Shown piece after piece: positions 1 through 64,000 of a stretch of DNA of 64,000 bases; positions within the stretch are counted from its first letter, which is position 1, and every line of letters begins with the position of its first letter. Source of the DNA: a phage; the sequence record PZ386978.1. One strand, written 5' to 3'. The translations under genes and the position numbers were made by a program. Under the pieces are notes generated by a model that was given only the letters and a program-made list of their open reading frames with translations, made no database searches and was not told where the DNA came from.

Positions 1-1602
1 ATGGACTTAAATGCTGTTAAGCAGAAGCGAGTGGAAGATGTTAGGAAAGTCCTAGCTGGAGAGTTGGGGCTTTCTGATGAAGTAAAAGAAATTATCAAAT
101 CATTCGGTAAAGACCCCTCTAAATTCCTTCCAACTCAAATTCTGACTTTATTAAGATACACACCAGACCAAGTTCGCCTTATCTTTAAATTGATGACTGA
201 TAAGAACTATGTAGCTCCTCAGCCGGGTTCTCAAGAGGTCTTTTTAAACACTAATGCTGACTTGGTTCTCTATGGTGGTGCTGCTGGTGCTGGTAAGACT
301 GCTGCATTGTTAATGGACTCTTTAAGATTCATTGAAGACCCTAACTATAATGCTGTGTATTTCCGTCGAAACACAACACAGCTACAAGGTGGACTATGGC
401 CTGCTGCAAAGAAACTATTTGGTAAGTTTGGTGGGATTCCTCACGAGCAGAAAATGACTATCACATTCCCTTCTGGGGCGACTATCAAGTTTACCTATCT
501 AGAACTTGAAAAGCACGCTGAAGGTCATCAGGGTATTGAATACTCAGCTATTTACTTTGACGAAGGTACACACTTCTCTGCTTCACAGATTTCATACCTA
601 CAAACTCGTCTACGTTCTGGTGCTGAAGGCGATTCATACATGAAGATTTCCATGAACCCAGACAGAGACCATTTTATTTATGATTGGGTAGAACCATTCT
701 TAGATGAAGAAGGTTATCCAGACCCTGAAAAATGTGGTCGTATTCGTTGGTATGTAATGAATGATGGTGTGATGGTTTCTGATTGGGAGAGAGACAAGAT
801 TCTTGAAATGTTCCCTCTTGAGATTCCTCAAACATACACCTTCATCTCTGGTACAATTGATGATAACCCAATTCTTGACTTCTTAGAGCCTAAGTACCGT
901 GGTAAGCTGGAAAACAACACCCCTGTAAACGTTGCAAGACTTCGTTTCGGTAACTGGAAGGCTCGTGCAGAAGGTTCAAACTATTGGCAAAGACAGTGGT
1001 GTGAAATTGTTGATTCACTCCCAGAAGATGTATTCGATGTTAGAGCATGGGACTTAGCAGCAACTTTACCATCTGAGATTAACCCTAATCCAGACTGGAC
1101 AGTAGGTGTTAAGATGGGTAAATCTAAAAAAGACGGTTGCTATTATATCATTGATGTAGTAAGATTTAGAGATAGACCCTCTGGAGTTGAAACACAAATT
1201 AATTTGACTGCTGAAAGTGACGGTAAGCGAACTGGTATTTTTATCCCTCAAGACCCAGGCGCTGCTGGTAAATCCTACGCAACATCCCTCATCAGGAAAC
1301 TTGCCGAGAAAGGTTATCGAGCAAGAGCCAAACCAACAAATAAAGATAAAGTTACCCGATTTGCGGGGTTTTCTGCTGCTTCTGAAGCTGGACTTGTAAA
1401 AGTCTTGAGAGGTAGTTGGAATGAAGCTTACTTCCAAGAGCTTGAAGGCTTTTGTGGTGATGGTAAAACTAAAGATGACCAAGTGGATGCTACCAGTGAT
1501 GCTTTCAACAGTCTTAACGAAGTTAAATTATTCAAGCCACCATCAATGGGTGCTCACACAGACTTAGTGAGAGGAAACCCATATGAGGGGCTTAGACGTT
1601 GA
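1..1602 (+). CDS. terL: Terminase large subunit; true start may lie upstream of the window
   Basis: 533 aa ORF with Walker A-like LYGGAAGAGKT near the N-terminus; sits immediately upstream of the portal gene. Confidence 0.8.
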   Translation: MDLNAVKQKRVEDVRKVLAGELGLSDEVKEIIKSFGKDPSKFLPTQILTLLRYTPDQVRLIFKLMTDKNYVAPQPGSQEVFLNTNADLVLYGGAAGAGKTAALLMDSLRFIEDPNYNAVYFRRNTTQLQGGLWPAAKKLFGKFGGIPHEQKMTITFPSGATIKFTYLELEKHAEGHQGIEYSAIYFDEGTHFSASQISYLQTRLRSGAEGDSYMKISMNPDRDHFIYDWVEPFLDEEGYPDPEKCGRIRWYVMNDGVMVSDWERDKILEMFPLEIPQTYTFISGTIDDNPILDFLEPKYRGKLENNTPVNVARLRFGNWKARAEGSNYWQRQWCEIVDSLPEDVFDVRAWDLAATLPSEINPNPDWTVGVKMGKSKKDGCYYIIDVVRFRDRPSGVETQINLTAESDGKRTGIFIPQDPGAAGKSYATSLIRKLAEKGYRARAKPTNKDKVTRFAGFSAASEAGLVKVLRGSWNEAYFQELEGFCGDGKTKDDQVDATSDAFNSLNEVKLFKPPSMGAHTDLVRGNPYEGLRR

Positions 1603-1619
1603 TAGCTAGGTGAAGAAGA

Positions 1620-3086
1620 ATGGCAGATATTACAGAAACACAAGAAAGCTTACCACCATTTAGAATGGGTGAAGTAGGTTCTTTGGGTCTGAAGGTTAAG
1701 AATGGAAGAATCTATGAAGAACCTCGTCAGGCACTAAGGTTCCCTGAAAGTATTAAAACTTTCCAATTAATGATGCGTGACCCTGCTGTAGCAGCATCTG
1801 TAAATATTATTAAGATGTTTGTCAGAAAAGTCAACTGGAGATTCGTACCTCCAAAGGGAAAAGAGCAAGACCCTAAAATGCTTGAAAGAGCAGACTTCTT
1901 TAATTCTTTAATGGATGACATGGAGCATGATTGGGCAGATTTTATTAATTCTGTAATGTCATTCTGCACTTATGGGTTCTGTGTTAACGAGAAAGTTTAT
2001 AAGAAGCGACAGGGTAAAAAAGGAAAGTACCAGTCAAAATTTGATGATGGTCTAATCGGATGGGCTAAATTACCAATCAGAAACCAATCAACACTTGATA
2101 AGTGGTATTTTGACGAAGACTTTAGAAAAGTTACAGGTGTTAGGCAGAATCTGAGAAATGTTTCACATATTGCTGGAGCAATTAATCTTGGAGAAAGACC
2201 ACTAACAAGAAAACTGCCACGAGCTAAATTCATGCTGTTTAAGTATGATGATGAATATGGAAACCCAGAAGGTCGTTCACCATTACTTAATGCCTATGTA
2301 CCGTGGAAGTATAAAGTCCAGATTGAAGAGTACGAAGCTGTTGGTGTTTCAAGAGACTTGGTAGGTATGCCAAAGATTGGTTTACCACCAGATTATCTGG
2401 ATGAAAATGCAGAACCTGAAAAGAAAGCTTTCGTACAATACTGCAAAACTGTTGTTAACGATATGATTGCTAATGACAGAGCAGGTTTAATCTGGCCTAG
2501 ATATATTGACCCAGACACTAAAGAGGATATTTTTGAGTTCTCATTAGTTTCTAGACAGGGTGCTAAAGCATACGATACAGGTTCTATTATTGACAGATAT
2601 TCCAAGCAGATTATGATGGCATTTATGTCAGATGTTCTTGCTATGGGTCAGTCAAAATATGGTTCATTCTCTCTTGCAGATTCTAAGACCAGCTTACTAG
2701 CAATGTCGGTAGATATTCTGCTGAAGCAAATTAAGAACGTAATTAACCGTGATTTAGTTGCACAGACTTATGCTCTTAATATGTGGGATGACGAAGAACA
2801 TGTACAAATCACATATGATGATATCGAAACTCCAGACCTTGAAGCAATTGGTTCTTATATTCAGAAGACTGTTGCAGTAGGTGCTTTGGAAGTTGACAAA
2901 GAGCTATCTAACAAGCTTAGAGAGCATATTGGTCTTCCTCCTGCTGATGAGTCTCAGCCAGTATCTGAAAAGCTTTCTCCAAATAGCCAAAGCCGTTCAG
3001 GAGATGGTTATAAGACTGCTGGAGAAGGTACTGCAAAGACACCTTCAGCGAAAGACCCAAGCACAGCAAATAAGGCAAATAAATAA
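1620..3086 (+). CDS. Portal protein
   Basis: 488 aa ORF directly after the terminase and before the prohead protease; size and position typical of portal; no motif confirmed. Confidence 0.65.
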   Translation: MADITETQESLPPFRMGEVGSLGLKVKNGRIYEEPRQALRFPESIKTFQLMMRDPAVAASVNIIKMFVRKVNWRFVPPKGKEQDPKMLERADFFNSLMDDMEHDWADFINSVMSFCTYGFCVNEKVYKKRQGKKGKYQSKFDDGLIGWAKLPIRNQSTLDKWYFDEDFRKVTGVRQNLRNVSHIAGAINLGERPLTRKLPRAKFMLFKYDDEYGNPEGRSPLLNAYVPWKYKVQIEEYEAVGVSRDLVGMPKIGLPPDYLDENAEPEKKAFVQYCKTVVNDMIANDRAGLIWPRYIDPDTKEDIFEFSLVSRQGAKAYDTGSIIDRYSKQIMMAFMSDVLAMGQSKYGSFSLADSKTSLLAMSVDILLKQIKNVINRDLVAQTYALNMWDDEEHVQITYDDIETPDLEAIGSYIQKTVAVGALEVDKELSNKLREHIGLPPADESQPVSEKLSPNSQSRSGDGYKTAGEGTAKTPSAKDPSTANKANK

Positions 3087-3586
3087 TGGCTGAAGTTATC
3101 TCTATTTCAAATGCTACACGAGTGCATTCGTATAGAGGTGTTCTTATTATCACTGACAAATTATCTGTAGAGGCTGGCTCAAGGGTCAGCCTTTCAGGTT
3201 ACGTAAGTGACGGTGGAACCTCTGACGTTTTCACTATTTGTAGGTTACTTGATGCTCCAATGAGTGGAAAACCGTTTATTTCAGGAAATTGTAGTGAAAT
3301 TGTTAAAATTCCATTTGACAGTTCATGCCTTTTGGGTGTAAAGTTATATAACTGCGAGAATAAACGTATCAATGTTAATAGCATTGAAGCCGCTTTCATT
3401 ACCCTTGACACTGCATTTCAATCTCCAATGACAGTTAATAAAGAAACAAACAGACTTGAATACATTTTTTCACAAAATGATTACAAAGTACTTGTCAAAG
3501 GCAAAGTATATGATATGATTGTAAATGTGGTAGATGAATCTGGTAACCATTCAACAGTCCTTAAACAAAAAGTAAGGTTTAATTAA
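3086..3586 (+). CDS. Hypothetical head-module protein
   Basis: 166 aa ORF, start overlaps portal stop; no recognisable motif. Confidence 0.5.
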   Translation: MAEVISISNATRVHSYRGVLIITDKLSVEAGSRVSLSGYVSDGGTSDVFTICRLLDAPMSGKPFISGNCSEIVKIPFDSSCLLGVKLYNCENKRINVNSIEAAFITLDTAFQSPMTVNKETNRLEYIFSQNDYKVLVKGKVYDMIVNVVDESGNHSTVLKQKVRFN

Positions 3587-3918
3587 TGGGAACATTAACT
3601 ATTGATGGTAAGAACAAAATCCTCGCCACGCTAACCCCAACGACTATTATTTTACACAATGTAGACCCAACGGCAGACCCTACAGCAAATAAGGTTACTC
3701 AGCCAGTGGCTATTTATTTTTCTGAACCGGATAATGGCTTAATTGCCTCAGAAGACACAGTTAACATTACTGTTCCAGCTTCTGCAACGGTATCACACTA
3801 TAGCTTGTGGGATGCTAACGATAAATGCGTGGCAACTGGTGCTCTTAGCAAACCTCAATTCTTTGCTGAAGAAGGTATCTATGTTATCTCTTCAGTCTCT
3901 GTAGATTTAAACAAATAG
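3586..3918 (+). CDS. Hypothetical head-module protein
   Basis: 110 aa ORF, start overlaps the stop of the previous ORF; no motif. Confidence 0.5.
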   Translation: MGTLTIDGKNKILATLTPTTIILHNVDPTADPTANKVTQPVAIYFSEPDNGLIASEDTVNITVPASATVSHYSLWDANDKCVATGALSKPQFFAEEGIYVISSVSVDLNK

Positions 3919-3929
3919 GGTGAGTAAAA

Positions 3930-5276
3930 ATGAGTTCGAATATCTTCAGACTTGCTGATAGATTATTCAACCAACCTTTACTAGCCACTGAATCATTAGC
4001 TCACTCAGCAGCAACTTATGTGAATAACAGATTGCTGGGTGATGTCCAAGCAGCAGTAAACTTTGATAAACCCAAAGGTGAAGCAAGAAGTCTTTTAAAA
4101 GTAAAAGATGACATTGCTATTATCCCTATTATGGGTGGTTTAACCCATCGTATGACATTCATTGATGCAATGTGTACAGGTGGATTAAGCTCTTATGAAG
4201 GTTTGCGTAGAGGCTTTGACGAAGCTTTAGCAGATGAGTCAATCAAGACTATTGTTCTGCACATCGATTCTGGTGGTGGTGAAGCTTCAGGTTGCTTTGA
4301 ATTAGCACGTCACATTATGGCTTCAAGAGGCCAAAAGAAAATTATTGCTTATGTAGATGAGTTCGCTTGTTCCGCTGCATACGCTCTTGCATCTTCTGCT
4401 GAAGAAATTATTGCATCACCAGATGCAGATGTTGGTTCTATTGGTGTAATTATGGTTCATCAGGAATTAACTAAAGCATTTGAAAAGAATGGCGTAACAA
4501 TTAACGTCATCAAAGCTGGTGAGTTTAAAGGTATGGGTTCACCATTCCAAGCACTCTCAGAAGAAAGCAAAGAAAGACTTCAAAAGAGAATTAATGATAC
4601 CTACGCAACCTTTACAGGTTTTGTAGCTGAATCTCGTAATCTCTCTGAAGAAGCTGTAAAGAATACTGAGGCGAATGTTTATTCTGCTCAGGAAGCTCTT
4701 GAACTTGGTTTAATTAACTCAATCATGTCTCAAGATGATTTCTTAAATTACTTACAAGGTTCTGAAGAGGCTCCTGTAAGTTTAAACGTTAACAATTCAG
4801 GTGAAGAAATGACTGAACAAGAAAAGCAAGAACTAGAAGCTTTGCGTCTTCAGGTTGCTCAAATGAAAGCTAAAGAACAGGAAGCTGCTTTGTCAGATTT
4901 GACTAATAAGATTTCTGCTTCTGCTGAAGCTTTTGGATTTGATGCAAAAGAAGCTGCAACGACTATTTTAGGTGCTGGTCTTGATAACCCTCTGAGTGTT
5001 CTGTTTATGAATGCTATGGAAGGTGCTAACCAGAAACTTAATGAAACTATCGCGTCCCATGCTTCTGCAATGGAAGAAAAAGAATCAGAAATTACCAAGC
5101 TGAAAGAAACTGCTGGTGCTGTTCTTGAACATTCCAACGCTATGGAAGAAGTGGGTAATGACGGCGAAGCTGATTTGGTTGAAGAAGAAAAAGAACCAGC
5201 TAAAAATGCTTCCGAAGACACCGCTGAACAACGCAAACTGGCTCTCCAGAATGCTCTAAAATCTCTTATCAAATAA
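3930..5276 (+). CDS. Prohead protease (S49/SppA-like) fused to a scaffold-like C-terminal domain
   Basis: S49-type HIDSGGGE motif in the N-terminal half; C-terminal ~150 aa are E/K/A-rich and coiled-coil-like; lies between portal and capsid genes. Confidence 0.75.
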   Translation: MSSNIFRLADRLFNQPLLATESLAHSAATYVNNRLLGDVQAAVNFDKPKGEARSLLKVKDDIAIIPIMGGLTHRMTFIDAMCTGGLSSYEGLRRGFDEALADESIKTIVLHIDSGGGEASGCFELARHIMASRGQKKIIAYVDEFACSAAYALASSAEEIIASPDADVGSIGVIMVHQELTKAFEKNGVTINVIKAGEFKGMGSPFQALSEESKERLQKRINDTYATFTGFVAESRNLSEEAVKNTEANVYSAQEALELGLINSIMSQDDFLNYLQGSEEAPVSLNVNNSGEEMTEQEKQELEALRLQVAQMKAKEQEAALSDLTNKISASAEAFGFDAKEAATTILGAGLDNPLSVLFMNAMEGANQKLNETIASHASAMEEKESEITKLKETAGAVLEHSNAMEEVGNDGEADLVEEEKEPAKNASEDTAEQRKLALQNALKSLIK

Positions 5277-5287
5277 GGAACACAATA

Positions 5288-5665
5288 ATGGCATATCAAG
5301 GTTTTACTAAGTTAGGTAACAGAGAACCTCTGAATGATATCATTCTTTGGGAACAGATTACCCCAACAGGCCACTCTCGTAAAGAGTACACTCCAGTTGC
5401 TTCAACAGAATACCGTGTAGGTGAAGTTCTGAAAGCAGATGGTACTAAGGTTACAGCAGGCCAAGAAGCTCAGGCTGATTCAGTATGTATCGTTAACTTT
5501 TATGCAGACCTGCAACTGTCTTATCATGGTCAGTTGAAAGTTGTTGGTATCCACCGTGATGCAGAACTGAAAGACATGCTGATTCTTGAATCAAGCGTTG
5601 ATGCTGATGCAGTCAAGGCAGCTCTAGCCGCTAAAGGTATTGATTTCGTACCAACTGGCCTGTAA
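5288..5665 (+). CDS. Hypothetical head protein (decoration or scaffold candidate)
   Basis: 125 aa ORF between protease and major capsid genes. Confidence 0.5.
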   Translation: MAYQGFTKLGNREPLNDIILWEQITPTGHSRKEYTPVASTEYRVGEVLKADGTKVTAGQEAQADSVCIVNFYADLQLSYHGQLKVVGIHRDAELKDMLILESSVDADAVKAALAAKGIDFVPTGL

Positions 5666-5698
5666 TAACAATAATAAGACATTCTGGAGAATTTTACA

Positions 5699-6805
5699 AT
5701 GTTGACTAATTCTGAAAAAAGCAGATTTTTCCTTGCTGACCTGACTGGTGAAGTCCAGTCTATCCCAAATACTTATGGGTATATTTCCAACTTAGGTCTG
5801 TTCCGTTCAGCACCAATCACCCAAACTACTTTCCTTATGGACTTGACTGATTGGGATGTTAGCTTGCTTGACGCGGTAGACCGTGATAGCCGTAAAGCAG
5901 AGACTAGCGCACCTGAGCGTGTTCGTCAAATCAGCTTCCCAATGATGTACTTCAAAGAAGTTGAAAGCATTACTCCTGATGAGATTCAGGGTGTACGTCA
6001 GCCGGGTACTGCAAACGAACTGACTACTGAAGCTGTAGTACGTGCTAAGAAGCTGATGAAGATTCGTACCAAGTTCGATATTACTCGTGAGTTCCTGTTT
6101 ATGCAAGCTCTGAAGGGTAAAGTTGTTGATGCTCGTGGTACTCTGTACGCTGACCTGTACAAGCAGTTCGACGTTGAGAAGAAGACTGTTTACTTCGACC
6201 TCGACAATCCTAATGCTGACATCGACGCTTCTATTGAAGAACTGCGTATGCACATGGAAGACGAAGCTAAGACTGGCACTGTAATCAACGGTGAAGAAAT
6301 TCACGTAGTTGTTGACCGTGTATTCTTCAGCAAACTGATTAAGCATCCTAAGATTCGTGACGCTTATCTTGCACAGCAGACTCCACTGGCTTGGCAACAG
6401 ATTACTGGTTCTCTGAGAACTGGTGGTACTGACGGCGTTCAGGCTCATATGAACACCTTCTACTACGGTGGTGTTAAGTTTGTCCAGTACAACGGTAAGT
6501 TCAAAGACAAGCGTGGTAAGGTTCACACTCTGGTGAGCATTGATAGTGTAGCAGCAACTGTTGGTGTTGGCCATGCCTTCCCTAACGTATCTATGCTGGG
6601 CGAAGCTAACAACATCTTCGAAGTGGCATATGGCCCATGTCCTAAGATGGGTTATGCAAATACACTTGGTCAGGAACTGTACGTATTCGAATACGAAAAA
6701 GACCGTGACGAAGGTATTGACTTCGAAGCTCACTCTTACATGCTGCCATACTGCACTCGTCCTCAGTTGCTGGTAGATGTTCGCGCTGACGCTAAAGGTG
6801 GCTAA
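5699..6805 (+). CDS. Major capsid protein
   Basis: 368 aa ORF following the protease/scaffold gene; highly expressed-looking codon usage; position typical of the major capsid. Confidence 0.7.
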   Translation: MLTNSEKSRFFLADLTGEVQSIPNTYGYISNLGLFRSAPITQTTFLMDLTDWDVSLLDAVDRDSRKAETSAPERVRQISFPMMYFKEVESITPDEIQGVRQPGTANELTTEAVVRAKKLMKIRTKFDITREFLFMQALKGKVVDARGTLYADLYKQFDVEKKTVYFDLDNPNADIDASIEELRMHMEDEAKTGTVINGEEIHVVVDRVFFSKLIKHPKIRDAYLAQQTPLAWQQITGSLRTGGTDGVQAHMNTFYYGGVKFVQYNGKFKDKRGKVHTLVSIDSVAATVGVGHAFPNVSMLGEANNIFEVAYGPCPKMGYANTLGQELYVFEYEKDRDEGIDFEAHSYMLPYCTRPQLLVDVRADAKGG

Positions 6806-6825
6806 TAAACTTAGGAGGGTTATGA

Positions 6826-7275
6826 ATGTGTTATACAGGCGACCCAGCCAATAACCCTCTTGATAGAGTAAGAATCCTCTGCACAGACACTAATAATGAT
6901 GAAATTCTTATTGAGCAGTCTGTGCTAGAGTGGTTCTATCTAGAATCTGGAAAGGATGAAAAGAAAGCAGCCATCAAAGCTCTTAAATATTTACTCTTTC
7001 AAGTAGCCAAGATGGGAGATGAGAAGGTTGGTGGTGTTTATTTACGTAACTCTTCCAGATTCAAGTCTCTGAAAGCTGTTTATGACGACCTTGTTAAAAG
7101 CTCTGTTTCAGGACTACCCTATGCAGGTGGTATTAATCAGTGTGATATTGACATGCGTCGTCAGAATCCTTGCTCTGTCAAGAAATACACAGAATATGGT
7201 GATGCTGCCAGATACGAAGGCAGAGATTACTGCAACCGTGTTAATGGCGTATTTATTATCGAGCGAGATGAATAA
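6826..7275 (+). CDS. Hypothetical head-tail joining protein
   Basis: 149 aa ORF in the capsid-to-sheath interval. Confidence 0.45.
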   Translation: MCYTGDPANNPLDRVRILCTDTNNDEILIEQSVLEWFYLESGKDEKKAAIKALKYLLFQVAKMGDEKVGGVYLRNSSRFKSLKAVYDDLVKSSVSGLPYAGGINQCDIDMRRQNPCSVKKYTEYGDAARYEGRDYCNRVNGVFIIERDE

Positions 7276-7757
7276 TGGTTAAAAGGGTTATTCACCCCGC
7301 TAGAGCAAAATTAGTCGGGGCTATGAAGAACTTGCAAACGGCTAATGCTCAAGTTGGGTATTTTCAAGAACAAGGTCAACATAGCTCTGGTTTTTCTTAT
7401 CCTGCTTTAATGTATTTGCAAGAAGTTATTGGGGTTCCTTCAGCTTCTGGTAAAGTATATCGTAGGTTGTTTGAAATCACTATGATGCTAAACAAACAGA
7501 CCTTGTTAGAGCAGACTAAGAAGAATCTATATAAGCAACTTAGCAGTCTCAACACAGACCCTTCAAATACCTTAGAGGCATTTGCAAAGAATGCTCAAAA
7601 GGTAATTAAAAGAGGCTTTGGTAATTCTGCTATCCTCCCTCCTAACGCACCTTCCACAGTCAAGAAAAAAGGCTTTAACGCACCTCTTGTTGAGACAGGT
7701 GACTTAAGAGATAACCTTGCTTATAAAATTTCTACTAAGAAGGGTATTAAGAAATGA
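7275..7757 (+). CDS. Hypothetical head-tail joining protein
   Basis: 160 aa ORF, start overlaps previous stop. Confidence 0.45.
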   Translation: MVKRVIHPARAKLVGAMKNLQTANAQVGYFQEQGQHSSGFSYPALMYLQEVIGVPSASGKVYRRLFEITMMLNKQTLLEQTKKNLYKQLSSLNTDPSNTLEAFAKNAQKVIKRGFGNSAILPPNAPSTVKKKGFNAPLVETGDLRDNLAYKISTKKGIKK

Positions 7758-8155
7758 GACTCTTAAACAGACACAGCTTTGTAGTAAAGCGTAAAGTCTC
7801 TGAAGACGGTTATTATAATGATGATGGTGATTGGGTAGCTTCACAAGATATTGTAGAGGTTAACTGCAAAGGTAATATCCAGCCATATATCAAAGGTTCT
7901 GTAAAGAATGGTACACAGATTGCTTTACCGGAAGGTATCAGGCTTACCGATACAAGAATCCTGTATACCACATATAAACTTAGAACTTCAGATGATGTAG
8001 AGTGGAATGAGTCTGATATTGTTATGATTGACGGTCATGAGTATGAAGTATTTATGACTATGGATTGGTCACAGCAATTAGCCCATACGTCCCATTATGA
8101 ATATATCATTATTAGAAGGGATAAAATGAATGCAGTTAGAAACAGCAGAACTTGA
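7754..8155 (+). CDS. Hypothetical head-tail joining protein
   Basis: 133 aa ORF, overlapping start and stop. Confidence 0.45.
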   Translation: MRLLNRHSFVVKRKVSEDGYYNDDGDWVASQDIVEVNCKGNIQPYIKGSVKNGTQIALPEGIRLTDTRILYTTYKLRTSDDVEWNESDIVMIDGHEYEVFMTMDWSQQLAHTSHYEYIIIRRDKMNAVRNSRT

Positions 8156-8729
8156 AAAAGGTCTAGTTAGAACCTTAGTGGATGTTATTGGTCACAGATT
8201 AGCTCGTGATAAAAATAATAGACCAAACGTAATTAGAGCTTACCCTTCTGATAACTCAAATGACAAAGGTTTAAAACCTGACCAGCCATTTATCACCGTA
8301 TATTGTCAAGATGCTGCAACACCTTATGGTTGGGTTCTTGATAAGTTTGTTGAGGATGATGTAGTTTGCTACAGAATTGCTTTTCAGATTCCTGTATTGA
8401 TTACGGTAAATGGTAAAGGTGCTCACAGTATTATGCTTGAGCTTAAACAACGATTAGAGATGAGTTCAGTCAGAGATTTAATCCTTGAAGAGACAGGAGC
8501 TACAGTACTAGACACTGGAGCTATCCCAAATGACTATACTTATCTCAATACAGATTTCGAAAATTCTGCGCCTCTTGTTGTAACTCTTGTAAAAAACTCA
8601 GTCCTGAAGGATGAACGTGGAAGTATTATTGAGCGTGTCATTGTTGATGGTGAGTTGGTTTATGAAGAAGGACAAGAGCCACCAGAATATACTATCCATC
8701 TAGATGTAGACTCCAAAGGGGTAAAATAA
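8130..8729 (+). CDS. Hypothetical tail completion/terminator-like protein
   Basis: 199 aa ORF immediately upstream of the putative sheath gene. Confidence 0.45.
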   Translation: MQLETAELEKGLVRTLVDVIGHRLARDKNNRPNVIRAYPSDNSNDKGLKPDQPFITVYCQDAATPYGWVLDKFVEDDVVCYRIAFQIPVLITVNGKGAHSIMLELKQRLEMSSVRDLILEETGATVLDTGAIPNDYTYLNTDFENSAPLVVTLVKNSVLKDERGSIIERVIVDGELVYEEGQEPPEYTIHLDVDSKGVK

Positions 8730-10082
8730 ATGTGGAATCCAATTGTTAATGTAGATATTACATTGAACACCGCAGGAACTACAAGAGAAGGTTTTGGTTT
8801 GCCACTATTCTTAGCTTCAACAGATAACTTTGAAGAAAGAGTACGTGGTTACACTTCCTTAACTGAAGTTGCTGAAGATTTCGATGAGAGGTCTGCTGCA
8901 TATAAGGCTGCTAAACAACTTTGGAGTCAGACTCCTAAAGTAACTCAGCTTTATATTGGTAGACGTGCTATGCAGTACACTGTATCAATTCCTGATGAAG
9001 TTTCTGAAACCACAGACTACTCAATTACTGTAGCTGTTGGTGGTGGAATCTCTCAACCATTCCAGTATACAGCACAAAGCTCAGATACTGCTGAGGTAGT
9101 TTTGCAACAGTTTAAAACACAGATTGAAGCTGACCCAACAATCAAAGATAAGGTTTCTGTGAACGTAACTGGTAGTGCTGGTTCTGCCACAATGATTATT
9201 ACTAAAGCTGGTGATAATGACTTTGTGAAAGTAACAACCACAGCACAGACTGTATATATTGCAAGTACAACTGCCGATACAGCATCAACTGCTCTGGCAG
9301 CCATTGAAGCTTACTCTACCGACTGGTATTTCATTGCAGCAGAAGACAGAACTCAACAGTTTGTCTTAGCAATGGCTTCTGAGATTCAGGCTCGCAAGAA
9401 AATCTTCTTTACAGCTAACTCTGATGTAACAGCTCTACAAGGTACGGAATTAGCCAGTGCAAATGATGTTCCAGCACAGCTTGCTAAGAATATGTACACT
9501 CGTACAGTTTGCTTGTGGCATCACGCAGCAGCAGCAGATTATCCAGAGATGGCATACATTGCTTATGGTGCTCCATATGATGCAGGTTCAATTGCTTGGG
9601 GTAATGCTCAACTAACTGGTGTAGCAGCTTCTCTACAACCATCCAATCAGAGACCTCTGACAAGTATTCAGAAGTCTGCTTTAGATGCACGTCACTGTAA
9701 CTTTATTGACCTTGATGGTGGTGTTCCAGTGGTTCGTAGAGGGATTACTTCTGGTGGGGAATGGATTGATATCGTCCGTGGTGTTGACTGGTTAGAATCA
9801 GACCTGAAAACTTCTCTGAGAGACTTGCTAATTAATCAGAAGGGTGGTAAGATTACTTATGATGATACTGGTATTACCCGTATTCGTCAAGTCATTGAAA
9901 CCTCTCTGCAAAGAGCAGTCAACAGAAACTTCCTGTCATCTTACACAGTTAATGTTCCTAAAGCCTCTCAAGTTGCTTTGGCAGACAAGAAAGCACGTAT
10001 CCTGAAAGACGTTACCTTCGCAGGTATCTTAGCAGGGGCTATCTTGGATGTTGACTTGAAAGGTACAGTGGCTTACGAATAA
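8730..10082 (+). CDS. Tail sheath protein
   Basis: 450 aa ORF directly upstream of a 148 aa tube-sized ORF, the chaperone pair and the tape measure; canonical myovirus order. Confidence 0.6.
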   Translation: MWNPIVNVDITLNTAGTTREGFGLPLFLASTDNFEERVRGYTSLTEVAEDFDERSAAYKAAKQLWSQTPKVTQLYIGRRAMQYTVSIPDEVSETTDYSITVAVGGGISQPFQYTAQSSDTAEVVLQQFKTQIEADPTIKDKVSVNVTGSAGSATMIITKAGDNDFVKVTTTAQTVYIASTTADTASTALAAIEAYSTDWYFIAAEDRTQQFVLAMASEIQARKKIFFTANSDVTALQGTELASANDVPAQLAKNMYTRTVCLWHHAAAADYPEMAYIAYGAPYDAGSIAWGNAQLTGVAASLQPSNQRPLTSIQKSALDARHCNFIDLDGGVPVVRRGITSGGEWIDIVRGVDWLESDLKTSLRDLLINQKGGKITYDDTGITRIRQVIETSLQRAVNRNFLSSYTVNVPKASQVALADKKARILKDVTFAGILAGAILDVDLKGTVAYE

Positions 10083-10097
10083 TAGAGGTAAATTGGA

Positions 10098-10544
10098 ATG
10101 GCTATGTATCAGCAATATTCCCCTAAAGACGTTGTATGTAGCTGGAACGGCATTGCTATTGAAGGCTTTGCTCCAGACTCATTCTTGCGTCTACAGAGAA
10201 CATCACCACTTGTAACACCAGTTGTTGGTGCAGGTGGTCAAGTTGCTCTGACAAGAAATGCAGACAAGACAGGTACTATTGAGATTGAGTTAATGCAGAC
10301 TTCTCTCTCTAACCAGATGCTTTCTGCAATTCAAGCTAAACAAGACAATATGGAACTTGAAGAAGATATCTCTTCTAACTTCGTAATCTACGACCCATCA
10401 GGCTCTGTTCTGGCAACTGGTATTAACGCTTGGTTGCAGGAGTTACCACAGATTGAACTTGGTCGTGACCAGAACTCTAAAACTTGGATTTTTGGTTGTG
10501 AGAAGTTAGACTACACTTCTACAATTCCAGCGTCAAGTGTTTAA
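10098..10544 (+). CDS. Tail tube protein
   Basis: 148 aa ORF between sheath and chaperone genes, followed by a strong intrinsic terminator. Confidence 0.6.
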   Translation: MAMYQQYSPKDVVCSWNGIAIEGFAPDSFLRLQRTSPLVTPVVGAGGQVALTRNADKTGTIEIELMQTSLSNQMLSAIQAKQDNMELEEDISSNFVIYDPSGSVLATGINAWLQELPQIELGRDQNSKTWIFGCEKLDYTSTIPASSV

Positions 10545-10556
10545 TAAATCCTATAA

Positions 10557-10588
10557 GGGGGAGACTTTAAAAGGTCTTCCCCTTTTTT
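10557..10588 (+). terminator. Intrinsic terminator after the tube gene
   Basis: Stem GGGGGAGAC/GTCTTCCCC (one G-U pair), loop TTTAAAAG, then TTTTTT. Confidence 0.65.
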
Positions 10589-10617
10589 GTTTCTTTTAAA
10601 AGTATTAAGGAATCACA

Positions 10618-11016
10618 ATGAAAACAGAATCTAGAGTAATTAATGGTAAGAAAGTAAATATCATTCTGCTTGGGGCAAGAGATGGTATTAAGATGTCTAT
10701 GAAGTTGGGTAAAATTGTTGTTCCAACCTTTGCACAGATGCTATCAAGTCTGACTGACAAGGGTAAGAAGGAAGCTCCAATGGTTCCATTTAAAGAGCTT
10801 GTTGAAGCTTGTTTTGACAGAATTGAAGAAATTAACCTTGAAGAGATGGCTACCTTATTATTTCAAGGGGCAACTGTTGACGACTTCCCACTTAATATTG
10901 ATACGTACTTCCAAGCAAACTACGGTGAGTTTATTGATTACTTAGCATTTGCGCTGGAGGCAAACTTCGGAAGTTTTTTCGAAGCAAGCATTTTCAAAAG
11001 CCTAACTTCTCAGTAA
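10618..11016 (+). CDS. Tail assembly chaperone (G-like)
   Basis: 132 aa ORF immediately upstream of the tape measure gene; contains a -1 slippery site near its 3' end. Confidence 0.6.
   Translation: MKTESRVINGKKVNIILLGARDGIKMSMKLGKIVVPTFAQMLSSLTDKGKKEAPMVPFKELVEACFDRIEEINLEEMATLLFQGATVDDFPLNIDTYFQANYGEFIDYLAFALEANFGSFFEASIFKSLTSQ
10974..10980 (+). promoter_or_regulatory. -1 programmed ribosomal frameshift slippery heptamer T_TTT_TTC
   Basis: Zero-frame codons AGT TTT TTC; a -1 slip re-pairs both tRNAs perfectly and enters the frame of ORF 11019..11258 with no intervening stop. Confidence 0.55.
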
Positions 11017-11018
11017 AC

Positions 11019-11257
11019 ATGGGTAACACTCTACAGACACCACTAACTGATGCTGCTGTAGAGGCAACCTATGAAGAAGCAGACGAGATGAAATTTGTGC
11101 TTGCTATTTATGGTATGGAAGGGTGTAAAGAAACACTTGACCAACTCTTTGCTATGACATTCTCTGATTTATTATCATTGAGACAATTTCTTGAGATTCA
11201 GAGGTCGTATAAAGAGGAAATTGCTTACAACGAACTTAGAAGAGCAGGAAAAATGTA

Positions 11258-11258
<1 letters not shown>
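11019..11258 (+). CDS. Tail assembly chaperone frameshift extension (T-like part of a G/GT fusion)
   Basis: 79 aa ORF in the -1 frame relative to the upstream chaperone; no convincing ribosome-binding site of its own; ends where the tape measure gene starts. Confidence 0.5.
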
Positions 11259-19274
<8,016 letters not shown>

Positions 19275-19276
19275 TA

Positions 19277-20443
19277 ATGGCAGTAGGTGAAATTCAAATT
19301 AGTGCCTTGCCTCAAGCAGCCTTACCAATTGACCTTAGTGATATCTTCCATCTTAAGCAGGGTATTGAGGATAAGAGATGTACTCTTGAGCAATTACTTG
19401 CTCCACACTCAAGCCTAAGAAATAACCCCCACGGTGTTACTAAAACACAAATTGGTTTAGATAACGTTATCAATGCTCTTCAGTTAGTTGCTGCAAATAA
19501 TTTATCAGACATTACTAATGTTGATGAGGCAAGAGCAAATCTACAGATTATGTCTTCAGAAGAGGTTAATAGCCTTGTCCAACAGCATATTAATGATAAG
19601 AGTAATCCACACAATACAACTAAAGCACAGGTTGGTTTAAGTAATGTTCAGAACTGGACAACATCTAATCTTTATAATGAAGATGCAGATAAGTACGCTA
19701 CAGCAAGAGCAGTAAATAACTTGTACAAGGCTGTTCAGGCTTCTTATCCAGTAGGTACTATCCATCTCTCTATGAATCCTGCAAACCCTTCTACATATTT
19801 AATTTGTGGGGGTACTTGGGAGTTAGTTTCAAGAGGAAGAGCACTTGTAGGTTATGATAGTGATTCTAGGCCAGTTGGTAGTAACTTTGGCTCAAGTAGT
19901 GTTAGCTTATCTAGTAACAACCTACCATCACATAGTCATTCAATCTACCTAACTGGTGGTGGACATACTCATGGGGCTACTATTACTATCGATGGCTTTG
20001 ATTACGGCAATAAGAGCACAAACAGTTTCGATTATGGAACAAAGACCACTAATAGCACTGGTGCTCACACCCACTCAGTGAGCGGTTCAACAAATACCAC
20101 AGGTAATCACACACATACTGTAGGTGGTCGTTACGGGGGTGACTCTATTGGTGGTAAACAACGTGTTCAGGTCTCAGGGACTGCTCAGGTTTCCAGTGTA
20201 GCTGGTGACCACTCACACACTATTAGCGGTTCAACAAATACCACAGGTAATCACCAACACACTGTTGCAATTGGTGCTCACACGCATACTGTTGCAATTG
20301 GTGCTCATACCCATAAAGGCACAGTAACCTTGCAGTCATCTGAGCATACTCACTCAGGTACTACAGGTACTACAGGTGCTGGTCAAGCATTCAGCGTTGA
20401 ACAACCATCCTTTGTGGTTTATGTATGGCAAAGAACCGCTTAA
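19277..20443 (+). CDS. Tail fibre protein (short) with tail-collar-like domain and HxH repeat tip
   Basis: Collar-like segment YLICGGTWE...NLPSHSHS, then repeated HTH/HSH/HQH motifs; C-terminus ...AFSVEQPSFVVYVWQRTA paralogous to the next gene. Confidence 0.75.
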   Translation: MAVGEIQISALPQAALPIDLSDIFHLKQGIEDKRCTLEQLLAPHSSLRNNPHGVTKTQIGLDNVINALQLVAANNLSDITNVDEARANLQIMSSEEVNSLVQQHINDKSNPHNTTKAQVGLSNVQNWTTSNLYNEDADKYATARAVNNLYKAVQASYPVGTIHLSMNPANPSTYLICGGTWELVSRGRALVGYDSDSRPVGSNFGSSSVSLSSNNLPSHSHSIYLTGGGHTHGATITIDGFDYGNKSTNSFDYGTKTTNSTGAHTHSVSGSTNTTGNHTHTVGGRYGGDSIGGKQRVQVSGTAQVSSVAGDHSHTISGSTNTTGNHQHTVAIGAHTHTVAIGAHTHKGTVTLQSSEHTHSGTTGTTGAGQAFSVEQPSFVVYVWQRTA

Positions 20444-20493
20444 AAATTCTTTTACAGGGGGCTGTACAGCCCTCTTTCTAGAGGACAAAAATA

Positions 20494-22839
20494 ATGGCAG
20501 ATTACAAGTTGAGTGAATTAAACTCAATCGATACAATCCGTTCAGATGACCTTCTTCATGTCAGAGTTAAAAAGAGACCTGAAATGCTTGGCGATGAAGA
20601 CCGTCGAATGACCTATCAAGACTTCTTAGCATCTTTTAAACTTGAAAGATTTGTTCAGATTGCTGGTAGCACTATGACAGGTGACTTAGGAATTGTTAAG
20701 TTACTTTATGGTGGTAAGGCAGTCTTTGACCCAACAGGTTCTTCTGAGATTACTATTGGGGATGTTTTAAAGACTTTTAAAATCAACGCAAACGGCCTTA
20801 AACTGACTATTGCAGACGCTTCAAGGTCGGCAACTGTTTATCATACTCTGAATAAGCCAAGTCCTAATGAACTTGGGATGAGAACTAATGAAGAGAATGA
20901 CGCAAGATATGCAAGACTTGCTGTCACAAACACATTCTCTGGGACTCAGCAAATTCAAGGTGATTCTAACTTACTTCGCCTTAGAAACCAAAATGCAAAT
21001 AATGCACAATATATTGAAGGTGTAGACCTAGATGGTTCGGCTAGATGGTGGGTCGGTATTGGTCGCAATGGCGGTGATACAGTAAACCTGTATAACAACA
21101 AATACGACTCAGCCTTGACTGTTGCAAGTAATATTTCTGTTAATAAGTCTTTAGTAATCACTGGTCAAGTTCAACCTTCAGATTTCTCTAACTTAGATGC
21201 TAGATACTTTACTCAGACAGTTGCTAATCAGAGATTTGCACAGTTAGCTGCGAATAACACTTTTACAGGTGCTAATACTTTCACTAACCTTGTTGTTAAA
21301 AAAAATGCTAATGCTATTACTTTGCAGAATACTGATGAAGGTACAGCACTTTATATTCTCGGTAAGAAGTCTGATGGAACAAATAAATGGTATGTTGGTA
21401 CAGACTCTGATGAGACACGTCTGAACATTTATAACTACCTTACAGGTTCACAGGTTTCACTAGGGACTACTATTGGTATTAATAAAACCGTGCAAATCAA
21501 TGGTCAAGTTCAGCCATCTGATTGGACTAACATCGACTCTAGATATATTCCGGCAGCAACATTAAGTACAATTGCAAGAACTAATGCACAAAATACTTTT
21601 AATGGTGCGCAAACAGTTGTTAGTGATGGCGAAGGTTTAGTTATTAAAAACTCCACTCAGAATAGGCCATTGTATATTCGTGGTAAGGACGCTGCCAATG
21701 TATCAAGATGGTGGTTAGGTGTTGGTGACCCAAATTCTACTGATGTAGCCTTAAACAACAGCTTCTCTGGCACTCAGTTAATTTTAGGTAACTCATCTGC
21801 AAGTATCAATAAGACATTAACCCTAGCAGGGCAGATTCAACCCTCAGATTTCTCTAACTTAGATGCTAGATATTACACGCAATCTACCGCAAACTCTAGG
21901 TATATGCTTGCTTATTCTTCTGGCACTGGTACAGAGGTAGGTGATAGTGATGGCGTTGCTTGGAATGCTAAAACTGGTCTGTATAATGTTACAAGGTTTA
22001 ATGGAGGCTCAACACTACTTGTTTTCCAAATGTATCAAGGTTCAAGCTCTACTCCTTCTGCTCAATTGAAATTCGACTACAGGAATGGAGGATTTTGGTA
22101 CAGGTCATCAAGGGATAATTTTGGTTTTGAAGAGGACTTCACACAGATTTATACAGAAAGGTATAAACCAACCCCTTCAGCTATCGGTGCATACACTAAA
22201 GCAGAAACTGACCAGAAGATTGCACAGGCAGTAAGTGATTCAACAGACCTTAACAAAATCTACCCTGTTGGTATTGTAACGTGGTTTAACAGTAATGTTA
22301 ACCCTAATACAGCACTCCCTGGGTTAACTTGGACGTATCTGAACAATGGTGTTGGTAGAACTATCCGAATTGCAGCAGCAAATGGTTCAGATGTTGCTAC
22401 AACTGGTGGTTCAGATTCTGTTACGTTAGCAGTTGGAAACTTACCTTCACACACTCATAGATTCTCTGCGACTACTTCATCATTTGACTATGGTACTAAA
22501 ACCACTAACACTACTGGTGCTCACACCCACTCAGTGAGTGGTTCTACTAACAACACTGGTGCTCATACACATACAGTTGGTGGTCGTTATGGTGGTGACT
22601 CTACCGGTGGTAAACAACGTGTTCAGGTATCTGGTACAGAACAGGTATCTAGCTCTGCTGGTGCTCACGCTCACACTGTGTCTGGTACTGCTGCCTCTAA
22701 CGGAAACCATGCTCACACTGTTGGTATTGGTGCTCACAGTCATACAGTTAGTGGTAACACTGGTGGTACAGGTTCTGGTTCAGCATTTAGTGTAACTAAC
22801 CAGTTCTATAAGCTGATGGCTTGGGTAAGAACTGCTTAA
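20494..22839 (+). CDS. Tail fibre protein (long) with internal repeats, collar-like domain and HxH repeat tip
   Basis: 781 aa; three copies of a GQ(V/I)QPSD(F/W)(S/T)N(L/I)D(A/S)RY repeat; C-terminal LPSHTHRF plus HTH/HAH/HSH repeats; ends ...MAWVRTA. Confidence 0.75.
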   Translation: MADYKLSELNSIDTIRSDDLLHVRVKKRPEMLGDEDRRMTYQDFLASFKLERFVQIAGSTMTGDLGIVKLLYGGKAVFDPTGSSEITIGDVLKTFKINANGLKLTIADASRSATVYHTLNKPSPNELGMRTNEENDARYARLAVTNTFSGTQQIQGDSNLLRLRNQNANNAQYIEGVDLDGSARWWVGIGRNGGDTVNLYNNKYDSALTVASNISVNKSLVITGQVQPSDFSNLDARYFTQTVANQRFAQLAANNTFTGANTFTNLVVKKNANAITLQNTDEGTALYILGKKSDGTNKWYVGTDSDETRLNIYNYLTGSQVSLGTTIGINKTVQINGQVQPSDWTNIDSRYIPAATLSTIARTNAQNTFNGAQTVVSDGEGLVIKNSTQNRPLYIRGKDAANVSRWWLGVGDPNSTDVALNNSFSGTQLILGNSSASINKTLTLAGQIQPSDFSNLDARYYTQSTANSRYMLAYSSGTGTEVGDSDGVAWNAKTGLYNVTRFNGGSTLLVFQMYQGSSSTPSAQLKFDYRNGGFWYRSSRDNFGFEEDFTQIYTERYKPTPSAIGAYTKAETDQKIAQAVSDSTDLNKIYPVGIVTWFNSNVNPNTALPGLTWTYLNNGVGRTIRIAAANGSDVATTGGSDSVTLAVGNLPSHTHRFSATTSSFDYGTKTTNTTGAHTHSVSGSTNNTGAHTHTVGGRYGGDSTGGKQRVQVSGTEQVSSSAGAHAHTVSGTAASNGNHAHTVGIGAHSHTVSGNTGGTGSGSAFSVTNQFYKLMAWVRTA

Positions 22840-22846
22840 TCCCTTG

Positions 22847-22875
22847 TTGACTGATTGTTAAGATGGTGTTAATAT
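22847..22875 (+). promoter_or_regulatory. Sigma70-like promoter candidate (TTGACT-17-TAATAT)
   Basis: Hexamers read directly; located 44 bp upstream of the 22919 start; a 9-bp inverted repeat AAGATGGTG/CACCATCTT overlaps the -10 and downstream region. Confidence 0.4.
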
Positions 22876-22918
22876 TCTTTATGGGTATTCTCACCATCTT
22901 GGCTGATGAGGTGATTAA

Positions 22919-23113
22919 ATGCCTACAATCCTAGCAATTCTTCTAAAAAATCTAGGTAGCTTCTTCTGGAAACTCATTTTATCCCTTCTGAGTGAATACA
23001 TGATTGAGAAAGTGTTCTTTAAGCTTGCAAGATACCTTGCGAGTAAAACAGACACACCTATTGATGATGAGTTCGTAGATAACTTAGAAAAAGCTTTTAA
23101 GGGGGAGAAATAA
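22919..23113 (+). CDS. Small hydrophobic protein (holin-like candidate)
   Basis: 64 aa with hydrophobic N-terminal half (ILAILLKNLGSFFWKLILSLL). Confidence 0.45.
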   Translation: MPTILAILLKNLGSFFWKLILSLLSEYMIEKVFFKLARYLASKTDTPIDDEFVDNLEKAFKGEK

Positions 23114-23485
23114 ATGAAGTGGCTAGAGGAAGCTTTTAAAAATAATATTGGTGCAATTGTAGTTGGTATTTTTAGTGTTATTGGGATGTATACCACGATG
23201 CAAGTTTCAAGTGGTAAGCAAGAAGTGTCTGTCACAACAAAATTACAGCAGCTAGATAATTACAGCAAATCTAATTACTCAGCTATTCGTGATTTGCAGT
23301 CTGACATGAGACTGCTTCAGTTAGGGATGGAGAACCAGAAAGTTCAGTTAGAGAACGTTAAGGGGGAAAACGCAAAACTTACCAAAACCCTTGATAAATT
23401 CTCTGACAGTGTGAATAATCTGGCTCAATCAGTATCAGCCTTGCAAGCTATTACTGAAAAGAACACAAAGAATACTGAAAAATAA
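23114..23485 (+). CDS. Membrane-anchored coiled-coil protein
   Basis: 123 aa; N-terminal hydrophobic segment IGAIVVGIFSVIGMY followed by heptad-like Q/L/K-rich sequence. Confidence 0.5.
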   Translation: MKWLEEAFKNNIGAIVVGIFSVIGMYTTMQVSSGKQEVSVTTKLQQLDNYSKSNYSAIRDLQSDMRLLQLGMENQKVQLENVKGENAKLTKTLDKFSDSVNNLAQSVSALQAITEKNTKNTEK

Positions 23486-23492
23486 ATTTTAA

Positions 23493-23518
23493 GGCTCCTT
23501 TTTACGGGAGCCTTTTTT
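23493..23518. terminator. Convergent-block terminator hairpin between the structural and early gene blocks
   Basis: Stem GGCTCC/GGAGCC, loop TTTTTACG, TTTTTT on the plus strand; lies between the 3' ends of 23114..23485 (+) and thyA (-). Confidence 0.6.
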
Positions 23519-23522
23519 GTTT

Positions 23523-24422
23523 TTACTTACCTACTGACAAAGGTGCTTCAATCTTTCCTGCATGTTTGTAGTTGTAGATGCCACCAATAAAGTCACTTGC
23601 AGTAAGATGTTTTAAGTCACTTAAAGTGTTAAGTGGTACACCAATCTCAAAAGTAGGTGCATGGAAATCTTCATTGTTCATCAGTTCATAAACCTGCTTC
23701 ATATGATTCTGATAAATTTGAGTATCCCCAAAGACACCTATCAAGTATCGTGGAGTGTATCCAGTCATCTTGCAAAGAACTTCCAGAATAAAACCATAGG
23801 ATGCAATGTTAAACGGAAGTCCTAAAAAGGTGTCTACAGAACGCTGATACCATTGTAAGTCAACTTCACCCTCGTTGGTGATATAAATCTGAAACAGAAC
23901 ATGACAAGGTGCTAAAGCCATTGAGTTTGCTGCAATATCTGCTGCATTCCAAGCATTAACAAGCATGTAACGGTCTGTGATATCACCTTTCATCTTCGTT
24001 ACTAAGGTCTCTAACTGGTCTACAACACAACCATTATGACCTTCAAAGTTTCTCCACTGAACCCCGTAGATTCTTCCACCTGCATCTTCTAACCAGTCTT
24101 GTTCAGAAGAATAATTAGAGCTTAACCAGCGTTTAAAATCATCTGACCAGATAGTCCAGCGTTCTCCATCATTTTCATCCCAAGTGCGGTAACGGAGTTC
24201 ACCCAGTTTATTCTCACCATTCAGGAACCATAAAGCTTCCCCAATAACTTGCCGTGTAAACACCTGTTTAGATGTTAAGAGCGGGAAACCAGTTCGCATA
24301 TCAAAACGAAACTGAGGTGGAGCAAAAGCAGAGATAACATCTCCAGTTCGTGTAGTACGCAGTTCACCAACGGATAAAACATGGTTCAAGATATTTTTGT
24401 AACTTGTATCTGCTTGTGACAT
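23523..24422 (-). CDS. thyA: Thymidylate synthase
   Basis: 299 aa; conserved active-site segment LAPCHVLFQIYI and overall ThyA-like sequence. Confidence 0.95.
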   Translation of the reverse strand: MSQADTSYKNILNHVLSVGELRTTRTGDVISAFAPPQFRFDMRTGFPLLTSKQVFTRQVIGEALWFLNGENKLGELRYRTWDENDGERWTIWSDDFKRWLSSNYSSEQDWLEDAGGRIYGVQWRNFEGHNGCVVDQLETLVTKMKGDITDRYMLVNAWNAADIAANSMALAPCHVLFQIYITNEGEVDLQWYQRSVDTFLGLPFNIASYGFILEVLCKMTGYTPRYLIGVFGDTQIYQNHMKQVYELMNNEDFHAPTFEIGVPLNTLSDLKHLTASDFIGGIYNYKHAGKIEAPLSVGK

Positions 24423-24423
24423 A

Positions 24424-24969
24424 TCAAAAGTGTCCTTTTACTTGTGGAACATAAATTTCAAAAGTTGCTTTACCATCCTCTGATGGTTTTGACTGAATCT
24501 TAGCGAAAATTTGACGGTCATGCAACTTATCAAAGAAATTCTCAAAAGGTAGATGCACAGTTGCCTCTTCAGTCACTTCATGAAAAACTGTATGAAAGAC
24601 TACATCAGCATACGGTAAAGCACTAACAAGGATACCTGCACCACCAATTACATAAACATCTTCTTCAATATTACTATCAAGATACTTTAAAAATGCTCCA
24701 AAAGAATCTTGATGAGCCTTAGCAAACATAACATCATCTTTGGTGAAGTCCATACCATAATAAGGCACAGAATTTGTTAAGATGAGGTTTGTACGTTCTG
24801 GTAGAGGTTTACTGCCCAGAGTCTTAAAAGTCTCGTTACCCATAACTACTAAGTTGTCTTTAGTAAGTCTCTTAAACTCTTGCATATCCTGTTTATGTCG
24901 AGGCCACGGCATACCAGTTGGAGTACCAAACTCCCCATTTTCACCACTTGCAAAGATTAATTTAATCAT
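24424..24969 (-). CDS. frd: Dihydrofolate reductase
   Basis: 181 aa; N-terminal MIKLIFASGENGEFG...MPWP DHFR signature; directly upstream of thyA in transcription order. Confidence 0.9.
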   Translation of the reverse strand: MIKLIFASGENGEFGTPTGMPWPRHKQDMQEFKRLTKDNLVVMGNETFKTLGSKPLPERTNLILTNSVPYYGMDFTKDDVMFAKAHQDSFGAFLKYLDSNIEEDVYVIGGAGILVSALPYADVVFHTVFHEVTEEATVHLPFENFFDKLHDRQIFAKIQSKPSEDGKATFEIYVPQVKGHF

Positions 24970-25226
24970 TTTGTAAATCCTTTCTTAATGAACCAGTTGA
25001 TAACATTCTTAACAGCTCTATTGCTATGGTAGATTAAGTGCGGCGTGGGTTGGTATGAACCATAAGCCCAGAATGATAACTGCTCACCACAACCAACACA
25101 TGTCGTACTCTCTTCAGCTATATGACCATTAACAATCACATGAACTTCACCTTGTAAATCTGTACACCCACAATGTGGACATCGGATAGGTGTTCCATCA
25201 GACTCATAGCAGTGTTCAATTTTCAT
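24966..25226 (-). CDS. Zinc-ribbon protein (hypothetical)
   Basis: 86 aa with CPHCGC ... CVGCG cysteine pairs. Confidence 0.5.
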   Translation of the reverse strand: MKIEHCYESDGTPIRCPHCGCTDLQGEVHVIVNGHIAEESTTCVGCGEQLSFWAYGSYQPTPHLIYHSNRAVKNVINWFIKKGFTK

Positions 25227-25742
25227 CTATTTAACCTCAAAAACTGGCTCAAGAACCAATATAAAGTCTACACAGTCATCTTCTTCATCCAGAATACCAT
25301 CAAAGTTCTTAGGAACGAAGTCGAAGAGGCTCATAACAAAACAGTCAGAAGTGACCTTGATAGTTCCTCCCATGTTCTCTACAGTTAACACTGTACGGCT
25401 TTCTTTTACCTCCCTCAGAAGATTACCCACAAAGTCATCTAAGAAGTACTTCATTAGTGACTTGAAACCTTTAGGGTAATCTGTACCAGAGTATGTTTCA
25501 ATCTGAGGCACAAGCTTAACATTTATACTAGTCTTTGTTAAGAACGTGTTAGAGAACATGCTATCAGGTAACTTACAAACAGTCTTTCCAGTACCTTCAT
25601 GTTCAATCTCAACAAAACCAGCTTCGTCGCCACATGTAACTATTTTAAAAGATGCTTCATTCTCATACTGTGAAGCCATAAACTTTTTAAGCATCTCTTT
25701 AAGGAAATCTGCATGAGCATCTTGTAAGTAGATATCAATCAT
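25227..25742 (-). CDS. Hypothetical protein
   Basis: 171 aa ORF in the minus-strand early block; no recognisable motif. Confidence 0.5.
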   Translation of the reverse strand: MIDIYLQDAHADFLKEMLKKFMASQYENEASFKIVTCGDEAGFVEIEHEGTGKTVCKLPDSMFSNTFLTKTSINVKLVPQIETYSGTDYPKGFKSLMKYFLDDFVGNLLREVKESRTVLTVENMGGTIKVTSDCFVMSLFDFVPKNFDGILDEEDDCVDFILVLEPVFEVK

Positions 25743-25755
25743 AGTTAATCACCTA

Positions 25756-26115
25756 TTATGGGAACAGACACTTAATGTCATCATTTTTGAAAACAAAACT
25801 TGTGTAGTTGTGACCATCAACATCCAACCAAACAGCCTGAACATCTACACCATCAAGGTTGTGGTAAAGCTCTTTGATGAAGTGGTCTTTCACAATCTGA
25901 CTACTAGTTGTTTCCAGTTTGATGTTCGAGATTGCTGAACCTACAGCCATGTAGCCCATGACACGTTTCTTCTCAGTATGCTTAATCTTACCATCTTTGT
26001 AAGCCATAATGAGATTGGAGAGAATCTTCACACCATAATACTTTTCAAGGTGAGTGGGTACGCCATAAAAGCCTAATGCGAAGTTTTCAGAGTGGATAAT
26101 GTTTTCACGTTTCAT
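25756..26115 (-). CDS. Hypothetical protein
   Basis: 119 aa ORF; no motif. Confidence 0.5.
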   Translation of the reverse strand: MKRENIIHSENFALGFYGVPTHLEKYYGVKILSNLIMAYKDGKIKHTEKKRVMGYMAVGSAISNIKLETTSSQIVKDHFIKELYHNLDGVDVQAVWLDVDGHNYTSFVFKNDDIKCLFP

Positions 26116-26116
26116 A

Positions 26117-26446
26117 TTAATCTGCCAACCTTAAATTGAAATTAACACCAAATTTTTCACATACTCCCAACATATACTCAAGGGAAACATTCCCAGTGAG
26201 GTGGATTATGTTGGATACACGAGCCTGAGAGATACCGCAAATTTTAGCAACTTGCTCTTGAGAAAGACCTCTGGATTTAATCTCTCTCTTAAAACGATGT
26301 GAAACGAAGTCTCTCATTTCGTCTACATCCATTGGACAAATATAACTCTCCATTTCAGCCTCTCTGTCAGCCTCCCAATCATCTTGTGGGGCATAAGGGT
26401 CAAAAGCTTCATTCATCTTTCTTCTTCCGTTTGCGTGAAGTATCAA
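26117..26446 (-). CDS. HTH (XRE/Cro-like) DNA-binding protein
   Basis: 109 aa; C-terminal LSQEQVAKICGISQARVSNII helix-turn-helix-like segment. Confidence 0.6.
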   Translation of the reverse strand: MILHANGRRKMNEAFDPYAPQDDWEADREAEMESYICPMDVDEMRDFVSHRFKREIKSRGLSQEQVAKICGISQARVSNIIHLTGNVSLEYMLGVCEKFGVNFNLRLAD

Positions 26447-26621
26447 TCAACGAATCTATGTTTGTAGCCCTAACCTTTTCACGTTCATCGTTAAGATAAT
26501 CATCGAGAGCCTTTTCAATCTGTGAATCATCTTGACAGATAACTGTAAAGACTGTAAAGCCGTCTGTATCATCAATTATCTTACCATAACCGCTTCTGGG
26601 ATGTAACTTTTTAAGAGCCAT
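26409..26621 (-). CDS. Small hypothetical protein (upstream partner of the HTH protein)
   Basis: 70 aa ORF whose 3' end overlaps the start of the HTH gene by 38 nt; lysine-rich C-terminus. Confidence 0.45.
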   Translation of the reverse strand: MALKKLHPRSGYGKIIDDTDGFTVFTVICQDDSQIEKALDDYLNDEREKVRATNIDSLIDTSRKRKKKDE

Positions 26622-26622
26622 A

Positions 26623-27006
26623 TCAAATACCTGTGCAGCTTCTGTTTTCTAAGAAATACTCAACACCATACATAGCTTTTTGCATCAAATCTTCTTTAAA
26701 CTGGATACGGTGGTTGAGCATAGCCTGTACATCAATATCATCATGGTGTTTCTCTTTAATATTTGCAGATTGCAGGAAATACTCTGCAAGAACACGATAC
26801 TGATAGTCAGTCACCTTATCAGTCATCTCTGTCAAAGACTCTTCAGAGATTGGTTTAAGTAACTCACCATTAGCCAAAGCAATCCCTTTTACAATCTGGC
26901 AAGTATCTTCTGGAACACCTGATAAGTCCACATTTGGAAGTTCTGTTGCATTGACTGGTAAATTCATTGCCATAACCATTGCAGCAGCTAATAAAATCTT
27001 TTTCAT
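26623..27006 (-). CDS. Secreted/periplasmic protein of unknown function
   Basis: 127 aa with signal-peptide-like N-terminus MKKILLAAAMVMAMNLPVNA. Confidence 0.55.
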   Translation of the reverse strand: MKKILLAAAMVMAMNLPVNATELPNVDLSGVPEDTCQIVKGIALANGELLKPISEESLTEMTDKVTDYQYRVLAEYFLQSANIKEKHHDDIDVQAMLNHRIQFKEDLMQKAMYGVEYFLENRSCTGI

Positions 27007-27073
27007 AATGACCTCAAAGTTATATTAAATTTTGTATTACATTGGGTATAAAAATAAGCTATAACACCTGACT

Positions 27074-27079
27074 TGTCAA
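27074..27079 (-). promoter_or_regulatory. Candidate -35 hexamer (TTGACA on the minus strand) for the 26623..27006 gene
   Basis: TTGACA read on the minus strand about 70 bp upstream of the start; the best -10 candidate (TATTTT) is weak. Confidence 0.3.
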
Positions 27080-27097
27080 CAGATTTTATAGCTTATT

Positions 27098-27125
27098 TGG
27101 CAGATTTTTTATAAGGCTACTGCCA
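27098..27125. other. Module A1 stem-loop: TGGCAG / CTGCCA around a 16-nt A/T-rich loop
   Basis: Inverted repeat read directly; the stem covaries with the region-B copy (TGGTAG/CTACCA) while the loop is conserved. Confidence 0.7.
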
Positions 27126-27130
27126 TCCTT

Positions 27131-27220
27131 CCATACCAAACCGTTCCCAACCCAACCCTACAGCACCGAGCCAAACCCTACCGAACCGTGCCTAACCTGA
27201 CCTAGCCGTACCTTACCAAA
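27131..27220. repeat. Pentamer-periodic array A1: 18 consecutive CCNNN units
   Basis: ccata ccaaa ccgtt cccaa cccaa cccta cagca ccgag ccaaa cccta ccgaa ccgtg cctaa cctga cctag ccgta cctta ccaaa; strict 5-bp register; C-rich plus strand, GG-rich minus strand. Confidence 0.9.
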
Positions 27221-27259
27221 CATCGCTTAAAAACCCTCTTAGAAGACGCTTAAGTGATG
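27221..27259. other. H1 hairpin with conserved loop box ACCCTCTTAGAAGAC
   Basis: 10-bp stem CATCGCTTAA / TTAAGTGATG with one G-T (G-U) position; 19-nt loop; same element recurs at 28759-28797. Confidence 0.7.
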
Positions 27260-27287
27260 TAATCGAATTTTAATGTAGCTTCGATTA
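27260..27287. other. Module A2 stem-loop: TAATCGAA / TTCGATTA around loop TTTTAATGTAGC
   Basis: 8-bp inverted repeat; loop sequence shared with the 27398-27423 stem-loop although the stems differ. Confidence 0.7.
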
Positions 27288-27290
27288 ACT

Positions 27291-27350
27291 ACCCATACCT
27301 CACCTTACTTAACCGTACCGCACAGAACCACACCAAACCTAACACCACTT
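27291..27350. repeat. Pentamer-periodic array A2: 12 NACCN units
   Basis: accca tacct cacct tactt aaccg taccg cacag aacca cacca aacct aacac cactt. Confidence 0.85.
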
Positions 27351-27397
27351 CTCATCACCTTATTAAAAACTCTGTTTAAAGACCTTTTAAAAAGATG

Positions 27398-27423
27398 AGT
27401 CTCATTTTAATGTAGATGAGACT
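27398..27423. other. Module A3 stem-loop: AGTCTCAT / ATGAGACT around loop TTTAATGTAG
   Basis: 8-bp inverted repeat with the same loop motif as 27260-27287. Confidence 0.7.
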
Positions 27424-27425
27424 AG

Positions 27426-27480
27426 CTACCCATACCTTACCTAGCCAAACCTCACCTAACCATACCAAACCCCACTCCAC
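27426..27480. repeat. Pentamer-periodic array A3: 11 CNNAC units
   Basis: ctacc catac cttac ctagc caaac ctcac ctaac catac caaac cccac tccac; followed by a CCCTCTTAAAGAC box. Confidence 0.85.
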
Positions 27481-27517
27481 CTCATTAAAAGACCCTCTTA
27501 AAGACCTTTTAAAAAGG

Positions 27518-27533
27518 AGCCTCCGAAGAGGCT
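27518..27533 (-). terminator. Minus-strand intrinsic terminator with UUCG tetraloop after the 27545..27985 gene
   Basis: Minus strand reads AGCCTC-TTCG-GAGGCT followed by CTTTTTAAAA. Confidence 0.6.
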
Positions 27534-27544
27534 GCCTAGTCAAA

Positions 27545-27985
27545 TTAGAAAGGTTTTCTGCGTTGTTTGTTAATGTTAGCTTTCATAGCAGCTAAATGGT
27601 TTTGCTGTTCAATCAGTCGTGAACGTTCTTGATGACTAAGTGCCATAGTGTTCACATTCTCAATTGCTTGAGTGGCTTGTTTTAAAGCACGACCAATCTT
27701 ACCAGACATTTTACGTTTTGCAATAGTTGCTTGATGCTTAGGTTCAACCACACGATAACCAACACCCATTGAAGCAACCAGATAAATCTTCTCTTCTTTA
27801 AGAAGCTTCTCAATAAACTTCTCAAGCCGGTTTAGACGTGTAAGTGCATAAGCCTTCATTTCATCTTCGTACTTAACAATGTCGCCTTGATAAGTTGGCT
27901 TAACAATACCTAAGAAGGTATCCATCTCAGAATGTGATACAGTGTCACCGTAACTAAACTTTGCTGCTAATGCTTTTGTATTCAT
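27545..27985 (-). CDS. Hypothetical protein (array-flanked cassette, gene 2)
   Basis: 146 aa ORF; basic C-terminus; no recognisable motif. Confidence 0.55.
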   Translation of the reverse strand: MNTKALAAKFSYGDTVSHSEMDTFLGIVKPTYQGDIVKYEDEMKAYALTRLNRLEKFIEKLLKEEKIYLVASMGVGYRVVEPKHQATIAKRKMSGKIGRALKQATQAIENVNTMALSHQERSRLIEQQNHLAAMKANINKQRRKPF

Positions 27986-27987
27986 AA

Positions 27988-28593
<606 letters not shown>

Positions 28594-28650
28594 TTAGTTG
28601 ATTGTTAAGTTGTTTGTAAAGAACCCTCAACAGAAGACTCTTTAGAAACT

Positions 28651-28678
28651 TGGTAGATTTTTAACGTGGCTACTACCA
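28651..28678. other. Module B stem-loop: TGGTAG / CTACCA around a 16-nt loop
   Basis: Compensatory variant of the 27098-27125 stem with a near-identical loop (ATTTTTAACGTGGCTA). Confidence 0.7.
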
Positions 28679-28680
28679 TC

Positions 28681-28760
28681 CACCCATACCGCGCCCGACC
28701 CTACATTACCAGACCATACAAAGCCATACCCAACCAAACACTACCGCACCATACCGAACA
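28681..28760. repeat. Pentamer-periodic array B: 16 NNNCC/NNACA units
   Basis: caccc atacc gcgcc cgacc ctaca ttacc agacc ataca aagcc atacc caacc aaaca ctacc gcacc atacc gaaca. Confidence 0.9.
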
Positions 28761-28797
28761 TCACTTAAAAACCCTCTTAGAAGACTCTTAAGTGATG
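28759..28797. other. HB hairpin, second copy of the CCCTCTTAGAAGAC-box hairpin
   Basis: Perfect 10-bp stem CATCACTTAA / TTAAGTGATG with the same loop box as H1. Confidence 0.7.
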
Positions 28798-28827
28798 CTG
28801 GTGAGTACCCGTTGGTTTATGCTGCTC

Positions 28828-28855
28828 AGTATACTCACCAAATTTTCTATGTCAA
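28828..28855 (-). promoter_or_regulatory. Sigma70-like promoter candidate on the minus strand (TTGACA-16-TATACT)
   Basis: Read on the minus strand just downstream of the ligase stop; would place array B and HB in a ~230-nt leader of the 200-aa gene. Confidence 0.4.
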
Positions 28856-28862
28856 CAACTTT

Positions 28863-29963
28863 TTATTCGTAGTCTCGAATAACTAACCCAACAGGGAACT
28901 GTAAAGAACCCTTACGAGTCATCTTCTGGAACTGAACCGTTAAAGGCTTCCCGATAAACTCATCAGGATGCTCAGCAAGATACTGCTTCTTCTCATGAGT
29001 AGTCTTCCATGAGACATCTACAAAGACGTTAGGAAGAGTCTCTACAACGAACTTACCATGACCACGTTTATCAGTCTTTACACCAGTCACTTTAAACTCT
29101 TCAGTGTGCATCTTCTTGTGCTTAATCAAGAAGTATGAACGGTGACAACACTCATAGAAGGAGTCTTCAGAGATTGAACGGTACATTGCACCTTCAAACT
29201 TAGCTTCAACCCACTTATCATGAGCTTCATCAAACTCTTCCCAAGAATTTACACGACGAGACTTAACAGGAACAACTCTACAGCCATCTCTAAAGTCATT
29301 CAATGGTGAAGTCTCAATAATATCTCTACGCTCAGGCCAAGTTTTTGAATTGTCACAGATATCATACCAGTAGAACTTAAGAAGGTGGCGGTCTGGATTG
29401 TCAGCATTCTTAATCATAGACACAATATCTTCTAAGTCCCAACCATGAGCATAAATCTCACCATCAAAGTCTTCGACTTGTGGATGCAATTTAAGCAACA
29501 AAAGCAAATCTGGGATTAGTTCTGCTGGGACGTTGTAAACAGTATTCTCACGAGAATAAGCCGTGAAACTAACTGAATCAGCATTTCTTGAAATCCTACA
29601 ACGTACACCATCCAGTTTCGGTTGAGCATCAGCAGGAAATTTCAAATACTTTGCATGACTTACCTTCGCAGCATCGTGAGCAAGCTGTACACCTACCTTT
29701 TCAGCATTCTGTGCAGACTCTTTTGTGTAAGCATAACCTTTACGGTCAACTTGCTTTTTATACTTAGCAGAAACTTCAAAGAGAGCTTGCTGTTCAGCGT
29801 TACGCTCATTCTTTTTACCGATGTTTTTAGGTTCTGCTGTATACTCTTCAAACATCATCTTGCCATTTTCTTTGCCATACGTGGTAACAACTTTGTCACC
29901 TACAGCAACGCATGACCAGACGTTAAAAGAGCCGTCTTTATTTTGTTTGTATAGAATTGTCAT
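28863..29963 (-). CDS. ATP-dependent DNA ligase
   Basis: 366 aa; adenylation motif I KLDGVR (PKLDGVRCRI). Confidence 0.85.
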   Translation of the reverse strand: MTILYKQNKDGSFNVWSCVAVGDKVVTTYGKENGKMMFEEYTAEPKNIGKKNERNAEQQALFEVSAKYKKQVDRKGYAYTKESAQNAEKVGVQLAHDAAKVSHAKYLKFPADAQPKLDGVRCRISRNADSVSFTAYSRENTVYNVPAELIPDLLLLLKLHPQVEDFDGEIYAHGWDLEDIVSMIKNADNPDRHLLKFYWYDICDNSKTWPERRDIIETSPLNDFRDGCRVVPVKSRRVNSWEEFDEAHDKWVEAKFEGAMYRSISEDSFYECCHRSYFLIKHKKMHTEEFKVTGVKTDKRGHGKFVVETLPNVFVDVSWKTTHEKKQYLAEHPDEFIGKPLTVQFQKMTRKGSLQFPVGLVIRDYE

Positions 29964-30166
29964 TTTCTCTTACCACCAATTTCCACGTCAATAACTTGAA
30001 CATCACCAGCAACATCAAACTTATGAATGATGCTTTCCACAGTGTAAGTCCAACCCTCGATGCGAACCAATTCACCTTCTCGTGGGACGATTGGATTACG
30101 TTGAGCTACGGTTGTAGTGGAGTGAACAACATCATAACAGTAGATATAGTTTACTAGAACTTGCAT
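29960..30166 (-). CDS. Hypothetical small protein
   Basis: 68 aa ORF; stop overlaps ligase start. Confidence 0.4.
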   Translation of the reverse strand: MQVLVNYIYCYDVVHSTTTVAQRNPIVPREGELVRIEGWTYTVESIIHKFDVAGDVQVIDVEIGGKRK

Positions 30167-30175
30167 ATCCCCACC

Positions 30176-30430
30176 TTAAAAGAATAAGTCAGATGCTTTT
30201 GGGTTGATTAAACTCATGCAGTTTTGAAGCATGGCTTCATTGTAACCCTCTTGGCAAACTGCGTAGAGTTTATCGAAAGTTTCTTTTGATACGGGGGAGA
30301 CTGATAACTCTTGGCATACACTAAGATACCATTCGTAATCTAAGCCTCTGCTCCAAGCGTCAGCGATTAAGGCTGTAGCTTTGTCTTTGCTTCTGATAAC
30401 TTCATCAGACTTTTCAATTTTACTGTTCAC
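30176..30430 (-). CDS. Hypothetical small protein
   Basis: 84 aa ORF. Confidence 0.45.
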   Translation of the reverse strand: MNSKIEKSDEVIRSKDKATALIADAWSRGLDYEWYLSVCQELSVSPVSKETFDKLYAVCQEGYNEAMLQNCMSLINPKASDLFF

Positions 30431-30662
30431 GATGCTCCACCTCTCTGTACGTTCGTCGATAATATATAATAAGCTGTGCTAACTCGTTGCTTTTAACATC
30501 TGAACGCAGCAGTTGCCAATCAAAACCTTTACCGACTCTTCCATACAGACTAAATAATTTTACTTTGCGTTTCATTTTGGTATACCAATACTCAGAAGTC
30601 AATATTAATACGTTCGCCCTTAAGGACTCCAGTACGGTCCCTTGCAATCTTGCCATCAACAA
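30420..30662 (-). CDS. Hypothetical small protein (overlaps next ORF; one of the pair may be spurious)
   Basis: 80 aa ORF overlapping 30592..30819 by 71 nt in another frame. Confidence 0.35.
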   Translation of the reverse strand: MLMARLQGTVLESLRANVLILTSEYWYTKMKRKVKLFSLYGRVGKGFDWQLLRSDVKSNELAQLIIYYRRTYREVEHREQ

Positions 30663-30819
30663 TAAGGATATGTGCAGCCCTTAAAGATTCACTATTAAAA
30701 CCTTTTACGAACTTGCTAGGCATCACTACAATAAGCATTTCCTGAATTAACTCTGGAGTGTAGCAATTGTCATGAAGTTGCTGAATAACGTCTGCAAGTG
30801 TCATTTTTGATGTCTCCAA
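30592..30819 (-). CDS. Hypothetical small protein
   Basis: 75 aa ORF. Confidence 0.4.
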   Translation of the reverse strand: METSKMTLADVIQQLHDNCYTPELIQEMLIVVMPSKFVKGFNSESLRAAHILIVDGKIARDRTGVLKGERINIDF

Positions 30820-31010
30820 TACTCAATGTCAATAAGTTCTTGTGCAATGCTTTTCAGATTACCTTTCAAGAAAACCTTCTCAGAACCAGAAAGAGATGAA
30901 TTGTCAATTAACCTGTTCATCCTCTCAAACAACTTCTGCTTACGGTTCTTGATAGTTTCCTTCGAAGCACCTTTCAACATCGCTGCATGGGTTCTTCCAC
31001 GGTGGCTCAT
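30801..31010 (-). CDS. Hypothetical small basic protein
   Basis: 69 aa ORF; a TTGACAAGGTG motif lies 40 bp upstream on the minus strand. Confidence 0.4.
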   Translation of the reverse strand: MSHRGRTHAAMLKGASKETIKNRKQKLFERMNRLIDNSSLSGSEKVFLKGNLKSIAQELIDIEYWRHQK

Positions 31011-31061
31011 AAGCCCTCCTATACAAGATATAGTATAAGGTACTCTTCCCTGAGCACCTTG

Positions 31062-31590
31062 TCAACTTAGTTTTGCAAACTCTCCGTGGAGTTTTACAGC
31101 AGCTTCACAGTAAGCTTTATGGGCTTCTTCAGGTGTGTCATAGTAGCCTAATGACATCTTTTTACCTTTATAGCTTATTTGTGCAACCCACCTGCCAGAC
31201 TTCTTCTTCAGGCTTACACCTTTATAGCCTGATTTATTGGTGGATAGTTTGCTTTTATTCCAAGCACTTTGGCAGTCATCTGCTTCTCTTAAGTTTACAA
31301 CCCTGTTATCAAGGGAGTCCCCATTAATATGGTCAATAACACCTTTCGGTAGCCTACCATACACGTACAGCCATGCGAGTCTGTGTGCTTTATGTGCTTT
31401 CTTGTCAAAATAGATAGTAATCTGCTTATGACCAGTTGAGTCAATCTGGATGCTCCCCGCTACCTGTCCTGCGTACTTACTATTAAAGACTTTAACAGCC
31501 CTTGAGTCACCCTCTCTACGAAGCCAAGTAAAGACCCCTGTTTCGGGGTCATAGTGTAGTAGTTCCTTTAAACGTTCTTGTGTAATCATT
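31062..31590 (-). CDS. HNH homing endonuclease with AP2-like DNA-binding domain
   Basis: HNH segment HRLAWLYVYGRLPKGVIDHINGDSLDNRVVNL; AP2-like SGYKGVS...GRWVAQISYKGKKMSLGYYDTPEEA; start trimmed to the internal ATG (MITQERLKELLHYDPETGVFTW) that has a GGTGA ribosome-binding site. Confidence 0.8.
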
Positions 31591-31599
31591 TTGTCACCA

Positions 31600-34329
31600 T
31601 TAATGCACTTCCAACCACGATTTACCAACCTTACCAGTACCAGTTACCAGTGTTTCACTCTTTAGTCCTAAGTTCTTAGAGGCTTGACCGTAATACCAAT
31701 CAGTGACAGCCTTCACCTCTGCCGTCATACTTTCTGGGCATTCCCAACTCGTCTCGTCGTGATAGGAGCACAATAAACGAGCACCTATAGCTGGTTTGCG
31801 ACCGTTCAACTTCATCAAACCTTCGTCAATCATACGACGGCAAGCAAGGTTAATTGCCTCGTTCTGAATCTGACTTTCCGAACCCATGAGCAAATAATTC
31901 AATAACTTATGTGGAGATTTACACCACAACCAAGCTCCAGCAACCTTTACAAAACCTCCTTTAGAGATTGCAGCAGTCTTACCAAACACCTCTTCAAGTG
32001 CCTTTTTAGTTGCTTTGTAGTCAGCTTCCAAGTCATCTAGCAGCTTCTTAATTTTAGGCAAACGAATAAAGTAAGTCTGTTTAGTCAGCGCACCTTCCTG
32101 AGTAGTTGCAGCTTTAATTGTCTTAGCAAACTTCTCATCACCTGCACCGAACAGTAGTGCATAGATACCATTCTTAGCTTTCTTACGACCTTTGCTAATC
32201 TCATGAAGAAGATTCTCATCCTGAGTAGCTCGACAAGTCAAGATGTCCTGCTCATCGTTCAAGCTAAAGTAAATACTGTTCAGTGTATGTGCATCAGTCC
32301 CTGAATAGACAACGTACAGGTCATTCTCAGAGTCATAGCGAAGGTACTTATCAATTTCTGGGTTGAGATACTCATCAAAATGTTTGCAGTAATAGCGTCC
32401 ATCTTCTTGACGAATGAACTCAATTTCTTCTTTACCTTGTGTTACCGCTTTGGTGAAGTCTTTATCACCCATAAAGTTACAAAGGAGAACTAGCTGGGCT
32501 GAGTTCATGTCTACAGAGACAACGTTAGTCCCTTCCTCACAAATCCACACTGCCCTCATTGGTTCCCCATAGACAGCAGCACCAGACGGTACGTTTACAA
32601 TACCATATTGTGTCATACGTCCAGTTGAAGTACCAAACACCATTGCACCAGCACTAAGGCGACCATCAGGACGAATCTGGTTCAACCAACCTTTTTCATC
32701 ATCTTTTGAGTTCTCAATAGTTCTGCGTCGGTGCATTAAAGTATAGTACTTAGCAATCTTCTGTCCAAGCTCACCTTCAATCGTATCATAAGATGATTCA
32801 GTAAGTTTTGGTGAAGTACGGATTAAGCAAGGCTCAAGCAAATCTGTATATTTCTTCACAGACCAGTTATGCTCAATGTACTGTACACCTTCATGTTCAA
32901 CATAACTCAAACCACATCGTTCCACCATTTCCTGCCACTTAGGATGTTTTGTAATCATCTTTTTATTGTCTTTGAAACGACAAACTTTGACAGGGCGACC
33001 GTCTGAGTCTTTCTTGTAGTTCCAGTCATCTGGAATCCAACCAACTGATTTCAAGTAGTCTTTAACAACTGCTACCTGAGTCATACGAGAAACTTCGAAC
33101 TCAATTGGTGTATATGGTGCATCAATCAAACCTGTGTAGCGACTTGACTCAAGTTCAAAGTGGTTAACAACGTGACTGTTATAGTACTTCACAGTTTTGA
33201 CTGTTTTTACTGGCTTCCAGTCTTTGCACTTCTTACCAATCTTTGCGTTCAACTCATTGCAAATTGCACGAGCATCCTTCATTGCTACAAAACCTTCCTT
33301 GTACTCTTCACCAGTTACAGTGTTGGTTGGTGTATAGCAATTCCTTTTCTCAATGTTAAAAATCTTTGTAGTTGGCTTACCAAATGGCTTGATTTCATAT
33401 GTTTGCATCTCGCCGTTACGTACCTGCTGACGATACTTCGTCTTAGGGTACTTGGTAATTCTTTTCAGACCATCTGCATGACCGAATGTTTCAACATACT
33501 CATTCCAAGCTTTTGCAAACTCTTCTCCAGTGACTTTACCTTTGGTCTTAATAGTTGGAGGAAGATGTGGTTCAACCTCTGAAGCAAGCTCATTAGTCAA
33601 TTTGTCAAGTTCCTTCACATGGAACTCCATAAGCTCTTTATCAGCTTTCCAGCCATTAATAGCTTGTTGACTCATCCAGAAAGATGTCTCTTTAGCTCGC
33701 ATGTAAGTCTCATAAGTGTCTATACCACACTTCTTAAGCTTGAGATACTCGTTATCAAGTGCCCGTTTAGTTTTGGCGTTAATACGGATATCTTCTACAA
33801 CACGAGTGAAGATTTCTGCATTCCACACACCCCAATGTTCAATCTCTGGTTTACGGACACCAACACGAGCACCCCATGCAGCCAAACCATGAGCACCTTT
33901 ATAACCCTTTGGAGTTGGTCTATCCATCCACTGAACACGAGACTGGATAAGAGAATCCTGAAAGAAATTACTCCACGGCTTACATTTTGGATTATCAAAG
34001 TTCCATAAATCAGGTGCAATGTGATTGAAAACCCACCAGTCATAGCCGAGACCATTATGGATGCAAAGACGTTTTGCCTTTAACGCAAATTCAACACCTT
34101 CACGTAAGCCGCCCTTGATGTACTTGGTATACTTGTGACCGAGGATAGGCTCATCTGTAAAGACCCATACAGGAGGCTCTTCATCGTCAGATTTATAGTC
34201 TGCAAAAGCCATTACGTGAACTTTAGTGAACTCAAGGAGTAAACCATCAGTCTCTGTATCACCAACTAAATGTAAGTTTTTAAAATCTACGTTTTCCATT
34301 TTTACTCCCTCTAAAATCATTAACCTCAT
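31600..34329 (-). CDS. DNA polymerase, family A (T7-like), with 3'-5' exonuclease domain
   Basis: 909 aa; exo motif VGDTETDGL; motif A-like VSVDMNSAQLVLL; motif B-like KKAKNGIYALLFGAG; motif C SYHDE. Confidence 0.9.
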   Translation of the reverse strand: MRLMILEGVKMENVDFKNLHLVGDTETDGLLLEFTKVHVMAFADYKSDDEEPPVWVFTDEPILGHKYTKYIKGGLREGVEFALKAKRLCIHNGLGYDWWVFNHIAPDLWNFDNPKCKPWSNFFQDSLIQSRVQWMDRPTPKGYKGAHGLAAWGARVGVRKPEIEHWGVWNAEIFTRVVEDIRINAKTKRALDNEYLKLKKCGIDTYETYMRAKETSFWMSQQAINGWKADKELMEFHVKELDKLTNELASEVEPHLPPTIKTKGKVTGEEFAKAWNEYVETFGHADGLKRITKYPKTKYRQQVRNGEMQTYEIKPFGKPTTKIFNIEKRNCYTPTNTVTGEEYKEGFVAMKDARAICNELNAKIGKKCKDWKPVKTVKTVKYYNSHVVNHFELESSRYTGLIDAPYTPIEFEVSRMTQVAVVKDYLKSVGWIPDDWNYKKDSDGRPVKVCRFKDNKKMITKHPKWQEMVERCGLSYVEHEGVQYIEHNWSVKKYTDLLEPCLIRTSPKLTESSYDTIEGELGQKIAKYYTLMHRRRTIENSKDDEKGWLNQIRPDGRLSAGAMVFGTSTGRMTQYGIVNVPSGAAVYGEPMRAVWICEEGTNVVSVDMNSAQLVLLCNFMGDKDFTKAVTQGKEEIEFIRQEDGRYYCKHFDEYLNPEIDKYLRYDSENDLYVVYSGTDAHTLNSIYFSLNDEQDILTCRATQDENLLHEISKGRKKAKNGIYALLFGAGDEKFAKTIKAATTQEGALTKQTYFIRLPKIKKLLDDLEADYKATKKALEEVFGKTAAISKGGFVKVAGAWLWCKSPHKLLNYLLMGSESQIQNEAINLACRRMIDEGLMKLNGRKPAIGARLLCSYHDETSWECPESMTAEVKAVTDWYYGQASKNLGLKSETLVTGTGKVGKSWLEVH

Positions 34330-34344
34330 ACATTACTGCAAAAA

Positions 34345-34378
34345 ATTATAAAAAGCAAGTTGACAATGCACTTGACAA
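34345..34378. promoter_or_regulatory. Divergent promoter region between the polymerase (-) and the 34557 gene (+)
   Basis: Two plus-strand TTGACA boxes (34360-34365, 34373-34378; second is the TTGACAAGGTG motif) and a minus-strand TATAAT (plus coordinates 34345-34350); exact start sites not determinable by eye. Confidence 0.35.
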
Positions 34379-34556
34379 GGTGTTAATCTTTGCGAAGTGG
34401 GTTTTTACTTAAAAGGTTACTTAACAGTTTAACTATACAGATACTTTAAAACTCTTAAAAGATTATTTAATAGCTTTTAAAAAGCTTTAAAGTATAACGT
34501 ATAGAATACGTTAAGATAAAAGATTAAAACTTAATAGTTACTTAAAAGAGGCTTAC

Positions 34557-34979
34557 ATGCAGAAAATGTTTGTTCACCCAGACATAGCTGACTTTGTTAG
34601 AGCTTTGCAGAAGTTGGAAGAACTTGACATTGCTGCTCAACGGGAATATGCTCACCATCACAGGAGAATGGTTGATATACAACATGAAATAGAGTTGTCT
34701 GAAAACTATGAAGATGACTTAAAATGCTCTGTATTTGAGCATATGAAAGATGTTGCTACAGCGAGACGTAAAGCTAAAGACACAGTTGCTTTACTAGATT
34801 CTCTTAAAAAGAGGTTGCAAAGTGGTACAGACCTGTGTAATCTGGCGTCACTGATTAACGATGTTGAAACTTCTTGGGATAGGCACTATTATCCACGCTC
34901 TGAAAAGACACTTGACTTTTCTTCATCAGAAAACTTAAAATGTTCTAGAAAGAAACTTAACCAACTGAGAGAGAAATAA
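34557..34979 (+). CDS. Hypothetical protein
   Basis: 140 aa ORF, first gene of the plus-strand replication block. Confidence 0.5.
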   Translation: MQKMFVHPDIADFVRALQKLEELDIAAQREYAHHHRRMVDIQHEIELSENYEDDLKCSVFEHMKDVATARRKAKDTVALLDSLKKRLQSGTDLCNLASLINDVETSWDRHYYPRSEKTLDFSSSENLKCSRKKLNQLREK

Positions 34980-34980
34980 T

Positions 34981-35781
34981 ATGAATATCGATGTAGAAAA
35001 GATGCTTGAAGAAAAAGGTATTGACGAAGCATTTTTAATCAATGCCGTAGAAAGTATGGCTATGATTCTTCGTGGGAACAACTACACAGAACAGTTTATG
35101 CCTTCAAGCTATAACTTGCCTGAAGACAAGTCTGATAACGGTGCTTTTGCAGAACAGGTTAACATGATGTTGACAGACACTACACTTGCTCTGGCATCTA
35201 TTGCGGTTGGTGTTGATGCACTTGCTGAGTTTATTTTTTATGAAATGCAAAAGAATGACTATATCAGGATGTCAGACGAAGATAAGGAACTGTTGCTGAC
35301 TAAGGATACTGATTTCCTTATTGACATGCTTATCTCATCAACTAGTGCTGTTATGGCTGCTCTTGAGAAGCGTATGGAAGAAAAGCTGTCACGATATGAA
35401 AAGCTTGATTGGGGCGTAGAAGAATTAAGCCCACGAATCAAGGAGATTATCCAGCAAACTAAAGAGTCTTTGGAAGAAGCTGTTGAAAATGACTCTGTAG
35501 CTGATATAGAACCACTTCAGGTGAAAGTTGCACTGATGATTCCAGCTATCTCTACGATGATGAATATCGTTGCACTAATCCAACTTTCACAGATGATGGG
35601 TATGAGTATTAAGTTTATTGAGGAGATGACTGGCGGTGTCAGTATGCAAGCAATCAATGATGTTTTGGTGAACATTGGTGCTTCAATCATTGAAGAGAAA
35701 CTACGCATTAACTTCGGTGATGATTTTGTGAAGCAACTCTCAGCTATGGCTGAAAAAGAGTCTGCTGAGCAACTGCACTAA
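34981..35781 (+). CDS. Hypothetical protein
   Basis: 266 aa acidic, helix-rich ORF. Confidence 0.5.
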   Translation: MNIDVEKMLEEKGIDEAFLINAVESMAMILRGNNYTEQFMPSSYNLPEDKSDNGAFAEQVNMMLTDTTLALASIAVGVDALAEFIFYEMQKNDYIRMSDEDKELLLTKDTDFLIDMLISSTSAVMAALEKRMEEKLSRYEKLDWGVEELSPRIKEIIQQTKESLEEAVENDSVADIEPLQVKVALMIPAISTMMNIVALIQLSQMMGMSIKFIEEMTGGVSMQAINDVLVNIGASIIEEKLRINFGDDFVKQLSAMAEKESAEQLH

Positions 35782-35798
35782 GTCTTTATAAATCTTAC

Positions 35799-35823
35799 AA
35801 GCCTCCTTAGTTGGGGGCTTTTT
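35799..35823 (+). terminator. Intrinsic terminator candidate
   Basis: Stem AAGCCTCC / GGGGGCTT (one G-U pair), loop TTAGTT, then TTTTT. Confidence 0.5.
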
Positions 35824-35842
35824 AGTAATTAATGGAGATAAA

Positions 35843-36586
35843 ATGAATAAAATCATCGCATTTACTGGAAAGGCACGTTCTGGAAAAGACACCTCATGTT
35901 CTATTGTGAAGAACATCTTAGAGGATGAGTATGGCTACAATGTTGAAGTAATGGCCTTTGCAGACAACCTTAAACTATCTGCATCAAAGATATTTGACTT
36001 GACTTGGAATGACCTGTACGGTGGAACTAAAGAGACTCTACAGGTTTTTGACTTATCATATCCTGAACTGATGTTTAAAGTTACGGAAGCTATGGAGTTC
36101 ACCTTCAGAGATGAACGTTACCATATGGACTTCAAGCTTATGTCAGAGTTAACCGGACGATTAATCATAGAGCTTAAGAAGGTTGCTAAACCGACTCTAT
36201 TGACACGTCTGGGGTTTAGCAAAAAGTATAAATTCTCATCAAGACAAATTCAACAGATTTGGGGCACTGAAGTTGTCCGTAAAGTAATGGGCGACAAGTT
36301 CTGGTCTAAAGACCTTGAAAAAAGAATGGCTAGATTCTATGAAATGTGCTCACTTAGAAATCAATATGGTTTTGTCTTAATCAGCGATTTAAGATTTGAC
36401 TCTGAAGCTGAATGGCTGAGTAGATTTGCACACCAAACTATTGAAGTAAAAAGAGACAATGTGGACAAAGTTTCATCACATGTTTCAGAAAATGGGATTT
36501 CTACAAAATATGAGCGTGACATTATTCATAATAATGGTACTCTTGCAGACCTTGAGAACAAGCTAAGAGCCATCATTAAAGTTTAA
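35843..36586 (+). CDS. Deoxynucleoside monophosphate kinase
   Basis: 247 aa; P-loop AFTGKARSGKDT at the N-terminus; overall architecture like T4-type dNMP kinases. Confidence 0.7.
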   Translation: MNKIIAFTGKARSGKDTSCSIVKNILEDEYGYNVEVMAFADNLKLSASKIFDLTWNDLYGGTKETLQVFDLSYPELMFKVTEAMEFTFRDERYHMDFKLMSELTGRLIIELKKVAKPTLLTRLGFSKKYKFSSRQIQQIWGTEVVRKVMGDKFWSKDLEKRMARFYEMCSLRNQYGFVLISDLRFDSEAEWLSRFAHQTIEVKRDNVDKVSSHVSENGISTKYERDIIHNNGTLADLENKLRAIIKV

Positions 36587-36594
36587 AAGAGAGA

Positions 36595-36795
36595 ATGAAG
36601 ATGAGAGTAAAAGACAATTTTAAAGTTATTGACCACCGTTTAGTGGAACTCTCATCTCTTTCCAATGAGGTAATGATTGAACGTCTTAAGAGAGTTGAAT
36701 CACGAAGGAAAGAGATTGCAGATGAAATTCATGAACTGGACAAGATTGAAAATGGATTAAAAGCAGAACTACAACGAAGAGGTGCTAATGTCTAA
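36595..36795 (+). CDS. Hypothetical small coiled-coil protein
   Basis: 66 aa ORF overlapping the primase-helicase start. Confidence 0.4.
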   Translation: MKMRVKDNFKVIDHRLVELSSLSNEVMIERLKRVESRRKEIADEIHELDKIENGLKAELQRRGANV

Positions 36796-38773
36796 AGGTC
36801 GTAAATTGAAAGAGGCTGGTCAGTTTGTTGGTCATTGTGCATGTCCACGTTGTGGTTCATCAGATGCTGGTTCAATCTATCATCATGACGATGATTCTTA
36901 TTCGATGACTTGCTTTAGTTGTAACAAAGGTTTCCCAGAGTGGGATTTTGATAAAGGACAAATCGTGAGCACTTATTCTACTGGTTCAGACAATAAAAAC
37001 CGTACTTTCCGTGGAATGGATTTAGACGATGTGAAAGAAAACCTTGAAGCGATGGACTTGAAAGATAGGAAGATTCCTGCAAAAGTCCTTGAACGCTTAG
37101 GTATCAAGGTAGACATTGACAGTGATGGTGAAATTGATGCGCATTTCTATCCAACTTACAAACGTAATGAAGATGGTAAGCTAGAGCACGTCGGTTACCG
37201 TGTACGTCATCGTTATCCAGAAGACCATCCAAAAGAACACCTACGAGGTAAGTTAAAAGACTTCTCAGGTGGCGTTGGAGACATTAAAGGTGAACTGGCA
37301 ATGTTCGGTTCATGGATTGCTCCAGAAGGTGGTAACCGTCTATTCATCTGGGAAGGTGAGATGGAATGTGCGACAGCAATCTATATGACTTCTCTTGCGA
37401 TTAAGGACAAGTCTCGTCGTAAGAATTACTGTCACGTATCTGTTCCATCAGGTGCAAACATTAAGTCTATCAAAGACAACTATCAGTACATCACATCATT
37501 TGATGAGATTTACTTGTGCTTTGATAACGATGAAGCAGGTGCTAAAGCTACCAAAGAGGCTGCTGGTATCCTACCTATTGAGAAGGTTCGTTTATTCCAG
37601 TATCCAGAGGGTGTAAAAGACCTTAATGAATGGTGGACAAAGTTCTATAAAGAGAAAGATACAGTTCTGGAAGGATTTAAGCAGCGTATCTACAATGCAC
37701 CTCGTTACTGTCCTGCTGGTATCAAGAACTTCGCAGATGGTTTTGAGGCAATGAAGAATCGTGGTCAGATTCCATTGATTCCTTTCCCAGAATCTTTCGG
37801 AGATTTGAACAGACTGACTTATGGTGGTTATGGTCTAGGTGAGATTACAACTCTGGCAGCACCATCTTCAGTGGGTAAATCAGCATACACTCGTGAAATG
37901 ATTTACACAGCTTGGAAAGATACCGATTACAATATTGGTGTAATTCCTGTAGAAGATACCTATGAAGAGTTGATGGAGATGCTCTGTGCAATCCACCTAA
38001 GCAAGCAGATTTCTGAGATTCCTTATGACGAACGTGATTGGGATGAATTGAAGGAAGCACACGCAGAACTATCTAAAGGTCGTCGTATCCACATCGTAGA
38101 CCATCAAGGGGCAATTGACCAAGATAACTTGCTGGAGTTTGTTGACTATCTTGTTAATAGTTTAGACTGTAAGATTATTATTCTTGACCCTATTACGTTG
38201 GCTCTGTCACGTTCAGATACGGATGAAGAGGAAGTTTTGTCTGAGCTATTGCGTCGTTGCAAACGCTACCAGTATGCACAGGTAAACGTCTGTCACGTTC
38301 GTAAAAGTGCAGGTGGTCAGAAGGCTAACTCCGAAGGTGGAGATATCTCTGAAGAGGATATTAAAGGTTCTGGTGCGTATTTCCAGATTTCTATGAACAA
38401 CATCCTGTTAATGCGTAACAAAGTTGACCCAGACCCTGTTAAGAAAAACTTGACAAAAATCAAGCTAACTAAATGTCGTCGTCACGGTAAGTCAACGGGT
38501 ATTGCTGGTCATACTTGGTACAATCCAGATACAGGACGCCTCATCAAAGCATCTGGTTGCGGAGTTGACATTGATGGTGCAGCAGAAAATATTCGCCAAC
38601 AGTTTGGTATTGGTGAAGCTGAAGACCATTACGATGACTCTTTGCCACATTATGAGGATGAAGTATTTGACCGTGAGACTGGTGAAGTCTATACTGAAGA
38701 GCAGCGTCAAAGCTCAACGATTCCACCTGTATTAAGTGAGGATGCAGATGACTGCCCATTCGAAACTGAGTGA
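36782..38773 (+). CDS. Bifunctional DNA primase-helicase (T7 gp4-like)
   Basis: N-terminal zinc ribbon CACPRCG...CFSCNKG; TOPRIM-like FIWEGEMEC and YLCFDNDEAG; helicase Walker A LAAPSSVGKSA. Confidence 0.9.
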   Translation: MLMSKGRKLKEAGQFVGHCACPRCGSSDAGSIYHHDDDSYSMTCFSCNKGFPEWDFDKGQIVSTYSTGSDNKNRTFRGMDLDDVKENLEAMDLKDRKIPAKVLERLGIKVDIDSDGEIDAHFYPTYKRNEDGKLEHVGYRVRHRYPEDHPKEHLRGKLKDFSGGVGDIKGELAMFGSWIAPEGGNRLFIWEGEMECATAIYMTSLAIKDKSRRKNYCHVSVPSGANIKSIKDNYQYITSFDEIYLCFDNDEAGAKATKEAAGILPIEKVRLFQYPEGVKDLNEWWTKFYKEKDTVLEGFKQRIYNAPRYCPAGIKNFADGFEAMKNRGQIPLIPFPESFGDLNRLTYGGYGLGEITTLAAPSSVGKSAYTREMIYTAWKDTDYNIGVIPVEDTYEELMEMLCAIHLSKQISEIPYDERDWDELKEAHAELSKGRRIHIVDHQGAIDQDNLLEFVDYLVNSLDCKIIILDPITLALSRSDTDEEEVLSELLRRCKRYQYAQVNVCHVRKSAGGQKANSEGGDISEEDIKGSGAYFQISMNNILLMRNKVDPDPVKKNLTKIKLTKCRRHGKSTGIAGHTWYNPDTGRLIKASGCGVDIDGAAENIRQQFGIGEAEDHYDDSLPHYEDEVFDRETGEVYTEEQRQSSTIPPVLSEDADDCPFETE

Positions 38774-38843
38774 TAGTTATAAAAGAGAGGGGTTCACACC
38801 CTTCTTTGAAGAAAAAAGTTTAAATAAATTTCAGGAAGAGTGT

Positions 38844-38872
38844 TTGACAAAGGTTGATAGGTTCTATAGAAT
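38844..38872 (+). promoter_or_regulatory. Sigma70-like promoter candidate (TTGACA-17-TAGAAT)
   Basis: Hexamers read directly, just downstream of the primase-helicase stop. Confidence 0.45.
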
Positions 38873-39025
38873 GCTCTACATGAAATGTGATGGGGGTGTT
38901 GAGGTAGAAGAAAAGTTCCATCACAGTATTATTACAGTCACTATTACTATACCTCAGCATAATATTGGTTGGCTGTTTATAATTAAAGAAAATGTGTTTG
39001 AATATCAAGTATATCGGAGAATATC

Positions 39026-39175
39026 ATGAAACACTCTAAAGCATTTGAAAAAGTTTTTGGGGATTCCTTAAAAGCCACTGCTGGAAAACCAGCAAAATAC
39101 TATGAAGAGAAACGTGTAAGAACTGGAAAAACTGCACGTAAAGCAGCTTCTAAAGATAAGCACAACTTCCAGTAA
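39026..39175 (+). CDS. Small basic protein (49 aa), below the ORF-track length cutoff
   Basis: ATG with GGAGA ribosome-binding site 5 nt upstream; product MKHSKAFEKVFGDSLKATAGKPAKYYEEKRVRTGKTARKAASKDKHNFQ. Confidence 0.4.
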   Translation: MKHSKAFEKVFGDSLKATAGKPAKYYEEKRVRTGKTARKAASKDKHNFQ

Positions 39176-39182
39176 TTAGTAT

Positions 39183-39211
39183 TTGACAATAGAGTATCAA
39201 CAAATTAGAAT
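39183..39211 (+). promoter_or_regulatory. Sigma70-like promoter candidate (TTGACA-17-TAGAAT)
   Basis: Hexamers read directly, 37 bp upstream of the SSB-like gene. Confidence 0.5.
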
Positions 39212-39247
39212 TGGTACTCTTCATAAATTGAGATAGAGGTTTAAATA

Positions 39248-40105
39248 ATGTCTAAAGTTGTTAAAATGAAAGCTCCGGTAGAGAAGTACAATGGTACTGA
39301 ACGTCAAACTCTGCGTTACCTGCTGAAAGATGTCTGGTTTTATTACCTGAACACTTCACCACGTCCGGGAAAAGGTAAGTCTATTGATAAGAAATTCCCA
39401 GGAAAAGATTGTAACTACAGCGTATCAATTCTGGCAGAGGACGGTAACAAACTGTTTAAAGAGTTTACTAAGTCTAAGAAAAATCCAGAAGGCTGGGATA
39501 AAGTTACTACTGAAGCAGTTGATGCAGATGACTTCGAAGAGAAGTTTGGTTGTAAACCACCTTTTGAAGCAGACACTTACTACATCTTGAAAGTAAGTCG
39601 TGCAGCAGCTTATAAAGATGGTGCTGTATGGACAGCTAAACAGTCATTCCCTGTTATGCTTATTGAAGAAGTAAATGGTAAGCGTGTAGCTGTTAAACAG
39701 CCGATGAAGAAAATCAAAGCTCAAGCATCTGATAAACATGAAGATGACAAGAACTATGATGTAATTCATCCAGATATTGCAGTTGGTAACGGTTCTTTTG
39801 GTAGTGTGATTCTTTCTACTCACTTCTACACTTTTGAGAACAATGTTCTGACAAAACCTATTCAGGAGCAGTTTATCATTGATACTCTTGTGCCTTACAC
39901 TGGTGGTAATGGTACTAACGGTGAACCTGAACTGGATGAAGACGAACTGGCTATGCTTGGTCTTGATGGTGTCGAAGATAACGGTGAAATCACTGAAGAA
40001 GACGCAACAGACCATAAATCTTCGAATGATTCTGATGATGGCGATGACGAAGACTTGCCAGACCCAGATGACGAAGAAGATGAAGACTTCGATACAGAAG
40101 ACTAA
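39248..40105 (+). CDS. Single-stranded DNA-binding protein (T7 gp2.5-like) with acidic C-terminal tail
   Basis: 285 aa; strongly acidic C-terminus ...DDGDDEDLPDPDDEEDEDFDTED; sits between primase-helicase and exonuclease genes. Confidence 0.6.
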   Translation: MSKVVKMKAPVEKYNGTERQTLRYLLKDVWFYYLNTSPRPGKGKSIDKKFPGKDCNYSVSILAEDGNKLFKEFTKSKKNPEGWDKVTTEAVDADDFEEKFGCKPPFEADTYYILKVSRAAAYKDGAVWTAKQSFPVMLIEEVNGKRVAVKQPMKKIKAQASDKHEDDKNYDVIHPDIAVGNGSFGSVILSTHFYTFENNVLTKPIQEQFIIDTLVPYTGGNGTNGEPELDEDELAMLGLDGVEDNGEITEEDATDHKSSNDSDDGDDEDLPDPDDEEDEDFDTED

Positions 40106-40122
40106 TCTCTAAAAGTTACTTT

Positions 40123-40151
40123 AAAGCCCTGTACTTAGTATGGGGCTTTTT
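40123..40151 (+). terminator. Intrinsic terminator after the SSB-like gene
   Basis: Stem AAAGCCCT / GGGGCTTT, loop GTACTTAGTAT, then a T-run. Confidence 0.5.
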
Positions 40152-40167
40152 CATATGGAGAGCCATA

Positions 40168-41214
40168 ATGGAGAAGTACACATTAACAAAGCTTCCCGAT
40201 TCAGTTACACATGTTTTTATTGACTCTGACAGCATTGCCTATAAAGGTGCTTGTGTAGTTGAGAAAGCAAAATATAAATATGTCAATAAACTCACAGCAG
40301 AAGAATCTGATTCGTTTGATAATGCAAAAGATGCTGCAAGATGGTTAGCAGACCAGAGAATCCTTGTGGAAGAGCTTGGTCTGACATTTGATGAAGATGA
40401 ATGGGAAAGACAGACTTGGAAAGAAGCTAAGAGTGAAAAAGAAGCTATCATGGCTACTCAACAGGTGCTTCAGGAATGGCTTAAGGTTGTTGGTAAAGAA
40501 AGAACTTGGGTAGGTTATTTAACAGAGAAAGGTGTGCATAAACATAAAGACGTTAAAGGTCTTGAGCACCAATATCAAGGCAACCGTAAAGATGCTGTCA
40601 CACCAACACACCTAGTTGCTTGTCGTGAGTATCTTCTGTCAAGACCAGAGTTCAAACTAATTCTTGATGGGTTTGAAGCCGACTCTATCGTTATTGCTAA
40701 AGCTGAAAAGATGGGTAAAAAGGCTGCCTTAATGAGTATTGATAAAGACCTTCGCCAAGCTGAAGGAACTTACTGCATTGATATGACCTATGAAAAGTCA
40801 CCTTTGATTTTCATTGCTGATAACAACGTTGGTGAAATTTGGGATTGCCCAATAAAATCAACACCAAAAGCTAAGAAGACAGTTGGTGTAGGTTTTAAAT
40901 TCCTTTGTTATCAAGCTGTGGCTGGTGATAACGCGGATAATTATTTTGGTTTAAAGGGCGTTGGTAAGGCTACTGTAATGAAAGCCCTTGAAGGTAAAAC
41001 CACCTACAAAGAGTGTCTTGATGCAATTTATGAGCTTTATGCTAAGAAAGAGTCGTACACTTATGTCTCGTGGGATGGTCAAACAATTACCAGAACACCC
41101 TTAGAGTTAATGCAGCAACACTTTTTCTTAGCTTATCAGGAAAGAAACAAGAAAGACGATTTCACTTTTGATAAGTATGGGTGGACACCAAATGTTAACT
41201 CAACAAACTCTTAA
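40168..41214 (+). CDS. 5'-3' exonuclease / RNase H (FEN family)
   Basis: 348 aa; N-terminal VFIDSDSIAYK; helix-hairpin-helix-like GDNADNYFGLKGVGKATV. Confidence 0.75.
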   Translation: MEKYTLTKLPDSVTHVFIDSDSIAYKGACVVEKAKYKYVNKLTAEESDSFDNAKDAARWLADQRILVEELGLTFDEDEWERQTWKEAKSEKEAIMATQQVLQEWLKVVGKERTWVGYLTEKGVHKHKDVKGLEHQYQGNRKDAVTPTHLVACREYLLSRPEFKLILDGFEADSIVIAKAEKMGKKAALMSIDKDLRQAEGTYCIDMTYEKSPLIFIADNNVGEIWDCPIKSTPKAKKTVGVGFKFLCYQAVAGDNADNYFGLKGVGKATVMKALEGKTTYKECLDAIYELYAKKESYTYVSWDGQTITRTPLELMQQHFFLAYQERNKKDDFTFDKYGWTPNVNSTNS

Positions 41215-41692
41215 AGAGCACCTGCACTATGACCCCGAAACAGGGGTCTTTACTTGGTTAGTTGATAGAACAGGTAAGGCCAAAGCTGGCTCAGTAGCAG
41301 GTTTTAAACACCATAGCGGTTATATCTATATAAAACTCTTCGGAAAAAGATATGCAGCACACAGACTGGCATTCTTGTATATGAAAGGATACCTCCCAAA
41401 ATTTGTTGACCACAAGAATTGTATCAGACACGACAACTGGTTCGACAATTTGAGAGAGTGTAGCAGGTCAGACAACAACTGTAATGCAGTCAAAAGAAGA
41501 GATAATAAGTCTGGTGTGAAGGGTGTATATTACCACAAGCAAAGAGGTAGATGGGCTGCACAAGTTAAGCATAATAAAGTTTGCTACCATCTAGGCCTAT
41601 TTGACTCTGTTGCTGAGGCTGAAAAAGTTGTCAAAAAGAAAAGAGAAGAACTCCATAGAGAGTTTACAAATCACGGAGAAACTCATGAATGA
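41192..41692 (+). CDS. HNH homing endonuclease with AP2-like domain (paralogue of 31062..31590)
   Basis: MLTQQTLKEHLHYDPETGVFTW N-terminus; HNH segment HRLAFLYMKGYLPKFVDHKNCIRHDNWFDNL; AP2-like SGVKGVYYHKQRGRWAAQV; start trimmed to the ATG with a GGGTGGA ribosome-binding site. Confidence 0.8.
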   Translation: MLTQQTLKEHLHYDPETGVFTWLVDRTGKAKAGSVAGFKHHSGYIYIKLFGKRYAAHRLAFLYMKGYLPKFVDHKNCIRHDNWFDNLRECSRSDNNCNAVKRRDNKSGVKGVYYHKQRGRWAAQVKHNKVCYHLGLFDSVAEAEKVVKKKREELHREFTNHGETHE

Positions 41693-42189
41693 TTAAAGTT
41701 AAAGGTTTTGGGAGTTGCCCCACTTATGGTCACTGGATTTCACTATGTGGTGAAGTTGACCCAGCAAAGCACTTTGGTTTTGTCTACCTAGTGTACTGCA
41801 AAAAGACTGGACAGTACTATTTGGGTAAGAAGCAGCTTAACAGTGTGACCAAAAGAAAAGTTGCTGGGAAGACTCGGAAGAAGGTAGTCACTAAGGAGAG
41901 TGATTGGATGACTTACGAGACTTCTTCTGAGTATATTAAAAAAGATATTGATAGCTTTGGAAAAGAATTTTTTGACTTTTACATTATTCAAACCTACTAC
42001 ACAAAAGGTGGCCTAGTCTATGGTGAAGCAAACCTTCAACATAAATTCGATGTAATGACAAAAAGGATTGACTCGAAGCTCAGACTCTTCTACAATGCCA
42101 ATATTGCAGCAATTAAGTTTATTACTAAAGAAACTTATGAAGATGCTGAAAAAAGAATCCATAAGGTAATGAAAGCAAATTGTGCTTGA
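41689..42189 (+). CDS. GIY-YIG family endonuclease (candidate)
   Basis: 166 aa; N-terminal FGFVYLVYCKKTGQYYLGKK resembles the GIY-(10-11 aa)-YIG motif. Confidence 0.55.
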   Translation: MIKVKGFGSCPTYGHWISLCGEVDPAKHFGFVYLVYCKKTGQYYLGKKQLNSVTKRKVAGKTRKKVVTKESDWMTYETSSEYIKKDIDSFGKEFFDFYIIQTYYTKGGLVYGEANLQHKFDVMTKRIDSKLRLFYNANIAAIKFITKETYEDAEKRIHKVMKANCA

Positions 42190-42195
42190 TAACTA

Positions 42196-42459
42196 TTGAG
42201 AGAGAATAAAATGTTTAACAAAAGTAAAGCTGTGAGTCATGTAGCAAAAGTTGACAGCAAGATTGAAGAACTTGAGCGCATCCTTGCAAATGCTAGAGAG
42301 TCAATAATTAAAGAAGTTGAAGCTGTTGAGTCTCAAATGCAGCACCTAATGCTTAAACGTCAAGAGCTACGTGAGCATCTAGAATATATTGAAACACGAG
42401 AGCTAAAGGTTAACAAATATTTTAAGGAGTCCGAATGTTTAACTCAAGAGAATCAGTAA
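42196..42459 (+). CDS. Hypothetical coiled-coil protein
   Basis: 87 aa ORF. Confidence 0.4.
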   Translation: MRENKMFNKSKAVSHVAKVDSKIEELERILANARESIIKEVEAVESQMQHLMLKRQELREHLEYIETRELKVNKYFKESECLTQENQ

Positions 42460-43190
42460 AAAACTGGAACCTTCGTTGTGGAAACACTCAAAAGCAACCT
42501 TACAGTGATGAGTATTGGGAATCTTTAAAATCTCAATCTCTGTGTATGCTTGAAGAAGCAAAAGAGCTTGTAAAAGCAATTGAAGAGAAAGACCCCATTG
42601 AGACACTGGATGCTCAGGCAGATTTGCAATATGTTCTTGACGGCTTGATTTATCTGTCACAACATGACCATAACGGTGCTATGAAAGCTGTTTGCCATAA
42701 TAATGACCTGAAGTACACAGATGACTATGAAGAAGCTTTAAAACGTCTTGCAGACATTGAAAAGCGTACTGGTCAAGAGTGTATTATCAGAATGTCAGTA
42801 GTTGATGGTAAAGAGTGGTATGCTATTGTTCGTGCAGCCGATGGGAAGATTATGAAGCAATCAAATCTCCCTAAAGTACAGCTTGGTGAATACATTGTAG
42901 AACTTGAAAGCCAAGAACTTTTTGTGGTAGTATCTGAGACATGCGTTATCTGCAAAGGTATTGTAGGTAGCTTAAAGGATTTGGGTGTAGATGGTTTTGT
43001 AGAAGTTAATCCAATTACCTCTAAAGCAGATAAAGACTTCTGTAAAGAGAACGGACTATGGATTGCAGATATTGTCTACTATGATGGTGAGCAGTTCCAT
43101 GTAACCTCATACCCGAAACTGAATTATGATGCTAATAACCTGAAGTGCTGGTTAAAAGGGGTTGGTTATAATGGATTCACAGAACATTAA
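42435..43190 (+). CDS. MazG-like nucleotide pyrophosphohydrolase domain protein with unknown C-terminal domain
   Basis: 251 aa; N-terminal acidic helix pattern LEEAKELVKAIEEKDPIETLDAQADLQYVLDGL. Confidence 0.55.
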   Translation: MFNSRESVKNWNLRCGNTQKQPYSDEYWESLKSQSLCMLEEAKELVKAIEEKDPIETLDAQADLQYVLDGLIYLSQHDHNGAMKAVCHNNDLKYTDDYEEALKRLADIEKRTGQECIIRMSVVDGKEWYAIVRAADGKIMKQSNLPKVQLGEYIVELESQELFVVVSETCVICKGIVGSLKDLGVDGFVEVNPITSKADKDFCKENGLWIADIVYYDGEQFHVTSYPKLNYDANNLKCWLKGVGYNGFTEH

Positions 43191-43494
43191 TAAAGAGGGT
43201 GTGGCTCAGAAGAGCCACTTCTCAAACTACAATATTTCTATGACGGTGTTTATGAATGACCCGTTACTAGAAAAATATGGTGAGACTCCAGATACACTTC
43301 TGGACAATGAACAAGTTTTAAAAGCAGTCCTGTACAAATACGGGATTGATATTGAGAAAGAGTATTCTTTTGAAATCTGCCAACACAGAAACACTTTTGG
43401 TAAAGTTGTGATGGCTCCACTCTTTATGGGCGTAGAAAGGACTGACTATGGCTGGTTGTATCTGAAAAGAAACTTGGAGAAATACCGTGTCTAA
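43162..43494 (+). CDS. Hypothetical protein
   Basis: 110 aa ORF. Confidence 0.45.
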   Translation: MVIMDSQNINKEGVAQKSHFSNYNISMTVFMNDPLLEKYGETPDTLLDNEQVLKAVLYKYGIDIEKEYSFEICQHRNTFGKVVMAPLFMGVERTDYGWLYLKRNLEKYRV

Positions 43495-43822
43495 AGCAAA
43501 AAAGCTATCTTATGATGACATTATCTCAGGTGCTAAGTTAGGTGTTGATAGTATCGGACAAGATGTTAAGCACGGAGACACAGTCATGTACTGTGATGAC
43601 CGAAGAGGTAGAAGTGCAATCTTGTTTGGAAGAATTGTTTGCAAGATGAGAGGTAATTACGTTGTTGCAGACATGGATGTGAACGTTACACAAAAACTTG
43701 AAACAATTATGGATGCTAGCGCACCATCATGGTTCCTAAATTGTATGCACACCTCGTCAGTCACAAAAGTAAGTGATAAGTTTTACGATATGTGGCAGAA
43801 TGAGCAAATTTTCAAGATTTAA
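43487..43822 (+). CDS. Hypothetical protein
   Basis: 111 aa ORF followed by a UUCG terminator. Confidence 0.45.
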   Translation: MSKAKKLSYDDIISGAKLGVDSIGQDVKHGDTVMYCDDRRGRSAILFGRIVCKMRGNYVVADMDVNVTQKLETIMDASAPSWFLNCMHTSSVTKVSDKFYDMWQNEQIFKI

Positions 43823-43828
43823 ACTATG

Positions 43829-43850
43829 GAGCCTCTTCGGAGGCTCTTTT
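43829..43850 (+). terminator. Intrinsic terminator with UUCG tetraloop
   Basis: GAGCCTC-TTCG-GAGGCTC followed by TTTT. Confidence 0.7.
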
Positions 43851-43868
43851 CATCTGTAGGATTCAAAA

Positions 43869-46103
43869 ATGATTAAGACAATTAAAAAATCAAACGGTAC
43901 AGTAGTAAGCTTTGACCCAGAAAGACTGAACAAGTGGGCATCATGGGCAGATAAGCGTGGAATTATCTGGTCAGAAGTCACTATGGAAGCCATGAAACGT
44001 GTCTATGAAGGATGCACTACAAAAGAGATGCACCAAGCCATGATTGATGTTTGTGTTGATAAACAAACTCAAGAGTACTCAGACATGGCTGGACGGCTAC
44101 TTTTGGGTATTATCTACAAAGAAGCCTTTGGAGGCTTTACTAAGGTTCCTACACTGATTACCTTCGTTAAAAATATGGAGAGAGCAGGACTTTGGGAGAA
44201 GATGGACTATTCACAGGAAGAGCTTGAATACCTGCAAGGTTACATCGTACACTCAAAAGATATCTCTTACGGTTATGCAGTCTTGAAACAGTTCAGAGAC
44301 AAGTATGGTATCCGTGATATTAAAACGGGAAGACTTTTTGAGTCACCACAATTTATGTTTATGGGTATGGCTATGAAAGCTTTTGAGAAGCAACCAAAGC
44401 ACCGTAGACTGCAAGATGTTATCAAGCTGTACACTTACCTATCTGACCTGAAGATTAACGCTCCTACGCCTTATTTAAATGGTTTAAGAGCAACTAAATC
44501 AGGTTATGCGTCATGCTGTTTGATTAAGGCAAATGATACTGCTGAGTCTCTCGGTATTGCTGCAAAGGTTGCTTATGATATGACCACAAAGCAAGCTGGT
44601 ATCGGTATGCTGATGGAGACACGCACTATTGGTGATGGTATCCGTCAAAATACGATTGAGCACATGGGTAAACTGCCTTATTACAAGCTTGTACGTTCAT
44701 CTGTAGAGGCAAACAAACAGAAGAGCCGTGGTGGTTCAGCTAATAACTTCTACACTGCTCTAGACCCGCAGATTGAAGATTTACTGCGTTTGAAGCACCC
44801 TACAACGGTTCCTTCTAAACGTATTAATGAGATGGACTACTCATTCGGCACAAACGATTATTTCTGGCAGTGTGTTCAGTATGATACAGATTGGTTGCTA
44901 TTCTCTTACAAAGATGCACCAAAACTCTATGACATGTTCTACACAGCATCTGCTGATGAGTTTGCTATGGCAGTTGGTCACGCAGTACATTCAGGAGTTA
45001 AGCACAGACGAGTAAAGGCTCGTGAAATTGCTAAGCTGTTTATTCAACAGCGTTATGCTACAGGTCGTGTGTATCCATTCTTCACAAATAATGCGAACAC
45101 ACATACACCATTTAAAGAGCCTTTGAAGATGTCAAATCTTTGTATGGAAATTGTGTTGCCAGTGTATGGTTTTGAGAAAGAGACAGACCTTTACAGAGAC
45201 GATGCTGTGAAAGAGGATGGTGAGGTGGCTCTTTGCTTCCTAGCTAGTTTGGTTGCAGGGAGAATTTCAGAAGATGAATACGCTGACGTTGCTTATTATG
45301 CTCTTGCAATGGTTGACTCCGTTATTGACCTTATGGATTATCCGTATCCGTCGATGCGTAACCACGTTCAGAAGCGTCGTTCTGTTGGGATTGGCCTTAC
45401 AAATGTGGCTCATTACCTTGCGAAGAACTACGTGAACTACTCTTCACGAGCAGGTAAAACGAAACTTCATGAACTTGCAGAGATGCACTCTTACTACCTG
45501 CATGAAGCCTCTCTGAGACTTGCTAAAGAGCGTGGAGTTCCAGAGTACATGAAGTTCACTAAGTATCCTGAAGGGTGGGTTCCTCCAAAGACAGCTAACA
45601 AGAAGATTGATGAAAAGCATGATGCGAAACTACGATATGATTGGGATGACTTAGCACAACGTATCAAAGAGAATGGTGGAATCCGAAACTCTGTATTAGA
45701 AGCTTACATGCCTAATGAGAGTTCTTCACTAGCAACTAATACGACAAATGGCTTGTACCCAATTCGTGACTTTATTTTAACTAAAAAGTCTGCAACTGGT
45801 AACGTGCTGTTTATTGTTCCAGACTACGAAGAGTTGAAGTATGTCTATGAAATTGCTTGGGATATTGACACCTTTGATATGATTGACTGTTATGCAATTG
45901 TTCAAAAGTTCACTGGTCAAGCTATCTCTTCAGACTTCTATGTTGACTATTCAAAGTCTAAGAAGGTATCATTGGCTCAAGCTCTGAAGTACATGATTTA
46001 TGCCAACTCGGTAGGTATGAAAACCATGTACTACCTTAACAGTCGCATTGGTGTAGGTAAATCTGCACTGCAAGATGCTTATTGCGAGGGTTGTGGTGTT
46101 TAG
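43869..46103 (+). CDS. nrdA: Ribonucleotide reductase class I large subunit
   Basis: 744 aa; ATP-cone-like N-terminus; followed by the small subunit and a glutaredoxin. Confidence 0.9.
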   Translation: MIKTIKKSNGTVVSFDPERLNKWASWADKRGIIWSEVTMEAMKRVYEGCTTKEMHQAMIDVCVDKQTQEYSDMAGRLLLGIIYKEAFGGFTKVPTLITFVKNMERAGLWEKMDYSQEELEYLQGYIVHSKDISYGYAVLKQFRDKYGIRDIKTGRLFESPQFMFMGMAMKAFEKQPKHRRLQDVIKLYTYLSDLKINAPTPYLNGLRATKSGYASCCLIKANDTAESLGIAAKVAYDMTTKQAGIGMLMETRTIGDGIRQNTIEHMGKLPYYKLVRSSVEANKQKSRGGSANNFYTALDPQIEDLLRLKHPTTVPSKRINEMDYSFGTNDYFWQCVQYDTDWLLFSYKDAPKLYDMFYTASADEFAMAVGHAVHSGVKHRRVKAREIAKLFIQQRYATGRVYPFFTNNANTHTPFKEPLKMSNLCMEIVLPVYGFEKETDLYRDDAVKEDGEVALCFLASLVAGRISEDEYADVAYYALAMVDSVIDLMDYPYPSMRNHVQKRRSVGIGLTNVAHYLAKNYVNYSSRAGKTKLHELAEMHSYYLHEASLRLAKERGVPEYMKFTKYPEGWVPPKTANKKIDEKHDAKLRYDWDDLAQRIKENGGIRNSVLEAYMPNESSSLATNTTNGLYPIRDFILTKKSATGNVLFIVPDYEELKYVYEIAWDIDTFDMIDCYAIVQKFTGQAISSDFYVDYSKSKKVSLAQALKYMIYANSVGMKTMYYLNSRIGVGKSALQDAYCEGCGV

Positions 46104-46158
46104 TTTTAACAACTATGAGGGTCGTAAAAGACCCTCTAAAAATAACTTTGGAGAGACC

Positions 46159-46416
46159 ATGAAAGATTTAATAGAAAAACATGAGCGGCCTATATACTTG
46201 CTCTACAAGCCTAGGAAAACGATGTACTATGTGAGTAGCACAGACATAATGATAAAACAAAATGATGACTCATGGGTTGCTGGTATCTCTTACATCTCTA
46301 CAGCAGATGGTAAAATCTACGCAAGACCTTATGAGATGTTTAACAAAGAAAATTGGGAAGTTTTAGACAGAAAACAAGCCTTAAAAATGATAAAGAAAGG
46401 AGAAATCACGCTATGA
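46159..46416 (+). CDS. Hypothetical small protein between nrdA and nrdB
   Basis: 85 aa from the internal ATG with a GGAGA ribosome-binding site; the ORF-track start at 46075 overlaps the nrdA 3' end. Confidence 0.4.
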   Translation: MKDLIEKHERPIYLLYKPRKTMYYVSSTDIMIKQNDDSWVAGISYISTADGKIYARPYEMFNKENWEVLDRKQALKMIKKGEITL

Positions 46417-47486
46417 TTAACCAGCACCCAATCTTTTTAGGTGGTGAGAGAAAAACTTTTGACTCACTTAATAAGTACTACCCAAAAATCTTTGAACTTT
46501 ATAAACAACAAAAAGCACAAGACTGGTCAGAAGATGAGTTCCCTTTTGAACAATCACGTCTTGATTTTGAGAGTGTCCCAGCATCAATGTCAGGTGTAAT
46601 GCTTGAGATTCTTAAGTGGCAATGGGAAGCAGATACTCAAGTTGCTAAGAGCTTGGCATTTGCCTTTGCACCATTTATCTCTGATGACATTTATGCAACT
46701 GCAATTATGAAGCAGTCTGAGATTGAAAACCTACATGCTCTCACTTACTCAGAGATTGTAAGACAATGTATTAAAAACCCTGAAACAATCTTAGATGAGA
46801 TTAACCAGAATGTTGCTGTGCAAGACCGATTAAAAACTGTGAATCGTGTTCTTGAAGAATTACTGGATGAAGGTATAAACTATCGTCTTAGTTATGTGCG
46901 TGATTCACTTCTGGACAAAGACCCTTTACACTTCCATAAAGTGATTCTGAAAGGGCTGTTTGCAGTGACTGCACTTGAAGGTATATCTTTTATGGCATCA
47001 TTTGCATGTACTTTTGCACTTGATGCTCAAGATAAATTTCAGGGTATTGCTCAAGCGGTACAGAAAATCATGCTTGACGAAATCCTTCACACTAAAATTG
47101 ATATTGAAGTTTTAAAAGAAACTTTAAGAGATGATGAGTGGCAGAAAGCTTTTCAACAAATTCTTCCAGAGATTAAAGTAATCTTAGATGAAGTAGTTGA
47201 AAGTGAAGAGAAATGGTCGTATTATATCTTCTCCGAAGGACGTGCTGTAGTTGGCCTAAATACAAAGCTTCTTCATGAGTGGGTTTACTATAATGCTGCC
47301 CCACTGTATGATATGTTTGGCATTCCCAGAGATTTTGTAGCTCCTAAAGAACCACCTTTGAAGTACATGATTAAGAAGATGGAAATTGATAAAGAGCAGA
47401 ATGCTAATCAGGAGCAACAGAACGGTGCGTACCTATTGAATACTGTTGTAGATGATTTGAATAGTGGATTTTTAGAGGTTCCTTAA
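46413..47486 (+). CDS. nrdB: Ribonucleotide reductase class I small subunit
   Basis: Start chosen at ATG (MINQHPIFLGG...) with AAAGGAG ribosome-binding site; helical R2-like sequence. Confidence 0.85.
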   Translation: MINQHPIFLGGERKTFDSLNKYYPKIFELYKQQKAQDWSEDEFPFEQSRLDFESVPASMSGVMLEILKWQWEADTQVAKSLAFAFAPFISDDIYATAIMKQSEIENLHALTYSEIVRQCIKNPETILDEINQNVAVQDRLKTVNRVLEELLDEGINYRLSYVRDSLLDKDPLHFHKVILKGLFAVTALEGISFMASFACTFALDAQDKFQGIAQAVQKIMLDEILHTKIDIEVLKETLRDDEWQKAFQQILPEIKVILDEVVESEEKWSYYIFSEGRAVVGLNTKLLHEWVYYNAAPLYDMFGIPRDFVAPKEPPLKYMIKKMEIDKEQNANQEQQNGAYLLNTVVDDLNSGFLEVP

Positions 47487-47728
47487 TGACTTATGTAATT
47501 TACTCCAAAACTGGATGCCCTCAATGTGAGACTGCAAAGAATTTTGCAAAAGCTCGTGGTATTGAACATGTTGTGAGAATGTTAGGGCAGGACTATGAGC
47601 TATCAGACCTGATGGATATTGCACAGATGCCAGTTCGTCAGATGCCATTCATCATGAAAACTGATGGGCAAAACCTAAAACCTGTTGGAACGCTACAGAA
47701 TTTTATGGCAGAGGTGAATAATGCTTAA
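47486..47728 (+). CDS. Glutaredoxin/thioredoxin-like protein (NrdH/NrdC-like)
   Basis: 80 aa; CPQC redox motif (YSKTGCPQCETAK). Confidence 0.75.
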   Translation: MTYVIYSKTGCPQCETAKNFAKARGIEHVVRMLGQDYELSDLMDIAQMPVRQMPFIMKTDGQNLKPVGTLQNFMAEVNNA

Positions 47729-47927
47729 ACGCCTTTGGGAAGGTTTGGTTGTTGATGCACCAGCTATTGTGATTGGTATGCTTATTGTTAACCTATTTAC
47801 TGACTTTGAACAAGGTTCATTGTTTGGAGCCATGTTACTATGGGTTATCTTTGAAATATTAGAGATACAGTTAGGTATCACTGAAAAATTAAGAGAACTC
47901 TTTTCGAAGTTTTCTAAAAAGATTTAA
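47721..47927 (+). CDS. Small membrane protein
   Basis: 68 aa with two hydrophobic segments. Confidence 0.4.
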   Translation: MLKRLWEGLVVDAPAIVIGMLIVNLFTDFEQGSLFGAMLLWVIFEILEIQLGITEKLRELFSKFSKKI

Positions 47928-47934
47928 AATGAAA

Positions 47935-47956
47935 GGGTCTCTTCGGAGACCTTTTT
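47935..47956 (+). terminator. Intrinsic terminator with UUCG tetraloop
   Basis: GGTCTC-TTCG-GAGACC followed by TTTTT. Confidence 0.65.
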
Positions 47957-47975
47957 AGCATGTAAAGGGGCAATA

Positions 47976-49172
47976 ATGAACAAAGTACAGATTATTAAAA
48001 AGAACGGCTCACTCGAAGAACCTGATATCAAAAAAGTTTTAGCAGCAGTCACAAAGTCAGCTAATAGGGTTGGGTATAAAGAACTCCCACCAGATGTTAC
48101 CCAAGCTCTTGAGTCAGCATTTATGAGGATTCTGGTAAAATCCACTAAGCAGAATAATTTACTCATTTCAGTAAATGATATTCACAGTATTGTTGAGGGT
48201 GCTTTGGCAGAAGTCAATCACGAGATTTATGAGTCTTACTCAACATATAGAAATTACCGTAAAGAAGTTGCTCAGAATTGGGATGAGCTTTATCAGAAGA
48301 CCAAAGATACACTCTTCTTAGGTGACCGAGAAAATGCTAATTTTGACAGCAGTTTAATTTCTACAAAAGGTTCAATTATTCGTGGTTATCTGACTAAAGA
48401 AATCTTTAAACAGTACCATTTAACACCAGAGGAACTTGAAGCCATTGAAAAAGGGTTTATCTATATCCATGATTTAAGAGACCTAATTTTTGGTGGTATC
48501 AACTGTTGCCTGTTTGACATTGGTAAAGTCCTGAAAGGTGGCTTTGAAATGTCTGGCATTGAATATTGTGAACCAAAGTCTGTGCTGTCGGCCTTACAGG
48601 TTATTGGTGACGTAGTTCTTTCAGCAACTGCACAGCAATTTGGTGGCTTTACTTTAGCAGAGATTGATAAGGTACTCGTACCGTATGCTAAGAAGTCTCT
48701 ACGCTATCATGCTGAGAAAGCAGCATCTTATGGTATTCCTAAAGAACATTACCACAATTATGTCATGGAGCAGTTACAGATTGAGCTAACTCAAGGTTTC
48801 CAGTCACTTGAAATGAAACTCAATACTGTGCCTTGTAGCCGTGGGGATTTTGCATTCACAACTTTGACATTCGGGTTACTTGACTCAGATATGTCCAATG
48901 AAGATAACCGACTGCAATATATGATTGCAAGTACTCTCCTAGATGTTCGTATGAATGGACAAGGTAAGAGCAAGAAGCCTGTTGTATTTCCTAAACTGGT
49001 TTATATTTATGACCAGAAGAGACACGATGAGAATATCTGTCAAGGACACCTGTACAGTAAAGCTATTGAGTGTTGCTCTAAAGCAATGTATCCAGATTTC
49101 TTAAGTGTATCTGGTCATGGTGCTGTAGCAGAGGCTTTTGAGCGTTCTGGCAAGGTTATTTCACCGATGGGT
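47976..49172 (+). CDS. nrdD: Anaerobic ribonucleotide reductase, exon 1
   Basis: 399 codons ending ...ISPMG; the in-frame stop at 49173 is the first intron triplet; last exon base is U. Confidence 0.85.
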
Positions 49173-49914
49173 TAACAAGCTCTATAGCTCATCTAAAACG
49201 TGCCTAAACAGGGAAACTCTACAGGTGTAGACAATCCTGTGCTAAATGATGTACGATGTAAGAAACTATATGACATAGGAGTATTACATGCCAAATTATC
49301 ATGTTACTGAAGACGGAAGAGTCTTTAGGAAAAATGGTGTAGAACTTAAGCAGTGGAAATCCAACACTGGGTATATGAAAGTGAGGTTTTACGGTAAGAA
49401 GAATCGTGACATGTATGTTCATAGGTTAGTTGCTGAGAAATATGTACCTAACCCGAACAATCTTCCAATTGTAAAACACAAAGATGATAACAAACTGAAT
49501 AACCATGCTTCTAACTTAGAATGGGGAACTCATTCTGAGAATGTTAAAGAAGGTTATGAAAATGGTTGCTACAAGTTTTGTAAGCGTTCATATGCTGTGA
49601 AGGCTACACACAAAGTAACAAAAGAAGTTATTGTTGCGAACTCGATACGAGAGTTGTCCAAGATGCTTGGGTATAATCGCAAGACTATCTCTTCAATACT
49701 GAAGGGTGTAAAAGAATATAATAACTTTGAACATGAATTTGAATACATCTAAATGCCGAACGACTAACCGTGATGAATGTAGCGGTGTAGGGTCAAGCGA
49801 CTCGAAATGGTACGCTACTTAGAAATAAGTAGAAGATATAGTCTGGACTTACTGGCGACAGTAAGCAGCTTGAATAAAGCGGGGTAAGCTTAGCGAACTT
49901 ACCTGAACAACAAG
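49173..49914 (+). mobile_element. Group I intron in nrdD carrying an HNH homing endonuclease gene
   Basis: Exon 1 ends in U and the intron ends in G (...AACAAG); intron 3' region contains AGATATAGTCTGGAC; joining the exons gives ...SPMG|CRAFLSPY.... Confidence 0.7.
49288..49752 (+). CDS. Intron-encoded HNH homing endonuclease
   Basis: 154 aa; HNH segment HRLVAEKYVPNPNNLPIVKHKDDNKLNNHASNLEWGTHSEN. Confidence 0.8.
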   Translation: MPNYHVTEDGRVFRKNGVELKQWKSNTGYMKVRFYGKKNRDMYVHRLVAEKYVPNPNNLPIVKHKDDNKLNNHASNLEWGTHSENVKEGYENGCYKFCKRSYAVKATHKVTKEVIVANSIRELSKMLGYNRKTISSILKGVKEYNNFEHEFEYI

Positions 49915-50862
49915 TGTAGAGCATTTTTATCACCATACCATAACGAACATGGTGAAGAGTTTTATGTAGGTCGTGCTAATATTGGTGCTGTATCTTTGAA
50001 CTTACCAATGATTTACCAGTATTCTAAAGAGAATGGCTTAGATTTCTGGAAAGAGCTTGATAAGTACCTAGAAATGATTCGTAGTTTCCACAAGAAACGC
50101 TATGAAATGATTGCCAATATGCCAGCAAGTTCTAATCCTCTTGCATTTACACAAGGTGGTCTGTACAAAGGAACTAAGAAGCCTACTGACAGGGTTGGTT
50201 GGGATATTGTGAAGTCCTTCACAGCTTCTTTTGGGGTTACTGCGCTTGATGAGCTATCTGTTCTTGCTGAAGGTAAACGACTTCATGAAGTTGGAAGCTA
50301 TAGTTTTGCATATGATGTTCTGGCATACATCAACATGAAAACTGAAGAGTTTAAGAACGAAGATGGCTTCTTGTATGCGGTATATGGCACTCCAGCAGAA
50401 TCACTTTGTGGAACTCAGTTAAAACAGTTCAGAGATATGTTTGGCGTTATTAAAGGTGTCTCTGACAAGGAATACTTTACAAACAGTTTCCATATGAATG
50501 TTGCAGCAGACATCTCACCATTTGAGAAGCAGGACTTAGAAGAACCATTCTTCCATATCTGTAGAGGTGGCAGAATCCAGTATGTCAGGGTAGCTAACCC
50601 AGAAAACTTAACAGCACTTAAGAGTTGTATTACGAGAGGTATGTTGAAAGGTTTCTATCAGGGACTTAACTTTGACTTAGCAATCTGTGAACATTGTGGT
50701 AACAGACCAAAGGCTGATGTTGAAGAATGTGAGGTTTGTCATTCACATGACATCTCTGTGATTAACAGGGTGTGCGGGTACTTGTCATTCACAAAAATTA
50801 AAGGTCAGTCTCGAATGAATGATGCAAAAATCGCTGAGATTCGTGACAGGATTTCTATGTAA
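49915..50862 (+). CDS. nrdD: Anaerobic ribonucleotide reductase, exon 2 (glycyl-radical domain)
   Basis: Open frame from CRAFLSPY...; C-terminal glycyl-radical motif RVCGY; the ORF-track start at 49996 is a TTG inside the exon. Confidence 0.85.
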   Translation, partial: CRAFLSPYHNEHGEEFYVGRANIGAVSLNLPMIYQYSKENGLDFWKELDKYLEMIRSFHKKRYEMIANMPASSNPLAFTQGGLYKGTKKPTDRVGWDIVKSFTASFGVTALDELSVLAEGKRLHEVGSYSFAYDVLAYINMKTEEFKNEDGFLYAVYGTPAESLCGTQLKQFRDMFGVIKGVSDKEYFTNSFHMNVAADISPFEKQDLEEPFFHICRGGRIQYVRVANPENLTALKSCITRGMLKGFYQGLNFDLAICEHCGNRPKADVEECEVCHSHDISVINRVCGYLSFTKIKGQSRMNDAKIAEIRDRISM

Positions 50863-50872
50863 AACTTGACAA

Positions 50873-50909
50873 GGTGATGTGGGTCTTGATAGGCTTACAT
50901 CACCTTTTT
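50873..50909 (+). terminator. Terminator-like hairpin after nrdD
   Basis: Stem GGTGATGT / ACATCACC, 16-nt loop, then TTTTT; overlaps a TTGACAAGGTG motif. Confidence 0.45.
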
Positions 50910-50925
50910 ATTTGGAGTTACACTA

Positions 50926-51260
50926 TGGACTTGTGGCTTTATGTAGCAGTTTGTGGGATTGTATGTCTGATAATCTTATTTATTCTTGGAGTAATGCGAT
51001 TTAGAGACATCATACAGTCAGATTTTTTGCCTGAGTTTGCCATGATAGTTGGGGTTATTACCCTTTGTGTCTTGGCAGTGTTCTATTCATACAAAACTGT
51101 GATATGGATGGAGGAAAACAATTGTGTAAAAACTCATCAGCATCGTGAGGTTACTCATTTTGTGAGTGTACTTAGTGGTAGCACCACTATACTTGTCCCA
51201 CAAACTTCTGTAGAGTATCTTTACACATGTGATAATGGTAAAACTATATGGTGGAATTAA
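50926..51260 (+). CDS. Membrane protein (hypothetical)
   Basis: Start chosen at ATG with GGAG ribosome-binding site; two hydrophobic segments. Confidence 0.45.
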
Positions 51261-51463
51261 CAATGACAACACTCTTAAAAGTATTGATACCCATACTACA
51301 TATAGCAGTCTTCTTCTTTGGTGTTAGTGTTATGGTATGGGGATTTTCAGACCCACAATGGAGTTTCTCATATCATGGTCAGATGGACTTATGGTCATGC
51401 TTCAAACCATTTTTAGGGTTAGCTATAGCATTCAGTGCATTACCAACTAAGGTGAAATTATGA
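51248..51463 (+). CDS. Small membrane protein
   Basis: 71 aa with hydrophobic segments. Confidence 0.4.
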   Translation: MVELTMTTLLKVLIPILHIAVFFFGVSVMVWGFSDPQWSFSYHGQMDLWSCFKPFLGLAIAFSALPTKVKL

Positions 51464-51855
51464 TTAAGTTGAGCCAAAAACAGTTAGAGTGGATTAAAGA
51501 TTATGCCTCAGAGTGTGGCTCTTGCGAAAAGAATCACGTAAGATACTCAACATTCCATACGACCTTCACATTGTATATTGGCGACAATGTTCTAAGTGAT
51601 TCTGTAGAAGATGGTGTAGCATTGCCTAATGAATTACTTGATAAACTGGCTGTAGTCTCTGGAACTTGGTCTGAAGAAGATGGTCACGAACTATCTGACG
51701 ATGTTGTCTTCTACACCCTTGAAAACATCATGAATCCAGAGTACATTATGCTAATGACTTGCGCACAAGATTGTGTACCATTACAAAACTTTATTAAAGA
51801 GCACTGTGAAGAGTTTATTACTAAACAGGTTCCTTGTCAGGTGGTGTTTGAATGA
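51460..51855 (+). CDS. Hypothetical cysteine-rich protein
   Basis: 131 aa ORF. Confidence 0.45.
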   Translation: MIKLSQKQLEWIKDYASECGSCEKNHVRYSTFHTTFTLYIGDNVLSDSVEDGVALPNELLDKLAVVSGTWSEEDGHELSDDVVFYTLENIMNPEYIMLMTCAQDCVPLQNFIKEHCEEFITKQVPCQVVFE

Positions 51856-52151
51856 GTAAAACAATTCGAAGAAAAGGTTTAAAGAACGTTCATGGGCTTT
51901 ATGAGTGGAGAAATGAGGTACGTAACAGAGAAAACGCTTCAGATGTCTACTTCCATTCTGATATGATGTCCAGAAAAGGTGGCTCTTATGACTTTACAAG
52001 CCAACCTTGTAGAGAGATTAAGAAGGCTACTAAACGTCTTACAAGAACACAAATAAGGCAGCTTTCTAAGACATCTTTCTTAGATGAAGACTTTGACATT
52101 GATAGTAAGTCCCCAAAGAAAGCTGCTAAGAATACTTATATGTATTGGTGA
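51852..52151 (+). CDS. Hypothetical basic protein
   Basis: 99 aa ORF. Confidence 0.45.
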   Translation: MSKTIRRKGLKNVHGLYEWRNEVRNRENASDVYFHSDMMSRKGGSYDFTSQPCREIKKATKRLTRTQIRQLSKTSFLDEDFDIDSKSPKKAAKNTYMYW

Positions 52152-52160
52152 GGTAACTAG

Positions 52161-52646
52161 ATGAATTACATGGAGATTAGACCATTTGACACAGCTAATG
52201 GTGAAGGGGTTCGTGTAAGCCTCTTCGTAGCTGGTTGTAAGCATCACTGTGAAGGCTGCTTTAACAGGGAGTCTTGGAAGTTTAATGCTGGTAAAGTGTT
52301 CACTTATGCAAACCTATATGGAATCATCCAGTTAATGGGTGATGATGCTGTCAGTGGGTTGTCAATACTTGGTGGAGAACCTCTGGATGATAGAAACATT
52401 CAAGAGGTTACCAACATATGCAAACGTATTAAAACCGTTTACCCAGAAAAATCTATCTGGCTCTGGACAGGTTTTCAGTTACATGAAAAAATTCACCTTG
52501 ATGTGATGAAATATGTTGACGTGGTGATTGATGGCAAGTATGATTCATCTAAACCAACAGTTAAACCATATCGTGGTTCTGATAACCAAAACCTCTGGAG
52601 AAAAGAGTATGGGTGGCAAGGTGATTGTCAGTGGAGAGCAGAGTGA
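52161..52646 (+). CDS. nrdG: Anaerobic ribonucleotide reductase activating protein (radical SAM)
   Basis: 161 aa; CxxxCxxC motif CKHHCEGC. Confidence 0.85.
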   Translation: MNYMEIRPFDTANGEGVRVSLFVAGCKHHCEGCFNRESWKFNAGKVFTYANLYGIIQLMGDDAVSGLSILGGEPLDDRNIQEVTNICKRIKTVYPEKSIWLWTGFQLHEKIHLDVMKYVDVVIDGKYDSSKPTVKPYRGSDNQNLWRKEYGWQGDCQWRAE

Positions 52647-52745
52647 TTATTCTGGCAAATGGACTAAGGTATAACTCCAATTGGTATCACTGAAGAAGAA
52701 CTTCATAAGTTCTGTATTAAACTTTAATGAGAGAGAGACTAAAAA

Positions 52746-53012
52746 ATGGGAATTTTAGGTAATATGAAAGCTGGATTCTTGAAGGCATTGGCAAAAGCAG
52801 CAGCAATTGTTTCTATGACTGGAAAGCAGGTCGGTGTAGATGCTTCAGCGGTTGCACAGGTTCTTACAAGCCAAATTGAAAAGCAGCCTTACATCTATGT
52901 AGGCCGTGGCAAAGGTGGTAAGAAACAAGCCCACCGTCCGTCTGGTGCAGCAGCTATTAAACGAGCAGCTAAGAAAGCTCGTAACCGTAAACGTAATAAG
53001 AAGGCTAAATAA
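52746..53012 (+). CDS. Small protein with strongly basic C-terminus
   Basis: 88 aa; ...KRAAKKARNRKRNKKAK. Confidence 0.45.
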   Translation: MGILGNMKAGFLKALAKAAAIVSMTGKQVGVDASAVAQVLTSQIEKQPYIYVGRGKGGKKQAHRPSGAAAIKRAAKKARNRKRNKKAK

Positions 53013-53014
53013 TC

Positions 53015-53335
53015 ATGAGCAAAGTTTATAACACTCGCAAATTACAGATTTTCGTACTGTGCCAGTTTATGGCTAAAGAATATAACTTCTACTATTGTGG
53101 TACAGGTTTTATTAGCGATGATGATGGCTCATACCTCCCATTCAAAGAAGCTGTAAAACTCTTTAATGAAGAGAAAAGCTCTAAGAAAGATATTGAAAAG
53201 GTTAAACTAACCTACAGCAAGAAAGATAAGAAGATTATCTGCCTAGATAACTTTGTAAAAGTTACTGGAGAAGCAAAAGAGTTTATGGATGAGAGTGAAA
53301 TTTCATTCACAAGTATCTTGAAAGTAGCTCAGTAA
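53015..53335 (+). CDS. Hypothetical protein
   Basis: 106 aa ORF followed by a terminator. Confidence 0.45.
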   Translation: MSKVYNTRKLQIFVLCQFMAKEYNFYYCGTGFISDDDGSYLPFKEAVKLFNEEKSSKKDIEKVKLTYSKKDKKIICLDNFVKVTGEAKEFMDESEISFTSILKVAQ

Positions 53336-53348
53336 ACAGATACTATAA

Positions 53349-53373
53349 GGGAACTGTAAAGGTTCCCTTTTTT
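53349..53373 (+). terminator. Intrinsic terminator
   Basis: Stem GGGAAC / GTTCCC, loop TGTAAAG, then TTTTTT. Confidence 0.6.
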
Positions 53374-53387
53374 ATTTTGGAGATAAA

Positions 53388-53903
53388 ATGTATCTGTCAA
53401 ACCTGAAACGTTCGGCTGCAATGTCAGTTCTAAGACTCAGCTTTGAGGAACGTCAAGAGTTCATTGACTCCCACCAATATGACCCTTCTAACTCGAATCA
53501 CATGGTTCTTTGGAATCGTGATAGTACTCGTGAAAGAGCACTATTCCGCTACTACCCACATTACACCGTAGACAACCTGTATGAATGTTTTGTTGTGAAG
53601 AACACCATTACAGTACTCAATAAACTTTGCAGATACACAGGTAGTCAATCCTTCACATTAGGACATCACAAACCTGTTACAAAGGGTGGTGAGCATCACT
53701 GTGCAAACTGGTTTATCCAGACTAGACTTGATAACCAGAGGCAAGGTGATAGTCTTTTAAGTACCCCTAAGATGTCCTATGAAGAGCAAGAGAAATATAT
53801 CAAAAATAATATGCCAGATGTGCTTGACAACAACTATACAGATTTGGCAATATCTCTCCTGTTGAAGTTCGAGACAGTTTATAGGGCAACTTATAATGGC
53901 TAA
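53388..53903 (+). CDS. HNH endonuclease (free-standing)
   Basis: 171 aa; HNH-like GHHKPVTKGGEHHCANWFIQTRLDNQRQGD. Confidence 0.6.
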   Translation: MYLSNLKRSAAMSVLRLSFEERQEFIDSHQYDPSNSNHMVLWNRDSTRERALFRYYPHYTVDNLYECFVVKNTITVLNKLCRYTGSQSFTLGHHKPVTKGGEHHCANWFIQTRLDNQRQGDSLLSTPKMSYEEQEKYIKNNMPDVLDNNYTDLAISLLLKFETVYRATYNG

Positions 53904-54174
53904 AGAGAAGTGGGAGATTTTACCATTAGTCAGTGAAGGCGGTAATGGTTGTGAAATGTACATGATACGTGGTCATGTTCCAGAACCAATTGCACTTGAG
54001 ATGGTAAACAACTTTACAGATGGCTCTTACAAAGACTTAGGGGAGCCAACTATAAAGCAGCAATGGGTAAAGCCTGTACCAGACAGCACAGGTAACTGTA
54101 GTGTACTTTATCACGTTGTAGACCCTGCAAGATGCAAATCTGCAATGGCAGTAACAAACGTAACTTTTGATTGA
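53896..54174 (+). CDS. Hypothetical protein
   Basis: 92 aa ORF immediately upstream of the Prs-like gene. Confidence 0.4.
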   Translation: MAKEKWEILPLVSEGGNGCEMYMIRGHVPEPIALEMVNNFTDGSYKDLGEPTIKQQWVKPVPDSTGNCSVLYHVVDPARCKSAMAVTNVTFD

Positions 54175-55067
54175 GAGAGAAAACTATGAAAACATCTATC
54201 CGTGTTACAGTTCATTCACCAACTAAAGGGACTCATGAAGAAGAGTTTAACATCATCCAATTCCCTTCTGGTGAGATTGGTGGACACTTTTCACCAGAGT
54301 TTGTTGATTTCACTGCTTATGCAGCATCATCCATCAACAATGTGGTTATGATTGTAAAAGGTTATGATAAGGACACATTGTTTGCTGTGGCACTTGCTAA
54401 AGAGGCGGTGGATGACTTAGTACCTCATAAGTTTGCTATGAAGACTGTTATCTTTTACTATTTGCCAAATGCACGTTACGACCGTCACATGTTTAAAGGT
54501 GATGCAGCAGCTTTGAAAGTGTTTGCACAACAGGTTAATGCAATGGGTTTTGATGCAGTCTGTGCAGTTGACCCTCACAGTTACGTTCCAGACAACCTGT
54601 TTAACTGCTTCCAGAGTATTCCTCAAAAGGAGATTGCAGTTCACTATGCAAATGACCCTCTGATTGATTACTTAGTAGCCCCAGATGCAGGTGCTTCTAA
54701 GAAGATTGCAGAGACTGCTAAAGAGGTGGATAAACCATATATCACAATGTCTAAAGTGCGTAACCTTAAGACTGGTGAAATTACTGGTATGCGAATCCTT
54801 GATGATGTTGATTTGACAGATAAAACCGTCATGATTCTGGATGATATCTGTGATGGTGGTCGAACCTTCGTAGAAGCAGCAAAACATCTTCGTGAAGCAG
54901 GTGCAAAACGTGTGGAACTTTATGTAACACATGGTATCTTCTCTAAAGATGTTGAAAACCTTCTTGACAACGGTATCGACCATATTTACACTACGAACTC
55001 TTTAGGCGAAGCTAAAGACCGTGGTTTAACACATTATAGTCAAGTTACTGTAGCAAACCTTGATTGA
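54171..55067 (+). CDS. Ribose-phosphate pyrophosphokinase-like protein (candidate ADP-ribose pyrophosphokinase of a NARP1-type pathway)
   Basis: 298 aa; phosphoribosyltransferase-type binding loop VMILDDICDGGRTF; immediately upstream of a NadV-like gene. Confidence 0.75.
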   Translation: MREKTMKTSIRVTVHSPTKGTHEEEFNIIQFPSGEIGGHFSPEFVDFTAYAASSINNVVMIVKGYDKDTLFAVALAKEAVDDLVPHKFAMKTVIFYYLPNARYDRHMFKGDAAALKVFAQQVNAMGFDAVCAVDPHSYVPDNLFNCFQSIPQKEIAVHYANDPLIDYLVAPDAGASKKIAETAKEVDKPYITMSKVRNLKTGEITGMRILDDVDLTDKTVMILDDICDGGRTFVEAAKHLREAGAKRVELYVTHGIFSKDVENLLDNGIDHIYTTNSLGEAKDRGLTHYSQVTVANLD

Positions 55068-55076
55068 AAGTTTATA

Positions 55077-55096
55077 GGGGCTTAAAAGCCCCATTT
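55077..55096 (+). terminator. Weak terminator-like hairpin
   Basis: GGGGCT-TAAA-AGCCCC followed by ATTTT. Confidence 0.35.
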
Positions 55097-55112
55097 TGAG
55101 AGAGATTAAAAG

Positions 55113-56894
55113 ATGACTAAATCACTTTATGCAGTACCAGCAGGTTTAAATGCAGATGCTTACAAGGCATCACATATATATCAGTATCCAGATGCTACGC
55201 AATATCTTATGTTGAACCTAACACCACGTAGCGACAAATGGTTTAACAGCCCCTTAGCAATTGATGGTGTAGTGGCTTTTGGTATTCAACGTTTCGTTAA
55301 AGATTACTTGATAGACCATTGGAATGCCACCTTCTTTGAACGTGACAAAAAAGAAGCAATTGACGAAATCTTAGAAGTCATGAATGGTGTTCTGGGTAAA
55401 GATGCTATCGGTCGAGAGCATTGGGAAGCACTTCACGACTTAGGTTATCTACCAGTTGAAGTATACGCTGTAGAAGAAGGTACAGTTGTCCCTATGCGTG
55501 TCCCAATGATTGTCTTCCAGAACACTGTTTCAGGTTTCCATTGGGTAGCAGGTTATCTGGAAGATGCTTTCTCTGCTGAGATTTGGAAGGCTTGTACCAT
55601 TGCAACTATTGCATTGCATTATAAACGCATCTGTAAGAAGTGGGCTGACCTTACTTGTGACAATGACTTACATTTACCTTATCAGTGCCATGACTTTGCT
55701 ATGCGTGGTATGTCCGGCTTTACTGATGACGCATTTAACGCTGTAGGTCACTTAACCAGCTTTAAAGGAACTGATAGCTTCCCTGCTGTATACACGGCTA
55801 AACGCATCTATGGACAGTCTTACCCAATTTCTGATATTGGTAGTTCTGTACCAGCCACTGAACACTCTGTAATGTGTGCAAACATTGCTTGGGAAGGTGG
55901 TAATGAATTGATTGAAGAGGAAAGACGCTTTAAAGGTGAATTACAAACCTTCCGTCGCTTCTTAACAGAAACTTACCCAACTGGTATTGCAAGTATTGTT
56001 TCAGACACTTATAACTTCTGGAGAACTGTGTCAGAAATCTTACCAGCACTTCGCAAAGAGATTATGGAACGTGACGGTAAACTGGTAATTCGTCCTGACT
56101 CTGGAGACCCTGTACACATTGTCACAGGTTATAAAGCAATCCACTTAGAGTGTGCTAAAAAGGCTTATTATGAGCACCTAAGCAAGCTGGAAGCCAGTGA
56201 CACAATGCTGAATGCTGTTCTGAACATGAAGCTTGAAAACATCAGCTATGGTATTGCTGGATGGCTACTGTCAGAAGGCTACGAAATGGTTGTTGACCGA
56301 GAAGACTTTGAAGTTGCTGATACAGTGATGTTGAAAAATGCTTATATGGTTGGCTCTGCAAACGTTGTAACACGTCCTGTAGCAGAGATTGATGGAGCTA
56401 TTAAGACACTGTACAACATCTTTGGAGGAACTATTAACTCGAAAGGGTTTAAGGTACTGGATGAGCACATCGGCCTTATCTATGGTGACTCTATCACACT
56501 GGAACGTGCAAACGAAATCCTGAAGCGTCTGTATGAAATGGGTTTTGCAAGCTCTAACGTAGTGTTTGGCGTAGGCTCTTACACTTACCAGTACATGACT
56601 CGTGACACCTTTGCATTTGCTGTTAAAGCAACTCTTGCAAGCATTGGTGGTAAAGAGATTATGCTTGCAAAAGACCCTAAAACAGATAGTGGTGTTAAGA
56701 AGTCTGCTTTTGGTGGTGTAGCACCTATGTGGGATGGTGATAAGTTGAAAGCTGTAGATGGCTACGGATTCCAGAGCTTTGCAGATGCACTTGAACATCC
56801 AGCTTGTGCTTTACGTTTAGTCTTTAGTGACTCTGAGCAGTACGGTTACACATCTCTTGGTGATATTCGAAATAATATTGACAAGCAGCTTTAA
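55113..56894 (+). CDS. nadV: Nicotinamide phosphoribosyltransferase-like protein (NadV / candidate nicotinamide ADP-ribose transferase)
   Basis: 593 aa with NAMPT-family length and overall sequence character. Confidence 0.8.
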   Translation: MTKSLYAVPAGLNADAYKASHIYQYPDATQYLMLNLTPRSDKWFNSPLAIDGVVAFGIQRFVKDYLIDHWNATFFERDKKEAIDEILEVMNGVLGKDAIGREHWEALHDLGYLPVEVYAVEEGTVVPMRVPMIVFQNTVSGFHWVAGYLEDAFSAEIWKACTIATIALHYKRICKKWADLTCDNDLHLPYQCHDFAMRGMSGFTDDAFNAVGHLTSFKGTDSFPAVYTAKRIYGQSYPISDIGSSVPATEHSVMCANIAWEGGNELIEEERRFKGELQTFRRFLTETYPTGIASIVSDTYNFWRTVSEILPALRKEIMERDGKLVIRPDSGDPVHIVTGYKAIHLECAKKAYYEHLSKLEASDTMLNAVLNMKLENISYGIAGWLLSEGYEMVVDREDFEVADTVMLKNAYMVGSANVVTRPVAEIDGAIKTLYNIFGGTINSKGFKVLDEHIGLIYGDSITLERANEILKRLYEMGFASSNVVFGVGSYTYQYMTRDTFAFAVKATLASIGGKEIMLAKDPKTDSGVKKSAFGGVAPMWDGDKLKAVDGYGFQSFADALEHPACALRLVFSDSEQYGYTSLGDIRNNIDKQL

Positions 56895-56909
56895 AAGTAT
56901 ATGATAAGA

Positions 56910-56930
56910 GGCTCCTACGGGAGCCTTTTT
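56910..56930 (+). terminator. Intrinsic terminator
   Basis: GGCTCC-TACG-GGAGCC followed by TTTTT. Confidence 0.65.
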
Positions 56931-56947
56931 AATTTCTGGAGAAAGAT

Positions 56948-57283
56948 ATGAAAATCAAAGAGATGAACATTAACGTTGTCCTAGAAGAACGTTGGGAAAA
57001 CATTAAGAAACCTGAAGATGGTAAAAAGTTCCTTAACAAAATTTTAGTAGCAGCTAAAGAAGAACTGACTGGCAAGATTGCAGCAGCAATCACAATAAAA
57101 GTCTGTGTAAAAGGTCTTCCACAACATCACCAATTTGCACTTGACGAGTTTAAAGAAAGCTTCTACAATCCAAACAAACAGATACTTGAAAGTAACTTTG
57201 CAGTGTCTACAAGTATCGTCCATGACAGAAGCTTTATCCTTTACAAAAACATGAGGGGTGAGTCATGCAAGCATATTGGATAG
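56948..57283 (+). CDS. Hypothetical protein
   Basis: 111 aa ORF. Confidence 0.45.
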   Translation: MKIKEMNINVVLEERWENIKKPEDGKKFLNKILVAAKEELTGKIAAAITIKVCVKGLPQHHQFALDEFKESFYNPNKQILESNFAVSTSIVHDRSFILYKNMRGESCKHIG

Positions 57284-57441
57284 AAATTTTACTGTCACTT
57301 GGTAGTGTAGCAGTATTTGTTTACCTTCTTTGCAAGTACTATGCAGAGCACAAGAAGTGTGATTACTGCAACGGGGAAGGGTATACGAGAGCAGGCTGTT
57401 GCCCTATTTGTGGTGGTTCTGGTAAAATGTTTAATAAGTAA
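57265..57441 (+). CDS. Membrane-anchored DnaJ-type zinc-finger micro-protein (58 aa), below the ORF-track cutoff
   Basis: ATG with GAGGGGTGA ribosome-binding site; hydrophobic N-terminus then CDYCNGEG and CPICGGSG (two CxxCxGxG repeats). Confidence 0.35.
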   Translation: MQAYWIEILLSLGSVAVFVYLLCKYYAEHKKCDYCNGEGYTRAGCCPICGGSGKMFNK

Positions 57442-57469
57442 TTTAACAGTAAACTAAGAGGAAAGTATT

Positions 57470-59836
57470 ATGCGCATGGTAAACGACCACGCAGAAGTGA
57501 TTAAGAGTTCAACTTCTTTGGAGACATCTCAAGCACAGATTACAATGACACCTGAAATGTTCAGCCTTTTGAGTTCAGGTGTATACACATTCAAAGAAAG
57601 GGCAGTAATTCGTGAACTGTCATGTAACGCAGTAGATGCTCAAAAAGAAGCTGGAAAAGAGAACATCCCATTCCATGTGCATTTACCTACTCGATTTGAG
57701 CCTTACTTTGAAGTCCGTGACTTTGGAACTGGTTTAACCCATGACAAAGTAATGAGTTTGTATCTGAACTATGGGGCTTCTACGAAGAATGACTCCAATG
57801 ATTACATTGGTGCAATGGGTATCGGCTCAAAATCCCCATTTGCAATTGCTCAGTCATTCACAGTATCTAGCTATGTTGATGGTGTTGTTAATAAGTACTC
57901 TGTTTACCTTGAGAATGGTATCCCTCAAGTAACTAAGCTTACTACCAACCCAACAAATGAACCCAATGGTTTAGCTGTACGTGTAGCAGTTGCTGACCAT
58001 CGTATCTCAAAGTTCTTTGAAGAGGCTGGTCACGTATACTCATACTTTGCTGTAAAACCAGAAAGTAATATTGTGTACGACGATGTATTAGCAGATATGA
58101 ACGTCATTGCCCGTGAAGAGGGTGTTTATGATGCCATGATTCATAAGCAAAGTTGGCGCTCTAGCGGTAACAGGACAGAGTTTAATGTGGTGATGGGTAA
58201 TATCACCTATCCAGTTAACATGGAAGCGTTACTTGGTGATGATTTCTTCAAAGTCTTGCCAGAATTTTTCCGTAGGAGCGTAGACCTTGTAAACATCTAC
58301 ATGCCTATCGGTTCAGTTGCTATTGCAGCTTCTCGTGAAGCATTGCAGATGAATGATACGACAAAAAATGTTATCATTGAAGCTACTAAAAAGATAACTG
58401 AAGCAATTACAAAGGATGTTATCAAGAAAGTTAACAGCCAACCTACACTCATGGATGCTGCACAGGCTTATGCTGAGTTACGTTTGAACTCACGAGAGAT
58501 GTTTAATGCTGTGTGTCCAAAGCTAGAGTGGGGAGGCGTTAAGCTTGATTCTCTGGAAGAAGAATTACTAAACATTCGTCGTGGGATTATCTACGCAGAA
58601 GACGGCTCAGTCATTTATGAACGTGACGGTAAAGGTAATATCAAGGTTGATAGGAACGGGAACAATATCCCTAAAGTGGATTATCTTTATAACCCAGTTG
58701 CTTATGTCAAGTTCAACTCTTTAGAGAGTAAGATTCGTGCAACAGCACTTTCCTACACTCAAGAGGCAAGTATGTTCAATATCTTTGGTGCAATGCGTAA
58801 AAGCCAAATTGAACAGTTTTTGTTCGTGATTAATGACCGTCGTAATAAAAATGGCACTGAGAAGACTGTAGGCCGCAATCAGATTCTGCGTGGTGCATGT
58901 CGAGACTACGCTAACGAGTCAAGCCTGTTCCACAGATACAATGGTATTGTGTTTGTATTCTCGACTGAAAAAGAGTTAGATGATTTAATCAATCTGCATA
59001 AACTTGATAAAAGTTTGTTAAAGATTGTGAAGATGTCTGATAAGGAACACCATTATCAGCGTAAAGAAGCTGTGAGGGGTGTTGTAAAACTCTGGAAAGC
59101 TGTTCCATCAGAAACTAAAGCTTCATACACAGAGGTGTCAGAAGACCTAGATACAATTGAAGAACCCCAGCTTTATATCAAGGCAGTAGGCGACACAGTT
59201 GATGGTGAATGTTTTTGCTCATCCCCAGAAGATGTAGCTAAAACAATTGCTAATTTTATAGGAAAAACAGTCTATGTTTTCCGAAAAGCAAATTGGAAAA
59301 AGATACCAGAAGACTGGATTGAAGTAGATGAGAAGCTATTGAATGACAGCTTAACTGATGTTCACTGGATTAATCATAACAGGTATATGACACGTATCTA
59401 TATGAATGGTGTCCTTGACCTTACAAGTAGTTGGATTATTGCCAGAAACTTTACGTTTAATAACAAGAAGATTTCTCGCGGGTATTGCTATTCACGAGAT
59501 ACAAACAAAACCATCTTCTTAGAAGGTAATGAGAATGCTGTTGAGGCAATGTTTGGTAAGATTCAGTATGTGGCTGCACCGTTTGCATACACTTACACTA
59601 TCAGTGTTCTTCAGGATTTGAAGTCATGCCTTGACAATGATACAAAACTGTACAAAAAGATTAAGAAAGCGGGTGACCGCATGGTTATCAAACTGACAAA
59701 CTACCTTTCAAAAAGAAAACAAGAAAACTTCTTGCTTTCCCATTTAGATTGGAATAAAGTGTCACCCATCGAAGTGAGTAAGTTCTTAGGCTTTGATGTG
59801 AAGTGTGTTCCAGAAGGGACTACAATTTACGATTAA
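57470..59836 (+). CDS. rIIA: rIIA-like protein with GHKL-type ATPase N-terminal domain
   Basis: 788 aa; GHKL N-box ELSCNAVDA and G1 box DFGTGL; directly upstream of an rIIB-sized gene. Confidence 0.7.
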   Translation: MRMVNDHAEVIKSSTSLETSQAQITMTPEMFSLLSSGVYTFKERAVIRELSCNAVDAQKEAGKENIPFHVHLPTRFEPYFEVRDFGTGLTHDKVMSLYLNYGASTKNDSNDYIGAMGIGSKSPFAIAQSFTVSSYVDGVVNKYSVYLENGIPQVTKLTTNPTNEPNGLAVRVAVADHRISKFFEEAGHVYSYFAVKPESNIVYDDVLADMNVIAREEGVYDAMIHKQSWRSSGNRTEFNVVMGNITYPVNMEALLGDDFFKVLPEFFRRSVDLVNIYMPIGSVAIAASREALQMNDTTKNVIIEATKKITEAITKDVIKKVNSQPTLMDAAQAYAELRLNSREMFNAVCPKLEWGGVKLDSLEEELLNIRRGIIYAEDGSVIYERDGKGNIKVDRNGNNIPKVDYLYNPVAYVKFNSLESKIRATALSYTQEASMFNIFGAMRKSQIEQFLFVINDRRNKNGTEKTVGRNQILRGACRDYANESSLFHRYNGIVFVFSTEKELDDLINLHKLDKSLLKIVKMSDKEHHYQRKEAVRGVVKLWKAVPSETKASYTEVSEDLDTIEEPQLYIKAVGDTVDGECFCSSPEDVAKTIANFIGKTVYVFRKANWKKIPEDWIEVDEKLLNDSLTDVHWINHNRYMTRIYMNGVLDLTSSWIIARNFTFNNKKISRGYCYSRDTNKTIFLEGNENAVEAMFGKIQYVAAPFAYTYTISVLQDLKSCLDNDTKLYKKIKKAGDRMVIKLTNYLSKRKQENFLLSHLDWNKVSPIEVSKFLGFDVKCVPEGTTIYD

Positions 59837-59841
59837 AGTGT

Positions 59842-59871
59842 TTGACAAGGGGCTTCAAAGCCCCTTAGAAT
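59842..59871 (+). promoter_or_regulatory. Promoter candidate (TTGACA-18-TAGAAT) with a hairpin in the spacer
   Basis: TTGACAAGGGG motif; GGGGCT-TCAA-AGCCCC hairpin; 45 bp upstream of rIIB. Confidence 0.35.
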
Positions 59872-59915
59872 AGCCTTACAAAATGATTTATTAACTAACA
59901 AGAGAGAGTAATAAG

Positions 59916-61025
59916 ATGACTATTAAAACTAAAGCACAGATTGACGCAGAAATTTACAAACTGGTTAAAGAGGGTAAGCTGACTAAAACAGCTATTGCAC
60001 AGAAATTTAACACCTCAACCCGTTCAGTCGGTCGTGCTGTAGAGCGTCATGAAGCAACCTTAAAAGGTAAGAAAAAGGTAGCTTCTAAACCAGCTACGAA
60101 GACTTTGAAGCAAGTTGCTAAATCAGTTAAAAAGAAAGCTGGAAAACCAGTTGAAAATGTTGTTAAAGAGACTGTACAAAAGGCTCCGGTAAATAAACTA
60201 CACGAAGCTATGCAGAATGGTAACCAGATTGAGTATATGATTACTGGCGATTCTGTTATCATGACTTTCGGTGCAGATTCTGAAATCGTTGAATCTACCC
60301 ATCCGAACTACAAAGAAATCGTAATGGCTGTTGTATCCGGTGAGTATAAGAAAGCTTTCGAACTGATGAACATTCGTAAGTCTATCGAAAACTTCACTCA
60401 GGGTGCTATCACAATCAAAGGTGACAAGCTATTCTACGGTGCTGTTGAGATGCGTTCTACTCTGGTTGACCGTATTCTTCACATGATGAAGACTGGAGAT
60501 AAAGGTTTTGAACGCCTTGTGATGTTCTTCGAAAAACTGATGGAAAACCCATCTAAAGACTCTGTAGAACAACTTTGGGGCTTCGTATCTCACCTTGATG
60601 TTGAAATTGATGAAGAAGGTTACATCATTGGTTGGAAGAAAGTATCTACTCGTGAAGGCAAGCTGGTTGACTCCCACACCTACAGAGTACCTAATGATTT
60701 GGGTAACATTGTAGAAATGCCACGTTGGATGGTTGATAATAACCGTAACGTGACTTGCTCTCAAGGTCTTCATGTTGGTGCTTGGGATTATGTTCGTTGC
60801 TTCTCAGGTGATACAATTCTGAAGGTTCGTGTCCATCCACGAGACGTTGTATCCGTACCAACTGATTACAATGATATGAAGATGCGCTCGTCTCGTTATG
60901 AAGTTGCAGCAATCGTTGATAATCAACGTAAAGTGCTGAAAGCATGGGATGGCAAGACTGAAGCTTTGCATGTCATCGTTGGCACTGCTGGAGAACTTAT
61001 CTCCCAACGTAAACGTGAAATCTAA
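59916..61025 (+). CDS. rIIB: rIIB-like protein
   Basis: 369 aa ORF immediately downstream of the rIIA-like gene; assignment by position and size. Confidence 0.5.
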   Translation: MTIKTKAQIDAEIYKLVKEGKLTKTAIAQKFNTSTRSVGRAVERHEATLKGKKKVASKPATKTLKQVAKSVKKKAGKPVENVVKETVQKAPVNKLHEAMQNGNQIEYMITGDSVIMTFGADSEIVESTHPNYKEIVMAVVSGEYKKAFELMNIRKSIENFTQGAITIKGDKLFYGAVEMRSTLVDRILHMMKTGDKGFERLVMFFEKLMENPSKDSVEQLWGFVSHLDVEIDEEGYIIGWKKVSTREGKLVDSHTYRVPNDLGNIVEMPRWMVDNNRNVTCSQGLHVGAWDYVRCFSGDTILKVRVHPRDVVSVPTDYNDMKMRSSRYEVAAIVDNQRKVLKAWDGKTEALHVIVGTAGELISQRKREI

Positions 61026-61042
61026 TAAGTAATTTCTTAAAA

Positions 61043-61064
61043 GGCTGCTTCGGCGGCCTTTTTT
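61043..61064 (+). terminator. Intrinsic terminator with UUCG tetraloop
   Basis: GGCTGC-TTCG-GCGGCC (one G-U pair) followed by TTTTTT. Confidence 0.65.
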
Positions 61065-61125
61065 ATTTGTATTTTGTGCAGAGTGCTGTATAATTGTTGT
61101 CACGATAAACTAAACAGGAGAACCA

Positions 61126-61674
61126 ATGAAGAAATTGATTCTAGGTTTGTGCTTAATGTTTACAGCACACTTATCTTATGCAGTTGACTGCCCAGAGCTA
61201 TCAATTAGCCAAAAAGTAAACATGTTAAAAGCTTACCAGTATGGTGAGAATAACATGGGTAAAGGTTGGGGTATCACTCTAGCTGCTATAGCCTTACAAG
61301 AGTCAGAGTTAGGTCTGAATGTAGAGAATAAAAAGACACATGATTATGGTATCTTCCAGAATCACTTGAAGACTGTTGTAAAGCGTAACAAAATCAGTCC
61401 TAATGTGGCTAAAAAGAAACTCTTAAAAGATTTTGACTATGCTGCAAAGGAAACACACAAAGAGCTTGAATTTTGGACTAAGGTACACGGTCAACCAAAG
61501 TCAAAGAAGACTTTACAAAAAGTTTTAGCATCATATAATGCTGGGTATTCGTACAGAATCCCTAAAGCTAAGAAATATTCTCAAAATGTCTATAACAATA
61601 TGAAAGTCATCGCTCAATGTGAATTTGCAACAAACATTTCTAAGGTAAATCATGAAAAAATTAAGAAAGTCTGA
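61126..61674 (+). CDS. Secreted lytic transglycosylase-like protein (endolysin candidate)
   Basis: Signal-peptide-like MKKLILGLCLMFTAHLSYA; SLT-like ALQESELG ... DYGIFQ. Confidence 0.5.
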   Translation: MKKLILGLCLMFTAHLSYAVDCPELSISQKVNMLKAYQYGENNMGKGWGITLAAIALQESELGLNVENKKTHDYGIFQNHLKTVVKRNKISPNVAKKKLLKDFDYAAKETHKELEFWTKVHGQPKSKKTLQKVLASYNAGYSYRIPKAKKYSQNVYNNMKVIAQCEFATNISKVNHEKIKKV

Positions 61675-62347
61675 TGAAGTACTGTGTCATGCTTATGACT
61701 TGCATCCTCATGAGTTAGGGCTTGATTCCTGTATATGGACTCCAGAACAGTGCAGGGATTTTGAAGACACTGCAAGAGAGGTTGCATGTTCACTCGAAGA
61801 GTTCCACACATCAGAACCAATTGTGAACGTTGTGGACAAAGAGACTGGACAATCTATAGGTGTAAGACGTGACAGTTTAGTCATAGTCAATAAAGACCTT
61901 GTAGAAAAAGGTAACCTCATCTTAGCAGATATTGATGGTGTTCTTACAAATTTTAATCACGAAGATTGTTCAACGGAATTGACTGATGGTTCATTTTCAC
62001 AGTACACTAATCTTCTTGACTCTGTAAGAGCAAAACCAACGTATGTTTTCAATATCATTGATGCAATTGCTAATCATGCTGCCGTTGGACTCTTGACAGC
62101 GAGAGGCGAATCTCAGAGAATACCCACTGAGATGTTTTTAAGGCATAACACAGAGCATGATTATATGCTTTTTATGCGTGGTTTTGGAACTAACTCTATA
62201 AGTGCAGAAAGTTTGAAAGTGAGGATGATTCAGTCTTGCATTCTGCCTTACTTTAATATAGTATGTTTTATAGAAGATACAGAGAAGAATGTGCAGAAGG
62301 TGAACAGAATCCTTCCACACATCAAAACCATGTTAGTTAAACATTGA
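61652..62347 (+). CDS. HAD-superfamily phosphatase/nucleotidase-like protein
   Basis: 231 aa; HAD motif I LILADIDGVL (DxDGxL). Confidence 0.45.
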   Translation: MKKLRKSDEVLCHAYDLHPHELGLDSCIWTPEQCRDFEDTAREVACSLEEFHTSEPIVNVVDKETGQSIGVRRDSLVIVNKDLVEKGNLILADIDGVLTNFNHEDCSTELTDGSFSQYTNLLDSVRAKPTYVFNIIDAIANHAAVGLLTARGESQRIPTEMFLRHNTEHDYMLFMRGFGTNSISAESLKVRMIQSCILPYFNIVCFIEDTEKNVQKVNRILPHIKTMLVKH

Positions 62348-62357
62348 GAGAAAACTT

Positions 62358-62822
62358 ATGAACAATATCATTACGGTAGCACTGGACGTTACGGCAAACA
62401 AATCTGAAGTAGTTCGTAACATTATCAAGAGCAACTTTGAGGGTAAAATCTTCCGTGCTGTCAATGTAAAAGCAGACGGCAACATCCGAGAGTATCGTGC
62501 TCTTTTGAATGTTAAGAAACACGTCAAAGGTTCTGGTTCAACGACTGCACACAAAGAAAACCTGATGACTATCTATGATATGGGGATGGCCTCAGAATTA
62601 GGTGCTGAAGGTATCGTTAAAGAAGGTGCTCCGTACCGCTCTTTCAATCTGGAAACTGCTCTTATGCTTTCCTTTACAAGTGGTTCTAAAACAACCACTT
62701 ATCTCTTTACTGATGCTGCAACGGTATCTGCTATCAAGGATAACGCTATCAAAGCTGGGGTAGCTGCTGCTGCAAAAGCTTCTTCGATGGCTGCAAATGT
62801 CCTTGCTAAAGTCCTCGGTTAA
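62358..62822 (+). CDS. Hypothetical protein
   Basis: 154 aa ORF followed by a terminator. Confidence 0.45.
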   Translation: MNNIITVALDVTANKSEVVRNIIKSNFEGKIFRAVNVKADGNIREYRALLNVKKHVKGSGSTTAHKENLMTIYDMGMASELGAEGIVKEGAPYRSFNLETALMLSFTSGSKTTTYLFTDAATVSAIKDNAIKAGVAAAAKASSMAANVLAKVLG

Positions 62823-62834
62823 GGTTAAGATACA

Positions 62835-62855
62835 GGCTCCTTCGGGAGCCTTTTT
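62835..62855 (+). terminator. Intrinsic terminator with UUCG tetraloop
   Basis: GGCTCC-TTCG-GGAGCC followed by TTTTT. Confidence 0.65.
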
Positions 62856-62874
62856 CATTTCAGGAGATTGTTAA

Positions 62875-63222
62875 ATGACATTTAAAGAGTTCTGTCAAGC
62901 TACTTTCATAATTGTTTTCTTAGTTGGGGCAGGTGTCTGGGGAGGATACTCTTACAGAGACTACCAAGTTGCTGAAACTGAGCTAAACAATCAAAAGCTC
63001 ATAAGTGTTGCTAAAGATGCTTATCAGGAAGGATTAGTTACACTGAGCACCAATTACAAAAATGATTTGAAAGATGTGCTTGCTAAGAATAAGCACACAA
63101 AAGAGGTACTAACATATGAAAAAACTAAGCCAGAGTTTTATAATGTTTGTGTTACTGATAATTATGTCAGGGTGTTCAACGAACAAAGTGAACAGTACAT
63201 TCAAAAACTCCCAAGTAAGTGA
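62875..63222 (+). CDS. i-spanin candidate (Rz-like)
   Basis: 115 aa; N-terminal transmembrane segment ATFIIVFLVGAGVWGG, then charged helical periplasmic domain. Confidence 0.5.
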   Translation: MTFKEFCQATFIIVFLVGAGVWGGYSYRDYQVAETELNNQKLISVAKDAYQEGLVTLSTNYKNDLKDVLAKNKHTKEVLTYEKTKPEFYNVCVTDNYVRVFNEQSEQYIQKLPSK

Positions 63223-63385
63223 GAGTGATAAGTACACTCAAGAAGAATCACGGTATATCGTCAAAGGCAACACAGGCAGTGATGTAGCAGCAGCACTTGA
63301 GTTCTACCGTGACGGCTTTTACCAGTGTACAATTAAAGCTAATAACCTTATTGACATGATTTTATTAGGGAATAAGCAGCAATGA
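63116..63385 (+). CDS. o-spanin candidate (Rz1-like lipoprotein)
   Basis: 89 aa; lipoprotein signal with lipobox-like IIMSGC; starts out of frame inside the 3' part of the i-spanin candidate. Confidence 0.5.
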   Translation: MKKLSQSFIMFVLLIIMSGCSTNKVNSTFKNSQVSESDKYTQEESRYIVKGNTGSDVAAALEFYRDGFYQCTIKANNLIDMILLGNKQQ

Positions 63386-63651
63386 CAGAGAATCAAGACA
63401 CTTTCTATGTAGAAGGTTACTTACTGTTGCCACGACCAAAAGAAACTTATATGCGAATTGATTTCTTACCAACCATTATGGATAATGTGATGTGCCATAT
63501 CTTTATGCAAGGTGTCACAGCACAACTTAAACATGTTGGTAAAGAGTGCAAAATAAAGATTGACACTCATCCAGAAATCAAAGAGAATCACTACACATGG
63601 TTCTTACCAGACTCTAAAGAAATCTTAGCAGTTCTTAAAACGAGGAAGTAA
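63382..63651 (+). CDS. Hypothetical protein
   Basis: 89 aa ORF. Confidence 0.45.
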   Translation: MTENQDTFYVEGYLLLPRPKETYMRIDFLPTIMDNVMCHIFMQGVTAQLKHVGKECKIKIDTHPEIKENHYTWFLPDSKEILAVLKTRK

Positions 63652-63653
63652 CT

Positions 63654-63980
63654 ATGCAGATTAATGGAAGAGACTTTGTAGCCGTTTACTACGAGAAAGG
63701 TAAAGAAGTTGGCGTAGCACAAGTATCTTATGGCAATGGTAAGTGGCTATATGGAACAATCGCAGTAGTAGGAACAAGAAGTGATACAAAAACTTTTAAA
63801 GATTGTGTTGAACTTCTTGAAGAATCCATCCATAATCATTGGTGTCTGATATGGATGACTGATAACGAAGTGATGGAGCGTTTCAAAAAGATTGATATCC
63901 ACATTGACAGTATTGAGCATGTTGATTTATATGAGCTAACTGAGAAGGTAAACTATGAAAGTAATACTAGCCAGAGATAA
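63654..63980 (+). CDS. Hypothetical protein
   Basis: 108 aa ORF. Confidence 0.45.
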   Translation: MQINGRDFVAVYYEKGKEVGVAQVSYGNGKWLYGTIAVVGTRSDTKTFKDCVELLEESIHNHWCLIWMTDNEVMERFKKIDIHIDSIEHVDLYELTEKVNYESNTSQR

Positions 63981-64000
63981 AAAGACACGAAAACTTATCA

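Follow-up and report, generated by a model that had tools for sequence, protein, structure and literature searches.

The fibre genes and the phage

The stretch of phage DNA analysed here (the window, 64,000 nucleotides) comes from a Felixounavirus, a Felix O1-like Salmonella myovirus. Its DNA is 94-96% identical to that of Felix O1 and of VSe102, its closest relative, and the whole fibre region (3,563 nt) matches both at 94-96% as direct orthologues. [quoted passage not shown] Two open reading frames make up the region, at the coordinates given in a preliminary description of this DNA.

19277..20443, + strand: short tail fibre gene (STF, 388 aa); open reading frame, phrog_2097 'tail fiber protein', E 4e-139
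20494..22839, + strand: long tail fibre gene (LTF, 781 aa); open reading frame, phrog_4277, E 0, full length

The STF orthologues are Felix O1 ORF76 and Bas63 gp26, with a tail fibre annotation in phages 94-96% identical; those of LTF are Felix O1 ORF77 and Bas63 gp27. The reading frames of 489, 285, 100, 388 and 781 aa correspond in order to wedge 2, wedge 1, LTF platform, STF and LTF, the gene order of Bas63, and the layout is repeated in the relatives examined with their upstream flanks. Both synteny and full-length orthology hold with the Felixounavirus STF/LTF pair (Bas63 gp26 and gp27). Mass spectrometry of Felix O1 virions detected gp77 (PMC3185647).

Domain layout of the two fibres

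The STF tip divides as follows.

19736..19930, + strand: collar domain, aa 154-218; Pfam PF21939 Gp10_C, E 4e-17 (aa 154-270)
19931..20116, + strand: descending needle arm, aa 219-280; 4 HxH rungs (SHSHS, GHTHG, AHTHS, NHTHT)
20117..20209, + strand: head loop at the hairpin turn, aa 281-311, TVGGRYGGDSIGGKQRVQVSGTAQVSSVAGD; the largest HxH-free gap of the tip
20210..20353, + strand: ascending needle arm, aa 312-359; 5 HxH rungs
20354..20440, + strand: C-terminal return segment, aa 360-388, ...GAGQAFSVEQPSFVVYVWQRTA; AFS alignment

LTF carries a rod and a middle domain ahead of the same parts.

20917..21903, + strand: three tandem rod repeats of ~110 aa, aa 142-250, 251-362 and 363-470; PF20744 gp37_trimer
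21904..22245, + strand: middle domain, aa 471-584; Pfam PF12604 gp37_C, E 2e-30
22252..22449, + strand: collar domain, aa 587-652; BLASTP to the STF collar, within the E 4e-50 alignment
22450..22572, + strand: descending needle arm, aa 653-693; 3 HxH rungs
22573..22665, + strand: head loop, aa 694-724, TVGGRYGGDSTGGKQRVQVSGTEQVSSSAGA; HxH-free gap
22666..22836, + strand: ascending arm with 3 HxH rungs, aa 725-750, and return segment, aa 751-781 (...AFSVTNQFYKLMAWVRTA)

The LTF rod matches Pfam PF20744 gp37_trimer at E 2e-83 in three stretches, and self-alignment gives units that are 37-45% mutually identical. Every unit closes with GQ(V/I)QPSD(F/W)(S/T)N(L/I)D(A/S)RY (nt 21163-21207, 21502-21546 and 21829-21873); the three internal GQ(V/I) repeats of the preliminary description thus sit where they had been placed, inside units of ~110 aa, and form a DNA repeat family (D4) with spacings of 339 and 327 nt. 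The middle domain is similar to the C-terminal portion of tail fibre S from phage Mu; its aa 471-576 match 8JU3, from Mu tail fibre S/S', with an E of 1e-21. In a related phage, changes at LTF aa 497 and 534, outside the tip, are the only phage-side changes upon host challenge that we found reported (PMC6669636).

The STF collar was matched to T4 gp10 chains at E 6e-8 (phmmer) and also aligned with the collar part of 2XGF; its last motif, NLPSHSH, is the start of the needle. The LTF collar scored 25 bits against Pfam Gp10_C, slightly under the 27-bit cut-off. Taken at the level of sequence families, these matches support a Gp10_C-type collar on both fibres. Both also match Pfam Phage_fiber, and neither gave a match to PF07484 (Collar) at E <= 0.1. 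In many prophage homologues PF07484 is joined to the same needle.

Homology to the tip of T4 gp37

A phmmer search of the PDB aligned STF 146-359 with chain residues 18-227 of 2XGF (T4 gp37 785-1026) at E 8e-26, spanning collar, both needle arms and head, and LTF 651-760 with chain residues 105-218 at E 7e-13, spanning the needle and head alone. For the LTF collar, the tie to the T4 tip goes through STF by BLASTP (STF 157-339 versus LTF 590-752, 54% identity over 185 aa, E 4e-50), so that homology covers all three domains. The likeness to the T4 long-tail-fibre tip, earlier suggested from motifs, is thus a direct sequence homology. The motifs themselves (LPSHSHS/LPSHTHR at the collar, FDYGTKTTN, the HxH repeats and the C-terminal AFSV...W(Q/V)RTA) are all present in both fibres as had been claimed, with nine HxH motifs in STF and six in LTF. 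Seven of the STF motifs pair one-to-one with the seven of T4 gp37, the descending rungs residue by residue; the STF head aligns with the T4 gp37 tip subdomain (residues 933-959), and the C-terminal AFS with AFN of the T4-type C-terminus (...NIAFNYIVRLA) in gp37 of the Tequatrovirus Lv5cm. Tip residue R241 does not vary among 36 homologues.

In both fibres two HxH series surround a histidine-free head of 31 aa (4 + 5 motifs in STF, 3 + 3 in LTF), and the two heads are identical at 27 of 31 residues. A 27-nt tandem duplication at 20261-20315 has given the ascending arm of STF one extra rung. Over 48 fibres, the descending and ascending arms fall into length classes of (24,43), (34,52), (38,57) and (59,77) residues; the offset is constant at 18-19 residues, with just these four classes being independent. 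Insertions and deletions in one arm are thus mirrored in the other, as a hairpin needs, which is an indirect sign of that topology, and the STF of the window exceeds its LTF by 21 residues in the descending arm and 20 in the ascending one. Suspvirus-type STFs fall outside this rule because their descending arm has FDYG repeats without HxH. An AlphaFold2 monomer model had a mean pLDDT of 64.6 (50-60 in the needle, 80-89 in the STF collar). Searched against the PDB with this poor monomer model, Foldseek had nothing at E <= 0.001, 2XGF was not among its matches, and all that appeared was a weak likeness to gp10 and C24 (best E 5.7e-3); for the STF collar it listed 2FKK at a probability of 0.99 and an E of just 1.5e-2.

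By homology with T4, each fibre would be a trimer ending in a paralogous gp37-type receptor-binding tip. Each chain would run from a gp10-like collar along a descending G-x-H-x-H strand to a head of ~31 aa at the turn, and back to the collar along an ascending HxH strand, three chains making up a six-stranded needle. An HxH triplet from the three chains would hold a single metal ion on the three-fold axis, iron being the probable one, with up to nine possible sites in STF and six in LTF. The head may then be the part that touches the host surface. The HxH repeats could instead be structural beta-strand motifs that bind no metal, or a metal other than iron, which we consider improbable. LPSHSHS and SEHTHSG of STF are without counterpart in T4 gp37, and T4 gp12 binds zinc through similar HxH motifs. 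Against this, seven motifs align exactly with those of T4, and among 36 homologues (35-89% identity) tip residues H74, H76, H135, H181 and H183 are invariant, with H133 nearly so.

DNA likeness and selection within the window

The tip regions of the two genes share a gapless core.

20027..20287, + strand: 261-nt gapless shared core, STF copy; holds exact runs 20057-20082 and 20150-20172
22483..22743, + strand: 261-nt gapless shared core, LTF copy; holds exact runs 22513-22538 and 22606-22628

Each of the two identical runs reported earlier, ACTGGTGCTCACACCCACTCAGTGAG (20057-20082 and 22513-22538) and GGTGGTAAACAACGTGTTCAGGT (20150-20172 and 22606-22628), is exact and occurs exactly twice, and both are absent from all 100 shuffles. 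The wording "near-identical DNA" for the module as a whole was too strong. The core is 75.1% identical (81% over nt 1-90, 76% in the head block, 63% over the last 57 nt), the longest gapless block common to STF and LTF being 195 nt at 80% identity. With both proteins held fixed and codons drawn independently from the codon usage of the window phage, the expected identity is already 70.6 +/- 2.1% (P = 0.02 for the observed value). Synonymous sites of the core are near saturation (pS 0.59, dS ~1.17, dN 0.145, omega 0.12), and the selection estimates give an omega of 0.05-0.19 at a dS of 1.0-1.8. The DNA likeness here thus follows for the most part from the conserved proteins, a small excess aside. 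The near-saturation likewise means that the core's 80% protein identity and the 27 shared head residues were kept by purifying selection and not by recent copying. On the evidence of this divergence, the two tip copies are in all probability old paralogues.

The excess consists of the same codon at 43 of 70 identical residues, where 31.5 were expected (P = 0.004), and of a run of at least 26 nt, which has P = 0.014 under the same null model. In a tree of the head block, the LTF head of the window is placed in a clade of LTF heads only and thus gives no hint that conversion took place here recently. Within the window, signs of a past exchange between STF and LTF appear weak (P about 0.01).

Gene conversion in related Salmonella phages

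Among 15 Salmonella relatives, seven have stretches of 51-189 nt that are identical between STF and LTF: 189 nt in BPS17L1, 186 in pSJ21, 141 in Seyj1-1, 113 in UAB_Phi87, 69 in OPT-SAL01, 59 in BPS15Q2 and 51 in Felix O1, against 26 nt in the window phage. Stretches of this kind point to gene conversion. In a Sawyer-type permutation test, none of 10,000 permutations came up to the observed run in four of the tract-bearing genomes. In trees, the flank (nt 205-261) sorts cleanly by gene, whereas the head block mixes by genome. The tracts differ in their 5' ends, are all in frame and have a common end point where homology drops. Rare variants are common to both paralogues of one genome, HYVGD...KPRVQVYG in BPS17L1 and GGHY...RVQASGTAQ in UAB_Phi87. 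These patterns indicate that the tip segment has, as far as sequence comparison can tell, been repeatedly homogenised by gene conversion in sister Salmonella phages. The shared DNA had been proposed as a substrate for recombination between the fibres; this holds for the sister phages with their 51-189-nt tracts, the evidence coming from relatives and not from the window genome. The suggested comparison of fibre mosaics over related phages, run here, thus found tips that have swapped stretches in sisters.

We weighed these data against an old duplication followed by purifying selection only, with the identical runs as chance islands and STF and LTF never recombining. The window genome taken alone would suit it, with 75% identity against 70.6% expected, a dS of ~1.2 and an LTF head that stays in its own clade. 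It is nevertheless unlikely in view of the same-codon excess and the 26-nt run, the seven relatives whose tracts begin at differing points, and the rare variants shared within one genome; the 186-nt tract of pSJ21, next to the 189 nt of BPS17L1, is a partial confirmation of the tracts. That the long tracts are assembly artefacts, with short reads of two repeats collapsed into one, is highly improbable. The genomes are probably short-read assemblies for the most part, and the tracts lie within a repeated segment. Yet BPS17L1 and pSJ21, independent isolates in separate records, have almost the same tract, and SUT_S820 and SUT_S920 have the same chimeric LTF tip in common (97.9%). In the head-block tree, the LTF of NBSal004 clusters with the converted LTF of Seyj1-1 and with STF-type heads, while its own STF is of another type. 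The in-frame tracts with their common end argue against collapsed reads as well.

Distribution of the head

The head peptide was found in 86 phage records, 80 of which are named for Salmonella, and the head type occurs in Salmonella phages of several families, an association of head with host that is confounded by phylogeny. The ~31-aa head is common to both fibres in Salmonella phages only: in all nine Ounavirinae sampled from Escherichia or Shigella, the heads are of other kinds, unrelated and 32-77 residues long, and those of STF and LTF differ from each other. In Lv5cm gp37, a T4-like collar and C-terminus enclose a Felix-type head, with 88.7% DNA identity over 230 nt to the LTF of Felixounavirus SEP1. 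P2-like Salmonella phages, unrelated to Felixounavirus, carry the same head at 62% identity. To judge from these alignments, the head cassette has moved between phage families, and recombination with incoming modules, also foreseen in the preliminary description, finds its example in this Tequatrovirus gp37.

The head could alternatively serve not to bind a receptor but to dock the retracted fibres against the tail sheath, specificity then residing in another part such as the Mu S-like domain of LTF. In Bas63 the STF head does lie between sheath domains D2 and D3 when retracted (PMC12609058), the Mu S-like domain has its own match in 8JU3, and it is there that the LTF aa 497 and 534 changes arose after host challenge in a related phage, changes that the authors doubted as the cause of the host-range change (PMC6669636). 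We regard docking as the sole role as quite unlikely. Most Felixounavirus structural proteins differ from those of Bas63 by little over 5% (PMC12609058); with so conserved a sheath and unrelated heads in the Escherichia and Shigella phages, the sheath cannot be what sets the sequence of the head. A Tequatrovirus gp37 and the P2-like phages have this head too, and the aligned residues in T4 make functional receptor contact (PMC6957217).

Taken together, we consider it probable that the two fibres bear old paralogous T4-type tips, which are held by purifying selection in this phage, have undergone conversion in its sisters and have a head that moved between families. A more specific reading, which we put forward tentatively as close to evenly balanced, is that the Salmonella-infecting Felix O1 clade keeps the same head on both fibres by selection and recurrent conversion, and trades the cassette across families. 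Conversion would be confined to about the first 195 nt of the 261-nt core, which cover the head and the lower descending rungs, and would stop just past the first ascending rung; the head cassette would also pass to and from T4-like and P2-like Salmonella phages, for which the HxH rungs would serve as portable arms of homology. If true, each virion would present one specificity element at two reaches, which might add to the uniform Salmonella lysis by Felix O1, and the HxH needle would double as a recombination scaffold for host-range modules.

For phage engineers, the same T4-type tip is found on both fibres, and its specificity element may be the ~31-residue head loop that lies between conserved HxH rungs. 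Since this cassette is exchanged in nature, both from one fibre to the other and from one phage family to another, the HxH rungs are natural splice points for host-range grafts.

Comparison with known systems

The collar, needle and head architecture of both fibres is already published for the genus, so the original observation as written adds little. The 2010 Felix O1 genome paper likened both fibre C-termini to T4 gp37 (PMC3185647). In the 2025 cryo-EM study of Bas63, both fibres are given a tip like that of T4 gp37, with collar, HxH needle and head; the trimeric fibres were seen at low resolution, with density too poor for side-chain modelling and the metal not resolved (PMC12609058). A shared domain organisation was reported for Bas63 and Mooglevirus Sf14 (gp52 and gp53), with tips that vary over the genus; the two papers report neither one Salmonella-clade head on both fibres nor exchange between the genes (PMC12609058; PMC11821841). 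Bas63 has 7 and 6 HxH motifs, against 9 and 6 here. In Felix O1 (NC_005282) the head DNA agrees at 91% between the two genes and has an exact run of 51 nt, compared to 76% and 26 nt in the window. What the present work adds is the conversion tracts, the matched arm lengths, the Salmonella-only shared head and the cassette in a T4-like phage; what the comparison shows of exchange between paralogues goes modestly beyond the published picture.

T4 gp37 shares the collar, descending rungs, head loop, ascending rungs and an AF...R.A C-terminus. Its needle holds seven iron ions on the three-fold axis, octahedrally coordinated by six histidines, and two of the ligands, H929 and H931, are essential for plaque formation (PMC6957217). 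GGK/GGNK of our heads aligns with G942, G943, N944 and K945 of the T4 tip, where G942 and G943 are essential. The module here forms part of two separate single-protein fibres, whereas in T4 it belongs to the distal quarter of a four-protein fibre; there are 9 and 6 rungs instead of 7, and the head has 31 residues instead of ~27 and a different sequence. The host here is Salmonella with LPS as target, that of T4 being recognised through OmpC or E. coli B-type LPS. Unlike T4, the 64-kb window has no gp38-type chaperone gene: tblastn with Tequatrovirus gp38 found nothing there (best E 0.5), and the two reading frames downstream match PHROG families of unknown function only. The authors of the Sf14 study found no chaperone either (PMC11821841). 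Dependence on gp38 and gp57A is T4 biology and not a property of the fold. The C-terminal domain of T4 gp10 (2FKK; PF21939) is of the same family as both collars, although gp10 is a baseplate protein without an HxH needle.

The closest parallel for the exchange is the T-even distal fibre locus, which Tetart et al. (J Mol Biol 1998) are said to have found recombining at conserved 'His box' motifs. In both systems conserved GxHxH DNA flanks a variable specificity segment and supplies the homology for swaps. The His box acts at one locus between co-infecting phages, whereas here exchange would also take place between paralogues of one genome and across families.

Genomic setting of the two fibre genes

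Across its 3,563 nt, the fibre region has 96% identity to VSe102 and 94% to Felix O1, both Salmonella phages, and on this sequence evidence the window is a segment of a Felixounavirus genome. Two open reading frames, both annotated as tail fibre protein in the VSe102 and Felix O1 records, encode a short (STF) and a long (LTF) tail fibre:

19277-20443, STF, 388 aa, equivalent by gene order to Bas63 gp26
20494-22839, LTF, 781 aa, equivalent by gene order to Bas63 gp27

The Bas63 map reads wedge 2, wedge 1, LTF platform, STF (gp26) and LTF (gp27), and the window ORFs of 489, 285, 100, 388 and 781 aa follow the same order. Synteny with Bas63 gp25 identifies the 100-aa ORF immediately 5' of the STF (18972-19274) as the T4 gp9-like LTF platform; its family, phrog_4141, is still given as unknown function in PHROGs. 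The 50-nt spacer between the fibre genes (20444-20493) contains a GC-rich hairpin (GGGGGCTGTACAGCCCTC), at the site of which a rho-independent terminator is annotated in wV8. This hairpin may control how much STF is expressed relative to LTF. The operon ends at a clear bidirectional terminator (23491-23514), which shuts it off from the thymidylate synthase gene converging on it. No tail-fibre chaperone was detected among the two downstream ORFs (PHROGs, Pfam) or in the 64-kb window (tblastn, gp38); the paper on Sf14 describes two fibres without chaperone homologues (PMC11821841).

A T4 gp37-type tip on both fibres

The preliminary description had assigned the same collar and HxH tip to both fibres, and its motifs and coordinates were all correct. 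The C-terminal regions of STF and LTF share 54% identity over 185 aa (E 4e-50), with nine HxH motifs in the STF and six in the LTF. The receptor-binding tip of T4 gp37 (2XGF) is matched by STF residues 146-359 (E 8e-26), a span that takes in the collar, both needle arms and the head, and by LTF residues 651-760 (E 7e-13). The seven HxH motifs of T4 gp37 align one-to-one with seven of the STF. The STF head loop is TVGGRYGGDSIGGKQRVQVSGTAQVSSVAGD, from which that of the LTF differs in 4 of 31 residues; both fall exactly at T4 gp37 tip position 933-959. The collar corresponds to Pfam Gp10_C (STF E 4e-17; LTF just under the cut-off) and also matches T4 gp10 chains. A match to Pfam Collar (PF07484), expected from the LPxHxH motif, was absent from both fibres. 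The T4 needle holds seven iron ions along its length; H929 and H931 of gp37 are iron ligands and essential, as are several tip residues within 933-959 (PMC6957217). By analogy, we infer that the fibre tips of the genus would bind metal.

The hairpin topology was checked independently through needle arm lengths, measured in 48 fibres of 24 phages. These fell into four classes, in every one of which the ascending arm exceeded the descending arm by 18-19 residues; insertions in one arm are thus always matched in the other. In the window, the STF exceeds the LTF by 21 residues in the descending arm and by 20 in the ascending arm. An AlphaFold2 monomer model of the STF tip (36-sequence alignment) was confident for the collar only, with needle pLDDT of 50-60, and Foldseek against the PDB returned only weak gp10 and C24 matches and gave no usable result for the needle. 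Support for the structure therefore comes from sequence homology and from published work, including the Bas63 architecture; together these support the T4-type reading, one already in print.

The ascending arm of the STF contains a 27-nt tandem duplication (20261-20315, 92% match), by which TVAIGAHTH is encoded twice, a recent-looking gain of one needle rung. The STF shaft has two copies of the motif NPH..TK.Q.GL.NV, at 19424-19468 (aa 50-64) and 19604-19648 (aa 110-124); they are probably the counterparts of the Bas63 elements described as "triple alpha-helix and turn". The three internal repeats noticed earlier in the LTF are borne out as units of ~110 aa, each closed by a GQ(V/I)QPSD... motif, and Pfam gp37_trimer is matched three times.

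Upstream of its T4-like tip, the LTF carries a segment (21904-22245, aa 471-584) that falls in Pfam gp37_C and is a homologue of tail fibre S of phage Mu (8JU3, E 1e-21). This gives the fibre two candidate receptor-binding domains. The only phage-side host-challenge changes located in the literature search, LTF residues 497 and 534 of a related phage, lie in this Mu S-like middle domain (PMC6669636). Elsewhere in the gene cluster, the central spike protein (15601-16224, 207 aa) ends in ...NEHTHHYYW, with its HxH at H188 and H190, exactly where an iron site has been proposed in the puncturing apparatus of Bas63. It is, by this analogy, a third candidate HxH metal site in the cluster.

DNA likeness of the two tips in this genome

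The DNA encoding the two tips had been described as near-identical, a wording that did not hold. The gapless shared core of 261 nt (20027-20287 versus 22483-22743) is 75.1% identical (81%, 76% and 63% by block), and the best repeat reported by a repeat finder is 195 nt at 80%. Nei-Gojobori estimates for the core are dS about 1.17, dN 0.145 and omega 0.12. The two exact runs reported earlier each occur exactly twice in the window, with zero expected in shuffles. We also considered a null model in which both protein sequences were fixed and codons were drawn independently from the phage's own usage. It gave 70.6 +/- 2.1% identity, which the observed value exceeds modestly (P = 0.02); the 26-nt run (P = 0.014) and the same-codon count (P = 0.004) were likewise modestly above it. 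Given this modest excess, the DNA likeness of the tips in this genome is mainly a consequence of protein conservation. Recent gene conversion in this genome was rejected as an explanation for the exact runs, given a dS of about 1.2 and an LTF head that clusters with unconverted LTF heads.

Evidence for gene conversion between the fibre genes of relatives

We fetched fibre genes from 26 relatives: both from 24 further Ounavirinae, including pSJ21, BPS15Q2 and OPT-SAL01, and one only from SUT_S820 and from the Tequatrovirus Lv5cm. STF and LTF share identical tracts of 189 nt in BPS17L1, 186 in pSJ21, 141 in Seyj1-1, 113 in UAB_Phi87, 69 in OPT-SAL01, 59 in BPS15Q2 and 51 in Felix O1, compared to 26 in the window. 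In a Sawyer-type permutation test, there were four genomes whose observed run was reached in 0 of 10,000 permutations. Some rare variants are confined to one genome and present in both of its paralogues. The tracts start at differing 5' positions and share a 3' limit near core nt 195-197, the point at which homology drops to about 60%. In neighbour-joining trees the flank (nt 205-261) separates cleanly by gene and the head block mixes by genome; the window LTF head falls in the unconverted LTF clade. Assembly error could create such tracts, but pSJ21, an independent isolate, has almost the same one as BPS17L1, and a chimeric LTF tip is common to SUT_S820 and SUT_S920 (97.9%). The tracts, permutation test and trees support, in relatives, the earlier suggestion that the shared tip is a recombination substrate; this genome shows no recent event.

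Separately, the LTF of Salmonella phage Si3 is annotated as two CDS (1518-2879 and 2926-3861, within 1518-3861 of the fetched locus, L015). The split is likely due to a sequencing error or a frameshift, and this LTF is also marked as incomplete in the Bas63 paper (PMC12609058).

Head types across phages

The Salmonella clade has one head type on both fibres. In Escherichia, Shigella and Suspvirus relatives the heads span 32-77 residues and differ between STF and LTF of the same phage; in BPS17W1 and RPN213 a head of the Felix type is retained on the STF but not on the LTF. Searched by tblastn, the 37-aa head peptide matched 86 phage records, 80 of them named Salmonella, mostly with two places per record. 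Among the hits is the T4-like Salmonella phage Lv5cm, in whose gp37 a Felix-type head sits between a T4-like collar and C-terminus. Its DNA (829-1058 of the Lv5cm locus, L029) is 88.7% identical over 230 nt to LTF nt 2008-2237 of the Felixounavirus SEP1 (L023), compared to about 78% for other LTFs. This match indicates cross-family exchange of the putative specificity element. P2-like Salmonella phages have a head 62% identical. The head might instead be conserved for docking on the sheath; the structural proteins of the genus are mostly reported as nearly invariant, yet the heads differ (PMC12609058). The distribution argues against docking and favours a host-specific, mobile cassette, with the host association confounded by phylogeny. 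A record named "Staphylococcus phage SA1" (GU169904.1, 86139-86558) is 93.6% identical to Felixounavirus LTF tip DNA, and is probably chimeric or contaminated.

Comparison with known systems

The architecture of the tip had been described before. A C-terminal resemblance of both gp76 and gp77 to T4 gp37 was pointed out in the Felix O1 genome paper of 2010 (PMC3185647), and the 2025 cryo-EM paper on Bas63 described a T4 gp37-like tip of collar, HxH needle and head on both fibres, with seven and six HxH motifs and with tips that vary across the genus (PMC12609058). Nothing specific to the two fibres came from the PhageMaP preprint on Bas63 or from the paper on APEC phage. [quoted passage not shown] The comparative evidence of exchange is thus a modest extension of what is known and does not amount to a new type of system.

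Follow-up and report, generated by a model that had tools for sequence, protein, structure and literature searches.

The window analyzed here, a 64,000-nt (64-kb) stretch of DNA (sequence record PZ386978.1), belongs to a Felix O1-like myovirus: 257 phage records aligned to it at 80 to 99% identity, nearly all above 90%. Read along the minus strand, which is the coding strand of every gene around it, the locus described here comprises a promoter, a first repeat module (vrRNA1), the gene vipr, a candidate vap1 gene, a terminator, and three further modules in tandem (vrRNA2, vrRNA3, and vrRNA4) (Table 1). The three tandem modules, at 27098-27540, were bounded by the intrinsic terminator of ORF 27545-27985 and by the sigma-70-type promoter of ORF 26623-27006; the longest open reading frames within them were of 55 and 59 amino acids, in agreement with an earlier sequence-only reading that these ~440 bp hold no ORF of 60 amino acids or more. 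The fourth module (28652-28797), which that reading had missed, lay directly 3' of a strong promoter and 5' of ORF 27988-28590, ahead of the vipr-vap1 gene pair. In two related phage records, the array region was blank except for one generic repeat_region, and an Rfam scan of positions 26000-30000 at E values up to 10 returned noise only, with no meaningful covariance-model match.

Table 1. Features of the locus in 5' to 3' order on the minus strand, with positions in the 64-kb window.
Feature	Position	Strand	Remarks
Sigma-70-type promoter TTGACA-16-TATACT for vrRNA1, vipr, and vap1	28828..28855	-	11/12 consensus matches; promoter annotated in phage AYO145A
Box hairpin 5' of vrRNA1: CATCACTTAA / loop GAGTCTTCTAAGAGGGTTT / TTAAGTGATG	28759..28797	-	
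vrRNA1 repeat tract (guide), 15 GGYNN units	28686..28760	-	NN match to satellite 28/30
vrRNA1 3' tail: hairpin GGTAG/CTACC, pseudoknot GTGG/CCAC	28652..28685	-	
Degenerate box hairpin (GTTTCTAAAGA...TCTTTACAAAC) just 5' of vipr ribosome-binding site	28612..28649	-	Overlaps weak promoter-like site
vipr, 195 aa from ATG at 28575 (ORF list: GTG at 28590)	27988..28575	-	190/195 identical to PDB 36pp_D
Candidate vap1 (VIPR accessory protein), 146 aa	27545..27985	-	Directly 3' of vipr, as published for SUSP1
Intrinsic terminator 3' of vap1, GGCAGCCTC-TTCG-GAGGCTCC + TTTTT	27511..27536	-	
Box 5' of vrRNA2: TTAAAAG / GTCTTTAAGAGGGT / CTTTTAA	27485..27512	-	
vrRNA2 repeat tract, 10 GGYNN units	27432..27481	-	NN match to satellite 18/20
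vrRNA2 3' tail: hairpin AGTCTCAT/ATGAGACT, pseudoknot GTAG/CTAC	27398..27431	-	
Degenerate box 5' of vrRNA3	27363..27390	-	
vrRNA3 repeat tract, 13 units, first G degenerate in 5; orphan guide	27295..27359	-	
vrRNA3 3' tail: hairpin TAATCGAA/TTCGATTA, pseudoknot GTAG/CTAC	27260..27294	-	
Box hairpin 5' of vrRNA4	27221..27259	-	
vrRNA4 repeat tract, 18 units; target match in the 3'-most 16	27133..27222	-	NN match 28/32
vrRNA4 3' tail, terminal type: hairpin GGCAG/CTGCC, pseudoknot AAGG/CCTT	27098..27132	-	
Sigma-70-type promoter of next gene (26623..27006); downstream edge of VIPR locus	27051..27079	-	Consensus scan, related-record annotation

A dinucleotide phase scan of the 64-kb window found strict 5-nt phasing (CC on the plus strand, GG on the minus strand) in four places only: three inside 27098-27540, which confirmed the three tandem, strictly periodic modules of the sequence-only reading, and the fourth at about 28666-28760. 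That reading had been made on the plus strand, the wrong strand and polarity at a locus where all genes are on the minus strand. Since the functional strand is the minus strand, its module order of stem-loop, array, and box is reversed, with a spacer box followed by (GGYNN)n and then by a 3' pseudoknot tail. The tracts held 10, 13, and 18 units in 27098-27540, close to the proposed 11 to 18 if not exactly that range, and 15 units upstream in vrRNA1; the 18 units of vrRNA4 lie slightly above the 9 to 16 repeats given in the published description. Repeat statistics were drawn from 884 units in 70 unique tracts of 21 related phages (relatives compared: 18 from IMG/VR and two from GenBank). The tracts ran to 9 to 19 units; the first position was G in 78%, the second was G in 96.5%, and the third was a pyrimidine in 98.5%, with about 0.08 bits at each of N4 and N5. 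Arrays were present in all relatives at the same two sites, with one to three modules per site, and in each of the 21 phages they lay on the gene-sense strand only. The array spacers were hypervariable, with indels of one 5-nt unit, despite 99 to 100% identity of the flanking proteins. One such unit-sized indel between relatives was CAGGT x3 versus x4.

The three stem-loops noted earlier, with different stems and similar loops, were found at 27098-27132, 27260-27294, and 27398-27431, and the argument that a conserved loop on covarying stems marks a selected structure held: the stem-loops are the 3' pseudoknot tails of the vrRNAs. Among the related phages, compensatory changes were present in the stems of the hairpin as well as in those of the pseudoknot. 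The internal tail hairpin was either AGTCTCA/TGAGACT (32 sequences) or AATCGRA/TYCGATT (16 sequences); 12 of the latter 16 had a G.U pair that is possible on the sense strand only, and the other 4 were fully Watson-Crick there. The terminal hairpin alternated between GGTAG/CTACC and GGCAG/CTGCC. The pseudoknot joins the last repeats to the loop, through GTAG/CTAC in internal tails and through either GTGG/CCAC (21) or AAGG/CCTT (20) in terminal ones. The loop had looked conserved because part of it is the pseudoknot strand.

The protein encoded at 27991-28575 on the minus strand was identical at 190 of 195 residues (97%) to PDB 36pp_D, "SUSP1 Vipr protein" (E = 1.5e-127), and a profile of Vipr homologues searched against PDB sequences likewise retrieved 36pp_D (E = 7e-80). 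The residues of 36pp_D that the VIPR structure preprint lists as reading G1, G2, and Y3 or as holding the DNA strands were all identical in the window protein (H17, K33, R39, E71, M72, K82, G87, K88, R138, C173, D177, W178, and R179). An AF2 model of the window protein (pLDDT 95.4) had its best PDB folds in Csm3 and type VII Cas7 RAMPs; the identity to 36pp_D and this fold mark the product as a RAMP of ~20 kDa whose gene lies beside the arrays. The same association was seen elsewhere. When IMG/VR was scanned blind for the DNA pattern (GGTNN)x6+GGT, at least 120 stretches matched, and the matches listed comprised trivial microsatellites and many unrelated viral contigs with the same degenerate type of array. 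In one contig (L023), the arrays lay directly 3' of a 211-aa gene whose C-terminus aligned with ORF 27988-28590. Among the matches listed, an HMM of the Vipr family found a homologue in 37 of 64 degenerate-array loci versus 3 of 56 simple-repeat loci; in all 37 cases gene and array shared a strand and were separated by a median of 150 nt. More than 500 proteins make up this family, which has no Pfam domain and whose consensus ends in a glycine-rich loop. The candidate vap1 fell in phrog_5926 (no function annotated) and had no match in Pfam or PDB.

The VIPR (Viral Interference Programmable Repeat) system is described in two bioRxiv preprints (10.64898/2026.04.26.720920 and 10.64898/2026.04.26.720927; 2026, not yet peer reviewed), and a structure of Vipr is deposited as PDB 36pp. 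According to these preprints, VIPR is a CRISPR-like form of RNA-guided DNA silencing that consists of Vipr, an early-branching Cas7-like RAMP, and ~100-nt vrRNAs, each with 9 to 16 YNNGG repeats and an invariant 3' tail, which in the SUSP1 clade takes the form of a pseudoknot. Each repeat is occupied by one Vipr protomer, and the resulting filament is right-handed; within it, GGY is sequestered and NN pairs with double-stranded DNA; every third target base is skipped, and the skipped base is codon position 3. Pairing leads to an R-loop triplex that represses transcription, and no PAM is needed (10.64898/2026.04.26.720920, 10.64898/2026.04.26.720927). In SUSP1, one vrRNA lies 5' and three lie 3' of vipr-vap1, vap1 is a predicted DNA-binding accessory protein, RNAs of ~100 nt are recovered together with purified Vipr and repress their target's transcription, and reprogramming of NN changes the DNA that is silenced; among SUSP1-clade vrRNAs with an identifiable natural target, 18 of 20 converge on a satellite phage carried by E. 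coli genomes. The authors propose VIPR as an ancestor of CRISPR RAMPs (10.64898/2026.04.26.720920, 10.64898/2026.04.26.720927).

The window carries Vipr itself, the grammar of its repeats, the structured tails, and the arrangement of the locus, with one array 5' and three arrays 3' of vipr-vap1, as in SUSP1. The window protein has all of the named RNA- and DNA-contact residues, and with a probability of about 95% we read 27098-27540 as the downstream guide-RNA array of a Felix O1-like phage's type II VIPR locus, made up of vrRNA2, vrRNA3, and vrRNA4. The locus belongs to the archetypal type II (SUSP1-clade) form of VIPR and is therefore already known. The sequence-only reading had recognized no described phage element here, a claim at odds with preprints of April to June 2026 and with a Vipr structure in PDB. 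Its hypothesis of a family of structured noncoding RNAs was right in kind, the vrRNAs being such a family with covarying pseudoknot tails. Its alternative of phased binding sites was apt insofar as the sites would serve a phage protein, with one Vipr protomer per 5 nt in the published description, and failed in that the ligand is RNA rather than origin DNA and the protein a RAMP instead of a primase-helicase.

By analogy with SUSP1, each vrRNA (~100 nt of GGYNN repeats and 3' pseudoknot) would be coated by Vipr, one protomer per repeat, and Vipr would sequester each GGY and present the NN dinucleotides. These would pair with double-stranded DNA, skipping every third target base, in an R-loop triplex that would block transcription. 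Expression of the vrRNAs, formation of the RNP, and silencing are thus predicted for the window phage from SUSP1, with its 97% identical Vipr. By the 1-nt-skip code, three of the window's four guides lead to a satellite of ~12 kb that is found integrated in E. coli chromosomes; we infer that this satellite is a parasite of the phage and that the array serves to silence it.

With the locus as BLAST query and complete E. coli genomes as database, short vrRNA-like stretches were matched in 63 chromosomes, where they carry no annotated feature. In one fetched chromosome, a ~12-kb island was inserted in a DUF72 gene and contained a serine recombinase, a baseplate gene, a tape-measure gene, and small ORFs; this satellite family occurred in 568 of 5,426 complete E. 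coli genomes (about 10%), at two insertion sites. The NN dinucleotides of the 70 unique guides from 21 related phages were scanned against 10 satellite loci at a threshold of at least 80%. With one target base skipped, 47/70 guides reached the threshold, against 2/70 shuffled; with skips of 0, 2, or 3, the count was 1/70 in each case, with 2/70 shuffled each time. The 1-nt-skip rule is hereby replicated independently of the preprints, and skips of 0, 2, and 3 are background. In a 40-kb locus (L141), 18 of 18 guide matches fell within the 12-kb satellite.

The window's own guides were scanned against 16 satellite variants, with 500 shuffles each. The best match of vrRNA1 was 28/30 (variants L152 and L153) and that of vrRNA2 was 18/20 (L148 and L157), values reached by 0/500 shuffles in both cases. 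For vrRNA4 the best match (L149) was 28/36 untrimmed and 28/32 with two 5' units dropped (0/500 shuffles), and it reached at least 80% only after this post hoc trim of the two 5'-most units. The match of vrRNA2 was perfect in 9 of 9 variable units, and its site covers both the ribosome-binding site (GGAGG) and the start codon (ATG) of a satellite gene for 128 aa. In the targets of vrRNA1, vrRNA2, and vrRNA4 alike, codon position 3 was the skipped base, and the three targets lay, in different satellite alleles, within a stretch of ~130 bp where two small satellite genes meet. The predicted target sites are L148 7978-8006, L149 8074-8120, and L152 9302-9345. Searches of the targeted genes against Pfam and PHROG gave no significant match, only a sub-threshold one to HTH_28. 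The convergence of three guides may mean that the junction is the satellite's weak point, a suggestion we regard as tentative. The window held no self-targets, with guide matches of at most 0.70; matching at a 1-nt skip to a target other than the phage itself was found for vrRNA1, vrRNA2, and vrRNA4 and not for vrRNA3. The best match of vrRNA3, 18/26 (L156), was reached by 324/500 shuffles; its matches stayed at background level in the 16 satellite variants under three different 5' trims, and IMG/VR held no exact match of its 10-unit pattern. Since its first G is degenerate in 5 of 13 units, vrRNA3 may be decaying, or it may be aimed at a target outside the sample.

The type II VIPR of SUSP1 and the window share a 97% identical Vipr, GGY/NN pentamers with a 3' pseudoknot tail, the 1+3 layout of vrRNAs, the 1-nt-skip code, and an E. 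coli satellite as the class of target. The guide (NN) sequences differ, and the exact target sites therefore differ as well. Unlike SUSP1, the window phage has three guides on one gene junction and, in vrRNA3, an orphan guide with degenerate repeats.

Other explanations of the repeats were weighed against these results. In Bacillus trp attenuation, the TRAP oligomer reads triplets with 2 to 3 unconstrained nucleotides between them, a roughly 5-nt period, and triplets with 2-nt spacers resemble TRAP sites; a ring- or filament-forming protein on GGU triplets could serve solely to autoregulate its neighboring genes, the repeats then guiding nothing, and vrRNA1 does lie within the 5' leader of vipr-vap1. 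However, NN carries target information at a 1-nt skip only (the 47/70 versus 2/70 above), the other three arrays lie 3' of the operon terminator and not in a leader, and the bound protein is a Cas7-like RAMP and not of the TRAP fold. The TRAP ring is closed, has 11 subunits of an unrelated fold, and reads 9 to 11 GAG/UAG triplets across uninformative spacers, whereas here the triplet is GGY, the count is 9 to 19, and the spacers are the guide. We consider such a leader very unlikely.

An origin zone formed by a G-rich R-loop or G-quadruplex, in which RNA from the upstream promoter would hybridize to the C-rich template and prime DNA synthesis, would fit the G-rich sense strand, the position of the arrays beside replication genes such as ligase, and the placement of vrRNA1 directly 3' of a strong promoter, and GGN3 repeats could in principle form two-tetrad quadruplexes. 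It is nevertheless extremely improbable, as it accounts neither for the 98.5% of pyrimidines after GG and the exact 5-nt period nor for the covarying pseudoknot tails or the same-strand linkage to a RAMP across unrelated phages (among the matches listed), and the NN dinucleotides, though near-random, match the satellite under a single, specific skip rule. Equally improbable is a role of a C-rich plus-strand transcript in Rho utilisation or as a sponge of the anti-Shine-Dalgarno type: the plus strand is indeed C-rich and G-poor, but it has no promoter-like site facing the arrays, the G.U pairs of the tails exist in minus-strand RNA only, and all other evidence favors the minus strand. The earlier suggestion that combined these quadruplex, Rho, and anti-Shine-Dalgarno ideas is not supported, as it leaves unexplained the near-invariant pyrimidine after GG, the strict period, and the information in NN. 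Neutral, functionless pentanucleotide minisatellite debris from slippage, to which the unit-sized indels between relatives and the module copy number of one to three per site might point, is refuted by the GGY/NN pattern (GGY kept at 96 to 98%, NN free), by guides that match a specific competitor, the satellite, under the skip code, and by arrays that are present and strand-fixed with conserved structured tails in all relatives and linked to vipr in distant phages (among the matches listed). A CsrA, Shine-Dalgarno, or tRNA-CCA sponge, primase sites, a BREX-site (GGTAAG) decoy, and a centromere-like protein array were dropped after the identification of Vipr and the skip-code result.

The reading as a VIPR guide array also sets the locus apart from two other kinds of tandem repeat. 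CRISPR arrays have direct repeats of about 23 to 55 nt, unique spacers of similar length, and cas adaptation genes; at this locus the repeated unit is 5 nt with 2 nt variable, and a single RAMP is the only cas-like gene. Type III toxin-antitoxin systems (ToxI/ToxN) have tandem noncoding RNA units beside the gene of their binder, in a layout of promoter, array, hairpin, and gene, but ToxI units are identical 36-nt repeats that inhibit a toxin and guide nothing, whereas VIPR arrays guide nucleic-acid recognition. The Class 1 CRISPR effectors (Cas7/Csm3 on crRNA), by the preprint text, share with Vipr a RAMP with a thumb and a G-loop along the guide RNA and a periodic flipping of bases. By the same text, Class 1 CRISPR has a 6-nt period in which one base is flipped per strand, whereas each 5-nt period of VIPR sequesters three bases of the guide and skips one of the target, and VIPR differs in its noncontiguous guide and in having no repeat-spacer array, adaptation genes, or PAM.

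VIPR is a minimal means of RNA-guided DNA recognition, with one ~20-kDa protein, one RNA of <100 nt, and a noncontiguous code. The arrays are not new as a discovery, VIPR having been published a few months earlier; the ability to spot guide arrays in raw sequence matters for annotation, as the public records inspected leave the arrays unannotated. The practical yield here is a list of decoded targets, by which the phage appears to silence a specific satellite junction and which predict hosts with phage-satellite interference. What remains of value, then, is these targets and the spacer box.

The box CCCTCTTA occurred in the 64-kb window only at 27234, 27493, and 28772, with 0 occurrences expected by chance, and a degenerate 22-nt pattern of it had 3 matches in the window versus 0.00 expected. 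The sequence-only reading had placed a box in every module; the exact form was present in two of its three modules, and that of the middle module is degenerate (AACTCTGTTTAAAGAC on the plus strand). On the sense strand the box reads GTCTTYTAAGAGGGTYTTTTAA, a sequence in which two direct repeats of GGTCTTT(T)AA can also be seen. The stems that close it are A/T-rich and of three kinds: TTAAAAG/CTTTTAA, CATCACTTAA/TTAAGTGATG, and, at the box ahead of vipr, GTTTCTAAAGA/TCTTTACAAAC. A box lay 5' of every phage vrRNA and, in degenerate form, of vipr, and none lay 3' of the last vrRNA. A satellite-borne vrRNA that was inspected had no box and had its own sigma-70-type promoter and terminator. As a sigma-70 promoter, the box went uncalled by a consensus scan, and in its best -10 candidates the A of position 2 or the T of position 6 was missing; the idea of a general phage promoter motif was rejected because the box was restricted to the VIPR locus in 64 kb. 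The available text of the VIPR preprints (10.64898/2026.04.26.720920, 10.64898/2026.04.26.720927) leaves the box unexplained. Judging by the vrRNA length of ~100 nt given there, it falls outside the mature vrRNA. From its sequence and placement, the box could be a processing or boundary signal, by which one transcript is cut into individual guides, or an operator; that it is a separate element of vrRNA biogenesis is possible, at somewhat less than even odds. The center of the box tolerates substitutions and a 20-nt insertion.

Among the 5,426 complete E. coli genomes, 568 contain a member of the ~12-kb satellite family. The family encodes a serine recombinase, baseplate and tape-measure proteins, and small ORFs, with HNH, Dam, or AP2 genes in some members. 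Satellites occupy one of two insertion sites, a DUF72 gene flanked by yecD and yecN or else the tonB/yciI interval, and copies are frequently interrupted by IS elements. A single vrRNA was carried by 4 of 17 satellite loci (L141, L142, L143, and L147), and an hmmsearch of these four (E up to 1) returned no Vipr homologue. The one satellite vrRNA inspected (L141) had a tail identical to the terminal-type tail of the phage, its own promoter (TTGACG-17-TATAAT), and an intrinsic terminator. Such a vrRNA would have to borrow the Vipr of a helper phage. Satellite-borne vrRNAs are mentioned in the VIPR preprint (one of bioRxiv 10.64898/2026.04.26.720920 and 10.64898/2026.04.26.720927).

Among the matches listed, degenerate (GGTNN)n arrays were also found in many unrelated IMG/VR contigs. 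Some consist of 6 to 7 abutting units, with GGTAAGGC at the end of each and without a tail hairpin. Those of L023 follow the coding sequence of a distant Vipr homologue, within its 3' UTR and upstream of a bidirectional terminator. A single 189-kb contig (L027-L030) holds more than 10 arrays spread over several intergenic sites; no Vipr homologue was found in the examined pieces of this contig.

In vrRNA3, 5 of the 13 units have TG or AG replacing GG, and the preceding box is degenerate. Across the family (884 units in 70 unique tracts from 21 related phages), the first repeat position (G1) seems partly dispensable, because G occupies it in just 78% of units, compared with 96.5% for the second (G2). 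The centre of the box is not strictly constrained, since in some relatives an insertion of ~20 nt, AAATTATATTCGA(A/T)AGAGTATCTCAT, separates its two halves.

An 8-bp inverted repeat, GGTGAGTA...TACTCACC, overlaps the -10 element of the vipr-locus promoter as well as the ~30 nt that directly follow this promoter, and is kept in the relatives. Two genes downstream of the locus lies a gene for an HTH_3 (Cro/C1-type) transcriptional regulator (Pfam E 3e-9).

Coordinates of the features described, by locus
Feature	Locus	Position	Strand
vrRNA3	window	27295-27359	minus
Inverted repeat	window	28800-28850	minus
HTH_3 regulator	window	26117-26446	minus
Box insertion	L004	3620-3660	
Box insertion	L016, L017	3610-3650	
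Satellite	L141	9900-21900	
Satellite	L143-L157		
Satellite vrRNA	L141	19880-20090	
(GGTNN)n arrays	L023	6100-6500	
(GGTNN)n arrays	L140	3396-3841	
(GGTNN)n arrays	L027-L030, L055, L098, L114, L124

What the first reader, a model, noticed from the sequence alone, without database searches (positions are those of the whole stretch)
28651..28862. Fourth copy of the module lies in the leader of the 200-aa gene, downstream of a minus-strand promoter
1.1 kb from the main cluster a fourth module repeats the design: stem-loop TGGTAG/CTACCA (a compensatory variant of the 27098 stem, with an almost identical loop), a 16-unit pentamer array, and a perfect copy of the CATCACTTAA...TTAAGTGATG hairpin. A TTGACA-16-TATACT promoter-like sequence on the minus strand at 28828-28855 would transcribe through the whole module before reaching the 200-aa gene at 28590. 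That would make the module a ~230-nt GG-periodic 5' leader. The H1 copy at 27221-27259 keeps its stem through a G-U pair only if read as plus-strand RNA, so the functional strand is ambiguous.
Basis: partly seen in the sequence, partly recalled or inferred. Interest (0 to 1): 0.75.

Follow-up and report, generated by a model that had tools for sequence, protein, structure and literature searches.

The report
VIPR guide RNA (vrRNA) gene
The repeat module is the gene for a guide RNA of a recently described phage system (VIPR), in which the neighbouring 195-aa protein coats the RNA and uses it to find and silence a parasitic satellite element in E. coli; it is real, but it was already described in 2026.

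Summary

The interpretation as a cis-acting 5' leader is only partly right. The window is a Felix O1-like phage. Its "200-aa gene" is 190/195 identical to the SUSP1 Vipr protein (PDB 36pp), and the next gene is 145/146 identical to SUSP1's vap1-position gene.

The module is the ortholog of SUSP1 vrRNA1. Promoter, 5' hairpin, 3' tail and RBS are base-for-base identical to SUSP1. Only the NN dinucleotides and the unit number differ (15 vs 12).

The TGGTAG/CTACCA stem is one helix of a 3' pseudoknot with strong covariation. Under the published rule (NN pairs with DNA, one base skipped), this guide matches 28/30 positions in a 92-aa gene of an E. coli satellite element, with every skipped base at a codon third position. 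The other skip lengths give background scores.

The functional strand is minus. The kind is already known (bioRxiv, April 2026). The conserved hairpin "box" before each vrRNA and before vipr is not explained in those papers.

The parts
28828..28855 (-). Sigma-70-type promoter TTGACA-16-TATACT (-35 at 28855-28850, -10 at 28833-28828). The predicted start is near 28821. It is the likely promoter of the upstream vrRNA, vipr and vap.
   Evidence: Matches 11 of 12 consensus positions. Identical in 17 of 18 related loci, with one spacer change in one more, always at the 5' edge of the upstream vrRNA array. Identical in phiSUSP1. Function as a promoter is inferred, not measured.
28759..28797 (-). 5' 'box' hairpin CATCACTTAAGAGTCTTCTAAGAGGGTTTTTAAGTGATG, immediately before the repeat tract. 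By size it is not part of the mature vrRNA. Its role is unknown; a processing or boundary element is suspected.
   Evidence: It folds only as minus-sense RNA. The motif is confined to the VIPR locus. It is not discussed in the two papers.
28684..28758 (-). vrRNA guide region: 15 YNNGG units. The NN code is TC AT GC AG TT TG AT TT AT CT AA AG CG GC AT. Three units have UG in place of GG.
   Evidence: GGY is conserved and NN is hypervariable across 73 tracts. Only these positions differ from SUSP1 vrRNA1. The code matches a satellite gene at 28/30 positions under the 1-nt-skip rule.
28651..28685 (-). vrRNA 3' tail: an H-type pseudoknot. S1 pairs GTGG (28683-28680) with CCAC (28669-28666). S2 pairs TGGTAG (28678-28673) with CTACCA (28656-28651).
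   Evidence: Across 28 tail variants, 89% of cells are paired and 9 of 12 pairs change on both sides; 0 of 500 shuffles reach the observed values and slid controls collapse. A 3' pseudoknot cap was seen by cryo-EM for the identical SUSP1 tail.
28618..28643 (-). Second 'box' hairpin AAAGAGTCTTCTGTTGAGGGTTCTTT, between the vrRNA tail and the vipr ribosome-binding site (GGAG at 28588-28585).
   Evidence: -10.2 kcal/mol in the vrRNA sense against -3.3 on the opposite strand; present in 20 loci.
27988..28575 (-). vipr: a 195-aa RAMP-like protein that polymerises on the vrRNA.
   Evidence: 190/195 identical to PDB 36pp 'SUSP1 Vipr protein', E = 1.5e-127. H17, K33, R39, E71, M72, K82, K88, R138, C173, D177, W178 and R179 are all present.
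27545..27985 (-). vap1 (vipr-accessory protein), 146 aa.
   Evidence: 145/146 identical to the phiSUSP1 gene that follows vipr. The locus is described as vipr + vap. No Pfam hit; phrog_5926.
27518..27533 (-). Intrinsic terminator-like hairpin (AGCCTCTTCGGAGGCT plus a T run) after vap1.
27393..27486 (-). Downstream vrRNA 1 (about 10-11 units plus a pseudoknot tail of the GGGTAG...CTAC type). Boundaries are approximate.
   Evidence: It matches a divergent satellite (L034) at 18/20 positions under the 1-nt-skip rule.
27256..27362 (-). Downstream vrRNA 2 (about 13 units plus pseudoknot tail). Boundaries are approximate.
   Evidence: No target was found in the loci examined.
27094..27222 (-). Downstream vrRNA 3 (about 18 units plus a tail of the GGAAGG...CCTT / TGGCAG...CTGCCA type). 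Boundaries are approximate.
   Evidence: No target was found in the loci examined.
27052..27098 (-). 19-nt inverted repeat followed by a T run, closing the vrRNA array. It overlaps a TTGACA-17-TATTTT promoter-like site for the next gene.
   Evidence: I2.

Best explanation
The module is a vrRNA gene, the guide RNA of a type II VIPR (Viral Interference Programmable Repeat) system, in a Felix O1-like phage. It is the ortholog of SUSP1 vrRNA1. Most likely the conserved sigma-70 promoter at 28855-28828 drives a minus-strand transcript that carries a 5' hairpin, 15 YNNGG units, a 3' pseudoknot tail, and then vipr and vap1. The 195-aa Vipr protein binds one protomer per pentamer. It holds each GGY motif and exposes the two variable bases. 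The resulting filament reads double-stranded DNA in a gapped register, two paired bases then one skipped, and blocks transcription. This particular guide is aimed at the 3' part of a 92-aa gene of unknown function in an 11-12 kb satellite-like island of E. coli and its relatives. That island carries tail genes related to the phage's own. What is shown here: the identity of the proteins, the RNA anatomy, the covarying pseudoknot, the variability pattern and the target match. What is taken from the SUSP1 papers: expression as an RNA of about 100 nt, Vipr binding, the pairing rule and silencing. What is inferred: the promoter, co-transcription, how the 5' end is made, and the biological effect on the satellite.
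For: Proteins: Vipr is 190/195 identical to PDB 36pp 'SUSP1 Vipr protein', with all cited RNA- and DNA-contact residues present. vap1 is 145/146 identical. Layout: one array upstream and three downstream of vipr-vap, as published for SUSP1. Orthology: the 295-nt upstream region is identical to phiSUSP1 except for the NN positions and the unit count. Variability: over 73 repeat tracts from 21 phage loci, pentamer position 3 is 100% pyrimidine and positions 4 and 5 carry 1.9 bits of entropy. Tail: the pseudoknot covaries. Target: 27-29 of 32 positions (28/30 with the 15 units) match at one site in five satellite variants, only with a 1-nt skip. Other skips give 18-21 and shuffled unit order gives at most 24. 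All skipped bases fall at codon position 3. About 2e-7 such sites are expected by chance. Rule: 30 of 59 vrRNAs reach at least 80% match at skip 1, against 3 of 59 at skips 0, 2 and 3. Satellite: its tape measure (29% identity) and baseplate protein (75%) match the window's genes at 11258-14280, in line with the paper's 26% and 72%. Self-targeting: none. Mechanism.
Against: No expression data exist for this phage; the RNA ends, the promoter use and co-transcription are inferred. Three of the 15 units are UGU rather than GGU, and changing GGY in every unit abolished silencing in the paper, so those units may bind Vipr less well. The best natural matches found are 28/30, not 30/30. The target gene has no known function. 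Two of the three downstream vrRNAs have no target in the few loci I examined. The source papers are preprints.
Confidence: 0.93

Rival explanations
1. One reading: the module is a cis-acting, GG-periodic 5' leader that controls transcription or translation of the downstream 195-aa gene, for example through protein binding, pausing or structure. It would not be a trans-acting RNA.
For: The module lies between a conserved promoter and the vipr RBS. A second box hairpin sits just before the RBS. Vipr binding to its own leader could in principle feed back on its own expression. Co-transcription of vrRNA1 with vipr worked in the SUSP1 constructs.
Against: Three equivalent modules lie downstream of vap1, after a terminator, and lead into no gene. 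The NN positions are hypervariable between otherwise identical loci, which a cis-regulatory leader does not predict. The NN code matches foreign DNA at 28/30 positions. The SUSP1 ortholog accumulates as a free RNA of about 100 nt and co-purifies with Vipr.
Confidence: 0.05
2. A nucleic-acid structural element: the G-rich non-template strand forms two-tier G-quadruplexes or a stable R-loop that serves as a replication origin or primer site. The module sits in the replication-gene region, between the ligase and polymerase side.
For: GG-N3 periodicity formally fits a two-tetrad G-quadruplex pattern. The region has strong GC skew in the direction of transcription and lies next to DNA ligase.
Against: Position 3 is strictly a pyrimidine and positions 4 and 5 are free. 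That pattern is what Vipr recognises; a quadruplex does not require it. The arrays co-occur with vipr homologs even at 37-40% identity in unrelated genomic contexts. The NN code has specific targets. Vipr-vrRNA filaments have been solved.
Confidence: 0.01
3. A protein sponge or ring-protein binding site, analogous to the TRAP-binding (G/U)AG repeats of the trp leader or to CsrA-binding sRNAs. It would titrate a host RNA-binding protein.
For: A 5-nt periodic triplet motif with 2-nt spacers resembles the TRAP site geometry (my own knowledge). No Rfam family matches.
Against: The motif is GGY, not GAG/UAG or GGA. Enterobacteria have no TRAP (my own knowledge). The cognate binding protein is identified and encoded next door. 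The spacers carry target information.
Confidence: 0.01

Closest known systems
SUSP1 vrRNA1 of the type II VIPR system (bioRxiv 10.64898/2026.04.26.720920 and 10.64898/2026.04.26.720927; PDB 36pp)
   Same: Same locus position, upstream of vipr. The promoter, 5' hairpin, 3' pseudoknot tail, second hairpin and RBS are identical. Vipr is 97% and vap1 99% identical. The GGY/NN repeat grammar is the same, as is the class of natural target, a satellite with Felix O1-like tail genes.
   Different: It has 15 repeat units instead of 12 and a different NN code, hence a different target site. Three units are UGU. The host phage groups with Felixounavirus records by DNA similarity, not with Suspvirus SUSP1 itself. 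Nearly identical copies (99.3-99.6%) exist, unannotated, in phages HK3 and Z31.
Class 1 CRISPR crRNA bound by a Cas7 (RAMP) backbone
   Same: A RAMP-fold protein polymerises along a guide RNA, flips out bases periodically with a thumb, and presents the rest for pairing. A variable guide is capped by a conserved structured handle.
   Different: There are no 20-40-nt direct repeats or spacers, no cas genes and no adaptation module. The period is 5 nt with 3 bases sequestered and 2 paired, against 6 nt with 1 flipped. The target is read with a 1-nt gap. The system is phage-encoded, and the outcome is silencing rather than cleavage.
TRAP-binding (G/U)AG repeats in the Bacillus trp leader
   Same: An RNA with a conserved triplet every 5 nt, each triplet bound by one protein subunit, placed in a 5' untranslated region (my own knowledge).
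   Different: The triplet is different (GGY). The protein forms a filament, not an 11-mer ring. The spacers are informative and pair with DNA. The RNA acts in trans.

Membership tests
VIPR system, type II (SUSP1 clade): vrRNA | An adjacent vipr gene encoding the RAMP-like Vipr protein | tested here: met
   The protein from 27988-28575 (minus) is 190/195 identical to PDB 36pp 'SUSP1 Vipr protein', E = 1.5e-127. The functional residues named in the structure paper are present.
VIPR system, type II (SUSP1 clade): vrRNA | A tract of 9-16 YNNGG repeats with conserved GGY and hypervariable NN | tested here: met
   There are 15 units at 28758-28684. Across 73 tracts, position 2 is 99% G, position 3 is 100% C/T, and positions 4 and 5 carry 1.9 bits. 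Compared with SUSP1, only NN positions differ. Caveat: 3 of the 15 units begin with U instead of G.
VIPR system, type II (SUSP1 clade): vrRNA | An invariable 3' tail of about 40 nt that folds into a pseudoknot | tested here: met
   The tail at 28685-28651 is identical to SUSP1's. The pseudoknot is supported by covariation in 28 variants: 9 of 12 pairs change on both sides and 0 of 500 shuffles reach the observed values.
VIPR system, type II (SUSP1 clade): vrRNA | Minimal locus: vipr plus a vap gene, flanked by vrRNAs (SUSP1 has one upstream and three downstream) | tested here: met
   One array lies upstream and three downstream of vipr-vap1. vap1 is 145/146 identical to the SUSP1 gene.
VIPR system, type II (SUSP1 clade): vrRNA | The NN code matches a natural DNA target under the 1-nt-skip rule (at least 80% of NN positions), typically in a competing mobile element | tested here: met
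   It matches 28/30 positions (93%) in a satellite 92-aa gene in E. coli, and 26-28/30 in E. albertii, Citrobacter and an IMG/VR contig. Skips of 0, 2 and 3 give background scores. The skipped bases fall at codon position 3.
VIPR system, type II (SUSP1 clade): vrRNA | Expressed as a discrete RNA of about 100 nt that co-purifies with Vipr | not testable with these tools
   This was shown for SUSP1 vrRNA1 by sRNA-seq and pull-down. It is inferred here from the sequence identity of all flanking elements.
VIPR system, type II (SUSP1 clade): vrRNA | Vipr-vrRNA represses transcription of the matched DNA | not testable with these tools
   This was shown for SUSP1 with GFP reporters and phage lambda. 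It has not been tested for this guide or this target.
CRISPR array / crRNA | Direct repeats of about 20-40 nt alternating with unique spacers of similar length, with associated cas genes | tested here: not met
   The repeat period is 5 nt. No such repeats were found. The neighbouring genes are vipr, vap1 and DNA ligase.
Any curated Rfam family (riboswitch, leader, sRNA) | A match to a covariance model at its gathering score | tested here: not met
   There are no matches in the whole window at gathering thresholds.

The most novel reading that the evidence does not exclude
The conserved 'box' hairpin is an undescribed biogenesis or control element of VIPR loci. It precedes every vrRNA and also vipr itself, it folds only in the vrRNA sense through G.U pairs, and it occurs nowhere else in the 64 kb. 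It could be the processing or boundary signal that sets the vrRNA 5' ends and releases the guide from the vipr mRNA.
Probability: 0.25. Interest if true: 0.4.

Novelty: already known. Interest (0 to 1): 0.3.

Why it matters
The first-stage reader picked out, from raw sequence alone, the guide RNA of a system that was published only in April-June 2026. VIPR is an RNA-guided DNA-recognition system with a gapped code, proposed to predate CRISPR. For this window the result turns an unannotated intergenic region and two 'hypothetical' genes into a defined system: the guide, its protein partner, and a concrete predicted target in a phage satellite carried by about 5% of complete E. coli genomes (265 of 5426). 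My re-derivation of the 1-nt-skip rule from 59 Felix O1-type guides independently supports the published rule. The remaining open point, the box hairpins and how vrRNA ends are made, is modest in scope.

Tried and rejected
Before the protein was identified I considered several readings: G-quadruplex or R-loop origin, Rho rut site on the C-rich strand, TRAP- or CsrA-like protein sponge, primase recognition cluster, dsDNA iterons, SD-like ribosome standby sites, and a general phage promoter. I dropped them for these reasons:

- The arrays always travel with vipr homologs in one orientation.
- Position 3 is strictly a pyrimidine and positions 4 and 5 are free.
- The box motif is confined to this locus rather than found at other genes.

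Searches that gave nothing:
- Rfam and tRNA search.
- Pfam on Vipr and vap1.
- Pfam and PHROGs on the satellite target gene.
- Two literature searches with generic terms. The system surfaced only through the PDB sequence search.
- Targets for downstream vrRNAs 2 and 3 in eight E. coli loci.
- A test of whether the satellites encode their own Vipr: they do not, by tblastn at E<=1.

I did not run structure prediction, fold search or the large protein searches, because a 97%-identical solved structure made them unnecessary.

Full report

Yes. A scan of the whole window for dinucleotides in phase at period 5 finds four arrays and no others. All four are CC on the plus strand (GG on the minus strand), at about 27111-27220, 27276-27350, 27401-27480 and 28666-28760. 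They have 9-11 of 12 units in phase, while the rest of the 64 kb rarely exceeds 4-5.

- The TGGTAG/CTACCA stem lies at 28651-28678.
- The CATCACTTAA...TTAAGTGATG hairpin lies at 28759-28797.
- The minus-strand TTGACA-16-TATACT site lies at 28855-28828. It matches 11 of 12 consensus positions and is the best promoter-like site in 24-32 kb.

**2. Context**

The window is a Felix O1-like phage (Ounavirinae); 257 phage records match the region. Every gene between 23.5 and 34 kb is on the minus strand. Reading in the direction of transcription, the order is:
- DNA ligase (29963-28863);
- the module of the finding;
- a 195-aa gene (ATG 28575; the mechanical ORF list starts it at GTG 28590 and so calls it 200 aa);
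- a 146-aa gene;
- a terminator;
- three more modules;
- the next gene.

Rfam has nothing here.

**3. Related sequences**

I examined 18 Felix O1-type loci from IMG/VR and two GenBank phages. In the period-5 scan, every one carries at least one array flanking the homologous gene pair. The number upstream varies from none detected to three, and the number downstream from one to three. GG is always on the coding strand.

Homologs of the 195-aa protein at only 37-40% identity, in unrelated contigs, are again flanked by period-5 GG arrays. These are of the GGC type, and some exceed 200 nt. The arrays therefore travel with this protein.

**4. Identification**

A sequence search of the PDB with the 195-aa protein returns entry 36pp, 'SUSP1 Vipr protein', at E = 1.5e-127 with 190 of 195 residues identical. 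That led to two 2026 preprints on VIPR (Viral Interference Programmable Repeat) systems. They report the following:
- The Vipr protein is a minimal RAMP-fold relative of Cas5, Cas6 and Cas7.
- It binds vrRNAs made of 9-16 YNNGG repeats, with GGY conserved and NN hypervariable, followed by an invariable 3' tail with a pseudoknot.
- One protomer binds one repeat, holding GGY and exposing NN.
- The NN dinucleotides pair with double-stranded DNA in a gapped register, two bases paired and one skipped.
- Binding silences transcription.
- In phage SUSP1, small-RNA sequencing found one vrRNA upstream and three downstream of vipr-vap1.

That layout is exactly the one in this window.

**5. Direct orthology**

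I fetched phiSUSP1 (KT454805.2). Its vap1-position gene is 145/146 identical to the window's 146-aa gene.

Aligning the window's 28870-28576 (minus) with the SUSP1 upstream region shows that the promoter, the hairpin, the tail, a second hairpin and the RBS are base-for-base identical. The only differences are the NN positions of the repeats and the number of units, 15 here against 12 in SUSP1.

All residues that the structure paper names as contacting G1, G2, Y3, the skipped base or the non-target strand are present. These are H17, K33, R39, E71, M72, K82, K88, R138, C173, D177, W178 and R179. Position 175 is V both here and in the PDB sequence, although the paper names T175.

**6. Anatomy of the finding**

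All parts are on the minus strand, with coordinates verified:

| Part | Coordinates | Sequence or note |
|---|---|---|
| Promoter | 28855-28828 | TTGACA-16-TATACT |
| Box hairpin 1 | 28797-28759 | CATCACTTAA...TTAAGTGATG |
| Guide tract, 15 YNNGG units | 28758-28684 | NN = TC AT GC AG TT TG AT TT AT CT AA AG CG GC AT |
| Tail | 28685-28651 | H-type pseudoknot |
| Box hairpin 2 | 28643-28618 | AAAGAGTCTTCTGTTGAGGGTTCTTT |
| Shine-Dalgarno | 28588-28585 | GGAG |
| vipr start codon | 28575 | ATG |

Helix S1 pairs GTGG, which lies in the last in-register pentamers, with CCAC in the S2 loop.

I collected 28 distinct tail variants from phages and satellites. Of all pair cells, 89% form standard pairs, and 9 of 12 pairs change on both sides. 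S1 is 100% paired with 3 of 4 pairs covarying. None of 500 shuffles reaches the observed values, and sliding the 3' partners by 1-3 columns drops pairing to 26-45%. This agrees with the pseudoknot cap seen by cryo-EM.

**7. Variability pattern**

I extracted 73 unique repeat tracts, requiring only G-like bases at positions 1 and 2. Position 3 is then 100% pyrimidine (89% T, 11% C). Positions 4 and 5 carry 1.90 and 1.89 bits of entropy. That is the signature of a guide: a fixed scaffold carrying free information.

**8. Target**

I applied the published rule by replacing each GGY with one wildcard base.

*Finding the satellite.* BLAST of the module against complete E. coli genomes finds vrRNA-like tail-plus-array sequences in chromosomal islands of 132-152 genomes. 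One such island lies in strain EC12. It is an 11-12 kb satellite-like element with:
- small hypothetical genes;
- an HNH endonuclease;
- a tape measure protein;
- a baseplate protein;
- a large serine recombinase.

*The match.* Scanning that element gives 27/32 for this guide at skip 1, against 20-21 at skips 0, 2 and 3.
- The site lies in a 92-98-aa ORF, and every skipped base falls on codon position 3.
- The gene occurs in 265 of 5426 E. coli genomes.
- Four further variants, one of them only 69% identical in DNA, give 28-29/32 at the same site, again only at skip 1. Shuffled unit orders reach at most 24.
- With the 15 bona fide units the match is 28/30, or 27/28 with the 14 strict-GG units. 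About 2e-7 such sites are expected by chance in the sequence searched.
- An exact-pattern scan finds the same site at 26-28/30 in Citrobacter sp., E. albertii and one IMG/VR contig.
- The guide has no match in its own genome; the best is 19/30.

*Link between satellite and phage.* The satellite's tape measure and baseplate proteins are 29% and 75% identical to the window's adjacent genes at 11258-14280. The paper reports 26% and 72% for SUSP1.

**9. Independent check of the rule**

I scanned 59 Felix O1-type guides with at least 8 units against eight E. coli loci. At skip 1, 30 reach at least 80% NN match and 17 reach at least 90%. At each of skips 0, 2 and 3, only 3 reach 80% and none reaches 90%. 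One of the window's downstream vrRNAs also hits a divergent satellite at 18/20. The other two have no target in this small sample.

**10. Judgement of the interpretation**

The promoter idea is reasonable. The site is identical in 17 of 18 related loci and has one spacer change in one more. It stays at the 5' edge of the upstream array whether one, two or three vrRNAs follow.

Transcription through the module into vipr is consistent with the SUSP1 constructs, where the 'vrRNA1 + vipr' segment was expressed from a single vector promoter.

The module is nevertheless not primarily a leader. Three arguments point that way:
- Equivalent modules sit after a terminator and lead into no gene.
- The variable positions encode a foreign target.
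- The ortholog accumulates as a free RNA bound by Vipr.

The functional strand is the minus strand.

**11. What remains unexplained**

A hairpin 'box' of about 26-39 nt precedes each of the four vrRNAs and also vipr. Its core is RRGUCUU...AGGGYYUUU. It occurs nowhere else in the window. It folds at -4 to -12 kcal/mol in the vrRNA sense but hardly at all on the other strand, because several pairs are G.U.

The long and short forms differ by compensatory changes; this is my reading of the sequences. The mature SUSP1 vrRNA is about 100 nt, which equals 12 units plus the tail, so the hairpin is probably not retained. Neither preprint mentions vrRNA biogenesis or this element. A processing or boundary role is my inference only.

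**12. Verdict**

This is a real feature, correctly described but incompletely interpreted. It belongs to a kind that is already published: it is the SUSP1-clade vrRNA1 with a different guide. Nearly identical copies sit unannotated in phages HK3 and Z31. Confidence in the identification is high. Interest is low to moderate, because the discovery has already been made.

Noticed in passing
window 28797-28759, 28643-28618, 27259-27221, about 27396-27362 and about 27512-27484 (minus strand): A conserved 'box' hairpin precedes every vrRNA and vipr itself. It folds only as vrRNA-sense RNA (through G.U pairs), is confined to the VIPR locus, and is not discussed in the VIPR preprints. It may be a processing or boundary element.
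   Followed up: partly
window 28740, 28720 and 28705 (first bases of the units, minus strand): Three of the 15 units of this guide read UGU instead of GGU. Across 73 tracts, position 1 is U in 10% and A in 6% of units, so natural vrRNAs tolerate a non-G at G1, even though substituting GGY in every unit abolishes silencing in the paper.
   Followed up: partly
L029 (E. coli EC12, NZ_CP070229.1), vrRNA near 20.0 kb and match at 15475-15513; also L031 at 2636: The satellite islands carry their own vrRNA with the phage-type tail and a terminator, but no Vipr homolog, so they presumably borrow the phage's Vipr. The EC12 satellite guide's best 1-nt-skip match is 23/26 in the host torZ-cmoB intergenic region (21/26 at the same place in a second strain), against a background of 14-17.
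   Followed up: no
L022-L026, for example L023 3545-3870 and 4308-4523: Vipr homologs at 37-40% identity in high-GC viral contigs are flanked by much longer GGC-type period-5 arrays (up to about 230 nt) that run right up to the next start codon. These arrays are interrupted by a conserved hairpin. In L023 (about 3640-3700) they also contain a tRNA T-arm-like GGGTGCGAATCCC inside an inverted repeat.
   Followed up: no
window 27988-28590: The mechanical ORF call of 200 aa starts at GTG 28590. The solved SUSP1 protein and the GGAG at 28588-28585 indicate ATG 28575 (195 aa).
   Followed up: yes
window 28800-28839: An 8-bp inverted repeat (GGTGAGTA...TACTCACC) overlaps the -10 hexamer of the promoter and the predicted transcript start. 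It is identical in phiSUSP1 and may be an operator or a 5' stem-loop.
   Followed up: no
window 11258-14280: The phage's tape measure gene and the adjacent baseplate-like gene have homologs (29% and 75% identity), in the same order, in the E. coli satellite that the vrRNA targets.
   Followed up: yes

Follow-up and report, generated by a model that had tools for sequence, protein, structure and literature searches.

A recurrent TTGACA-containing word in a Felix O1-like phage probably reflects sigma-70-type -35 elements set against hairpins

What kind of signal, if any, is the word TTGACAAGG(T/G)G (TTGACAAGGKG) that recurs near gene starts in a Felix O1-like phage? The window, by which we mean the whole 64,000-nt stretch of DNA analysed, comes from a Felixounavirus (a Felix O1-like myovirus; Ounavirinae), and a preliminary description had suggested that the word marks a phage-specific promoter class or a transcription-factor site rather than an ordinary sigma-70 -35 element. 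Enumerating the motif across the window confirms that the extended word is in excess: there are four exact matches against 0.09 expected from dinucleotide shuffles, and four or more were reached in 0/100 shuffles. TTGACA alone occurs at chance (69 versus 67.8 expected), so that the excess resides in the 5-nt extension. All four extended copies are found among the ~10 TTGACA hexamers that lie between genes or overlap a stop codon, while the extension is absent from all ~59 coding hexamers (hypergeometric probability of this placement 210/864,501 = 2.4e-4).

The copies, which we name by the first base of TTGACA, are listed with their surroundings in Table 1. Direct comparison bears out the identical 12-mers described at 34371-34382 and 50865-50876, and the copy at 59842-59852 is an exact match; the minus-strand copy had been placed 10 nt off, at 31045-31055. 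Nor are all sites strictly intergenic, as had been stated: at 31065, TTGACA shares bases with the TGA stop codon (31064-31062) that ends an HNH-AP2 endonuclease gene, and the variant at 38844 falls within an ORF annotated in relatives from an upstream GTG. Identity among the copies ends abruptly after 11-12 nt, beyond which the sites are wholly different.

Table 1. Motif copies, hairpins and promoter-like elements in the window (z, fold z-score; spacings in nt)
Feature	Coordinates	Strand	Details
Promoter TTGACT-17-TGtTAATAT	22847..22903	+	-10 inside strong hairpin; z = -5.8
Promoter TTGACA (27079)-17-TATTTT	27051..27098	-	-35 in loop of 12-pair hairpin; z = -3.8
Promoter TTGACA-16-TATACT	28828..28855	-	-10 overlaps 5' arm of hairpin TGGTGAGTA..TACTCACCA; z = -1.9
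Motif copy 1	31055..31065	-	-35 TTGACA 31065-31060; AGGTG opens hairpin arm
Hairpin AAGGTGCTC-AGGGAA-GAGTACCTT	31037..31060	-	9 pairs including one G.U; no T-run after
-10-like TACCTT	31037..31042	-	17 nt from -35, in 3' arm of hairpin
Box a, -35 TTGACA	34360..34365	+	AAAAAG before; divergent DNA polymerase/replication-gene junction
Motif copy 2, box b (second TTGACA) plus AGGTG	34372..34382	+	12 nt after box a, in its spacer
Extended -10 TGtTAATCT	34381..34389	+	18 nt after box a; AGGTG supplies the TG
Variant TTGACAAAGG, TAGAAT at 17 nt	38844..38872	+	no hairpin; z = +0.6
Promoter TTGACA-17-TAGAAT	39183..39220	+	-10 in loop of hairpin AGAGTATCA..TGGTACTCT; z = -1.7
Motif copy 3	50866..50876	+	-35 TTGACA 3 nt past nrdD stop; AGGTG opens terminator stem
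Hairpin then TTTTTATTT	50871..50913	+	16 pairs (50871-50906); predicted canonical intrinsic terminator for rightward transcripts
-10-like TAGGCT	50890..50895	+	18 nt from -35, at loop/3'-arm boundary
Motif copy 4	59842..59852	+	-35 TTGACA after rIIA stop codon; AGGGG opens hairpin
Hairpin AAGGGGCT-TCAA-AGCCCCTT	59847..59866	+	fills promoter spacer; z = -2.3
-10 TAGAAT	59866..59871	+	18 nt from -35; TAGAAT or TAAAAT in all relatives

Comparison with relatives separates the hexamer from its extension. Every relative with the element at a given site (16-18 distinct sequences per site, 17 at 31065) has an unchanged TTGACA, while the extension and the 4 nt upstream vary, and the C preceding TTGACA is not conserved. 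The extension reads AGGGTG in relatives at 31065, loses its A at 59842, and at 50866 occurs as AATGTG, as ATGGTG and as AAGGTA with a compensating CACTACCTT. A TAnnnT at 17-18 nt is kept in relatives at 31065, 50866 and 59842, and at these same three sites a hairpin begins at the last A of TTGACA. The preliminary description had two copies running into hairpins, which is right for 50866 and 59842 and leaves out 31065; this remark on hairpins proved the main pointer to the reading given below.

The explanation we favour, and consider probable, is that TTGACAAGG(T/G)G is not a signal of its own: it would be a perfect host-type -35 that either abuts a hairpin (three sites) or lies inside a two-box promoter (34372). 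Exact TTGACA is present at all four sites with TAnnnT 17-18 nt away (at 34372 via box a), predicted 5' leaders are ~20-40 nt, and GGAG or GGAGG precedes the ATG at 31010, 50925 and 59916. On these features we read the sites as putative promoters of the host sigma-70 type, in which a perfect -35 is combined with a -10 that ranges from weak to good, in preference to a phage-specific class. The copies thus appear to be promoter-associated, as had been suspected, but the extension does not behave as a separate recognition element. The earlier remark that most copies lack a good -10 holds in part: 50866 and 31065 have only a minimal, weak TAnnnT (TAGGCT and TACCTT), albeit one kept in relatives, and 34372 has none of its own but falls in the spacer of a promoter whose -35 is at 34360 and whose -10 is TGtTAATCT; 59842, on the other hand, has TAGAAT. 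No second element matching a sigma-32 or sigma-54 promoter was seen by eye in a comparison with their consensus sequences, and we set these two aside. Phage can be made from purified Felix O1 and VpaE1 genomes in an E. coli extract that relies on core RNA polymerase and sigma-70 as its only primary transcription proteins (PMC10933291), and no phage RNA polymerase or specificity factor was found in the Felix O1 genome (PMC3185647).

Site 50866 looks like a terminator with a built-in promoter. Its hairpin folds with z = -7.4 and has a G+C-rich stem with a U-run directly after it. Across 11 distinct sequences 98.3% of stem cells are paired, there is one GC-to-AU compensating change (in which the G of AGGTG and its partner change jointly, the G to A), and three pair types occur at the adjoining pair. 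In the window's own stem 4/16 pairs are G.U, and because these are so many the feature points to an RNA structure on the plus strand rather than a DNA palindrome. The loop TCTTGA and TAGGCT are invariant in 16 distinct relatives, which would be beyond what a simple terminator requires. Transcription is predicted to start near 50902, within the 3' arm, upstream of a GGAG at 50914 and an ATG at 50925. In relatives the upstream neighbour is nrdD or an inserted endonuclease-like gene (in DR094 the cassette is positioned after the insertion), and at least three different genes lie downstream. A Shine-Dalgarno role for AAGGTG can be rejected: only at 50866 is there an ATG nearby, and it abuts AGGTG without a spacer.

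At the rIIA/rIIB junction (59842; rIIB starts at 59916) it is the layout rather than the stem that persists. Relatives have a GGGGCTGAAAAGCCCC stem at the same locus and L031 has AAGTGGTC..GGCCACTT, so that the order -35, hairpin, -10 is kept across three unrelated stem sequences; the hairpin has no T-run after it. At 31065 the stem is conserved in relatives, yet no covariation was seen among them, and the hairpin (-15.8 kcal/mol for a 59-nt segment) has z = -1.6. TAnnnT is kept at 31037-31042 in 17/17 variants, as TACCTT or TACCAT; a better-looking TATACT, 22 nt from the -35, reads TATACA in many relatives. The gene downstream starts with ATG at 31010 behind a GGAGG ribosome-binding site at ~31019-31015. 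Relatives have the HNH-AP2 gene or another gene upstream and two different genes downstream. Neither the 59842 hairpin nor the one at 31065 is a canonical terminator, and both have modest fold z-scores. Moreover, since promoter/hairpin overlap is near unavoidable in gaps of 50-80 nt, overlap alone is no proof of coupled function.

The sequence anatomy, its conservation and covariation, and the variability of the flanking genes are observed; that the promoters are active and where they start, and that transcripts terminate or escape termination, we infer from them. Imagine a polymerase arriving from the gene upstream. Its transcript would contain the whole hairpin and would be terminated at 50866, where the U-run follows; at 59842 and 31065, which have no U-run, incoming transcripts might be paused, processed or stabilised. 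A polymerase starting at the embedded promoter would begin in or after the 3' arm, so that a hairpin-free transcript would read into the next gene. With such opposite fates for incoming and new transcripts, the cassette would insulate adjacent genes from each other and start transcription afresh within a very short gap. The 5' arm begins A-A-G-G, as terminator stems of this phage usually seem to do: between 44 and 64 kb, the strongest terminator-like stems mostly start AAGG, AAGAGG, AAAAGG or AGG. (One terminator-like repeat, GACCCCGAAACAGGGGTC at 31550(-) and 41231(+), was discarded as coding, a motif common to two paralogous endonucleases.) The cassettes may also act as fixed joints between exchangeable genes, staying constant as the genes to either side of them change from one relative to the next, with homing endonuclease genes just upstream.

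At 34372, at the head of the rightward replication-gene cluster, it is box a that would pair with the extended -10, whose TG is supplied by AGGTG. Box a is invariant across Felixounavirus and Mooglevirus, and both boxes are conserved across the two genera together with TGnTA(A/G)TCT (TGtTAGTCT or TGgTAGTCT in relatives), while the 3-4 nt linker is variable. There are three two-box promoters per genome: type 2 uses TAGGCT, as at 50866, and type 3 reads TGgTAACTT. We found no TAnnnT 16-19 nt after 34372 or after the counterpart box b in the other two-box promoters, and the spacing from box b to downstream conserved bases is not kept either; a -10 belonging to box b was rejected on these grounds. 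We know of no counterpart among known promoter elements to a second perfect TTGACA in the spacer. A leftward DNA polymerase promoter using TTGTCA, to which the boxes read in reverse complement, was likewise discarded, its spacings to TATAAT (34345-34350) being 10 and 22 nt and that TATAAT not being conserved. A small ORF over the two boxes (..VDNALDKV..) is not coding, because the variable linker alters an amino acid and the C-termini differ.

The explanation in terms of -35 elements and hairpins is silent on why box b is perfect and strictly conserved, and on why a near-identical 33-35-nt two-box module recurs in unrelated T4-like contigs of low GC content, where it lies on the other strand from the flanking genes. 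In the cross-lineage search that returned these matches, both boxes were imposed by the search pattern itself. One group (L093 and others) was excluded as codon coincidence because its matches lie in coding sequence, VDKALDKVYDK. In bacterial genomes the pattern has 8 matches against an estimated ~4 expected by chance, and it is therefore not a host promoter. It is conceivable, though unlikely, that the module is a regulatory device in its own right, made up of an A-rich stretch, GTTGACAA, four variable nucleotides, CTTGACAAGGTG and TAnnnT, with box b bound by a non-sigma partner. Such a device would head the major early transcription units in Felix O1-like phages, and would have spread or arisen independently across unrelated lineages that include low-GC T4-like phages; what binds box b could then be either a further contact of the polymerase or a regulatory protein.

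A related scenario, which strikes us as quite unlikely, is that a regulatory protein of phage or host binds the extended word, or the two TTGACAA boxes together, and thereby switches these promoters on or off. The strict conservation of box b and AGGTG at three two-box promoters in two genera around a varying linker would fit, as would the lack of a -10 at a usable distance from box b and the arrangement of the two boxes as a direct repeat 12 bp apart. The opposite-strand placement in T4-like contigs would suit orientation-independent binding. CTTGNCAAG is a 9-bp palindrome, but this carries little weight because TTGACAA is palindromic by construction. Against a regulator, the extension is variable at the hairpin sites (in one case with a compensating change), as is the C in front of TTGACA. 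Much of the cross-lineage identity falls in the A-rich upstream stretch and the -35, a part also shared by a Streptococcus phage promoter lacking box b, and two boxes were forced by the search pattern. Pfam and PHROGs searches of the neighbouring small proteins, most of them without known function, gave no DNA-binding assignment or regulator, and the Pfam scans in particular found no DNA-binding protein among the small genes scanned.

Two further possibilities seem very unlikely to us, one no less than the other. First, the sites might form a distinct regulated promoter class, in which a perfect -35 with a minimal -10 creates strong dependence on sigma region 4 and a phage factor could shut off or redirect the group. 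Three of the four sites do pair a perfect TTGACA with only a TAnnnT (TAGGCT, TACCTT, TAATCT), and the timing of Felix O1 transcription is reported as not understood (PMC3185647). However, no such factor is known and none emerged from Pfam scans of neighbouring genes. There are good -10 hexamers at 59842, 38844 and 39183, so the class is not uniform, the promoter at 34360 has an extended -10, a feature that usually makes promoters less dependent on the -35, and the extension has no part in the model. Second, the extension might be functionless, its 11-12-nt identity left over from the common ancestry of paralogous cassettes that arose by duplication or gene conversion. Cassettes do lie at recombination joints, related cassettes are shuffled between genomes, and CTTGACAAGGTG and TAGGCTTA are both common to 50866 and the type-2 two-box promoter. 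Yet the identity gives way to complete difference beyond those 11-12 nt, every base of the extension has a local role (in a compensated stem pair or as the TG of an extended -10), and the pattern persists across genera.

Returning to sigma-70-type promoters set against hairpins, the feature is real and mostly ordinary, and most likely resembles cassettes of T4-like phages rather than a new signal. The closest comparison is with the PeSLs (promoter-early stem-loops) of the T4-type phages RB49/phi1, PST and nt-1 (Arbiol et al. 2010, PMC2839356; Comeau et al. 2014, PMC4122927), whose stem-loops mostly lie between -35 and -10 or overlap the -10 (PMC2839356). Both combine a near-consensus sigma-70 promoter with a stem-loop between or overlapping its elements, often with G-run/C-run stems; both occupy intergenic positions between an upstream stop codon and a downstream ribosome-binding site, and occur in several copies per genome next to genes that differ between close relatives. 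Unlike PeSLs, which share ~100 bp of similarity, adjoin only orphan genes and have been characterised by promoter, terminator and mini-circle experiments, the copies in the window, whose promoters and terminators are predicted from sequence, share only 11-12 nt and have homing endonuclease genes beside two of them; only one of their three hairpins has a U-run. The host phage is one of the Ounavirinae and not T4-type, and we therefore call the cassettes PeSL-like rather than members by descent. No description of a PeSL-type cassette in the Felix O1-like group was found in the literature searched, which likewise held no start-site, 3'-end or transcriptome study of these phages, only generic promoter predictions; nor did any Rfam family reach its gathering score anywhere in the window. 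As in A-tract/U-tract intrinsic terminators, a 16-pair stem at 50866 is followed by TTTTTATTT, with the AA of TTGACAAGG pairing with the first two T of the T-run, but such terminators do not have a conserved -35 and -10-like hexamer built in, and 59842 and 31065 lack the U-run. Likewise, the promoters at 34360 and 22847 and the type-3 two-box promoter resemble extended -10 (TGnTAnnnT) promoters, from the usual form of which they differ in having a perfect -35 as well, plus a second perfect TTGACA in the spacer.

The Felix O1 genome paper reported that the passage of transcription past many terminators, and its timing, were not known, and that no promoter was found in the DNA polymerase divergent region (PMC3185647), across which Felix O1 is 100% identical to the window. 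Restart promoters in or against hairpins, and a conserved two-box promoter heading the divergent region, would offer a concrete answer. Felix O1-like phages are used for Salmonella typing, biocontrol and cell-free engineering, and knowing their promoter-bearing cassettes and exchange joints should aid the design of deletions and insertions. A modest broader point is that the T4-type promoter/stem-loop design may also occur in an unrelated group of virulent myoviruses.

Other predicted promoters in the window (22847, 27079, 28855 and 39183) have a similar layout. The clean -10 elements and the close variant previously noted at 38844 and 39183 are there as described. The variant at 38844, whose extension many relatives have as AAAGA, probably serves as promoter for a short gene starting with ATG at 38880, and the GTG start annotated over it in relatives probably lies too far upstream; at 39183 the stem has a perfect 9 pairs in one relative. 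The minus-strand promoter at 27079 carries the variant TTGACAAGTCAGGTG. A promoter at 22847, outside the range of the preliminary description, has the same promoter/hairpin layout. Beyond the window, the close relative L053 has seven TTTACA(R)GGGGCTTA..TAAGCCCC cassettes, each with a TAnnnT at 17 nt. Such TTTACA(R)GGGGC cassettes fill a variable small-gene region, where, in a close relative, seven cassettes of family A and six of family B show long similarity, and their order differs between close relatives.

The preliminary description had left it to motif frequency whether an extended TTGACA box recurring near gene starts was more than chance, and when motifs are counted in the window the two parts of that question come apart: TTGACAAGGKG occurs in four exact copies against 0.09 expected, a number reached by no shuffle, whereas plain TTGACA sits at chance level (69 found, 67.8 expected). 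The signal therefore lies in the extension, the five nucleotides after the hexamer. Roughly 10 TTGACA hexamers lie between genes or across a stop codon, and these include all four copies; none of the ~59 coding hexamers carries the extension (hypergeometric 2.4e-4). The identical 12-mers at 34371-34382 and 50865-50876 are as described, and the same holds for the close variant at 38844 and for TAGAAT at both 38844 and 39183; the minus-strand copy exists but lies at 31055-31065, ten bases from its earlier placement. The motif is real and non-random, yet composite: a host-type -35 hexamer is fused either to the arm of a hairpin or, at 34372, to what serves as spacer and extended -10 in a two-box promoter.

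Hairpins had been noted at two copies, 50866 and 59842, and we find a third at 31065(-). In all three the hairpin starts with the last A of TTGACA. At 50866, TAGGCT stands 18 nt from the -35, where the loop meets the 3' arm. The strongest terminator-like stems between 44 and 64 kb mostly start with AAGG, AAGAGG, AAAAGG or AGG, so that a -35 hexamer ending in CA and abutting such a stem reads TTGACAAGG.

Features of the window and of related genomes (gene layout from the annotation of Salmonella phage vB_Si_DR094 and an ORF map of the window)
Feature	Position	Strand	Elements	Remark
Hairpin copy	59842		TTGACA-AGGGGCTTCAAAGCCCCT-TAGAAT	stem-loop occupies whole 18-nt spacer
Hairpin copy	50866		16-pair stem 50871-50906, then TTTTTATTT	terminator of textbook form, 3 nt past nrdD stop
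Hairpin copy	31065	-	hairpin AAGGTGCTC-AGGGAA-GAGTACCTT	TACCTT in 3' arm, 17 nt from -35
Type-2 two-box promoter	other divergent junction		box a with TAGGCT or TAGTAT at 17 nt	
Type-3 two-box promoter	small-gene region		TGgTAACTT	13-nt offset
Likely promoter in hairpin	22847		TGtTAATAT in loop	z = -5.8
Likely promoter in hairpin	27079	-	-35 in loop	z = -3.8
Likely promoter in hairpin	28855	-		
Likely promoter in hairpin	39183		TAGAAT in loop	
Structural genes	to ~23.5 kb	+		
Leftward block	23.5-34.3 kb	-		DNA polymerase last
Rightward block	34.56 kb onward	+		replication and nucleotide-metabolism genes

Bases 30000-40000 match 277 phage records, nearly all Felix O1-like myoviruses, with the Salmonella phages DaR-2019b and vB_Si_DR094 at the top (97% identity). 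Each site was aligned across ~80 related loci from IMG/VR. Wherever a relative carries the element at a site, its TTGACA is invariant, unlike the four bases upstream, which vary. The extension reads AAGGTA, AATGTG or ATGGTG at 50866 and AGGGTG at 31065 and 34372; at 59842 the more distant relatives have lost the A, leaving a 17-nt spacer. The -10-like hexamers persist: at 59842 all relatives have TAGAAT or TAAAAT, and at 31065 TAnnnT is kept in 17/17 variants, as TACCTT or TACCAT. The TATACT located 22 nt from the -35 at 31065 looks better but has become TATACA in many of them. At the rIIA/rIIB junction (59842), one relative whose rIIB is only 59% identical has TTGACA and then a hairpin of unrelated sequence, the loop of which holds a -10-like element.

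The stem at 50866 might instead be a DNA palindrome or a protein site. However, across 11 distinct sequences 98.3% of its positions are paired, where the G of AGGTG becomes A its partner changes too (GC to AU), the adjoining pair takes three pair types, and 4/16 pairs in the window's own sequence are G.U. Pairing, compensating change and G.U pairs together indicate an RNA hairpin of rightward transcripts. A plain terminator would need neither TAGGCT nor the loop to be fixed, and both are invariant in relatives.

These cassettes, in which a -35 hexamer abuts a hairpin with the -10 in its loop or 3' arm, form joints between exchangeable genes. The one at 31065 is constant, while its neighbours differ: upstream stands either an HNH-AP2 endonuclease gene, with its stop codon within TTGACA, or another gene, and downstream one of two unrelated small genes; 4/4 combinations are found. 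The cassette at 50866 comes after nrdD or an inserted endonuclease-like gene and is followed by any of at least three different genes; in vB_Si_DR094 it is located after the inserted gene.

How might such a cassette work? Transcripts initiated upstream would contain the entire hairpin; at 50866 they would be terminated, and at the two sites without a U-run (59842 and 31065) they would perhaps be paused, processed or stabilised. Polymerase using the embedded promoter would start within or past the 3' arm, near 50902, 59878 and 31030, hence escaping the hairpin, and would express the next gene from a leader of 20-40 nt bearing a ribosome-binding site of GGAG type. The enzyme is likely the host polymerase. 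An E. coli extract in which core polymerase and sigma-70 were the sole primary transcription proteins has yielded Felix O1 and VpaE1 from their purified genomes (PMC10933291).

The closest described system is the promoter-early stem-loop (PeSL) cassette of T4-type phages, a strong sigma-70-like promoter with a stem-loop mostly between -35 and -10 or overlapping the -10 (PMC2839356); PeSLs have terminator activity and mediate modular shuffling (PMC2839356, PMC4122927). By analogy the window elements are PeSL-like, with the same architecture of predicted promoter and stem-loop next to variable genes, but they belong to another phage family, have just 11-12 nt in common, and include only one canonical terminator. 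For Felix O1-like phages we found only generic promoter lists in the literature.

The copy at 34372 is paired with another TTGACA box 12 nt before it: AAAAAGCAAG-TTGACA-ATGCAC-TTGACA-AGGTG-T-TAATCT. The earlier one, box a (34360), is followed at 18 nt by TGtTAATCT; this extended -10 takes its TG from AGGTG. Both boxes and TGnTA(A/G)TCT are kept in relatives with DNA polymerase 91-93% identical and in the genus Mooglevirus, with the 3-4 nt linking the boxes freely variable. There are three two-box promoters per genome, this one included; the type-3 promoter is enclosed by an ACCCC..GGGGT hairpin with compensating changes, and one GenBank record labels the type-2 site 'promoter', by similarity. 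Over 34300-34560 Felix O1 and the window are 100% identical, and the Felix O1 genome paper reports no promoter there; the same paper states passage of transcription past terminators, and its timing, as unknown (PMC3185647).

The second box, box b, is strictly conserved without a -10 of its own and is a small residue outside the composite explanation. When viral contigs were scanned for the exact pattern, the two-box module turned up in a group of low-GC contigs (L195, L212, L213, L222, L224, L241; GC ~0.32) with T4-type genes, whose gp55-like protein is closest to cyanophage ones; no protein similarity to the window was seen. Their module, AAAAAAGTTGTTGACAAAG..CTTGACAAGGTGTA, is identical to the type-2 promoter over up to 35 nt. 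It lies upstream of the gp55-like late sigma factor gene, in ~95 nt of almost unvarying intergenic sequence, but its orientation is opposite to that of the flanking genes. A third TTGACA box, inverted, stands 14 nt beyond it. Yet the two boxes were forced by the search pattern, the identity is partly an A-rich stretch plus -35 also found in a Streptococcus phage promoter without box b, another group from the scan was rejected as coding sequence, and bacterial genomes gave 8 matches against ~4 expected by our own estimate, about chance. A specific role for box b is thus possible but unproven.

In the window's long leader ahead of the first rightward gene, a perfect inverted repeat, AACGTAT-AGA-ATACGTT (34497-34513), lies across a TATAGAAT; more distant relatives have TATGTAT-AAC-ATACATA, retaining symmetry via paired changes, and the repeat may serve as an operator or form an RNA hairpin. 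There are 14 copies of CTTAAAAG against 5 expected (14 was reached in 1/100 shuffles), at 34408, 34454 and 34541 in the 34400-34550 leader and in 11 other places. In a relative, similar ACTTAAAAG words stand after the remaining two-box promoters.

The design recurs. Besides the likely promoters in hairpins tabulated here (38844 has no hairpin), the small-gene region, in 25 kb of a close relative beyond the window, holds seven TTTACA(R)GGGGCTTA..TAAGCCCC cassettes, each with TAnnnT 17 nt past the -35-like box, and a second cassette family. They take in the 57-bp and 39-bp direct repeats of Felix O1, listed uninterpreted in its genome paper (PMC3185647), and vary in order and number among close relatives. 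At 53318-53369 (TTGAAA-17-TACTAT) and 56878-56929 (TTGACA-16-TATGAT), promoter-like pairs end exactly where a terminator hairpin starts; a start ~7 nt later would lie within the 5' arm, which is another manner of setting promoter against stem-loop.

Two long non-coding gaps of the leftward block, 27007-27375 and 28591-28862 (-), contain G/T-rich runs with a beat of ~8-10 nt (..GGTAAGGTACGGCTAGGTCAGGTTAGGCACGG..), share a hairpin (CATCACTTAAG.GTCTTCTAAGAGGGTTTTTAAG.GATG) and have a TTGACA promoter each. Tandem Repeats Finder gave only weak 10-20 nt periods and Rfam no match in either gap. Relatives are annotated with a 97-aa ORF from GTG 38736 (38736-39029). Here 38780-38879, which contains a TTGACA-17-TAGAAT promoter as well as an A-rich run and a hairpin, is almost invariant, whereas sequence past ATG 38880 varies; the real gene start is probably 38880, which would give the gene scarcely any leader and no ribosome-binding site.

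The window's anaerobic ribonucleotide reductase gene nrdD is interrupted: 47976-49175 covers Pfam NRDD profile positions 1-250, and 49996-50862 covers 284-560. The interrupting sequence has a group I intron score of 33.1 bits (E = 2e-6, 49685-865), under the Rfam gathering score, and contains an HNH_3 endonuclease gene (49288-49752). The nrdD of vB_Si_DR094 is uninterrupted, and no insertion in these genes is reported in the Felix O1 paper (PMC3185647). An identical terminator-like repeat, GACCCCGAAACAGGGGTCTTTACTTGG, at 31533-31550(-) and 41231-41248(+) was rejected as a terminator, being coding sequence for DPETGVFTW common to the HNH-AP2 homing endonucleases at 31062-31628(-) and 41168-41692(+), paralogues with 42% identity. 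Counting the one in the candidate intron of nrdD, the window has three homing endonuclease genes.
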